From Octopus bimaculoides (lineage: Eukaryota): a stretch of 32,142 bases of DNA. The notes below the pieces were generated by a model. The model was given only the letters and a program-made list of their open reading frames with translations. It was not told where the DNA came from and searched no databases. This document shows, piece after piece, positions 1 to 32,142 of this stretch; the stretch's first letter is position 1; each line of letters begins with the position of its first letter. The position numbers were made by a program, and so were the translations under genes. The stretch is from positions 39,731,084 through 39,763,225 of the forward strand of contig NC_068989.1 in the NCBI RefSeq assembly GCF_001194135.2, written 5' to 3'.

Positions 1-38
<38 letters not shown>
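1..38. repeat. (AT)n microsatellite
   Basis: Visible. Confidence 0.95.
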
Positions 39-42
<4 letters not shown>

Positions 43-585
43 AGAGAGCACATGTACACACTAACATATGAAGGAGCACTCATAAATACATTCCCATATG
101 TGAATGTATCTATAATGTACACACATACATATACCCACATGTAAATGCCAACACATGAAAGAACACTCTTATATATTTACAAATATCTTACACATACATC
201 CTTATTTTTATCTATATTCCTCTGTCCATCTGTCTATATACCCATTCACCCTCCCTGAACAAATGCTTATATACATCAGTACTCACTCTGGCACACTGAC
301 TAGCTATTTCATCTCCCTGATTCTTCTGCTACTGTGATATCAGTCTATTTTTCTCGGAACCAATAAACCAGCATATACCACATTTGTCCTGGTCCGTCGA
401 ACACTTGCCTTCCTATCACCACTGTTTCATCCATTGTTGCCATATTTTATGTCTACAGAAAATCTGGATCTCTCTGTAGTCCATGTTCCCCTCCGTTGTA
501 CCTCCTCAGTCTGAGAGGCTCTGCGAAGGTCACAGGCACTGCCTTTCTCCTCCTCATATTGTCTCTGCTCCTCATATTGTCTCTT

Positions 586-613
586 CTCCTCCTCCTCCTC
601 CTCCTCCTCCTCC

Positions 614-651
<38 letters not shown>

Positions 652-680
652 GTTATCATCATTATCATCATCATTATCAT
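586..680. repeat. Compound (CCT)n(CAT)n microsatellite
   Basis: Visible; source of the spurious poly-P/poly-H/poly-M ORFs. Confidence 0.95.
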
Positions 681-1031
681 AATTTTATGCCCACTTTCCA
701 TGTTGACGTGGGTTGGATGAGTTGTCATGGTCTGTCATGCTCTGTCATGCTCTTATTTGGAGTTACTCTATGTGTTACATGTATAAATATGTGTGTGTGT
801 CTGTGTCTGTGTGCACCTGCGTGTGTATTTACATTTAGTTAATTTTTGTAATGGAGTTTCTTTTAATTAGCTGAAGTTGAAGATTTTCAATGACTTTTGA
901 CATTCTAGTAGCCCATTGAATGATCTGTTTTATCCTTCTTTTACGTTGCACCCACAAATATTTTACAGAAATATGTGCAATAATACAAATTATGTGTATT
1001 TATTATTGAACACCTGCTCTTTTTGGATTTA

Positions 1032-1056
1032 TTCCTTAACTAACTGTCTGTTCCAC
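1032..1056 (+). promoter_or_regulatory. U12-type branch site and AC 3' splice site of an upstream AT-AC intron (its donor lies outside the window)
   Basis: Exact TTCCTTAAC consensus, no polypyrimidine-AG signal, and AC 16 nt after the branch motif, directly before the open exon. Confidence 0.82.
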
Positions 1057-1182
1057 ATATGTGGAAAGTGAGAAAAACCTCTTGAAAGCAGAAAGTTTTC
1101 TCGAAAATTTGAAGAAATTACCTTCTTCAGATTCAAAGCTTGTTCAGATGTGGGCCATTAAACTGACTCTTGATTTTGCACA
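1057..1182 (+). CDS. TTC23: Internal coding exon A of a TPR-repeat gene (TTC23/TTC23L-like); phase 2 start and phase 2 end
   Basis: Reads A|TAT GTG GAA... = YVESEKNLLKAESFLENLKKLPSSDSKLVQMWAIKLTLDFA+CA. Preceded by TTCCTTAAC (1032-1040) and AC (1055-1056), followed by GTAAGT (1183-1188). An in-frame TAA at 1037-1039 limits how far upstream the exon can start. It resembles the remembered human TTC23 segment FKEAAENLTKAE...LSFAQ; BLAST confirmation needed. Confidence 0.85.
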
Positions 1183-1353
1183 GTAAGTAATTTCTTTTCA
1201 CTGTTTTGTCATCTTATTTCTATGTTTATGTGTCATTGTGGGTCTCTTGCTTGCAATGATTGTCCTCAAATATCAACCTCCTCAGTGTGAAATGTATGTG
1301 CATCTATGTATACATTTGTATACATGACTATCTGTGTGTATCTGTATGCATGG

Positions 1354-1386
<33 letters not shown>

Positions 1387-1989
1387 ACATTTGTATACAT
1401 GAGTGTCTTTGTATTTACTGACAGAGAAGCAAGTGCATGCAGGGTAGCTTCATCACTCTGTGTGCATCTTAAGTAAGTGTGGCTGTCAGCACTTTTGTAC
1501 ATGTAGGCTTTGTCCCAAGCTGACAATGGCCTCTCTCTTTGTAGCCGTGCCAGGCCAAACAATTTTAAAAGATGTCTCTAATCTCTGATCCGAAAATCTT
1601 TCAGAAAAGAATGCTCTGAATGTACTTATTGACATCCAGAATCATTCCCAGTCTATTGTTGCTCATACTTTCTAATGTCTACATTTAGAATGGGATTATT
1701 GATGTTCCAGTGATTACATTGTCCAACTGGATACATTTTTAGATACTAAATGTGCAACCTTGGCCTGTGTTTGACCAAGGCCTGCAGCTAGTCAAAAAAA
1801 AAAATGAACTGCAGAAATATGTAGTCTATAAATGACAACTCTGTTGTTCCTGTCATTTGTCATGAATCTTTGCAGTGGTCACAACTTTGGCATGTGTCTG
1901 TATATCATCAGTCACAGTACCCCTTAAACCCCACTAGAATAATTGTTGGAAATGAAATAAAAGAGTATTCACTCTTATCCTGTCAGTTG

Positions 1990-2480
1990 TTTCCTGAGAC
2001 AAGATGCAATGATCAGGTGTTAGCACAGCTCTGTGTTAATCCAGTAACAGAACCTGCCAGTCCACATCAGCTTGTCTTTCTAAAGGCCAACACAATGTCT
2101 GTGTGTATCCAAGATCCCATTCCAATTGCAAATTAACACTGATGTGTGAGCTGTTCCTTGAAATGTCCCCGTACATCTGAAAGAATCTGACTTCCAACTC
2201 TTGTCAAGTGCAAACAATCATGAACATGAAAACCTCATTTCCCTCTTTACTGTTCACATTCAGGACCACCTATATATCATCTGAATCCAGGAATATCAGG
2301 CTTACTTTTAGATCCAGGTATTTCCAGGAAAATACTCCCTTACCACTCAATCCAGCTGACTGAATGATGTATAAACCATTCAGTTATCCAGAATGAGAAG
2401 AAGCAACTCCATCTCAGAAATCCTGGTCTCGCTGATGCCTACTACATCTAGATGTAGAAAACAAAAATCATTGAGCAGGT
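1990..2480 (-). mobile_element. Old, decayed Tx1/L1-type LINE fragment (APE endonuclease region)
   Basis: Minus-strand remnants GISETRIS and VLICNWNGILDTHRHCVG, with nucleotide similarity to the endonuclease part of the 3291-5586 element; many stops and frameshifts. Confidence 0.55.
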
Positions 2481-2599
2481 ATCTCTGCTTCCATATACAC
2501 ACCAGGCCATGTACTTTTTGAGAGCCTGTTTTGTATATAGCTATGTTAAGCAAGCAGAAGCATTAAAAAAGTTGTGACAGGTATCTTACCCTCATTCAG

Positions 2600-2900
2600 A
2601 GGTAATTCTTTTACAGTTCCTTTGGAATGCTTCTCTGCAATCATTTTTTTTTACCAAACCTTTTTGCAATAATTATGTGGGACGCTTTTATTTCAAATGT
2701 GATAGTCGTTAGGTGTGGTTCTTACAGACGTTTCTCTTTTAATGTATTTTGGATAGTCAACACATTAAGGCAATATGGTTGATGTAGTCAAGGTGTCTGT
2801 CTATGCAGTATTGTTGGTGTGAAAAAAGCCTTGCAGTGGTCATCTTCTCACAATGTAATATTTGGCCTTTCTGATCTCCTCTTCCACCACCCTGACATGC
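2600..2900 (-). mobile_element. Possible highly decayed Tc1-like transposase N-terminal remnant
   Basis: Weak motif resemblance only (RSERPNIT.*EDD; AEKHSKGTVKN). Confidence 0.25.
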
Positions 2901-3129
2901 TCACAACCCCTTAAAACTGAATTATTTTAGGACACTTTCAAGATCCTCAAGGGGCAACTGAGCCTTGGAATTCCATTGACATTCTTTCTCAGTTCTGCTT
3001 TGGAGTAATAATAAATTTTGGTTACTAACACACCACCACCACTCATGTCAGCAACAACAATAACAACAATAATTCTTTCTAATTTGTCAAAAGACCAGCA
3101 ACTTTGAGGTGAATGTGCAAATTGATTAT

Positions 3130-3280
3130 ATTGACCCAAGTAATTAACTTGTACTTTATCTTATTGACTCCAACAGGATAGAAGGCAAAGCTGACCTTGT
3201 CTGGATTTGAACTCAGCACATAAAGTTTCAAAAGAAATGTCACTAAACATTTTGTCTGACATACAAATGATTTCACCATT
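3130..3280 (-). mobile_element. tRNA-derived SINE, family A (same family as 31191-31420), decayed
   Basis: Contains the reverse complement of the family core (GAAGGCAAAGCTGACC...ATTTGAACTCAG). Confidence 0.7.
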
Positions 3281-3290
3281 GTATCACTTT

Positions 3291-3332
3291 AGTAGTAGCA
3301 GTAATAGTAGTAGTAGTAGTAGTAGCAGCAGC

Positions 3333-3381
<49 letters not shown>

Positions 3382-5586
3382 ATAACAATAGTAATGATTT
3401 CATTTATTTGTCACAAGGGCAAAGGATGAGGGGGACAATACAAAGACAGACATAAAGTGTTGGGGTTTACGTATAATGAAATGATCAAAAAAAAAAAAAG
3501 GAAGAAAGTAAATATACACAGTATACACTGAAAAAGAAGGGACATATGCATAGCATACAAAGGTTTAACAAAGCAAAAAAAAAAGTGGCAGGGAAGATGA
3601 TAGAGATGTGGCCCTCCTGATACAGGAAGGCCTTTAGGGATAATCGAGGAACCCCACTGTCCAAGATTTTCCTCTCCAATTCCTTTTCTCCGACTCACAA
3701 GTCTACACTTAAAGAGGTACCATCCACTCTTGCCATTTTTGCAACTTTTAGCCACCTTTCAATAAACTCAGTCAAAGACAGCACTTCACTCTTCACTCTC
3801 AATTTCCTTTTCAAGTGAAACTTGAAGAAGTTAGTGAGAGCTCTACCAAAGAGGAATGTATCTGTCCTCAAGTCTTTCAGCTTTGTCCACCAAACAGCCT
3901 CTTTCACCACAGCCACCAGGCAATGGAAAACTGCCTTGCCTGCCTGATTAGAGGAGGGTGGCAGTGTGATCATCACTACAGACTCGACTGAGAGATGGAT
4001 CCATCCCACACATGACAGCAGTTGATTAACATAACCCCCAAGTCGACAATACCCGGACACTGAACGACAAATTTGTCTGACAGCACAGCCTGTAAAGTTT
4101 ATCTTAAACCAGTAACGCTCCCTGGTAAGTCCTCCAGAACAAACTAGCCAGTTCTTTCTCGTTGGTGCCCAGAGTCTCCCAGAGAATATCTGCGGCACTA
4201 ATTTCCGCAACACTAATCGCATTTCCGCGGCACTAATCCTATATAAATTTCTAAAGCAGAACATCCACTGATCCCATTGCCCAACTGGTAGAAGGTTGTG
4301 AGTACCGATGACATTTTAGGTGCCAGCTATTTAGTCTCGGTCTTTTCTTCAACCAGGACTGCAGCTCTGTCAAGGAGATAAGCTGCAGAAAGACAAGCCT
4401 CACAAAAGGACCCCACATGCACTCACCATCCAGAAATCGTTGCAGGTGGCATAACCTAAGAGTGTGTCTGCGCATTAGGAGCCATGGTATAGCTATTCCG
4501 CTACTCAGATGTTGGCAACAGACTCACTGCCTGACCATTGGAAGGTATCCCTTCCACAAGACATTAAATAAGAGACGCTCCAACCTGTCAAACAGTAACT
4601 GAAATAAGGCATGATGGTCAGGCGATAAATGAAAACAGAGGCAATGCTCTAATTGCCCTCTTCAGGGCGGCCCACCACTGGTTGTTGATGATTGCCCCCA
4701 TCAACTGTCACTAAACTAGTTCACTAATCCGGTCCCTGTCGTCTTTGCGTGCCGGAAAGAACATGTTTAACTTCCAGTTACCAGGTCTCTGTCTACGGGT
4801 CCTATCTAACTCAACTGTTCAGATCACAAACTTGTGGTCAGTGTAGCCGACCAATTTAAATTGTGGAAAAACTACACTATCCTTATCCTCTGACCTAACA
4901 AATACTCTATCTAGATATGATCAGGATGACCCATTGTGGTTGCTCCATGTCCACACTGGCACATCAGGGAAATCCAGTCGATACGTATCAAACAATTGGA
5001 AGACTCTGAGTAGGTTTCCGAGGTTTTTGCATCTCCTTCTTCTGTGTACTAGTCCTACAGAGTCCTTCTGTGCATCCAAAATCCCACTCCTGTCCCCTAC
5101 TAGTACTAAACTGCAAGACGTTACTGGGAATGTTTCTAGACACCTGAAGAGTTCTAGCCTTCCAGCCCCTGTCAGGGCATAGATGACCACCTTCACTACA
5201 TCTAGGACCACCAACCTGCCACCCAGGTCCATGAAGATTGATTTACTTCAAGATCTAAGGATTTTCAGAATAGTACTGCTACCCTGCTGCCCACTTCCAA
5301 CAGATCACATGATGAGACTATCTCATAATCATCGAAAATGGGTGCTAGTGCTTGCACATTAGAAATCTTTGTCTCACTAATTGCGGCTGCGTCTTAATTG
5401 AGTGACCTGAGGTTGTTTAACAAGTGACCTAGCTTCCAGGCTGACCCCAGGCCATGAACATTCACACACCCCACTCTGAAAAGGACCATGTTTATTGGAG
5501 AAACAAAATGGAAGAAGGTCACTTACCTTGGATTTTGAGAGGGTCAGCTGATTCAGCTGCTTTGTCTGATGCATCTGAACCAGCCG
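3291..5586 (-). mobile_element. Tx1/L1-clade LINE, 5'-truncated, RT domain deleted, (ACT)n tail, flanked by a 17-bp target-site duplication
   Basis: ORF2 starts MVLFRVGCVNVHGL (ATG at 5489), with APE motifs ISETK, SYLDRVF, YTDH and WKLN. It joins directly at ~4647 to post-RT sequence (IASVFIYRLT...LWKG...MRRHTLRL...LVAVVKEAVW...HLKRK...FIERW). 3' UTR has AATAAA (3402-3407); tail 3291-3394. CACCATTGTATCACTTT occurs at 3274-3290 and 5587-5603. Confidence 0.85.
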
Positions 5587-5603
5587 CACCATTGTATCAC
5601 TTT

Positions 5604-5622
5604 AGTAGTAATAGTAGTAGTC

Positions 5623-5664
<42 letters not shown>

Positions 5665-5672
5665 ATAATAAT
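5604..5672. repeat. (AGT)n/(AAT)n microsatellite
   Basis: Visible; directly follows the right TSD of the Tx1 element. Confidence 0.95.
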
Positions 5673-6225
5673 AACAGAATTCCCTGATGCAGTACCAGGC
5701 ACTAGCTCACATGGCTTTTGATCTTAACTACACTGTTTTTTGTCTTGGTATAAAATATGGGCTACAGCAAATATTCTGCTCAATACCACAGATTTGCTTG
5801 TCAATTGTTTGACCGTAACCAGTTGAAGATGTCCCTTAGTGACAGATCATATGTGCATCTCTGATCATGAGCAGAAGTAGTTTGGGAGCATCATAGCCAT
5901 GTGTTGAGAGGAATTCTTTGGGGTTTGAATAATTCACCTCTGGAAACATGGATGATTTGTTCATCATCCTTAAAACAACTGTTATTTAGGGATGTTTTGA
6001 GTGGGATGAGCTACTCGTCCTGGAGAAAATTTTTACTGGGCCCCACTTGCAAGGTCATGCACTGTTTATTTTGATAATGAGATCACCATGTCACACACAT
6101 ATGGTTGTGATGCATGTGCCTGGTGTACCCTTTTCAGACGGGTAGTCATGATGGCTATATTGGGCTTTGTATATTTTACCCCAGTTTCACTTTGATTGCA
6201 TGTGCTGCTCTCTCACATGATGATA
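5672..6225 (+). mobile_element. Interspersed repeat ending in an AAT-rich tail, probably a LINE 3' UTR or SINE-like element
   Basis: Recognised from memory as a common octopus repeat; no ORF; followed by an AAT/AAC-rich tail. Confidence 0.5.
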
Positions 6226-6319
6226 ATATTAATAGTAATAATTCTGACATTAACACAATAATATCATTACCAAAAACACCACCATCATCAACAAACAACA
6301 ACAATAATTATTAAAATTT

Positions 6320-6944
6320 TTGCGCAAGGCCAGCAACTTTACTTGGAAGGAGTAAGTTAATCACATTGATCCTAGTACTTGGCTGATACTCTGTGGAATT
6401 TGAACTTAGAAGAAATGCTTCTTAAACACTATTTTCTAATGCACTAACAATTCAGCCAACTCACTACTTTAACAACAACAACAACAACAACAATCATCCT
6501 TTCCACTAAAGGCACAAGGCCTGAAATTTTGGAGGGAGGGTGACAGTTGATTACACCTACCCAGTGCTCAAATGGTACTTATTTTATTGACTTTGATAGT
6601 ATGAAAAGCAAAGTCGATGTTGGTGGAATTTAAACTCAGAACATTAGGATGGACAAAATGCCACAAAGCATTTTGCTTGGTGTGCTGATGACTCTGCCAG
6701 TTTGCTGCCTTATAATTTCTAATTTTTGCACAAGGCCACCAATTTTGGGGTGGGGTTAAGTTGATTACATCAACCCCAATGCTCAACTGGTACTTATTTT
6801 ATCAACCCCAAAAGGATGAAAGGCAAGGTTGACCCCAGTGACATTTGAACTCAGAACATGATGGATGAAATGCTACAAAACATTTTGCCCAACATGCTGA
6901 TGATTCTGCCAGCTCGCAGCATTAATAATTATAACAACAACAAC

Positions 6945-6989
<45 letters not shown>

Positions 6990-7410
6990 CCATTCTACTA
7001 AAATTTGGGGAACGGGGACTAGTTTAATGCATCAACCCCAGTGTTTCACTGGTACTTCATTTATTGATCCCCAAAAGATGAAAGGCAAAGTTGACCTTGG
7101 CAGAATTTGAACTCAGAATGTAGCGACGGAGAAAATGCCACTAAGCTTTTTTCCCCGTGTGCTAACAATTCTGCCAGCTTACCATCTTATAATTTCAAAT
7201 TTTGGCACAAGGCCAATAGTTTTCGGAGAAGTGTTAAGTCAATTACATTGACCCCCAGAAGCTCAACTGGTACTTATTTTATTGACCCCACAAAAGGATG
7301 AAAAGCAAAGTCAACCCTGGCAACGTTTGAACTCAGAAGTTGAAGAAGATGGATGAAATGCCACTAGGCATTTTGCCCAGCATACTAATGATTCTTCCAG
7401 CTCGCTGCTT
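6320..7410 (-). mobile_element. Head-to-tail array of five family-A SINE copies (~6320-6470, 6495-6715, 6716-6920, 6990-7185, 7190-7410)
   Basis: The block GGTACTTATTT...AAGGATGAAAGGCAAAG...TTTGAACTCAGAA...CTGCCAGCT recurs clearly in four copies and in degenerate form in the first. Copies are separated by (AAC)n/(AAT)n tails. Confidence 0.8.
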
Positions 7411-7932
7411 TAATAATAATAATAATAATAGTAATGATGATGATGATGACGATGATGACGACGACGACGATGATGATGATGATGATGATGATGTTGTTGA
7501 TGTTGTTGTTGTTGGTAATAAATAAGAATAATAATAATAAAAATAATATCTGACATTGATATATGATCAAAAAGAAATATTAAGAGATAGTGTAAGAGAA
7601 TGAAGACAGGTCATATATTCAGCTGAATGAATCTGAGTGTGTATGCTGGTGTATGTATGTTTTGTTTGTATCTATAGGAAAAATGCCATTTGGATATGTT
7701 GAGATTCCTAATTAATCCAGAGACACTCAACAAAAATAAATATTTCAAGTTTACTTCGCCCTTACGCACATTTGGCAAACATCATTTACAATAGGAAGTT
7801 TTATTTAGTTTCTGTTGTTTGTTACCTTTTTATGTTAACTCCGTCAGTTTTATTTGGCAAATGGTTTAAGAATAGATATCTTTTTTTGTCTGTTTATTTG
7901 TTTATTGCTTTTCTGTATTTCTCTTCTGTTAG

Positions 7933-8059
7933 ACTTTACAGCAAACAGAAGAAACAGACAGAAGCTGAGGATACTTACAAACAAGTTGTCGAACTTATTG
8001 AGGCAGCTCATGGTGAAGGAAGTCCACAGTTAATAGCGCTCTATTTAGACTGGGGCAAA
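7933..8059 (+). CDS. TTC23: Internal coding exon B of the TTC23-like gene; phase 2 start, phase 0 end
   Basis: Pyrimidine tract plus TTAG acceptor (AG 7931-7932). CA from exon A plus the first A gives CAA (Q), then LYSKQKKQTEAEDTYKQVVELIEAAHGEGSPQLIALYLDWGK, a TPR-like helix pair resembling remembered TTC23 QVYQGQKKSKEALSHYQAALEYVEISKGETS. Followed by ATATCCTTT, a U12 donor. Confidence 0.88.
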
Positions 8060-8068
8060 ATATCCTTT
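8060..8068 (+). promoter_or_regulatory. U12-type 5' splice site ATATCCTTT
   Basis: Exact match to the RTATCCTTT consensus at a codon boundary after AAA. Confidence 0.85.
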
Positions 8069-8357
8069 ACGTAACGCTATACTTTTTAAGAAAGAATATT
8101 ACCATTATCATTATTATTTCAGAAACATGCACAATAAAATGTTAAAATTGCAAGATAATTATGCAAACGTACATATAACCCTGCTACTATAGCCTCTTCC
8201 ACTGGAATTGTTAGATACTCTATGCATATAAAATTCGTTTTCATTTCTTGTTTTCATTTTTTTCCAGCTGATGGATACAGTTTTTTCACTTCATTTCCAA
8301 GTTTTCAGCTATTGATTTTAACATGGAAAAATAGTTGAAAGACTATGCTGTATATAA

Positions 8358-8390
<33 letters not shown>

Positions 8391-8410
8391 TACACATGCA
8401 CACCCATTTG

Positions 8411-8585
8411 TCATTGTTTGCTTAACGTCCACTTTTCCATGTTTGCATGGGTCAGATGAAGTTTATTGAGGCAGATTTTCTATGGTCCAATACCCATCCT
8501 CTTGCCAAACTTTGTTTCCAAGCAAAGAAATATTTTCCCATGGCCAGATATTTTTATGCAGAATATTGGAAATGAATTACACTGT
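8411..8585 (-). mobile_element. SINE family D fragment (reverse complement of 11045-11280)
   Basis: TTAACGTCCACTTTTCCATGTTTGCATGGGTCAGA...AAATATTTTCCC matches the family 3' end. Confidence 0.65.
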
Positions 8586-9093
8586 TCATATGACAGTGAC
8601 TCTCATTTACAACTATCATGTTATATCCAAACAAGGATATCTGAATTGAGCTGCTGTGCTACAGATTCTAGGCTCCTATCCATTCACCCTTATGTCCTTA
8701 TGGTAAAAAAGGACATAACTCTAATTCCCCCTCCACCATTCTTTCTTTTTTCTGTTTTCTTTTTCATTTTTTTCCAGTGTTTTCAATCTTCCACCTTTTC
8801 ATTTACTCCCTTCTTGCCTTTTCTCATATTTTCTCTTATCCTGTCTTCCTGTTTTAGCTTGTTATGCCATGTGGACAGAACCAGAGGATTGTGTGAAGGC
8901 ATCAGACATGTTATAAAATACTGACTGAACTGTTTTCATCACATGAAACTATTAGTGGCTCATAAACACATACTGTGTTTATTGAATAATAGATACAAAT
9001 ATATGCAGCTTCTTAGTTTTTTCTTTTTTTCTATTATTCTCTTTAATTTTGTCCTCTCCTTCAAACATTCATATCTCAAAACCAATGGGAGCA

Positions 9094-9136
<43 letters not shown>

Positions 9137-9189
9137 TGCAAGTTAACACATAAAAGGAAAAGAAAATGCAATTTCCAATCCAAAAATTT

Positions 9190-9975
9190 AAGTATTTAAA
9201 AAATATCAATTAAATATATCAGTTTACACAATGTATCTATCCTCAGCTTCCACTTTGGCCTCAAGACTGCTCCAGAATGTGGCCTATGCATTCCTCAGTG
9301 TGTTTCTAGGAAGATCTTTGAACACCTCCTTCATCTTGACCACCAGCTCAAGCTTGGTGTTTCAGGCCGTGTGGTTGGTGCCTTTCTCAACCACACCCCA
9401 CACGTAGTAATCTATAGCCTTACAATAAGAGAATTAGGAGGCCAGAATTTGGGGCTGGTGGAGTCATAGAATTCTCTGGTAACCACTTCTGACTCTTGCT
9501 AGAGATGTGGCAAGGATCTGAATCCTGTTGTCATACATAGGGCTTTCCAACAACAATCCTCTCCAGCCAGGGTTTGACCACAGTCTCCAGCAATTTTATG
9601 TAGTTGTCTGAATTAAGTCTAAGTCCTTGTTCAAGGATGTGAGTATTACCTGCTGTGTCCCTTCCTGCTGGCCACAGCTTTGTAGTCTCCATTACAACTA
9701 TCCATGTCACATCTTACATCTTTTACAGTGTTCACAGAGCACTGAGTGGTAGTCATGATGTCGACATTTTGATACTTAGCATGAATCCTCATGATCCAAG
9801 TAACACATTTCCAATACTCACATGGTTTCTATTCTTCTATATCAGCTAACTTATTCTTAACTACAACTTAAGTTTTATGCTCTGCAATGACATTGGCTGT
9901 TCTTCAATATATCAAGTTGTTCCTGAAAGAAAAGGAGACGTAAACTTGCCATATTTAGCTTGAACACATTGTATA
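9190..9975 (-). mobile_element. Internally deleted Tc1/mariner remnant (DD37D/maT-like)
   Basis: C-terminal LEQGLRLNSDNYIKLLETVVKPWLE...QQDS.PCH...FWPPNS...EAEDRYIV* fused at ~9645 to N-terminal-like CSVNTVK...DYKAVASRKGHS. Ends are uncertain. Confidence 0.7.
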
Positions 9976-10155
9976 TGCATACATATAAATGCATTACGAG
10001 CTGCAATGTGTCAATTACATTGTTTCTCAATATTTATATCTTCTCTCAGTCTGCCTGTAGGTTCCTGCTTGTCTGCTTGCCTGATTGGCTAACTGCTCAA
10101 CTGCCCACCAGCCTGACTGTTTAGTATTGTTTAGCTTAATGTGCGTATAACATAA

Positions 10156-10157
<2 letters not shown>

Positions 10158-10200
<43 letters not shown>

Positions 10201-10450
10201 TTCTTATTCTTTAAACTTCCAACTTCTTGCTGCCATTGGGTTGGACAGTTTTACAAGATATGATGAGGGTTGAGGACTGCATCATGCTCCAATGTCTGAT
10301 TTACTTGTATGGATAGATGCCCTTCCTAATTCCAACCACTTTGAAGACTGTACTGGATTCTTTTTCATAACACCAGCACTAGTGAGGTCACCATGTAGCT
10401 TGCAAAACAAAGATCCTCTTTGAATGAATGGGGCTACAGTAGAGAGGGCA
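10158..10450 (-). mobile_element. Family C repeat (RTE-type 3' end or RTE-partnered SINE, GGAAGGGCATC motif) with (GAT)n tail
   Basis: GATGCCCTTCCTAATTCCAACCACT and a (CAT)n tail at 10158-10200; a purine-rich extension runs to ~10790. Confidence 0.65.
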
Positions 10451-11044
10451 CGCGAAGGTAGAGAGTATCTCAAGGTACAAGCAGGTAAATAAGAATGGAG
10501 ACAGATGAACAGGTAACATGGGCGTGTAGAGGTTGCAAGAATGAATGGGGAGAGTGAGGGATGTTTAGAGAGATAGGGTATGAGTGAAAGGTGAATACAA
10601 TTGATGAAGAACAAGGGTTGAGGGATTATTGATGATAAATATGAATTGGAGGAGGGTAGGGAAGAATAGGTGATGATGACTGTAGTAATTTGGTGCAAAG
10701 AGTGGATATAGTGAGAGATGGACAAGAATGGAGAGGTGATGGATTTTGTTAAACACCATACAGTGTATGCTGGACACATCTTTCAGGCCACTAGTACTAG
10801 ATGGGTTATCACTCACCTATTACTGTGGAGAGAGATTGGTGGTGGTGGTGGTGGTGGTTGTGTTCCATTTTGAGACCTGCTTTCCAGCTGCATGGTTTTA
10901 AGTTCATTTCCACCATGTGACATTTTAGGCAAGTGTTTTCTACTACAGCCCCAGGCTGAACAACGTTTGTGCTTGGACTTGGTTAAGAGAAGCTGAAAGA
11001 ATTCCATCATGTTTATAAGATGTATGTCTTTAAGTTTATGTCCT

Positions 11045-11280
11045 TTTGTCTTGATATCATGTTATAATTGTAAATGAGAGTCACTGTTATGCAAGCTGTA
11101 CCATTAATTTCTAATATTCCGCAAAAAACATATCTGGGTATGGGAAAATATTACCTTACTTGGAAAGTGGTGAGGGTTGGTGACAGAAAGGGCATTTGAC
11201 TGTAGAAAAATCCATCTCAACAAATTCCATCAGATAATGTAGGCATCAAAAAGTGGATGTGAAAACAATGATGATTATGA
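11045..11280 (+). mobile_element. SINE family D copy
   Basis: GGGAAAATATTACCTTACTTGGAAA...GAAAGGGCAT...GTGGATGTGAAAACAATGATGAT. Confidence 0.65.
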
Positions 11281-11301
11281 TACTATATACATATATACAT
11301 A

Positions 11302-11459
11302 GGTGCAGCATGGCTGATGGTAAGAAGCTTGCTTCCCAACCACATGGTTCTGGGTTCCATCCCACTGCGTGGCACCTTGGGCAACTGTCTTCTACTATAG
11401 CTTCAGTCTGACCAAAGCCATGTGAGGGGATTTGGTAGACAGAAACTGAAAGAAGCCTG

Positions 11460-11505
<46 letters not shown>

Positions 11506-11756
11506 GTATATGTGTGTGTGTGTGTGTGTATTTGTTTGTGTCTGTGTTTGTCACCCCACCCCCCATCGCTTGACACTCAATGTTGGTGTGTTTACATCCC
11601 TATAAATTAGCAGTTCAGCAAAAGAGACCAATATAATAAGTATTAGGCTTACAAAGAATAAGTCCTGGGGTTGATTTGTTTGACTAAAGTTGGTGCTCCA
11701 GTATGGCTACAGTCAAATGACTGAAACAAGTGTAAAAATAAATGAATAAAAGAATA
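11302..11756 (+). mobile_element. tRNA-derived CORE-like SINE (family B, OR2-like) with internal (TA)n(TG)n and a 3' extension
   Basis: tRNA-like head (TGGCTGATGGTAAGAAGC...GGTTCCATCCC) and CORE-like GGCACCTTGGGCAACTGTCTT; a copy in the opposite orientation lies at 30682-31089. Confidence 0.75.
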
Positions 11757-11794
11757 TGTGTACATACATACATATATACATATTATATATATAC

Positions 11795-11824
<30 letters not shown>

Positions 11825-11825
<1 letters not shown>

Positions 11826-11912
11826 CATCATCATCATCATCATCGTTTAACGTCCGCTTTCCATGATAGCATGGGTTGGACGATTTGACTGAGGACTGGT
11901 GAAACCGGATGG

Positions 11913-11915
<3 letters not shown>
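11825..11915 (-). mobile_element. Truncated family C 3' fragment
   Basis: (CAT)n then CGTTTAACGTCCGCTTTCCATG...GGGTTGGACG. Confidence 0.7.

Positions 11916-11970
<55 letters not shown>
11916..11970. repeat. (CA)n microsatellite
   Basis: Visible. Confidence 0.95.
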
Positions 11971-11975
<5 letters not shown>

Positions 11976-12211
11976 ACCGCAGTCCACAGATATTGCTTTG
12001 TGCTGAGTGAGAATGCTGAACTCCCCAGTTCGAAAATATAAGGACATAGATAGTGTGTCATATACCCAGCTGGAGATGATATTGCCTGGGGCTAAAAAAC
12101 AGTAACATTTGTCCCAACCGGGACTGCCACATTCTGTTGGCAAATAATCTTTACTTTAGAGTACTGTTACTGAATGTCTCTCATTAAGAGATTTAGAAAT
12201 GATAATGTTTC

Positions 12212-12249
<38 letters not shown>

Positions 12250-12479
12250 CACATAAACATATACATGTATGTATATATATATATATATATAAGTGATTAA
12301 TAAATACAAGTAGTTACCTATAATGCACTCTGTTAAATGAATTTAGCTAACTGTACCAAAGAATCAGATACTAATAAATGCAAGTAGAATAAACATTCAA
12401 AGTAATTCTTCATGTATATGTATAAGCTTGTATGTGTGTAGATATATATATGTGTATGATAGAAAGAGGTGAGAGAACT

Positions 12480-12640
12480 GCACGTGTGTATGACTGTGGT
12501 TATGAAACTTCGTTTGCAACCATGTTTTCAGGTTCTGTCTTATTGTGTGCCACCTTGAGCAAGTATTTTCTTCTTTATCCCTAAGTCAGGTAATTCTTTA
12601 TGAGCAAATTTGATATATGGAAACTGTGCACCTGCTTGTT
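12480..12640 (+). mobile_element. Decayed family B (CORE-like) SINE
   Basis: GTGCCACCTTGAGCAAGTATTTTCTT...ATTTGATATATGGAAACTG. Confidence 0.55.
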
Positions 12641-12904
12641 TTATACATACATACATACATATTTTGTAAACAAACTTTAGAAACACCAAGTGTGTTGGTA
12701 TTTTACAGACAAGAATGTAAGTTTAGCTCCGGGCCAACTAATATTTTATGAGCAAATTTGGTATATGGAAAGTCTGGACCTGCCTGTTTTAAACATACAT
12801 ACATACATATCTATCTTTCTCTCTCTATATGTATATATATATATTGTAAACAAACTTTAGAAGCACCAAGTGTGTTAGTATTTTTGCAGACAACAATGTA
12901 AGTT
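12597..12904 (+). repeat. Imperfect tandem duplication (units ~12597-12724 and ~12746-12904)
   Basis: TTTATGAGCAAATTTG.TATATGGAAA and TGTAAACAAACTTTAGAA.CACCAAGTGTGTT.GTATTTT each occur twice in the same order. Confidence 0.85.
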
Positions 12905-12933
12905 TTGAACACAGAATAACTGTGTAAACAACT

Positions 12934-13940
12934 GAGAAGATGGAAAAAATAAGTTGCCAATAGGCAGCTATAGAAAATTGAACCCCATGTCTCTCAGGTA
13001 CCAGCTGAGTGCTCTATACCATTTAGCAAGGTGGTCTCTGACAACAATTACCATCAATTTTAATGTTAAATATTGGGTCATCCCATAAATGATGTGTTTT
13101 GTTTATACTTCTTTTAGTTTTCAAAATTAAGATAAGCAAAGTTCTTTTTTAATCTAAGATATACTATCCTTCATTTTTTACAATGCTCTTCCATCTATAT
13201 GGTAGGCTTGCAAGGCCCTCTTCCAAAATTCACTTGTCCATGATTAAAAAGTAGTCCTCTAGTACTGTTCTGACCTCATCTACAGAATTCACATTTTTTC
13301 CATCCAAATGATTTTGAAGACTGCGGAATAAATGATAATCAGATAGGGCAATGTCCAGAAAATATGGTGGGTGGGGCATCATTTCCCATTCAAACTGCTC
13401 CAGCCTTTGGAATGTCATACTCGCTGTATGTGGCTGAGAATTATCCTGATGGAAGAACACCGTTCGTCTTGAAACCAAAGATGGTTGTTTTTCTTCTGGC
13501 ACTGACTTGAATGACTGATTGAATGACCAAATCCAAACTTCTCTGTTAGTTACTTAACAGTTACAATGGGATTTCGTTCCACCAGAGTTTGCAAGACGTC
13601 CTCGTCAAGCTCTTCACATTTTTCAGGACAAGGATCGTCTTCTAGGCTGTAGTTTCCAGCTCAGAATTTCAGGAACCACCATTGACACTCGCTTACGTTT
13701 ATTGTCTGATCCCCATATACTGCATTAATATTCCTCACACTTTCTGTTGTGTTGTTGCTTTTGTTGAACTTATTAATTGGGATAAACCAATAATAGCATT
13801 CCCAAAAGCTATTACTTAGCATTAAAATTGTTGTCAGGGGCTGTGTAGCTTAATAATACAGAGCACTTACCCAGTATCTGAGAGATATGGAGTTCGGTTC
13901 TCTTTAGCCACCTGCTGGCAACTTTTCTTCTGTCTTCTAA
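12934..13940. repeat. Imperfect inverted repeat, ~135-bp tRNA-like arms (12934-13072 and 13813-13940), enclosing a mariner remnant
   Basis: Left AAGTTGCCA...GAACCCCATGTCTCTCAGGTACC...GAGTGCTCTATAC...CTGACAACAATT is complementary to right AATTGTTGTCAG...TACAGAGCACTT...GTATCTGAGAGATATGGAGTTC...TGGCAACTT. Confidence 0.75.
13073..13790 (-). mobile_element. Non-autonomous mariner with two internal deletions, degenerate TIRs and a TA at both ends
   Basis: HTH remnant (TESVRNINAVYGD...GNYSLEDD) joined at ~13520 to the catalytic C-terminus (HQDNSQPH...PHPPYFLDIALSDYHLFRSLQNHL). Ends are TA|TTGGGTCATCCCATAAAT and ATTAATTGGGATAAACCAA|TA. Confidence 0.8.
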
Positions 13941-13997
13941 TAGTAAACACCCAATCTTTCTTGGCTATTTTCATAGCTATAGTGCATTCGAAATTTA

Positions 13998-15283
13998 CGA
14001 GATGGTATCAAAAAGTTCCTGGACTATATATACATTTACTAAGAAATAACTTATCTACTTAAGTTTTAACTTTATTTCTTTCGAAATAGTCACCTTACAC
14101 AACAATACACTGGTCCCTGTGTTCTAACCACTTTTGGAATCTGGCTTGGAGGTTGTTTTCCATAGGTGGGAGTACCTTCTGCATTTTACTCTGGATCTCA
14201 ACAACACTGTTAAAATGGTAACCTTTGAGCTGCAGCTTCGTCTTGGGAAAGGGATGGAAGTTTGCAGGTGCTAAATCTGGTGAATAGGGCAGATGTGGAA
14301 GTGATACCATATTGCCTTTTGGTGAGAAAGCTCATTGACAGGGTGTATTGTTGTTGTGAAGAATCCAATTCTTTGCACTCCAGAGATCTGGTCACTTTTG
14401 CCAATGTCCTCCCTCAAATGCTTCAAAACATCACAGGAGAACTCTTGATTGATGGTCCGACCCTGGAGGATGAATTCTAGGTGCACAATACCACAGATAT
14501 TGAAAAAATATGATGGGCAGGGTCTTGATTGAGCTGCGACTCTGTCATACCTTCTTTGGTCATGGAGATGAAGGGCTCTTCCATTGTGACAACTGGTGCT
14601 TCATCTCAGGGTCATTTCCATAGACCCAACTCTCATCAGCAGTGATGATCCTCAACATGAAGGATGGACCATCAGCAGCATGCTGACAGAGATCTTGACA
14701 GACTTCAATATGATGTTCTTTCTGCTCAGTGGTCAGTGGGTGGGGGACAAACTTGATAGAGACATGCCACATGTTCAATTCAGATGTTAGGATTGCCCAT
14801 ACAATAAACCAACAACATCAGTAATTTTTGTTGATTGTCCACTGACTATCCTCATGCACAAGCTGATGAATTTTTTCCACATTTCTGACGGTGATGGTCA
14901 TGGCAGGTCTTCCAGATCACTCATTGCCTGCCAGGGACGTTCTTCTGCTTTTGAAGTATACAACCCATTGTGTACGACCCATTGCCTTGTTGCTGTAAGC
15001 TTGCTGAAGCATACTCAACGCCTCTGTAGCAGACTTCCCAAATGTAACACAAAATTTCACATTGGCTCTTTGTTCCAACTTCCTGTCCATGAGAAAATCT
15101 CAGACTACAGCATACATATGATCACAAAAACACAAATTTCACAGGCTGCGAAGCAGACACAGTGATATTACTCAGCACACTGCTTCATGGAGGTGACTGC
15201 TAGCTGTCACAGCACATGCCTCTGTGTGCTGCCATCTATTGGCGTACTACAGAACCAGTCTGAGAAATTTTGATATCACCACG
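13998..15283 (-). mobile_element. Full-length (1286 bp) but inactivated mariner, different from the neighbouring one
   Basis: TA|CGAGATGGTATCAAAAAGTTCCTGGACT ... AGTCTGAGAAATTTTGATATCACCACG|TA. Fragmented transposase: FVPHPLTTEQK, IITADESWVY, HLEFILQGRTINQEF, PYSPDLAP. Confidence 0.9.
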
Positions 15284-15306
15284 TACTTCCTTGTTTGTAA
15301 AATACA

Positions 15307-15359
<53 letters not shown>

Positions 15360-15572
15360 TGTGTGTGCATGCATGTGTGTGTGTGTGTGTGCATATGTGT
15401 ATTTGTATGTGGGGGTCACAACTTGAAAACAGTTATTTGTTTTTGTCCCTGTAACTTAGATATTTGGTGAGAACAAGATTGATAGAATAGGTGCCATATT
15501 TAAAGAAGTAATTGACTAAAGCCCTTCTAAGTAGTGCACCAGCATGGCTACAATACACTCTCTGAAACAAGT

Positions 15573-15870
15573 ATCTGTATATATAAAACTGAGAATGTCT
15601 GTCTGTCTGTTTGTCTATCTATCTGTCTCTCTGTATGTGTGCATCACTAAAACCAGAGAACGACCCAACCAATTTTCATTTGAATTTTACACGTGTCTTA
15701 CTTAAGGTCCATGTATGTCATGGAGCAAAAAAATTTTCAACTTCTTGCTTAATGTGAGCCCTGAGCAATCTCTTATCTCTTACACTATTTCAGTATTACG
15801 TGTCAAAAGTGAAACAATAATGTTTCTATTGTAATGTGAGATAATAATTTCAGTTTTAATTATTTCACTA
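15573..15870 (+). mobile_element. Non-autonomous Helitron/Helentron-associated (DINE/HINE-like) element
   Basis: Begins ATCTGTATATATAAAACTGAGAAT, then a (GTCT)n microsatellite, then core-like CCAACCAATTTTCATTTGAATTTTACAC; family assignment from memory. Confidence 0.55.
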
Positions 15871-15904
15871 ATACTACTGAAGCTATTATCTCACATATAT
15901 ACAA

Positions 15905-15947
<43 letters not shown>

Positions 15948-16482
15948 NNNNNNNNNNNNNNNNNNNNNNNNNNNNNNNNNNNNNNNNNNNNNNNNNNNNN
16001 NNNNNNNNNNNNNNNNNNNNNNNNNNNNNNNNNNNNNNNNNNNNNNNNNNNNNNNNNNNNNNNNNNNNNNNNNNNNNNNNNNNNNNNNNNNNNNNNNNNN
16101 NNNNNNNNNNNNNNNNNNNNNNNNNNNNNNNNNNNNNNNNNNNNNNNNNNNNNNNNNNNNNNNNNNNNNNNNNNNNNNNNNNNNNNNNNNNNNNNNNNNN
16201 NNNNNNNNNNNNNNNNNNNNNNNNNNNNNNNNNNNNNNNNNNNNNNNNNNNNNNNNNNNNNNNNNNNNNNNNNNNNNNNNNNNNNNNNNNNNNNNNNNNN
16301 NNNNNNNNNNNNNNNNNNNNNNNNNNNNNNNNNNNNNNNNNNNNNNNNNNNNNNNNNNNNNNNNNNNNNNNNNNNNNNNNNNNNNNNNNNNNNNNNNNNN
16401 NNNNNNNNNNNNNNNNNNNNNNNNNNNNNNNNNNNNNNNNNNNNNNNNNNNNNNNNNNNNNNNNNNNNNNNNNNNNNNNNNN
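15948..16482. other. Assembly gap (535 N)
   Basis: N run flanked by (AT)n. Confidence 1.
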
Positions 16483-16913
16483 ATATATACAAGCATACAT
16501 ACACACACACACATATATATATGCATGTATATATGTGTATATGCATCTGCACATATATATGTATGTATATATATGTATATATAGATATATATGTATACAT
16601 ATGTATCTATATCTATAAACAGCAGGATGTGTGTGTATGTGAATGTACTTTATGCACGTCCACAAATTAGCAAGCATGTTGCTCCAATTTTAGAAGGACA
16701 ACCATAACTTTTATCAATTTGGAATGTCAGTGAAATCTGTAAGTTTGCTAACATGAGTTAAGTCCCCTTCTTGCAATGGCGAAGAGAAGATGTGTGTTGA
16801 TATGTATGTGTGTGTGTGTGGGTGTATGTGTTTGTGAGGGGGAGAGAGAGAGTGACAGCATACATTTTAAAAATTTACTTTTCATTGCATCTTTTTTGAG
16901 TGAGTGATTGACT

Positions 16914-16953
<40 letters not shown>

Positions 16954-17157
16954 TAGCATAATGCCCCCCTCTCTCTCTCTCTTTCAAACACACTAAGAAA
17001 AACGTGAGAAAATGTAAATAAATACACTATCTCTCTCTCACCCACAGCAACACACACCTCTCTCTTTCCAGCAACACACACCTCTCTCTCTCAGTCAATC
17101 ACTCACACACTCAATCAAAAAAGATGTGAGGAGAAATAAATTAAAAAACTGTACTCT

Positions 17158-17602
17158 NNNNNNNNNNNNNNNNNNNNNNNNNNNNNNNNNNNNNNNNNNN
17201 NNNNNNNNNNNNNNNNNNNNNNNNNNNNNNNNNNNNNNNNNNNNNNNNNNNNNNNNNNNNNNNNNNNNNNNNNNNNNNNNNNNNNNNNNNNNNNNNNNNN
17301 NNNNNNNNNNNNNNNNNNNNNNNNNNNNNNNNNNNNNNNNNNNNNNNNNNNNNNNNNNNNNNNNNNNNNNNNNNNNNNNNNNNNNNNNNNNNNNNNNNNN
17401 NNNNNNNNNNNNNNNNNNNNNNNNNNNNNNNNNNNNNNNNNNNNNNNNNNNNNNNNNNNNNNNNNNNNNNNNNNNNNNNNNNNNNNNNNNNNNNNNNNNN
17501 NNNNNNNNNNNNNNNNNNNNNNNNNNNNNNNNNNNNNNNNNNNNNNNNNNNNNNNNNNNNNNNNNNNNNNNNNNNNNNNNNNNNNNNNNNNNNNNNNNNN
17601 NN
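17158..17602. other. Assembly gap (445 N)
   Basis: N run. Confidence 1.
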
Positions 17603-17695
17603 GTTTATATTTACTCCTTTGGCTGATTAAGCGATGTAAAGTGTATTTAATCTCCATACCTTCGTTTTATTTGCTTTTTTCATTTTAAATTTGCT

Positions 17696-17753
17696 TTAAC
17701 CCTAACCCTAACCCTAACCTTAACCCTAGGGTTAGGGTTAGGGTTAGGGTTAA
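17696..17753. repeat. Interstitial telomeric-type repeat forming a palindrome, (CCCTAA)n-CCCTAGGG-(TTAGGG)n
   Basis: Directly visible; symmetry axis between 17727 and 17728. Lies within a probable interspersed element (~17603-17991). Confidence 0.9.
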
Positions 17754-17999
17754 TTGTTTCAGAATCGTTTATTTATGTAGTCGGCACTTAATGTATATCG
17801 GCTGAATGAACGTCAGTGATTGGTTGAAATTACAGAAATACGACAACTTTAACATGGAATAACTTAGGGATTTCTTTTTTTTTTAAGAAGACTAAGAGAA
17901 AAAGATGTTTTATATGACACATTCTACCAGTGTTCCAAGTTTCAAAGTGTTTCATTAATGAAAAATGTGGTCCCCGTTTTAAAAAAGATCCAAATTTAT

Positions 18000-19102
18000 T
18001 GTCATTAGTGTTAATGACTTAATAGTAGAAATGACTGGGTTTTGATTTAGATTCATGGAGCCAAGTTTTCATCTCTTTGTCTTTGATTTGGACAGCAACC
18101 ATAAAAGTGATAATCTGAAGGCAATGTATCAAAAGAACTTAGTGGGTATGGTAGAACTTCCCACTGCAATCAGTTAACATTTGTGGTCAAATTAACATCT
18201 TGGGGCAATTATTTTCATGTTGATGAAGCATTCTGTGTTACCAGTCATATCATTTCAACTGGTTTACCTTGTTAAGCCAGTGCATTTGCTGAACATAATG
18301 CACTGCATTGACTGTGTGGTTGTTTTAAAGCATTTTGTAGTGAATTAACCTGCTCAATAACCACAAACCCAGATCATTGTCTTGCATGAATGCAGCACTG
18401 TCTTGGCTTGAGCTGTTGCTTGCTTATCAGGACTCAGCCTTTTTAATTCTGTTTTATATTGATATTAAGACAATAATTTTCCATTGCCTGTGATGATGTG
18501 GTAAAGAAATTTCTGTTTGTGTCCACAAGTAGCCTCATGCCAAGTGAGAAACTCACAGTAATAGAAGAACATTGGAGTTTGTCTCTTTTTTTCAGTGTAT
18601 GCTGCACCCATGCACCAAGCTTTTGAATCTTACCCAGTGAGCAAAGTTGGCGGGTGACAGTATTCCATCTGCCAGACCAATTCCTTAGTGGGTTGGTGCA
18701 GGTCCTCATTCAATCAATCCTGATTGAACTGGACTGATTTGTCAGAATGTGGAGCATCTGTGAGGTTGAATTTCTTCTCCTTGAAGTGTGGAAACCATCT
18801 CTATTCATTCTTTCAGTAATGGTGCTTTCTCTGTATGTAGCACAAATGATTTAAATGACTCTGGAACCGTGGTTGAAAGTAAAGAGACAGGTGTTGAAAA
18901 TGCCCGTTTTTCTCTTTGACATACCACCATTGTATGTCTGAAAAAAGTTAAAGTTTATTCAAAATGCAAAAATGTTAACAAAAGTTGTAGAAGAAGGAAT
19001 AGAGTTACAGAGAAAAAAAGAACCATGAAATAATATAATAAAAAATTATTTTTCGTGTTAATTTAACGCTGAAAAAATATCAACAAATTTATGACAATCC
19101 AA
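18000..19102 (-). mobile_element. Third mariner, heavily decayed, one TIR retained
   Basis: Remnants LGKIQKLGAWVQHTL, LSPDKQAT and WEVLPYP...PSDYHF; right end AAATTTATGACAATCCAA|TA. Confidence 0.75.
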
Positions 19103-19133
19103 TATTCATACATACATACATATACATATATAC

Positions 19134-19187
<54 letters not shown>

Positions 19188-19193
<6 letters not shown>

Positions 19194-19236
19194 CCAACCC
19201 ATGCTAGCATGGAAAGCGGACGTTAAACGATGATGG
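19188..19236 (+). mobile_element. Short family C 3' fragment embedded in (TA)n
   Basis: GTCCAACCCATGCTAGCATGGAAAGCGGACGTTAAACGATGATG. Confidence 0.65.
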
Positions 19237-20329
19237 TATATATATAATATATATATATAAATTATATCACAAAATGGCAGCTTACTCTCTATTTGTGTTT
19301 TGCCTGGCATCTGATTGGAATTATATGAGGAAGAAAGTGCATCAATGCAAACTTCTTTGTTCTGGGAATTTGTAAGAATATGTGCTTGTCTTTGAGTGTC
19401 TATCAGAAAGTAGTAATCAAATTTTTTTTTTTTTTGTTTTGTTAGTATTTACATATATAGGGAATGATATGCATACAGGCATGAGTTATCATTTTGACAT
19501 CCATCACTTTTATCATTACCAACATCCATTGATATCTATCATATTCTTTCTTTCTAACATTACTTCTTTCATCATTCATTGTTGATGTGCATCATTCTCT
19601 CTCTCTCTTTGTCTTGTTTACTCTCTCCTGTCACTCTCTTTTGTTTCACTTTTTCCATCACCCTGACTCCTTCAAATCACTTTCTTTTCCTTTCCTCTCA
19701 TTCAATCACCATGTCAACAAACAGCTTATACCTATCACTGCATCTCTTCCATTGCTGCCACCCTCTATAACCTTCTTACCTTTCTTATTTTTACTATCAT
19801 GCTTCCATTGCTACCCCTCTTATCATCCACATGTCTTTAGCACTGTTTCTCTTTTATTGTTACCTTTCTGTAACTCTTTTGCACCTGTTTCTGTCTTCCT
19901 TCCACTGCTACTTTTTGAATCACCCTCTCTCCTTATCACTGTCTCTCTTCCATTACTTCCCCTTCTGTCGCCCTCTTGCCTCTTTCACAGTTTCTCATTG
20001 CTACTCCCTCTATCAAACTCTTTCTCACTCCTATTTTTGCATTTCCCCATCATAATCTTTCTCCTGTCATCCTTTACCCTAATCTTCTCTCTTTCATCAA
20101 ATTAACAAATCCTAGGTTATTAAGTATAATTGCATGTTCTTAGCTAAGAACTTCTCTTGTAACTGTCTCTTTTAGGAGACTGTATTGCTGCTACTGTTTC
20201 CTTAATCAAGCCCAAACTGTATTTCATCTAAGCTAAATACAAATGATTAAAATTCAGTAGTCTTCATCCTTTTTCATTCTTTCCATGTATATAATGCTGA
20301 TAATAATAATAATGATGATGATGATGATG

Positions 20330-20371
<42 letters not shown>

Positions 20372-20393
20372 GTAATAATAATAATAATAATAA

Positions 20394-22942
20394 TCATACC
20401 ACTTTTTTGCTCTGTCAGGTCCATACTTGTTGCAAAGTGTCCAATGGACAATCCTTGCTATGTTGTCATGACGTCTCTTATATTCTTTCTGGGCTAGTGG
20501 CGTACATTGACTGGTAATATGCCATACGGTCACACCATTTTGTCCACAAATTCTGCACTTATCACTTTCTGATGTGTTGTCTATTTTGTATTTGTTGTAA
20601 TTCATTCTTAATGCTTTGCTCTTGGGCAGCACAGATTAGAGCCTCCGTTTCTGGTTTTAAATCACTTTTAGTCGTCCTTAGCCATCGTTTTTCTCTGTTT
20701 GTCTTACCTTCAACATCCCTATGAAATTGTCCATGCATTCTTTTCTTTATCCATCTATTTTCAGTTTTATTCATTCTCAAATCCTTGTACAGTGCTTTAT
20801 CTTTGCAAGCTTCCATCCTACACAAGCCTGACCTTCTTACTTCCAATAATAGCAGTTCTGCGGCATTTTTTACATACCATGCTATGTTGTTTTCTTCTGC
20901 TCTAATGCTGTGTTCACATCCAGTCAGTCCTCTTCCCCCTCTTTTTCTTGGTACATATAGTCTGTCTATGTCACATTTTGGGTGGAGTATCCCATATCTA
21001 GTCAGCAACTTCCTTGTCTTTCCATCTAAGCTGTTTAGTTTATCTACTGTCCATGCAATTACCCCTGCTCCATATCTAAGGAGTGAAACCTCCCAGGTGT
21101 TGATAACTGCTTCGATCTTATTCCGTCTGTTTAATTTCGACTTAAGGATCCTTCTTAGTCTGTGCAAGTACTCCACCTTAAATTTTTCTGTCATTTTTTT
21201 GTCCATCAATTTATCTATTTCCAAAATCCCCAAGCACTAACAGCACATCTCTTCTATCTGCTTAATAACCTCCCCCAACAGTATCGTTAGTCTGTCCATA
21301 CATTTGATTTCGCCTCTCTTCAAGACTAACACACCACACACTCTCAGTATGAACTCCATTCTGATATCAGTACTGAAGGTATACACCGTATCAATGAGGG
21401 AACTGACTTGGAATTCATCTTTACCATAAAGTTTGAGGTCATTCATGAATAACAAGTGGTTGACATTTTGTTGGCGGCTTTTGAATATATACCTAGCCTT
21501 TGCTTTCCTCGAAATCAGTGTTAGTGGTATCATGCACAGTACAAAGATCAGTGGGGATAGGCAGTCCTCTTGGAAATTGCCTCTCCTAATTTCTACTATC
21601 CCTAAACTTCTTCCATATGCTGTCAGTTCCATCCTTCATTTCACCATACTTTTTCCAAGCAATCACTCAACATTCAATGCAATACCAAATAGGTTCATAC
21701 ATTCCATAATCCAAGAATGTGGGATCATATTCTATGCCTTACGATAATCGATCCATAACATGGCTAAGTTACTTTTCCTCCTCTTGCAGTCTCTAAGTAC
21801 AGTTTTGTCTACCAGGTTTTGATCCTTGGTACCTCTGCACTTACGCTTGCAACCCTTCTGCACATGTGGCAGGACACCATTTTTTTCCAGATCACCATGC
21901 ATTTACTCTGTGACTATTCCAGTCAATAATTTCCACATAAGTGGCAAGCAGGATATTGGCTTGTAATTGTCTACTGTATCACCTTTTTCAATGTTTTTCA
22001 ATCACAGTACTGTCCTACCCAGTGTCAACTACTCTGGTGTTACTTGGTCAGCATTTAACAAGGTATTGAGTTGCATAGCTATTCGTGCATGACATTCAAC
22101 AAATCTTTTGATCCAGTAACGTTGAAATGTATCTGGTCCAGGGACCTTTCGATTGCCCATTTTTATGCTGATTTCCTTCACTTCCCTAACTGAAACGACT
22201 ATTTTTGCCTGTTTTGGACAGACTACTGTTTGTTTCAGTTCTTGCAACTATTCAGCATCCTTCTTGTACTCCTTGTCTTTGTTCTAGATGTCACTCCAAA
22301 ACCTTTGACTTTAAATGTTATCTGGTATCAACTTTTCATCTGCACACTCTCCATTTATTTCTTTGTAGAATCTCTTCTGATCTACTTTGAATAACCTATT
22401 CTGCTGGTATCATTTCATTCTTACCATCTTTGATTTCTTTACAATGAAGCACTGTTTCAGTTCCTCCATTACCACTTTCAGGCCCTTTCTTTCAATATCA
22501 TACTTCCTGTTTTATGATTCAGTGCGACCATGAAATAGAGAATAGGAAACCAGACATAGTGTTAATTGAGAAAGAAAGCAAATGATGCTGGATCATAGAT
22601 ATAGCATGCCCAGTTAACAACAAGGTATGCGATAAGGAAGAAAGAAAAGTTGATAGATATAACAGGTTAGCTTGGGAGGTTAAACAGTTGTGGTTGCTGA
22701 AAAAGGTGGTAGCAGTACAAATAATTGTCGGAGCCCTGGGAATTGTGAGTAAAATTCTTGAGAAGTACATAGAACAAATAGGGGCTGCAATAAGGGTGGA
22801 GCACTTGCAGAAAATCGCACTGCATGGTACCGCTCAAATACTCTGGATGGTGCCTGAAAAATAAGGGGTGTTACCTTAGTTCATTAGTAGTGAACAGCTG
22901 ACACTGTAGTACATCTCCAGCATTAGAAGCTGTGCAAAGACA

Positions 22943-23001
<59 letters not shown>
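20394..23001. mobile_element. Dong/R4-clade RLE LINE with a 5' inversion: inverted body 20394-22508 (-), 3' end 22510-22945 (+), (TAA)n tail 22946-23001
   Basis: Minus strand: [21 protein letters not shown] motifs (IRRGNFQEDCLSPLIF, NHLLFMNDLKLYGK), LHPKCDIDRLYVPRKRGGRGL, zinc knuckle CRICGQNGVTVWHITSQC...RRHDNIARIVHW...KKWY. Plus strand: FMIQCDHEIENRKPDIVL...IIDIACP...IIVGALG...LQKIALHGTAQIL*. Flanked on the left by (TAA)n at 20301-20393. Confidence 0.88.
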
Positions 23002-23129
23002 TTGTTCATCCATTGTTGTTGATGACCAAAGACATCACATGAGAGAAGATGGGTCACAGTGCATCTGGCTGTGGCCAATCAGGCCAATGCATGCCTGCAA
23101 GTTTCTGCCACAAGTTAGGCACTGGTGAT

Positions 23130-23275
23130 CTGCTGGGAATAAAGGCAAGGAGTCTGTTAAAGTTACCAGCCTTGATGAAAAGATGGCTACTACCTATTAT
23201 CATGGTACTTTGCAAAAGGATGTCATAGAAGTGGTCCTTATATTTGTCTGTGAGTCCTGACAGTGGCAATACATG
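23130..23275 (-). mobile_element. Decayed RTE-type APE endonuclease fragment
   Basis: GLTDKYKDHFYDILLQST...LFIKAGNFN resembles the RTE motif QP GL...KD.FYD.L...GDFN. Confidence 0.45.
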
Positions 23276-24254
23276 TAAAGAACAGTGTTGCTGTCATGTT
23301 GCATGTGACTTGTGTTGTGGTATGCTATTTCTGCATGTGCATTTGGTATAGAGTTAATTCTTATCATTAACAATTAAATGTCGTCATTTCTATGAACAAC
23401 AAAGGAAAGATGTTTACACTATTAAGATATATGAGATTTATATGGATTTGGTATAACAGCAGTCGCTGTCATGTCTTTCTTTGAATTAGCTGGTTCGGAT
23501 GTATTGCAGTCACCACAACCACCATCGTTGTCATCATCGCTGTCATCGTTGACCACTGTCTTGGTGCCACAGACACGACTCTGGTTTGCTTTCTGGTTCT
23601 CTGCTCCTTTTTGCTATCTGCTGGTTAGTAGCTAAAATGCTCTAAATATACAACCAATGTTCTTCATAGAAAAAATACACTAAAAATTTAATCCTGTTTC
23701 ACCAGAGGTTTAAGTGGTTGGTGTTTTGATGACGTCAGCAATATTTGAACAAATTACATTTCAGTTACTTAGTTTGTTTGTTTTTTTGCATTGGATACAG
23801 TGATCTAAGTTTGATTTCTAAGTTTTTCTGTGACTGTCAGATATTCCTGCTATACCAGTCTTAATTTCAATTATTCTATCACATACTATGATTATCACAA
23901 TTACATTATTTCTCCATCTCTGTTCCTGCAATATAACCAACTTTGCTAACCTTTGTGTAGTTATGCCTGGTGTATAAATGTTATAAGTTCATAGCCACCA
24001 GTTTAATAATGTAAAAAAAAAAAACACAATCATCATCACCACCACCGATATCATCATCATTATTGTGATGGTGATCATCATCATTGTTATGAGGCACATA
24101 AAACCAGCATCATCAGTATGGTTACTACCATCTTTTCCATCATCATCACCACCACTACCATTATCATCGTCATCATCGTCATCATCATCACCACCACCAC
24201 CACATCATCATTCGCATTATATTATCATCATATCATCATCATCATCATCATCAT

Positions 24255-24650
24255 ATTATTATTATTATTATTGTTCAGTAGTTTTATTTTTATAACGTGT
24301 TTTCACTTCACTACCGAGCGCAGCTCTGTGTGCCTTGGGTATGTGCTGTGGTTTGCTGTGGTACTCTTATGGTTACTGTATTGAAAGTGTTTTGTGTAGG
24401 ATGTGTGCAGTGCCCAGTAGTGCAATTTTCTGTATGTTATATATATTTGTAAGTCCTGGTGTTTTTGTTGTGTATTTGTCTGAATATTTTTTTATTATAC
24501 CTAAGGCACCTACTATGATAGGAATTGTTTCTGTTTTTAGATTCCACATTTGAGTTACCTCTATTTCCAGGTCTTTGTATTTTGAAAGTTTTTTCCATTT
24601 CATTTAGAGAAACGTTGTCATCTGCTGGTATTGATCCATCAATTAGAAAG
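24255..24650 (-). mobile_element. 5'-truncated 3' end of a second Dong/R4-type family, flanked by (TAA)n on both sides
   Basis: FLIDGSIPADDNVS...EKLSKYKDLEIEVTQMWNLKTETIPIIVGALG...IQKIALLGTAHIL; (ATT)n at ~24255-24272 and 24662-24760. Confidence 0.82.
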
Positions 24651-24687
24651 CTTTTTTTTCTTTTATTATTATTATTATTATTATTAA

Positions 24688-24761
<74 letters not shown>

Positions 24762-25415
24762 CATCACCATCCTCATCACAATCACCACAAACCACTGACA
24801 CCATCATCGATACCATAACCATCATCAACAAACAGCAGGACAAGGTTTCAAACTCTCCTTCAATTTTGAGGCCAGTAGTCACCTGATTTAGCCACCATCT
24901 TGTCTGCAACATAAAAGAAAACAAAGTTAAAATAAAAGACAAAAGAAAAAATAACCAAGAAAAATGCAAGTGTTTTCAGTGATTCCTTCAGTTAATTGGT
25001 TAAACAATAATATGTTCATTCTTCTATTCAAGCTTACTTCAATATTTCTTCAGAATTTTACAGTGTTTCATTGATTCGTTAATTTAGTATTTAATATTTT
25101 TCTTTTCCACTGAACAACCATTAACATCAAAGGAATTCATCAAACATAAGACACGAGTAAATCTTTTTGAGGACATCGAATGTTTCTGTAGGATGGCAAA
25201 CTGTTGTCATCACCACCACCATCACCACCACTACCACCACATCTTTTTCTCCTCCTCCATCCCCTGCTGTCATCATTGTCATCCTTGTGTTCCTACGCTT
25301 GTGTCTGTAAGAGGTTACTTTTCTTGTGATGCACTTGGCAGACAAGAAGTGCATTTGAGAGATATATATAAACAAACATATTTGGAGAAGGAAGGAGAAA
25401 GAGAGAAGTAGAGAA

Positions 25416-25458
<43 letters not shown>

Positions 25459-25468
25459 NNNNNNNNNN
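25459..25468. other. Assembly gap (10 N)
   Basis: N run after (TA)n. Confidence 1.
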
Positions 25469-25601
25469 ACTCTGAGTGGCTGAGGAGTGAATCTTTGATA
25501 TGTAAATATCAATAAACCTACTACACACATTGTGTACCATTTTTTCATATGTATTTCTAAACAAATACTCTAACACACACACATGCATGCATGCACGCGC
25601 G

Positions 25602-25650
<49 letters not shown>

Positions 25651-25912
25651 CGATTTTACATCTGCTGTTTCTTGAGTTCAGCAGTTTTGCCATCTTCTCA
25701 TCACTCATCAAGTCTTTTGTTCAGAGCACTCAAGAAAAGACAAAAAAGTTGTCCATCTTTCTGTGCTGCCAGTCATTGCTACCTCTCTTCTTGGACCATT
25801 TGTTACTGACATTCATCACTCACTCTTAGTTTTGTCTGTTATTATCCACTACTTTCTCACCCAAACATTCTCCAACTCCCTTCAGCCACTTATTCTGATT
25901 CTGTTTTTTTCA

Positions 25913-25917
<5 letters not shown>

Positions 25918-25990
<73 letters not shown>
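25918..25990. repeat. (CT)n microsatellite
   Basis: Visible. Confidence 0.95.
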
Positions 25991-25993
<3 letters not shown>

Positions 25994-27992
25994 TGTCTTC
26001 TCTGTCATGCCCAGAGCAAATGAACGTATCTTACAGTAGGAAGGGCTCTTTACTGTTACTGGGTACAGAGCAACCCCATTCATGCTAATGCCATGATAAA
26101 ATGAACCCAGTACACTTTTCAAGGTGGTTGGTGAATGATTAGAGACAGTGTAAGGTTGAAAAGTACCTTTAATTTTGTTGAGTACTTGTGAACATCTCTA
26201 GTGTTGGTACCATGATCAAATGCACTCATTATGCTCTGCAAAAGGGTTGCTGATAGAATGAGCATTCAGTCATAGAAATCAAGCCAAAAATGAATCTTAT
26301 GGGTGAGATTTGGAATTCTGATTTGACTCGGAGGGCATGGAGATACCTGTTGTATTGTTGTATAACCTGCTAGAAATACCAGCCAAATTTCTCTTGAAAC
26401 ATAGTTTTCCTTCTTAAAAAAAAAGGAGACTTATTAGATAGTATAATCCTGAATCACTGTCTCAAAATAAGATGAGATGCTCATGACTGGACTAATTTGA
26501 TCATAAAATTGGCTGATCAAAACTGACCTTGGGCTAAACAGCAACAATTTATTGGCATTATATTTAATCAAAAGAAATCAGTATCATTGTTTGTAAGCTC
26601 AGGATATATATTTTGCCATTAAAGGCTGTTGGTTAATAGATTTTTAAGTAGGTTTCACTGAAACACTTAACTGTGAATAACTATTTACAATAGCTATTGT
26701 GAATAAGTATTGGAAAATGGCAATTATGACTAGCTATTGTGCATTGGTTTTGTTATTTCGAAGCAAATATATTACTTTGTAGAGATGTGTATGTAAGCAG
26801 AAAATATGGTAAACATAAGATAATTAGGTTGAAATTATTCCCAAGATTTTTCAATCATATTCTAATCAAATAAAGGTTTAGCAATGGAATGCATGCATGC
26901 TGTGATGGTTTTTGTCATTGAATTGAACTGAATTCACCACTGAGGATAGTTGAAAGGCAGCAGAATTATGTTCCTGGGTAATGTTAATTTGTGGTAGATT
27001 TGCTTCTTCATATGTATCTATGTATCATTGGTTCCCCCCAACATTCCTTATCCACCCTTCATTACATCCACTCCTCAATCCTACCCTATTTCTACAGATG
27101 TTACTTACTCTTCTCTACCTTTCTTACTTATCTGCCCTCAGCAGCTGCTCTTCACGATATCCACCTACCTCATCCATTTCTAGTCTCTAACCATCTCTCA
27201 CTCCCCCATATACTCTTACAAACTCTATTCACCTGCACTCACTGTTCTCTTGTTCCTACTCATTTTTACTCTCCTATTATCTTGAGGCACCTCACACCTC
27301 ATCACTATTTTTATTTCTTTCTGGCCCCACCCTCATCACTCCCAACTTCCCTTCAGTAATGTGAGAAGCCATGAGGCTACTTTACAGCAAGAAAGTAGCC
27401 TCAGTAAAGACTACTGACCACATCACTCTAAACATTGTTTGCTGCTACTGTAGGAACAGCAACAGACTATGACACTCTTTTGAGAAATGCTTGTTGCTAT
27501 GTATCAGGCTTCAGATTGAACCAGCAAAATGAAGAAACGAATTGATCCAACAGTGAGCTATGCCATGCATAAATTAATTTTGTTATTGTAATGAAAAAAG
27601 AAGCAAGAAAACTCTCAAACTATTCAGTTCATGCTTTGATAGGTCTTGCTTCAATAGAACAGCAGCAAGACATTGCTTCTGTCTTTTACCATGTGGAATA
27701 TAGTGAAGACAGTATTACATAACCTTAAACCACTCTTGTTGGATATAAGAGCTTTAGAACCACAGACCATTGCAGCTTCAGCAGTTACTACAAGCTACAC
27801 ATCTTTTGATTAATTATAAGGATTTTAATTCTCCATAATTGACTGGCTTTTGCAATCAGTTACATTTTGATAAAGTAGTCCAAGTTTACTCAGCAATAGA
27901 AAGGCACATATTTTGTCAGATGTAACACTTCCAAGTTGTAGCCATTATGATTTCAGTACTTATTGCAAGCTACATAATTGTAAACAAATCAC

Positions 27993-28501
27993 TATGCTTG
28001 GTCAAAAACAGAACCCATAAAAATTTTATTAAATCCTACAAAGGTCCAGCAAATTTCTTTGAATAAAAGTCATGTTCTTTTCAAAATATGCTCCAAATGG
28101 CATACGTTGCACAGACACTTGCAAATGCCACGCAAAATTGTCAATTACTTGAACACATTCCTCTTTGGGGATTTCCCTGATTTCTGCTGTGATCGCTGCC
28201 TTCAGTTCACCAATCGTTTGAGTGTTGTTCTAGTAAACATTATCCTTGAGATACCCCCGCAGATAAAAATCTGGAAGGGTTCAAGTCTGGTGAATGTGGT
28301 GCCCACTCAATGTCACACTTCCTGCTGATCAGTCTCTCCTGAAATCACTCTCTCAGCCAGACTAGAGAGTTATTTGATGTGTGGGTGGTGGCCCTGTCTT
28401 GCTGGAACCACTGTTCATCTTGATATAACCCTCTGCGTCATTTTATTCAAACAGTTTTATTCAAAGATTCGTGGGTTCTGTTTTTTTTTGGGGTCACCCT
28501 G
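27993..28501 (-). mobile_element. Internally deleted Tc1/mariner-superfamily element (DD41D-like C-terminus)
   Basis: QWFQQDRATTHT...ERLISRKCDIEWAPHSPDLNP...; right end GGGGTCACCCTG|TA; AAAAACAGAACCCA is present in inverted orientation near both ends. Confidence 0.65.
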
Positions 28502-29169
28502 TATCACTGGAATCAACAACTTTGCAGTTATAAAGTATGCATTCTTGAATAGAAGTCAGTACCACAGGAAACAACAAGTCTCTTTTCTTTTCAATTGGTC
28601 TAAAGTACTAGGTATGTTGAACTTGCAAGTACACTTTTGTGAGCATGATTACATTTTGATTACATCCCTGGAAGATACAAAAGTGAGCAAACATGTGGTT
28701 TTGTATTTATAGCTGGAAATAATGAAACCATGTGGCTTCCTTCTCTCCCCTCTGAGGTTAACACTTTTTTTTATCTGCTATCACTTTCAATACCCTAACA
28801 TATCTACTCCACTACCCCTGTGCTTCTTCTATATTTCACTCCATCATTTGCTACACTCACCTCTATTTGCCACACTTAACTCTGTCCTTCCCACTCACCA
28901 AGTCCAGACCTCTGTATCACCTCACTTATTCTCACCACCCCCAGTGTCCCAACTCTTCACCATCATCTCTCTCACTATTGTTCTCTTAATTTCACTCTCT
29001 AACTCATTTGCTCTCTTTATCTTACTCTCTAACTCACCCTTCTTTCCATCTGGGGTACCCATGTATCTACTCTACAGCAAGGTACCTATCCCTGTCCCTC
29101 TATATCTTTGATCTCTCATCAAATGGCACAAAACCACTACCACCTTCAATACCACTCCCACCTCCCAGC

Positions 29170-29445
29170 TGAAGAGGTCATTGTCTTGCAAGGTACTTGG
29201 TAACCCTGTTGGTGTTGGTACCACATAAAATGCACTGATGCTATTGTCACATAAAGTGCACTGGTGCTGGTACCTCATGAGAAACACCTAGTACACACTG
29301 TAAAGTGGTTGGCATTAGGAAGGGCATCCAGCTATAGAAACTATGCCAAAATAGACAACGGAGCCTGCAGCAGCTCCTGTCAGTCTGTCCAATCCATGCC
29401 ACCATGGTAAAACAGACATTAAATGATGATGATGATGATGATGAT
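29170..29445 (+). mobile_element. Family C repeat with ~22-bp internal subrepeats and (GAT)n tail; CT-rich upstream extension from ~28720
   Basis: GTGGTTGGCATTAGGAAGGGCATCCAGC...CAGACATTAAATGATGATGAT. Confidence 0.75.
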
Positions 29446-29886
29446 TTCAACTACCAGTCTATCGTTTCTGCTTCTCATCATATGCTGTTTATGTTACAAT
29501 TACATCATGGGTATTTATATACACATGCACATATTATCATTTTGTTTGCTTGTTTGAAATTTTGTTGAATAAAAACAATAAAATAAGACATGAAAGATAA
29601 GAATAAGACAAGGGTAATTGTAAACACATGTCATTACCAACCTCCACAAAAATGCAGACCTCCTTAACTCTTTCACAGTTTCTTAACACATTGCTCTTTC
29701 TAAATAACTATGAGCTTTATTATTTTATTCTTTTACTGGTTTTAGTTATTTTTTTTAATATTTTACTTAGAAGGGAAGGCAGTGCCCATGACACTTTGAG
29801 GTGAAAATAGTGGGAGGAAGGTAGGAGTGTGTACTCAAACCAGAGACCTAACCCTAATGCTTGCAACTGAGTGGGATCTGCTAAAA

Positions 29887-30182
29887 CAGGAGTTTTCAAA
29901 CTGGTCCGCGGACCACAGGGGGTCCGCAAGGACAAGACAGGGGGTCCGTAGACAGCAAATACTTTTTATGGGCAATTTGATTTTATATATGTTTTTTTAA
30001 TCAAAATCTTTTAATTGACAATAAACCCATTTGTTAAATACTGTTAAATAAATAAATGCCAAAATATATGTTATTTTAAGCAAATATTTATGTATAAATT
30101 TCATAAGCGTTTATAAGGGGGTCTCTAAGGTAAAGCCTGAAATATAAAGGGGTCCGCAAGTCAAAAAGTTTGAAAACCCCTG
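29887..30182. mobile_element. hAT-family MITE, 296 bp
   Basis: TIRs CAGGAGTTTTCAAACT / AGTTTGAAAACCCCTG (15/16 match); 8-bp TSD TGCTAAAA at 29879-29886 and 30183-30190; subterminal GGGGTCCG repeats. Confidence 0.92.
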
Positions 30183-30400
30183 TGCTAAAAGACACTCCAA
30201 GACCAGGTAGTGGTGATAATAAACATCTACCAACCTGGAATGGAGCTATGCTGAGAAATATTTTCACAAGTGTTGTCAATTGAATTGACTCCATTACTTA
30301 TGCTGTCTTTGTAATTAGTTTCTGGTCAACCTTGGCTGAGCTGACCTATGGTCCAAGACAGTCTAGCCATGACCATCTCTGTTTATATATCCAAAAGTAT

Positions 30401-30658
30401 ATAAAAAGCATTGGTGTGGATGCTGGTGCCATGTAAACACCACTGGTGCTGGTGCTACTTAAACATTGGTGATGGTGTCACATAAAAAGCACCCAGTACA
30501 CTCTGTGGGGTGGTTGCCATTAGGAAGGGCATACAGCCTTAGAAACCAAACCAAAACAGACTATGGAACCTGCTGTGGCACCTGACTTTACCAGTTCCCA
30601 TCAAGCCGTCCAACCCATGCCAGCATGAAAAACGAACATTAAATGATGTTGATGATGA
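30401..30658 (+). mobile_element. Family C repeat copy
   Basis: GGTGCTGGTGC subrepeats, ATTAGGAAGGGCATACAG, GTCCAACCCATGCCAGCATG, GAT tail. Confidence 0.75.
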
Positions 30659-30681
30659 GATAATCAAACTTGTTTTGAGCG

Positions 30682-31089
30682 TTATCTTTTACTTTTTTGA
30701 TTCACTAGTCTGTGGCCATGCTGCGGCAATGCCATGAATTTTTAGTTGAATGAATCAACCCCAGTACTTTGTTTTTTTTTAAGAAGTGGTACTTATTCTA
30801 TCAGTCTCTTTTGCTGAACTGCTAAGTTATGGGGACACAAACACCCCAACACCGGTTGTCCTGTGATGATGGGGGGACAAACATAAACACAAAGACACAC
30901 ACAGATTTATATACATGTATATACATACGATGGGCTTTTCTTTCAATTTCCGTCTACCAAATCCACTCACAAGGCTTCGGTTGGCCCAAGGCTATAGTAG
31001 AAGACACTTGTCCAAGGTGCCACACAGTGGGACTGAACCTGGAACCATGTGGTTGGGAATCAAGCTTCTTACCACACAACCATGCCTAC
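30682..31089 (-). mobile_element. Family B CORE-like SINE with 3' extension
   Basis: Reverse complement of the 11302-11756 family (TTTCCGTCTACCAAATCCACTCACAAGGC...AAGACACTTGTCCAAGGTGCCAC). Confidence 0.8.
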
Positions 31090-31190
31090 TGTAAACTGTG
31101 AAATTTTACTGTTACTTCTAGCAAACTCAGTCACTCCACTACTTATTTTATAGACTGATCCATAGTTTCTCAAACTGAAAGAAATGAACA

Positions 31191-31420
31191 GGCGGTGAGC
31201 TGGCAGAAATGTTAGCAAGCCGGGCGAAATGCTTAGTGGTATTTCATCTGCCGTTACGTTCTGAGTTCAAATTCCGCCGAGGTCGACTTTGCCTTTCATC
31301 CTTTCAGGGTCGATAAATTAAGTACCAGTTACGCACTGGGATTGATATAATCGACTTAATCCCTTTGTCTGTCCTTGTTTGTCCCCTCTATGTTTAGCCC
31401 CTTGTGGGCAATAAAGAAAT
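31191..31420 (+). mobile_element. Young full-length family-A tRNA-derived SINE with a 14-bp TSD
   Basis: Head GGCGGTGAGCTGGCAGAA...GAGTTCAAATTCC, CpGs retained, AAGAAAT tail; AAGAAATGAACAGG at 31179-31192 and 31421-31434. Confidence 0.88.
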
Positions 31421-31581
31421 AAGAAATGAACAGGAATGTGGGTCTTGAAATGGTTTCGAACTGAAGAACTTGAATTTTCTACTTCATCCTCATTACACAA
31501 AGCATTTTGTCTGATGCTTACATGATGATGCTGCAGTCCACTTATCTATTGTTTATTTTCATTCTTTTCAACTTTGAAAAA

Positions 31582-31602
31582 TTCCTTAACAATTGATGCC
31601 AC
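31582..31602 (+). promoter_or_regulatory. U12-type branch site and AC 3' splice site
   Basis: TTCCTTAAC followed after 10 nt by AC; no AG between 31537 and the exon start. Confidence 0.83.
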
Positions 31603-31685
31603 TTTGTACAACAGGGTGGTAAGCGTGCCAATTTCCATCAGAGCATCAAGCTGTTCCAGAAGGCACATTCCATTGCGACTGCCAA
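31603..31685 (+). CDS. TTC23: Internal coding exon C of the TTC23-like gene; phase 0 start, phase 2 end
   Basis: TTCCTTAAC (31582-31590) and AC (31601-31602), then TTT GTA CAA... = FVQQGGKRANFHQSIKLFQKAHSIATA+AA, then GTATGT (31686-31691). The phase matches the exon B donor. It resembles remembered TTC23 VEQALGLHDVSINHFLQAH. Confidence 0.82.
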
Positions 31686-31774
31686 GTATGTAGATAACAA
31701 CTCTTCTTCAACTTCAATATTACTTTCTCTGTACTGTTTTTGTTAATTAAGTGGCTTATCAGTTAAGTAGGTTG

Positions 31775-31816
<42 letters not shown>

Positions 31817-31829
31817 ATAGTAGTAGTAA

Positions 31830-31860
<31 letters not shown>

Positions 31861-32142
31861 CCTAATAGTAGTAGTCATAGTTGTAATAGTAGTTGTCGTA
31901 GTAGTAGTAGTGATTGTGATGGTGGTGGTGGTAGTAGTAATAGTGACTGTGTGGTGGTAGTAGTGGTGGTGGTTGAGGTGGTAGTAGTAGGAGTAGTAAT
32001 GGCAATGGTGATAGTTGTAGTAGTAGTACTAGTGTGGTGGTAGTAGTAGTAGTGATAAAAGATGGTAGTAGAAGTTGCAATAGTAATAGTAGTAGAAGCT
32101 CTAGCAGTTGTTGGTGTTGTGGCCATAATAATAGTGGTATTG
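31775..32142. repeat. Long degenerate (GTA)n/(GTG)n trinucleotide tract at the start of the next intron
   Basis: Visible; source of the poly-V/poly-T ORFs. Confidence 0.9.

Follow-up and report, generated by a model that had tools for sequence, protein, structure and literature searches.

The window (the whole stretch of 32,142 nt of Octopus bimaculoides DNA that was analysed) very probably, with a probability of about 0.93, covers an internal part of the ~183-kb TTC23 gene, in which three coding exons are set among U12-type AT-AC introns alternating with U2-type GT-AG introns. These are three internal exons of the annotated O. bimaculoides TTC23 gene, on the + strand. The original prediction had described a hidden cephalopod gene of the TTC23 family; the family and the cephalopod origin were borne out by a spliced peptide 100% identical to an O. 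bimaculoides RefSeq protein (XP_014777218.1). Exactly these junctions are in the public model, and the RefSeq model of O. sinensis also uses them, so the gene cannot be called hidden; the TTC23 gene and its AT-AC junctions are thus already known and present in RefSeq. Methods that read U12-type introns directly from raw sequence have a clean positive control in this locus.

Gene identity and exon structure

The gene was identified by an exhaustive search of representative proteins, in which the spliced peptide matched residues 193-303 of XP_014777218.1 (“tetratricopeptide repeat protein 23 [Octopus bimaculoides]”, 462 aa, of which a second isoform, X2, is also present) with 100% identity over 111 residues; word-indexed protein searches with the peptide, the full protein and the orthologue alignment gave almost no matches. 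Full-length matches in a single stretch were found with TTC23 or TTC23-like proteins of O. sinensis, Argonauta, Magallana and Glandiceps (names as in the NCBI annotation), and the 462-aa protein of O. sinensis differs from the O. bimaculoides peptide at 6 of 111 residues, which assigns the window to O. bimaculoides. Pfam TPR_12 is found in the full XP_014777218.1 with E = 3e-26, exceeding the curated cut-off, and in the 112-residue fragment alone with E = 8e-6, below it. Among solved structures, the TPR domains of kinesin light chain come closest; the matches of the structure search were limited to these, and no solved TTC23 structure was found in it. The features of the window, all on the + strand, are as follows:

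1032-1040, +: U12-type branch-point TTCCTTAAC of the first AT-AC intron, with 9 of 9 consensus matches and the branch A 17 nt short of the intron 3' end
1055-1056, +: AC 3' terminus of the first AT-AC intron (...GTTCCAC up to 1056); the RefSeq protein reads ...EKK|YVESEK
1057-1182, +: exon A, 126 nt, phase 2 in and 2 out; residues 192 (last base) to 234 of XP_014777218.1, by exact spliced mapping
1183-7932, +: U2-type GT-AG intron between exons A and B, opening with GTAAGTAAT and closing with a pyrimidine tract and TTAG; 6750 nt
7933-8059, +: exon B, 127 nt, phase 2 in and 0 out; residues 234 (last base) to 276, by spliced mapping
8060-31602, +: second AT-AC U12-type intron, 23,543 nt as assembled, with 990 N; the sole splice of any type reproducing the protein
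8060-8068, +: 5' splice site ATATCCTTT, abutting the phase-0 boundary of exon B and in agreement with /ATATCCTT
31582-31590, +: branch site TTCCTTAAC, agreeing with the consensus at 9 of 9 positions; branch A 13 nt from the intron 3' end
31601-31602, +: AC 3' terminus of the second AT-AC intron (...GATGCCAC up to 31602); the first AG comes not before 31613
31603-31685, +: exon C, 83 nt, phase 0 in and 2 out; residues 277-303 and two bases of codon 304
31686-31691, +: GTATGT donor of the next intron, U2-type, with no match to [AG]TATCCTT; the remainder of this intron lies beyond the window

Exons A, B and C join into a single open frame of 111-112 residues, and the phases 2/2, 2/0 and 0/2 and the TPR-like nature of the peptide agree with what had been proposed. 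Exon A is followed by a GTAAGT donor, and the split at 1183-7932 is the sole GT-AG choice that reproduces the protein in spliced mapping; the 5' side of exon B is pyrimidine-rich (...TTCTGTTAG), the last 25 nt of this intron being 80% pyrimidine. Past exon C, XP_014777218.1 continues as ...SIATA|N, and the homologous intron at this point is GT-AG in all four orthologue loci (4/4).

The two AT-AC introns

Exon A must start at 1057, since the RefSeq protein reads ...EKK|YVESEK across the junction; the upstream exon would then end in phase 2, as had been predicted, with the codon AA|A split between both exons. Residues below 185 of XP_014777218.1 gave no tblastn match within the window, and the donor and the upstream exon fall outside it. 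The residues KKY across this junction are kept in orthologues, AC stands at the same position in Argonauta and Glandiceps, and the donors of the homologous introns (ATATCCTTTT in Argonauta, ATATCCTTTA in Glandiceps) both fit the U12-type /ATATCCTT, carrying the ATATCCT that was anticipated for the upstream end. The RefSeq junction and these orthologues point to an AT end for the first intron in O. bimaculoides as well. Branch site and 3' end are 17 nt apart here, among the longer of the usual distances. In the second intron, 8059^31603 (ATATCCTTTA...CCAC) is the sole junction that yields the protein in exact spliced mapping.

Both introns end in AC with neither a usable AG nor a strong polypyrimidine tract, the pyrimidine content of their last 25 nt being 0.72 in the first and 0.52 in the second, vs 0.80 in the neighbouring U2 intron; a U12-type branch feature (TCCTTRAC, ~10-20 nt before the 3' splice site) is present at 1032 and 31582. 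The proposed arrangement, in which exon A is preceded by a branch motif and an AC without usable AG, exon B is followed by an AT-AC donor and exon C is preceded by a second branch motif and AC, was thus found on the sequence, together with the order U12-U2-U12-U2, both AT-AC introns having U12-type sequence hallmarks and alternating with U2-type GT-AG introns. Two copies of the motif TTCCTTAAC, both in + orientation, are present in the window vs 0.35 expected (only 3 of 100 shuffles reach two), and ATATCCTTT occurs once vs 0.42 expected, a count unremarkable by itself; chance is excluded because each motif sits exactly at a boundary set independently by protein identity and homology. Logan transcript contigs of a relative read KKYLASEK and EWAKLEQSKGK uninterrupted across the two junctions.

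Judging by these motifs, both introns would be removed by the minor spliceosome: the U11 snRNP would pair with the /ATATCCTTT 5' splice site and the U12 snRNP with TTCCTTAAC as branch site, at a distance of 13-17 nt from the AC 3' end, and the U4atac/U6atac.U5 tri-snRNP would then complete catalysis. The A-B intron and the one that follows exon C are ordinary introns of U2-type, with GT-AG ends. As U12-type and U2-type introns alternate, the TTC23 mRNA would need both spliceosomes, in alternation.

In principle, the exons could be real and yet be spliced through cryptic sites of U2-type (GT-AG or GC-AG), with ATATCC and TTCCTTAAC there by coincidence: a GT is present at 8071 (the only one near the end of exon B), AG is found at 1067 and 31613, GT 8071 and AG 31643 are in frame, and the ATATCCTTT count carries no significance of its own. 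However, this sole in-frame GT-AG choice adds ISFT and removes 14 conserved residues (FVQQGGKRANFHQS), the GC-AG choices remove the conserved ALYLDWGK, and AG is absent throughout 967-1067, around the start of exon A; moreover, 8059^31603 and a start at 1057 are demanded alike by the RefSeq protein, by the orthologues and by the transcript contigs, and four other species have these motifs at matching codon positions, all of which leaves coincidence hardly credible. GT-AG, GC-AG and AT-AG alternatives were rejected for both junctions, the GT-AG and GC-AG ones of the second intron shifting the frame or deleting conserved residues. It is no more plausible that TTC23 is represented here by a paralogue or pseudogene that is decaying or not expressed, as its very long, repeat-filled introns might suggest, given that exons A, B and C are all open, that the identity to the RefSeq protein (itself with an isoform X2) is complete, that the splice motifs match the consensus perfectly and that the protein was located on one contig only.

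The second intron contains microsatellites and decayed transposon ORFs, on which Pfam recognized only RVT_1, sub-threshold (E = 0.065); an Rfam scan of the whole window gave no match. Three estimated-length assembly gaps (15948-16482, 17158-17602 and 25459-25468), two of them flanked by (TA)n, all lie inside 8060-31602, and therefore no reading frame is affected. They give some ground for supposing that the locus is mis-assembled or incomplete, with a further constitutive exon hidden in the gaps or with exons B and C not being true neighbours. Against this very unlikely reading, exon C directly follows exon B, and no residue is lacking, in both 462-aa octopus proteins and in all other aligned orthologues, where nothing is missing at either junction and the sole length difference at that of B and C is an 11-residue read-through in the Solemya model; the gene spans of the two octopuses agree (182.6 kb in GCA_001194135.2 vs 182.4 kb in O. 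sinensis), and the two ends of the intron, with the donor at 8060 and branch site plus AC at 31582-31602, belong together as an AT-AC pair. A gap in the intron could hold an unannotated alternative exon, and the 23,543 nt are an assembled length that includes the 990 N.

Orthologues, deposited models and intron evolution

Exon boundaries and phases across the region are the same as in octopus in TTC23 of Glandiceps, Argonauta, Magallana and Solemya, and the ATATCCTTT donor of the second intron is found at the same position and phase in all four (4/4). The hemichordate Glandiceps talaboti (XP_077987971.1) has both homologous introns, ATATCCTTTA...AC, in phases 2 and 0, and Argonauta hians has both AT-AC introns at the same positions and phases as octopus. 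Unlike octopus, the bivalves wholly lack the first AT-AC intron: the oyster Magallana gigas has the second one and not the first, and the annotated model of Solemya velum is without the first. The introns of these four species measure 0.4-4.3 kb, in contrast to more than 23 kb in octopus.

The idea that GT-AG-only gene finders mis-model this gene holds for two GenBank models, those of Argonauta hians (GAB1603543.1) and Solemya velum (KAL5020176.1), which read through the ATATCC donor, but not for the octopus RefSeq models, which have the AT-AC junctions; the comparison thus exposes two deposited models with spurious residues. Re-splicing of the first intron in Argonauta gives LAVTKSTRHKYSDSEEHLIKAED, aligning residue for residue with octopus. 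In Solemya, the read-through inserts 11 residues at the B-C junction, and its removal leaves a second intron with a ATATCCTTTT donor and a TGCCTTAAC branch site, the 3' end of which is AA or AG, not AC.

Glandiceps, a hemichordate, and Argonauta share both introns with octopus in position and phase, which makes an origin before Bilateria probable. The paired AT-AC introns would then be ancestral, the first one having been lost in bivalves, and the second intron of octopus would have expanded to ~23.5 kb via microsatellites and transposon debris, where the assembly gaps fall. A broader scenario can be put forward tentatively, and is rather doubtful as a whole: twin AT-AC introns of the ancestral bilaterian may have been kept in octopods and the hemichordate, with the first cleanly lost in bivalves, and vertebrate TTC23 and TTC23L may each have kept one after duplication, that of TTC23 now being of the GT-AG subtype. 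The conservation of both AT-AC introns between octopus and hemichordate, with bivalve loss of one, adds a small datum on minor-intron evolution; if the mammalian introns map to these two positions, TTC23 would make it possible to study, in one compact set of natural examples, how minor introns are lost, switch subtype and grow from 0.4 kb to over 23 kb.

Mammalian TTC23, TTC23L and genes with several minor introns

The MIDB look-up suggested with the original prediction returned mammalian TTC23 and TTC23L as listed minor-intron genes, with one minor intron each (PMC6717393 supplement), and human TTC23 has been used as a model minor-intron gene, its minor intron being retained upon RNPC3 knockdown (PMC12332006). 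The RT-PCR primers of that study, translated and slid along the orthologue alignment, fit three mutually exclusive placements with similar score (columns 245/291, 483/537 and ~150/196), too ambiguous a result to locate the human minor intron on it. Two high-GC metagenome contigs matching the human TTC23 forward primer were without the reverse primer and were taken as bacterial chance matches. TTC23 is not mentioned in the available part of the supplement text of a pan-eukaryotic minor-intron survey. Mouse TTC23 has been described in the ciliary EvC zone with IQCE and EFCAB7, where it promotes Hedgehog signalling (bioRxiv 10.1101/156059); by analogy, the octopus protein may work in the same way, as an EvC-zone ciliary component promoting Hedgehog signalling. 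In the MIDB expression tables, TTC23L expression is by far highest in one tissue column (PMC6717393 supplement).

Octopus TTC23 resembles its mammalian counterpart in NCBI name, in TPR_12-type architecture and, as far as the octopus motifs suggest, in its dependence on the minor spliceosome. Mammalian TTC23 has one minor intron of the GT-AG subtype (AAA|GTATCCTTT; human length 184 nt, mouse length 203 nt; MIDB), whereas octopus TTC23 has two AT-AC introns, one of 23.5 kb. The vertebrate paralogue TTC23L has an AT-AC minor intron with an octopus-type donor, CCG|ATATCCTTC in human and CCA|ATATCCTTT in mouse; the nine intronic bases of the donor at 8060 are identical to this mouse Ttc23l site (MIDB 5' splice site score 100), although a single minor intron is listed for TTC23L vs the two of octopus TTC23.

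The AT-AC subtype accounts for ~22-24% of mammalian minor introns (PMC6717393). AT-AC introns had been said to occur usually once per gene; two minor introns in a gene are uncommon but not exceptional: MIDB has 50 genes with two and 3 with three, the counts being the same in human and mouse (PMC6717393). With the junctions in RefSeq, TTC23 and TTC23L catalogued and about fifty mammalian genes with two minor introns, the discovery value of the locus is low. Genes with 2-3 U12-type introns have, as octopus TTC23 does, more than one minor intron interleaved with major introns; what sets octopus TTC23 apart is that both of its minor introns are AT-AC, with one U2 intron between them.

The gene and its exons in the window

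The window holds three middle coding exons (A, B and C) of an Octopus bimaculoides gene, whose coordinates, frames and motifs were read directly from the three regions and then recomputed; the coordinates, phases and motifs of the original prediction were all correct.

Exons and adjacent motifs (+ strand)
1057-1182: exon A, 126 nt, phase 2/2; upstream TTCCTTAAC at 1032-1040, then TAACTGTCTGTTCCAC ending at 1056; downstream GTAAGT
7933-8059: exon B, 127 nt, phase 2/0; upstream pyrimidine-rich tract ending in TTAG; downstream ATATCCTTT at 8060
31603-31685: exon C, 83 nt, phase 0/2; upstream TTCCTTAAC at 31582-31590, then AATTGATGCCAC ending at 31602; downstream GTATGT

Once spliced, the exons form a single open frame, YVESEKNLLKAESFLENLKKLPSSDSKLVQMWAIKLTLDFAQLYSKQKKQTEAEDTYKQVVELIEAAHGEGSPQLIALYLDWGKFVQQGGKRANFHQSIKLFQKAHSIATA. 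AG is absent from the whole interval 967-1067, which leaves exon A with no AG to serve as acceptor. Close to the end of exon B, GT occurs only at 8071, and the first AG around exon C is at 31613.

A word-indexed homology search with the spliced peptide gave no match, and Pfam returned only sub-threshold TPR matches for the 112-residue fragment. An exhaustive search of 1.84 billion representatives recovered a protein of 462 aa (P0001), 100% identical to query residues 1-111 in a single stretch (its positions 193-303), which a cluster look-up gave as XP_014777218.1 (also XP_052826607.1), “tetratricopeptide repeat protein 23 [Octopus bimaculoides]”; its full length matches Pfam TPR_12 with E = 3e-26. 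The O. sinensis orthologue (XP_029641422.2) shares its 90% cluster and departs from it at 6 positions between 193 and 303, which identifies the window as O. bimaculoides. This identity bears out both the TTC23 and the cephalopod assignment. The observation is confirmed, and its interpretation stands as to the identity of the gene and the nature of its introns, but not as to the gene being hidden: a public RefSeq model has exactly these junctions. The feature is already known, as an annotated RefSeq gene of a family already catalogued as minor-intron-containing.

Outside the window, RefSeq isoform X2 (P0152, XP_014777222.1, 435 aa) lacks 27 residues of the C-terminal TPR region (VSNAHS…KSHQQ, residues 397-423 of P0001), which suggests an alternative splice downstream. 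On a 3-kb JGI contig (L007 107-871, contig 3300019029), a divergent TTC23-like ORF (P0022, 539 aa) and an SBDS-family gene are neighbours; being uninterrupted, this contig is possibly a transcript.

Splice junctions and intron classes

The 462-aa protein was mapped onto the window, and every split reproducing it exactly was enumerated. The canonical solution for the A/B junction is the GT-AG pair 1182^7933, and the sole solution of any type for B/C is 8059^31603, ATATCCTTTA…GATGCCAC. Because such a mapping proves nothing to anyone who doubts the RefSeq model itself, a second enumeration took in every GT-AG, GC-AG and AT-AC combination lying no more than about 50 nt from the boundaries. The sole in-frame GT-AG choice (8071…31643) was rejected, as it adds ISFT and drops 14 residues conserved among orthologues; the GC-AG choices at B/C, likewise rejected, drop ALYLDWGK, conserved in the orthologue alignment. 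Furthermore, contigs of a related species from public sequencing runs encode the entire protein uninterrupted, with KKYLASEK and EWAKLEQSKGK spanning the two junction positions, and are so presumably spliced mRNAs.

The second AT-AC intron (8060-31602) has a donor matching the U12 5' splice site consensus at 9/9 positions, a branch site that agrees with TTCCTTAAC at 9/9 positions and whose branch A is 13 nt from the AC terminus, and a pyrimidine-weak 3' end (0.52). The first one, before exon A, also has a 9/9 branch site, 17 nt from the AC terminus. In tblastn the window gives no match to residues below 185, which places the donor of this intron upstream of it. Neither the A-B intron (GTAAGT…Y-tract…TTAG) nor that after exon C (GTATGT) matches [AG]TATCCTT, and both are U2-type as judged from these motifs. 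The order U12-U2-U12-U2 originally proposed thus holds by donor, branch-site and 3'-end motifs. On their own, the motif counts stand out only slightly: there are two copies of TTCCTTAAC in the window versus 0.35 expected (at least two matches in 3/100 shuffles), and one of ATATCCTTT versus 0.42. Chance is excluded because every motif falls exactly on a boundary set independently by the protein evidence.

Three assembly gaps fall in the window.

Assembly gaps, all within intron 8060-31602
15948-16482
17158-17602
25459-25468

No reading frame therefore crosses a gap. Microsatellites of the (TA)n type are a common cause of assembly gaps, and they abut two of the three (those at 15948 and 25459). 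Exons B and C are contiguous in the protein (…DWGK|FVQQ…), the O. sinensis orthologue is likewise 462 aa long, and the other aligned orthologues miss no residues at this junction, the sole length difference being a spurious insertion in a Solemya model; the TTC23 gene spans also agree in two octopus assemblies (182.6 versus 182.4 kb). The gaps do not affect the coding interpretation, and a lineage-specific alternative exon may be hidden in one of them. As assembled, the intron has 23,543 bases, 990 of them N, so its true length is uncertain.

Other elements observed in the window
about 1350-1385: (TG)n
13230-14778 (- strand), within the 23.5-kb intron: short ORFs with motifs …PYSPDLAPANFHPF… and …PPYFLDIALSDYHLFRSL…, presumably mariner/Tc1-type transposase remnants; no significant Pfam match
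20562-22247 (- strand): ORFs resembling a decayed non-LTR retrotransposon, with a weak RVT_1 match below cut-off (E = 0.065); a 223-aa ORF downstream has no Pfam match
31778-32142: (GTA/AGT)n, a long trinucleotide microsatellite, imperfect and including GTG variants, from about 90 nt past exon C to the window end

Conservation of the introns and mis-modelled relatives

Four orthologous loci were fetched and their proteins mapped as for octopus.

The two AT-AC introns in orthologues (first at codon position 192/193 in phase 2; second at codon position 276/277 in phase 0)
Glandiceps talaboti (hemichordate, RefSeq XP_077987971.1): first, gaa|ATATCCTTTA…TTCCATGAC…CCAC; second, aga|ATATCCTTTA…ATCCTTAAC…TAAC
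Argonauta hians: first, caa|ATATCCTTTT…TTCCTTGAC…GTTAC; second, aaa|ATATCCTTTC…TTTCTTAAC…GTTAC
Magallana gigas: first absent (one continuous exon, residues 150-243); second, aaa|ATATCCTTTG…ATCCTTGAC…AAAC
Solemya velum: first absent (one continuous exon); second, aga|ATATCCTTTT…TGCCTTAAC…, 3' end AA or AG

As both AT-AC introns are common to a mollusc and a deuterostome, the simplest account would place their origin in the bilaterian ancestor. In both bivalves the exons flanking the first intron are fused in frame (Magallana, L003 6399-6680; Solemya, L002 8023-8305), which looks like a clean minor-intron loss. The octopus exon upstream of the window, encoding ...LVNLHHILAVTKCSEKK, is predicted to end in phase 2 (..AA), directly followed by ATATCCTT. 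The original expectation of a phase 2 end and then ATATCCT is supported because the protein needs a split codon AA|A, and because Argonauta, the closest available relative, has exactly that arrangement.

GT-AG-only gene finders had been expected to mis-model such genes, which applies to the Argonauta and Solemya models but not to octopus.

Read-through in annotated models
Argonauta, L001 13020-17355 (BAAFZT010000031.1): GAB1603543.1 passes the ATATCCTTTT donor, yielding spurious YPFTHS, then uses a downstream GT-AG pair
Solemya, L002 9543-10683 (JBHNWI010000258.1): KAL5020176.1 passes the ATATCCTTTT donor, yielding about 11 spurious residues (ISFLEWAIFEFSQI)

The Argonauta GenBank model reads …RHKYPFTHS|HLIK…, where KYPF is A|ATATCCTTT translated, read through to the next GT; re-spliced at the AT-AC sites, the locus gives LAVTKSTRHKYSDSEEHLIKAED, colinear with octopus LAVTKCSEKKYVESEKNLLKAES. 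This model is also truncated (314 aa). The Solemya insertion, at the second junction, starts with ISF (ATA TCC TTT) and is absent from every orthologue aligned. The true 3' end of this intron appears to be AA (VEQSKGRH) or AG (QSKGRH), 9 or 15 nt past TGCCTTAAC, which may make the intron a non-canonical minor one of the AT-AA or AT-AG kind. The sole added value of the analysis lies in the evidence that both AT-AC introns are ancient and in these two mis-modelled relatives.

Function and vertebrate counterparts

In mouse cells, TTC23 is a binding partner of IQCE and EFCAB7, is located in the EvC zone of the cilium and has a positive role in Hedgehog signalling (bioRxiv 10.1101/156059); by orthology, octopus TTC23 may play the same role. 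The human gene serves as a “model” minor intron, retained upon RNPC3 knockdown (PMC12332006). Translated onto the orthologue alignment, the published TTC23 primers (PMC12332006) have three equally plausible placements, and a scan for a human-derived contig yielded only two high-GC contigs, both without the reverse primer and apparently bacterial chance matches.

That minor introns usually occur once per gene, as originally stated, is correct, but two per gene is an established minority pattern, found in 50 genes per species in human and mouse, with three in 3 genes (PMC6717393). AT-AC introns make up about 22-24% of minor introns, and in the MIDB supplement TTC23 and TTC23L each appear with a single minor intron (PMC6717393). 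By MIDB coordinates, the TTC23 intron lies at chr15:99218714-99218897 in human and at chr7:67669849-67670051 in mouse, and the mouse Ttc23l intron at chr15:10537662-10539874. The mammalian TTC23 intron is of the GT-AG subtype (AAA|GTATCCTTT; 184 nt in human, 203 nt in mouse), whereas that of TTC23L is AT-AC (CCA|ATATCCTTT in mouse, CCG|ATATCCTTC in human) (PMC6717393). The nine intronic donor bases of the second octopus intron agree at every position with the mouse Ttc23l site (MIDB score 100).

Follow-up and report, generated by a model that had tools for sequence, protein, structure and literature searches.

Two exons of one gene in a 32,142-nucleotide stretch of Octopus bimaculoides DNA (the window) are separated by about 23.5 kb of transposon-rich sequence that begins and ends with signals of the minor spliceosome. 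This raises the question of whether the interval is a single AT-AC intron and, if so, whether its length makes it an unusual case for minor splicing.

TTC23 exons in the window

The three exons of the window, when spliced (1057-1182, 7933-8059 and 31603-31685), were translated into residues 193-303 of XP_014777218, named tetratricopeptide repeat protein 23 of O. bimaculoides, with 0 mismatches (Table 1). The first of these exons must start at 1057, because only then does the junction read KK/YVESEKN as in XP_014777218 (the slash marks a splice boundary). The start of the second, given as 7931 in an earlier note on this DNA, was corrected to 7933. The TTC23 identity of the exons was obtained by an exhaustive HMMER search. 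In word-indexed searches for homologues, the 71-aa peptide of the joined exons had no match, and queries with XP_014777218 and with the alignment yielded no more than 3-4 proteins. In addition, a PDB search with the joined exon peptide yielded only TPR and designed-repeat matches, none of them significant. Removal of the interval between the second and third exons restored the frame of a real protein, with one TPR_12 match collinear across the junction. Judging from the RefSeq models of two Octopus species and from the homologues, the 8059/31603 junction is presumably the one used in vivo.

Table 1. Positions of the TTC23 exons, introns, splice signals, repeats and assembly gaps in the window.
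Feature	Position	Strand	Remarks
Second AT-AC U12-type TTC23 intron, 3' part	1-1056	+	Branch site TTCCTTAAC at 1032-1040; AC at 1055-1056
TTC23 coding exon	1057-1182	+	Residues 193-234 (YVESEKN...DFAQ); exact match to XP_014777218
U2-type GT-AG intron	1183-7932	+	6,750 nt; SINE-like repeats abundant at 6511-7447
TTC23 coding exon	7933-8059	+	127 nt (LYSKQ...LDWGK); ends at a codon boundary
AT-AC minor intron of TTC23	8060-31602	+	23,543 nt in the assembly, including 990 N
U12-type 5' splice site ATATCCTTT	8060-8068	+	Directly after the last exon codon (...LDWGK/)
Internally deleted mariner	12935-13938	-	Inverted ends of ~115 bp at 12935-13049 and 13826-13938
Frameshifted mariner transposase relic	14098-15121	-	SETMAR/Hsmar1, E 2.3e-15; Mos1, E 1.6e-13
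Assembly gap 1	15948-16482		535 N; within an AT-rich microsatellite; ATATATACAAGCATA in both flanks
Assembly gap 2	17158-17602		445 N
Telomere-like palindrome (TAACCC)5(TAGGGT)4	17697-17752		95 nt past gap 2
Decayed non-LTR-retrotransposon-like element	20267-22247	-	RT-like open frames, then a cysteine-rich tail; tentative
Fragment like the C-terminal tail of such a retroelement	22448-22861	+	Putative; no database match
Second such putative tail-like fragment	24376-24603	-
Assembly gap 3	25459-25468		10-N placeholder after an (AT)n run
Decoy minor-type 3' signal TCCTTAAC	29661-29678	+	AC 9-10 nt on, AG 11-12 nt on; unused in the annotated mRNA
SINE-like repeat copy	31181-31363	-	~240 nt before the 3' splice site
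U12-type branch site TTCCTTAAC	31582-31590	+	A31589 (second A of the motif) 13 nt from the last intron base, 31602
Intron-terminal AC	31601-31602	+	Abuts the next exon (/FVQQGG...)
TTC23 coding exon	31603-31685	+	83 nt (FVQQGG...SIATA); followed by the U2-type donor AA/GTATGT

Splice signals and their placement

The donor motif ATATCCTTT was found once in the whole window, at 8060 on the forward strand, as the earlier note had stated (0.42 occurrences expected by chance on both strands). There are two occurrences of the motif TTCCTTAAC, one at 1032 and one at 31582, again on the forward strand (0.35 expected). The motifs alone are within chance, but their placement at the exact exon ends is beyond chance. 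The 5' site matches /ATATCCTT at intron positions +1 to +8, and the branch site matches TCCTTAAC at the expected distance of ~10-15 nt before the 3' end. The 3' end reads ...TTCCTTAAC AATTGATGCCAC/TTTGTA; a polypyrimidine tract is absent, and there are 6 purines in the 12-nt spacer. An in-frame branch site and terminal AC had been claimed to lie 23.5 kb from the donor, and both were located there, with the joined exons in frame. A second TCCTTAAC match followed by AC and AG is located further upstream (Table 1), and the true 3' site was therefore set by the homology of the downstream exon and not by sole candidacy. This decoy could be an unannotated alternative 3' site.

The major spliceosome might instead remove the interval via cryptic GT-AG sites, the minor-type motifs being coincidental, since a GT lies 11 nt past the exon end (8071-8072) and an AG lies 12 nt past the terminal AC (31613-31614). 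However, use of this pair would shift the lengths by +11 and -12 nt and break the frame, whereas the annotated protein requires the exact AT...AC boundaries. Furthermore, the arrangement of ATATCCTTT, branch site and AC is kept in four species of two phyla. Cryptic GT-AG splicing is thus extremely improbable. We infer that 8060-31602 is very probably one intron of O. bimaculoides TTC23, taken out in one step by the minor (U12-dependent) spliceosome.

By the mechanism established for introns of this class, the 5' site ATATCCTTT would be paired by U11 snRNA, and TTCCTTAAC, the branch site 13 nt away from the terminal AC, by U12 snRNA. The exons on either side are short (127 and 83 nt) and probably aid site definition via the neighboring U2-type acceptor and donor. 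The 5' site would have to remain engaged during the transcription of ~23 kb.

Absence of a constitutive coding exon within the interval

The earlier note had reported no intervening exon of the gene, and this holds for coding exons. In a seven-sequence alignment, XP_014777218 and six relatives were gap-free at the exon junction, which excludes a constitutive coding exon. The 495-aa ORF of one relative was uninterrupted on two independent 2-kb Logan contigs, which are of mRNA size. In addition, the sizeable open frames within the intron were only transposon relics or low-complexity runs. These three observations argue against the interval being two or more introns divided by an unannotated exon, internal or within a gap, of an alternative, non-coding or premature-stop-bearing kind. 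In favor of such an exon, the decoy 3' signal is followed by an open frame to 29801. On balance a hidden exon is unlikely, and the reading as one intron is retained below.

Conservation and expansion of the intron

An AT-AC intron was found at the same codon boundary in all three orthologous loci examined, those of Magallana gigas (oyster), Argonauta hians and the hemichordate Glandiceps talaboti. The earlier note had proposed a comparison of orthologous intron lengths, and these loci provided it: the intron is 369 nt in the oyster, 898 nt in Argonauta and 2,187 nt in Glandiceps, versus 23,543 nt in the octopus, which is 11 to 64 times the orthologue lengths, the excess being repeat-rich sequence. 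Each of the three begins with ATATCCTTT and ends with AC, and their branch sites are ATCCTTGAC, TTTCTTAAC and ATCCTTAAC, respectively. In the octopus and the three orthologues alike, the position is after a G-K/R codon and before L/F-E/V-Q, and a TCCTTRAC-type branch site lies 9-13 nt from the intron end. The presence of the TTC23 AT-AC intron in molluscs and a hemichordate suggests that it predates their split; the intron at 8060-31602 would be ancestral, at least to bilaterians. Octopus sinensis is among the species in the minor-intron conservation comparison of Larue and Roy (2023).

DNA similarity between Octopus and Argonauta ends at intron base +9 and restarts at 31575, which is 7 nt short of the branch site. 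Within the intron, conservation is confined to the two splice signals. In the octopus lineage, transposon insertions and microsatellites have lengthened the intron to ~23.5 kb, starting from hundreds or a few thousand nucleotides. An orthologous minor intron can accordingly lengthen more than 60-fold while keeping only the 9-nt donor and the branch-site/AC signals.

Repeat content of the intron

Repeats account for at least 38% of the read (non-N) bases of the intron and comprise two mariner relics, an RT-like element, dispersed families and microsatellites. Most of the intron bulk is repeat and transposon debris. The description of the intron as packed with transposons is borne out as to repeat richness; the count of more than 20 remnants is plausible and is not confirmed, as about 13 firm and about 5 tentative repeat pieces were distinguished.

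Single open frames of the transposons had no Pfam match at E 0.01 or below; the domain matches came from frames joined by hand. The mariner at 12935-13938 showed HTH_48 (E 2.4e-9, 37.6 bits versus a Pfam cut-off of 24.1) and a match to the Mos1 transposase (E 1.2e-15). It is bounded by a 115-bp inverted repeat of 73% identity, with decayed ends that show no clear TA target-site duplication. The relic at 14098-15121 matched Pfam Transposase_1 (E 0.0024) in addition to the transposases in Table 1, and no inverted ends were found when looked for at this relic. Both relics show the homology to a DD(E/D) transposase with an N-terminal HTH domain by which Tc1/mariner elements are recognized. No significant RT domain was detected in the element at 20267-22247 (RVT_1 E 0.07-0.16, 12-13 bits versus a cut-off of 29.6), and it had no PDB match; its assignment to the non-LTR retrotransposons, made partly from motif reading, is tentative. 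Five further copies of the SINE-like repeat occur at 3076-3272 and 6511-7447. Searches of the window for Rfam families and for tRNA-like sequences found none, so that neither a nested RNA gene nor a tRNA-derived SINE is indicated.

Assembly gaps and the length of the intron

The three runs of N sum to 990 nt, in agreement with the ~990 nt noted earlier, and leave the length of the intron uncertain by roughly 1 kb. The 15-mer ATATATACAAGCATA common to the two flanks of gap 1 suggests that this gap is maybe overestimated. Near gap 2 lies a telomere-like palindrome predicted to fold into a hairpin of -27 kcal/mol (z-score -7.2); a search for it in the other loci gave no match. The gaps, the shared 15-mer, which resembles overlapping contig ends, and the palindrome would fit an assembly artefact in which the length or the exon linkage is false, with a misjoin, a collapsed duplicate or a true sequence that is much shorter or much longer hidden by the gaps. 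However, the TTC23 gene span is nearly equal in O. bimaculoides (182,607 nt) and in the separate O. sinensis assembly (182,444 nt), and both Octopus models are 462 aa with an identical junction. The exon order and orientation also match those of the orthologues. The gaps are only 4% of the intron, and two of them (1 and 3) lie within (AT)n runs, a common place for short-read assemblies to break. An artefact is therefore very unlikely, even less probable than a hidden exon, and the single long intron is taken as assembled.

A second AT-AC intron upstream

The window opens within another AT-AC U12-type intron of TTC23, the donor of which falls outside it. The Argonauta and Glandiceps orthologues of this upstream intron have ATATCCTTT at the start and AC at the end. 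Annotation pipelines blind to AT-AC introns mis-model TTC23: the Argonauta protein runs into the upstream AT-AC intron.

In human and mouse, both TTC23 and TTC23L figure among the listed minor-intron genes, and the human TTC23 minor intron was retained after RNPC3 knockdown, in a study that used it as a model intron. It is likewise U12-type and in the same gene family as the octopus intron, but its human and mouse versions belong to the GT-AG subtype (AAA/GTATCCTTT) and have a length of only 184 or 203 nt. The peptides ARQILA and SKELLQC, which the RT-PCR primers encode, may lie in the part of the human protein corresponding to the upstream octopus intron (KK/Y). If this placement is right, the human minor intron is the counterpart of the intron ending at 1056 and not of that at 8060-31602. 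We lean slightly towards the following history: octopus TTC23 has a pair of successive ancestral AT-AC introns, with two exons and one U2-type intron between them; both were kept in the hemichordate and Argonauta, and the upstream one was lost in the oyster; vertebrate TTC23 would keep the upstream one only, changed to the GT-AG subtype. In that case the downstream intron would form a natural length series (369, 898, 2,187 and 23,543 nt) in which the splice signals stay the same, and which could serve to measure the length dependence of minor-intron kinetics.

Comparison with known minor introns

The intron is real and deeply conserved, but its size is not exceptional. By our own estimate it is only ~1.5 times as long as the average intron of the 182-kb gene, and in published surveys the length of U12 introns increases with genome size and with the length of major introns. 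The more often retained minor introns are reported to be the shorter ones and not the longer. The suggestion in the earlier note that the length makes this intron a notable test of minor splicing was overstated, as minor introns of equal or far greater length are known. The value of the octopus TTC23 intron lies mostly in annotation quality.

The octopus intron shares with prototype AT-AC introns such as P120/NOP2 intron F the /ATATCCTT donor, the TCCTTAAC branch site near the 3' end, the AC end and the lack of a polypyrimidine tract. The prototypes, which were tested biochemically, are ~100 nt long, whereas the octopus intron is 23.5 kb. In the table of Olthof (2019), one part of which, with about 190 entries, includes 7 of at least 23.5 kb, the human minor introns of MAPK14 and FHIT are 23,579 and 522,707 nt, and further long ones are those of ATXN10 (35,968 nt), PDE6D (41,876 nt) and AGBL4 (47,265 nt). 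These are U12-type introns of expressed genes, equal to or far longer than the octopus intron, although in other genes and another phylum. With human examples reaching hundreds of kilobases, the tolerance of minor introns for great length is already settled.

Gene assignment and splice signals of the AT-AC intron

An exhaustive HMMER search was performed with the joined exon peptide, which matched a 462-aa protein with 99% identity over a single uninterrupted stretch. This protein, XP_014777218, is named in the source records as tetratricopeptide repeat protein 23 (TTC23) of Octopus bimaculoides. Its residues 193 to 303 are the translation of the three joined exons in the window, with 0 mismatches. 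Over this stretch the O. sinensis protein has six differences, which identifies the window as O. bimaculoides DNA.

The window has a single copy of the donor motif ATATCCTTT, at 8060 on the + strand, against 0.42 copies expected by chance. The branch site TTCCTTAAC at 31582 and the terminal AC at 31601-31602 were found ~23.5 kb downstream, as the earlier note had placed them. These short motifs alone are not beyond chance; their exact placement at two coding-exon ends is decisive. The intron between them (8060-31602) begins with /ATATCCTTT, carries a perfect TTCCTTAAC whose branch adenosine is 13 nt from the intron end, lacks a polypyrimidine tract, terminates in AC, and restores the reading frame on removal. 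Judged by its sequence, it agrees in every respect with the AT-AC subtype. A perfect TCCTTAAC also exists within the intron at 29661-29678; AC lies 9-10 nt and AG 11-12 nt beyond it, and the frame downstream is open to 29801. This site is possibly a decoy or a cryptic minor 3' splice site.

According to the established pathway, the U11/U12 di-snRNP would bind the donor and the branch site. The flanking exons are short (127 and 83 nt) with a U2-type site on the other side of each, and exon-bridging contacts probably help recognition. The donor would have to stay engaged during the transcription of ~23 kb, and catalysis would then ligate 8059 to 31603.

Features of the TTC23 region (window positions)
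Feature	Position	Basis or remark
Upstream AT-AC intron, branch site TTCCTTAAC	1032-1040	
Upstream AT-AC intron, AC	1055-1056	
TTC23 coding exon	1057-1182	exact protein match
Ordinary GT-AG intron	1183-7932	between exons 1057-1182 and 7933-8059
TTC23 coding exon	7933-8059	exact protein match
Mariner relic	12935-13938	115-bp inverted ends; HTH_48 above Pfam cut-off; Mos1 E 1e-15
Mariner relic	14098-15121	SETMAR E 2e-15; Mos1 E 1.6e-13
N run, gap 1	15948-16482	535 N
N run, gap 2	17158-17602	
Putative reverse-transcriptase-like element	20267-22247	weak support
N run, gap 3	25459-25468	
TTC23 coding exon	31603-31685	exact protein match

Continuity of the coding sequence across the intron

The earlier note had described no intervening exon. 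The annotated proteins read GK/FV in O. bimaculoides and GR/FV in O. sinensis across the junction with no insertion, the junction is gap-free in the alignment with six relatives, and a single Pfam TPR_12 match spans it collinearly. In addition, the full 495-aa ORF of a 43%-identical relative is unbroken on two independent 2-kb contigs of sequencing-run assemblies, which must be mRNA. A constitutive coding exon inside the intron, gaps included, is therefore excluded. To this extent the description holds; an alternative or non-coding exon could still be present.

Conservation of the two AT-AC introns

Exons were mapped in the TTC23 loci of an oyster (Magallana gigas), an octopod (Argonauta hians), and a hemichordate (Glandiceps talaboti). 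ATATCCTTT follows the same codon boundary in all three; in each, the next exon is preceded by AC, with a branch site of the TCCTTRAC type 9-13 nt further upstream. At the sequence level, this comparison is the strongest evidence for the minor-intron class. DNA similarity between Octopus and Argonauta ends at intron base +9 and restarts 7 nt before the branch site, indicating that only the two splice signals are constrained.

A second AT-AC U12-type intron of TTC23 has its 3' end in the window, at positions 1-1056, and the start of the following exon is fixed at 1057 because KK/YVESEKN is required. The orthologous introns (ATATCCTTT...AC) are 2,089 nt in Glandiceps (locus L003, 13692-15780) and 4,336 nt in Argonauta (locus L002, 4020-8355); in M. 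gigas the corresponding position lacks an intron. The A. hians TTC23-like protein (314 aa) runs into this intron at ~4020-4045 of L002, giving KYPFTHS versus the expected KYSDSEEH, and the annotated protein is also truncated. This model looks like a mis-annotation caused by the AT-AC intron.

The human and mouse minor-intron gene lists include TTC23 and TTC23L, and RNPC3 knockdown leads to intron retention in human TTC23. The primers for the human minor intron encode ARQILA and SKELLQC. In the human protein these peptides would bracket the position of the upstream octopus intron; the vertebrate TTC23 minor intron probably corresponds to that intron and not to 8060-31602.

Repeat content, gaps, and length

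Repeats, assigned without a repeat library, account for 38% of the read bases in the main intron (43% including tentative calls), in ~13 firm and ~5 tentative pieces, and tandem repeats for 6.6%. A published genome-wide estimate for O. bimaculoides is 35%; the intron is typical octopus sequence and not packed to an unusual degree. Both mariner relics are well supported. Several dispersed families are repeated within the window, and many copies are also present in the 18-kb Argonauta locus. A SINE-like family (~170-200 bp) has six window copies (3076-3272, 6511-7447, and 31181-31363), four of them near-tandem within the U2-type intron, shortly before exon 7933-8059, and one ~240 nt upstream of the main-intron 3' splice site. 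Starting ~100 nt past its donor, the next intron carries a ~360-nt imperfect (GTA)n/(GTG)n microsatellite (31780-32142).

The three N runs sum to 990 nt, in line with the earlier count of ~990. Because the gaps are intronic, the frame is irrelevant, and length and linkage are affected instead. (AT)n-type microsatellites enclose gaps 1 and 3, and the flanks of gap 2 are unique. ATATATACAAGCATA is present on both flanks of gap 1 (15897-15947 and 16483-16500); the contig ends may overlap there, and the 535 N may be spurious or overestimated. A perfect palindrome of telomere-like sequence, (TAACCC)5 then (TAGGGT)4, is located at 17697-17752, 95 nt past gap 2, and folds into a 27-bp hairpin (z-score −7.2); it was not found in the other loci compared. 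The full extent of the gene is 182,607 nt in O. bimaculoides and 182,444 nt in O. sinensis, whose assembly is separate, and this near-equality indirectly supports the intron layout. The main-intron length is best stated as ~23.5 kb, ± ~1 kb. The two gene spans differ by merely 163 nt despite repeat-laden introns.

Comparison with known minor introns

The size of the main intron is not remarkable. Octopus TTC23 is estimated from the oyster exon map to have roughly a dozen introns over ~182 kb, with a mean of ~15 kb. Among the ~190 human minor introns in one section of the table of Olthof 2019, 7 equal or exceed the octopus intron in length, including those of MAPK14 (23,579 nt), ATXN10, PDE6D, AGBL4, and FHIT (522,707 nt). 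The intron had been proposed as a natural test of long-distance minor splicing, but larger cases already exist in human genes. As a description the finding holds; its claimed significance does not. The intron is a new example of a well-known kind, implicitly annotated already. Two conserved AT-AC introns and a 64-fold length series with unchanged splice signals are of modest added value. Retention is more frequent in shorter minor introns (Olthof 2019). Genome size correlates with mean U12 intron length (r = 0.87), and U12 intron size has been argued not to be limited by intron definition (Moyer 2020). Likewise, median minor and major intron lengths show a correlation of 0.90 in Larue and Roy 2023, where O. 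sinensis is among the species in the minor-intron conservation comparison.

Follow-up and report, generated by a model that had tools for sequence, protein, structure and literature searches.

The DNA that we analyzed (hereafter, the window) is a stretch of 32,142 nucleotides from Octopus bimaculoides (contig NC_068989.1, positions 39,731,084 to 39,763,225 of the forward strand), and at 20300-23001 it contains a decayed copy of a LINE, the parts of which are ordered from left to right as an imperfect (ATA)n, a LINE segment on the minus strand, its continuation on the plus strand, a 3′ UTR, and (ATA)19, a layout that can be read directly from the DNA. The upstream target microsatellite (20300-20394, plus strand) has the structure (ATA)4(ATG)6(ATA)13 ACAGTA (ATA)n and plus-strand TAA polarity, as seen in the sequence and by TRF, which reports (ATA)33 with a period of 3 and 91% matches at 20300-20398. 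It is followed by the inverted 5′ segment of the LINE ORF (20394-22511, minus strand), which was delimited by translation, by tblastn with P0001, the best full-length relative (1217 aa), and by blastn with a second relative, L090, in which the element is uninverted. In the numbering of P0001, this segment comprises codons 375-1082 plus 2 nt, with tblastn placing residues 375-1019 at 22511-20580 and residues 1007-1081 at 20623-20399. Its minus-strand translation from 22511 to 20396 reads ...NRKYDIERKGLK ... RHDNIARIVHWTLCNKYGPDRAKKWY, and its decay shows in 11 in-frame stops and one frameshift, near 20609-20632. The 3′-most end of the segment (X, ...TGGTATGA) adjoins the upstream repeat, and its 5′-most end (Y, AAC AGG AAG...) is located at the inversion junction, a "TT" at 22510-22511 that we placed by alignments to L090, L089, and L001. 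Codons 1-374 are absent from the window copy.

Within the inverted segment, a reverse-transcriptase domain (Pfam RVT_1, E=4e-8, residues 174-386 of the stitched translation) is encoded at 21354-21992 on the minus strand, and a CCHC zinc knuckle with an RHD motif is encoded at 20465-20557 on the same strand, with CRICGQNGVTVWHITSQC at 20557-20504 and RHD at 20473-20465. These two motifs make up the N-terminal half of a restriction-like endonuclease module, which the inversion has split from its catalytic half. The forward 3′ segment of the ORF (22510-22864, plus strand) contains codons 1101-1217 by tblastn, and matches L089 and L090 at 75-76% by blastn; its translation (22511-22861) reads FMIQCDHEIENRKPD...ILWMVPEK, with the KPD catalytic motif at 22547-22555, an internal TGA at 22583-22585, and the natural TAA stop at 22862-22864. 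Downstream of this stop is a conserved 3′ UTR of 80 nt (22865-22944, plus strand), with a core, AGCTGACA...AGCTGTG, that by eye is common to L001 and L002. The UTR also aligns with L089 and L090, and the blastn alignment of the forward segment extends into it, to query position 419 of 434. A perfect (ATA)19 (22945-23001, plus strand; TRF, 19 copies, 100% matches) completes the copy, and since relatives finish in the same repeat, this is the (TAA)n tail of the element fused with the downstream part of the target microsatellite. An earlier note on this DNA, made from the letters alone, had described an antisense segment of about 2.1 kb stopping at 20394 and a sense segment running from 22510 through the 3′ UTR to a (TAA)n tail, and translation and tblastn place both segments at essentially these positions.

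The window is a gapped scaffold, with runs of N at 15948-16482, 17158-17602, and 25459-25468, and no N gap is present within 20300-23001. Together with the repetitive nature of the family, these gaps raise the question of an assembly artefact, in which short-read assembly would have merged two different family copies or turned a contig around, either at the left repeat or at 22509/22510. The left junction lies inside a 95-nt microsatellite, beyond the span of a short read, and no second assembly was found by exact look-ups of seven ORF variants from the window in the protein collection. The internal junction, however, contains neither a gap nor a low-complexity stretch, most k-mers of an old copy that differs from its relatives by ~25% are unique, and a random chimera would not yield two equally decayed sides in matching orientation with breakpoints separated by only 51 nt of element coordinates. 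We therefore regard an artefact of assembly as improbable.

The relatives of the window copy identify the family. RVT_1 is matched in these relatives at E=1e-23 to 1e-27, and the only other Pfam match is a weak one to zf-RVT. An APE endonuclease (Exo_endo_phos) was found in 0 of 120 relatives in precomputed Pfam matches, and in none of three full-length relatives at E<=1. The best sequence matches in the PDB are R2 proteins (E=2e-27), and R2 proteins are also the best fold matches of an AlphaFold model of one relative, P0013 (pLDDT 84; E=3e-35, about 1000-1080 aligned columns), an alignment of a predicted structure that probably includes the C-terminal endonuclease region. The CCHC, RHD, and KPD motifs are all present in the window copy and are invariant in 36-48 relatives (C1029, C1032, H1041, C1046, R1057, H1058, and D1059 being invariant residues), and the RLE-type architecture of the family is observed directly. 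Among 82 related loci, a (TAA)n repeat in the sense orientation is located downstream of the element in 32 and upstream in 20, with (TTA)n only in 3, and L002 has canonical flanks, with (TAA)n on both sides of the element. With a fold like that of R2, (TAA)n flanks in a specific orientation, and no APE domain, these relatives are identified as Dong/R4-like elements with a single ORF and a restriction-like endonuclease (RLE), R2 being the only structures to which they were compared. This agrees with the earlier note, which had recognized an element with an RLE endonuclease and a microsatellite target. Dong-type elements are known to target (TAA)n, to insert there in one orientation, and to carry a (TAA)n tail (PMC7998251). 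The elements studied here resemble the described members of the Dong/R4 clade (Dong of Bombyx mori, and others in insects, molluscs, and cnidarians; PMC7998251) in having one ORF (about 1130 aa) in which the RT is central and the CCHC motif and RLE are C-terminal, in being without an APE domain, and in inserting in one orientation into (TAA)n with a (TAA)n tail. We also observed a conserved N-terminal block in the relatives (W95...W131...Q147), in the region that is absent from the window copy, which is a candidate for the Myb/SANT-like domain described for R4/Dong elements (PMC7998251).

Using L090 (72-76% nucleotide identity) as a reference, we were able to place both breakpoints directly. 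This relative is continuous across them, reading ...TGG TAT GAC CAT AAA ... CTG TGG GAT TTT ATG ATT CAG..., which demonstrates that the two segments in the window are neighbours in the element and fixes the loss at the inversion point; measured against the colinear L090 and L089, the deletion is exactly 51 nt (17 codons). In all protein relatives the linker is 18 codon positions long (E1083-D1100 in P0001) and is bordered by invariant residues (W1081/Y1082 and W1099/D1100), and the loss is 51 nt rather than 18 full codons since the first codon has kept 2 nt and the last has kept 1 nt. The near adjacency of the two motifs in uninverted ORFs, and a missing linker of about 17 codons, had both been proposed in the earlier note, and both agree with these alignments. 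Microhomology at the two junctions is short, and is judged here by relatives that are only 72-76% identical: at the left junction T20394 fits the phase of the repeat and the element alike (1 nt), and at the inversion junction there are 0-2 nt ("TT", 22510-22511), the ambiguity being that GTT gives the Asn codon of the inverted part when reverse-complemented, while the two bases can also be read as the last T of GAT and the first T of TTT in the forward part. Between the inverted and the forward parts we found no inverted duplication, with the longest inverted repeat being 23 nt (74% complementary). This bears on a cDNA snap-back, in which the first cDNA would have folded back at its 3′ end and served as its own template, and which is the one documented route by which RLE-mediated insertions come to have antisense element sequence joined to their upstream target (PMC11371274). 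A snap-back would leave an inverted duplicate, whereas codons 375-1082 and 1101-1217 share no overlap, and we have rejected this route as hardly credible.

Both segments belong to the same subfamily and show the same degree of decay, as measured directly on each. P0001 is the nearest full-length relative of both, and their identity profiles across 69 relatives are correlated (Spearman 0.69). At conserved positions, defined as alignment columns that are >=90% conserved, the inverted segment is altered at 43 of 219 (19.6%) and the forward segment at 7 of 34 (20.6%; Fisher p=1). Nucleotide identity to L090 is 71.8% for the inverted and 76.3% for the forward segment (p=0.06, a comparison of limited power with a forward part of only 117 codons), and blastn aligns the inverted segment with L090 at 71% over 1988 nt. 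In-frame stops number 11 in 706 codons in the inverted segment and 1 in 117 in the forward segment (Poisson P=0.46), i.e., 12 in a copy that overall has changed about 20% of its near-invariant residues. We conclude that the two parts derive from one RNA and are of the same subfamily and age, as far as the power of these tests, limited by the 117-codon forward part, extends. A difference in divergence or subfamily was one of the findings that the earlier note had named as speaking against a single event, and the proportions of altered positions, the shared nearest relative, and the correlated profiles show the reverse.

These measurements also weigh on an origin from two independent insertions, where a minus-orientation copy lost its 3′ end and tail, and a 5′-truncated copy in plus orientation then inserted beside it. 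Stacking of this kind is familiar in the family, many copies of which occupy the same microsatellites (for example, the tandem arrays in L002 and L088), and a second, unrelated Dong-like fragment is located only 1.4 kb away in the window. Two insertions would nevertheless require a 3′-truncated, tail-less copy in the disfavoured orientation, since the inverted part has no tail and is oriented opposite to the family's usual orientation relative to (TAA)n, as well as a deletion ending exactly at a repeat with the wrong polarity for the tail of that copy. The truncation points would also have to lie no more than 51 nt apart in an element of roughly 3.6 kb, and two independent breakpoints within 18 codons of a 1217-codon ORF have roughly a 3% chance, a figure that precedes the further demand for a truncated copy of this kind in the wrong orientation. 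With both parts also having the same decay and the same nearest relatives, we consider two insertions very unlikely.

The polarity of the flanking repeats can likewise be observed directly: by TRF, the upstream repeat and the tail have the same plus-strand polarity. A later genomic inversion, in which a colinear 5′-truncated copy (codons 375-1217) had its first 2.1 kb flipped much later with a loss of 51 nt, either by two breaks and end joining or by replication template switching, would leave a final sequence that looks identical. Microsatellite borders are fragile sites, and a copy this old (about 20% of conserved residues changed) has had time for rearrangement. Such an inversion, however, needs one breakpoint within 1-2 nt of the boundary between element and microsatellite. 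In addition, there is no inverted (TTA)n at the internal junction, with the left repeat keeping its plus-strand TAA polarity up to 20394, and the two breakpoints contain no inverted repeats that could mediate recombination. An inversion reaching outside the element had also been named in advance as evidence against a single event, and the left microsatellite, which keeps the TAA polarity of the tail, and the internal junction, to which no repeat has been carried, point the other way. Later inversion is thus about as doubtful an explanation as an error of assembly.

The explanation that we favour, with a probability of roughly three in four, is that the copy is one dead-on-arrival insertion of a (TAA)n-specific Dong/R4-like element, in which the 5′ inversion and the 51-nt deletion arose during integration by a route of the twin-priming type. 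A single, twin-priming-like event had been suggested in the earlier note, and the colinearity of L090, the loss of 51 nt, the equal decay, and the polarity of the repeats all support it. As for L1, the mechanism is deduced from the layout, and it may have operated as follows. The endonuclease of the element would nick the bottom strand of a (TAA)n microsatellite, and the (TTA)n 3′ end, paired with the (UAA)n tail of the element's RNA, would prime the first cDNA, which would copy the 3′ UTR and the ORF back to codon F1101 (window position 22510). Before this cDNA proceeded further, the top strand would also be broken, and its ...ATAAT-3′ end would anneal to an internal site of this RNA, ...UGGUAUGA, which lies 51 nt upstream of the end of the first cDNA. 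A second cDNA primed there would run 2.1 kb toward the 5′ end of the RNA and stop at codon N375. After removal of the RNA, the 3′ ends of the two cDNAs would be joined through a microhomology of 0-2 nt ("TT"), and filling of the gaps would give a product with the order target, inverted 5′ part, forward 3′ part, and tail. The order of the nicks, the polymerase that extends the second primer, and the mode of end joining are putative elements of this scheme. With the break separating CCHC/RHD from KPD within the endonuclease module, and with codons 1-374 missing, the window copy never could have been active, and it has decayed neutrally since.

The diagnostics of twin priming are an inverted 5′ part beside the upstream target and microhomologies at the junctions (PMC2912911, PMC4245944). 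Compared with the 5′-inverted insertions of L1 (Ostertag and Kazazian 2001, via PMC2912911 and PMC4245944), the window copy has the same order of parts, adjacent parts, and a small loss at the inversion point, and it shares with L1 twin-priming products a non-functional product and may share the short microhomologies at the 5′ and inversion junctions. L1 differs in its APE endonuclease, its poly(A) tail, and its staggered nicks, from which a target-site duplication of 10-20 bp results; for the element in the window, the endonuclease is restriction-like, the tail is (TAA)n, and the target is a microsatellite, which hides any duplication. The 5′ junctions formed by snap-back in transgene insertions with the R2 protein (PRINT; PMC11371274) are similar in that RLE-initiated target-primed reverse transcription leaves antisense element sequence attached to the upstream target, but there the cDNA itself is copied, giving an inverted duplication, whereas the antisense part in the window is a non-overlapping, upstream portion of the element, and thus requires that the other DNA end primed on the RNA.

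In cell assays, 5′ inversion depends on both the LINE and the host, and was observed almost only with L1 in human cells, with one case for Nimb-2_DR and none for ZfL2-1 (PMC4245944). Second-strand events in R2-like elements are thought to follow first-strand synthesis (PMC6895275), so that one does not expect twin priming as a side reaction of the RLE class of enzyme. The outcome of 5′ inversion has so far been treated as close to L1-specific. The scar is known from human L1, and our search of the literature found no described case of natural twin priming in RLE, R2, R4, or Dong elements, only passing citations. On balance, we lean slightly toward the view that LINEs of the R4/Dong type, with their RLE, can undergo true twin priming. 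A clean example would extend to RLE elements the ability of the second DNA end to prime on the RNA; if true, it would be the first natural example outside the APE-type LINEs, the top strand could be opened in this class before the first-strand cDNA is finished, and its A/T-rich microsatellite 3′ end could prime a second time, at an internal site of the element RNA. This bears on the timing and the manner in which R2-like elements cut and use the second strand (PMC6895275, PMC11601368) and on the range of aberrant junctions to be expected from R2-derived insertion tools (PMC11371274), and, again if true, would define a class of by-product to watch for in R2-based gene insertion.

A single old copy is a lead for a genome-wide census and not a result. 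Our survey identified no second 5′-inverted copy among about 24 related genomic copies (seven large-contig loci: L002 and L083-L088) and no mixed-strand layout among 80 metagenome loci, which as mostly full-length contigs are a biased sample. Further candidates were rejected on inspection: L089, which had seemed to be inverted, proved to be a 2-kb genomic inverted duplication at 97% identity, and the C-terminally short proteins, considered as hidden inversion junctions, are ordinary products of frameshifts or contig ends. By blastn and tblastn, the window contains no other copy of the family, except for the unrelated Dong-like 3′ fragment at 24379-24664. Together with L002 and L083-L088, this fragment exemplifies the ordinary copies of Dong/R4-clade LINEs, which are full-length or simply 5′-truncated, in contrast to the 5′-inverted copy in the window.

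The segment at 20300-23001 is made up of four pieces, each abutting the next. An imperfect trinucleotide repeat, (ATA)4(ATG)6(ATA)13 ACAGTA (ATA)n, occupies 20300-20394 and is followed by the inverted part, a decayed LINE reading frame on the minus strand that runs from NRKYDIERKGLK... at 22511 down to ...RHDNIARIVHWTLCNKYGPDRAKKWY at 20394 and is disrupted by 11 in-frame stops and by a frameshift near 20609-20632. The forward part then reads on the plus strand from FMIQCDHEIENRKPD... to ...ILWMVPEK (22510-22864), where a single TGA interrupts it before the natural stop codon, and leads into an 80-nt 3' UTR (22865-22944) and a perfect (ATA)19 (22945-23001), which matches the left repeat in plus-strand polarity. 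This confirms the layout observed in the earlier note and refines its breakpoints. No N gap lies within 20300-23001; N runs occur at 15948-16482, 17158-17602 and 25459-25468, with AT/TA dinucleotide repeats flanking the gaps, and the window is thus a gapped scaffold, probably built from short reads.

Using the numbering of P0001, a full-length protein relative of 1217 aa, the inverted part corresponds to residues 375-1082 and the forward part to residues 1101-1217; the stretch lost between them, EKAPEGVIENERCKILWD, is flanked by residues that are invariant (W1081/Y1082 and W1099/D1100). When the forward part alone served as query, a second protein search identified closer short ORFs (69-75% identity), and nucleotide-level relatives were taken from their loci, i.e., an uninverted, colinear copy (L090) and two further copies in a second locus (L089). 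These copies read ...TGG TAT GAC CAT AAA CCT GAA GGT GTC ATA GAG AAT GAA CGT GCA GAA ATT CTG TGG GAT TTT ATG ATT CAG TGC GAC CAT..., whereas the inverted part ends ...TGGTATGA, with the repeat directly after, and the first base of the forward part is the final T of GAT. The loss relative to uninverted relatives is therefore 51 nt, and the linker of about 17 codons estimated previously was correct. At the left junction T20394 could belong to the element or continue the repeat in phase (1 nt of microhomology), and at the inversion junction either part can account for the 'TT' at 22510-22511 (0-2 nt), both calls being provisional since the window copy shares no more than 72-76% identity with the reference relatives. 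The ORF of the colinear L090 copy is itself split by ~3.7 kb of other sequence (L090 2063-5800), presumably a nested insertion.

The stitched minus-strand translation, used as a protein query, retrieved 445 relatives, the full-length members of which (1125-1217 aa) contain RVT_1 only, plus zf-RVT in a few; no APE/Exo_endo_phos domain was detected in three full-length relatives, even at E<=1. R2 retrotransposon proteins are the best solved relatives by sequence (E=2e-27), and an AlphaFold model of a further relative, P0013 (pLDDT 84), aligns with them over ~1000-1080 columns and scores them above human L1 ORF2p (E=3e-35 vs E=2e-21). A CCHC knuckle, RHD, KPD and downstream acidic and lysine positions are invariant in 36-48 relatives. 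The orientation of these relatives to (TAA)n is fixed: of 82 related loci, 32 have sense (TAA)n downstream and 20 upstream, with (TTA)n alone in only 3. The L002 locus carries several copies head to tail, with an element that has (TAA)n at both sides, and the 3' UTR core of the window copy is common to L001 and L002. Dong-like relatives of different subfamilies are stacked in one orientation, head to tail, at L002 2862-8880 and L088 1558-16987, with (TAA)n between them, these arrays lying within microsatellites; in a related metagenome contig, L033, the 3' end of the contig is telomere-like (CCCTAA)n in place of (TAA)n.

The earlier note proposed that differing divergence or subfamily would separate two independent insertions from one. 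The two parts share P0001 as the nearest of 69 full-length relatives, and their profiles of identity to this set are correlated (Spearman 0.69). Where columns are conserved at 90% or more, 43 of 219 positions (19.6%) are altered in the inverted part and 7 of 34 (20.6%) in the forward part (Fisher p=1), nucleotide identity to L090 is 71.8% (400-nt windows, 69.5-74.7%) and 76.3%, respectively (p=0.06), and the density of stop codons is compatible, with 11 in 706 codons and 1 in 117. This common relative and similar decay support a single event. The inverted part has neither a 3' end nor a tail, and lies in the orientation to (TAA)n that this family does not use; it is therefore not an ordinary insertion, and two unrelated truncations would lie no more than 18 codons apart in ~3% of cases. 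An assembly artefact is improbable, as it would not be expected to give breakpoints that complement one another, orientations that match and decay that is equal in both parts. A chromosomal inversion after insertion is just as improbable: because the internal junction carries no inverted repeat tract, one breakpoint would have to match the element/repeat boundary within 1-2 nt, and no inverted repeats were found flanking the two breakpoints.

Twin priming is, with a probability of about 0.75, the best explanation of this copy. In L1 it is defined by the layout seen here and starts from both DNA ends, with one priming at the 3' tail of the RNA and the other at an internal site of that RNA, after which the two cDNAs join at short homology (PMC2912911; PMC4245944). 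The adjoining parts, the L1-like layout and the lack of an inverted duplicate support the twin-priming interpretation made from the sequence. In the steps that we infer from the product, the first cDNA would have started from the bottom-strand (TTA)n end, paired with the (UAA)n tail, and reached back to codon 1101, the ...ATAAT end of the top strand would have primed at ...UGGUAUGA, 51 nt upstream, with 2.1 kb copied to codon 375, and the cDNA ends would have joined at 'TT'. R2-protein-mediated insertions in human cells can carry antisense sequence at 5' junctions via cDNA snap-back (PMC11371274), but snap-back yields an inverted duplicate, whereas the inverted and forward parts here cover separate stretches of the element and are not linked by any inverted repeat, which excludes it. 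Twin priming is not an expected side reaction of the RLE enzyme class: in R2 the second nick falls just 2 bp from the first, with the nicked 3' end kept at a distance from where the RT is active (PMC11601368), and the steps on the second strand are thought to come after first-strand synthesis (PMC6895275). We speculate that it may be easier here, given a long A/T-rich microsatellite end with which many A/U-rich sites in the RNA could pair.

A second 5'-inverted copy was absent from seven large-contig loci, which hold ~24 related genomic copies, and from 80 metagenome contigs, the latter a sample biased to full-length copies; the event is therefore not frequent in those other genomes, at roughly less than one copy in eight. 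An apparent case in L089 was rejected as a 2-kb palindromic genomic duplication (1712-3700 and 5268-7262, 97% identity). Each arm holds the same internally deleted Dong-like copy (~1.6 kb missing), in which a 5' piece is followed directly by the final ~240 nt of the region inverted in the window and then by the 3' part. In the searchable literature, coverage of which is incomplete, we found no description of natural twin priming in R2, R4, Dong or other RLE elements. The novelty is modest, since scars of this type are known and what is new is the LINE class, for which no case is documented, and since it comes from one old copy in an unverified assembly; independent cases in a genome-wide census would raise its interest.

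Long trinucleotide microsatellites are unusually dense across the window, e.g., TAG (3290-3381 and 5603-5664), TAA (6923-6989), ATG (7434-7502), TCA (10157-10200) and GTA (31775-32095, 107 units). Window-wide, recognisable Dong-like sequence accompanies only those at 20300-23001 and 24138-24759. The latter hold a minus-strand 3' fragment (24379-24664, ending ...IPIIVGALGIIKK...IQKIALLGTAHILHKTLSIQ) between repeats at 24663-24759 and 24138-24272, which belongs to a different family (~40% protein identity). Its layout is ordinary, with a (TAA)n target, a 5'-truncated element, the 3' UTR, a short (ATA)6 tail and (ATG)n, and it serves as an internal control for normal insertion.
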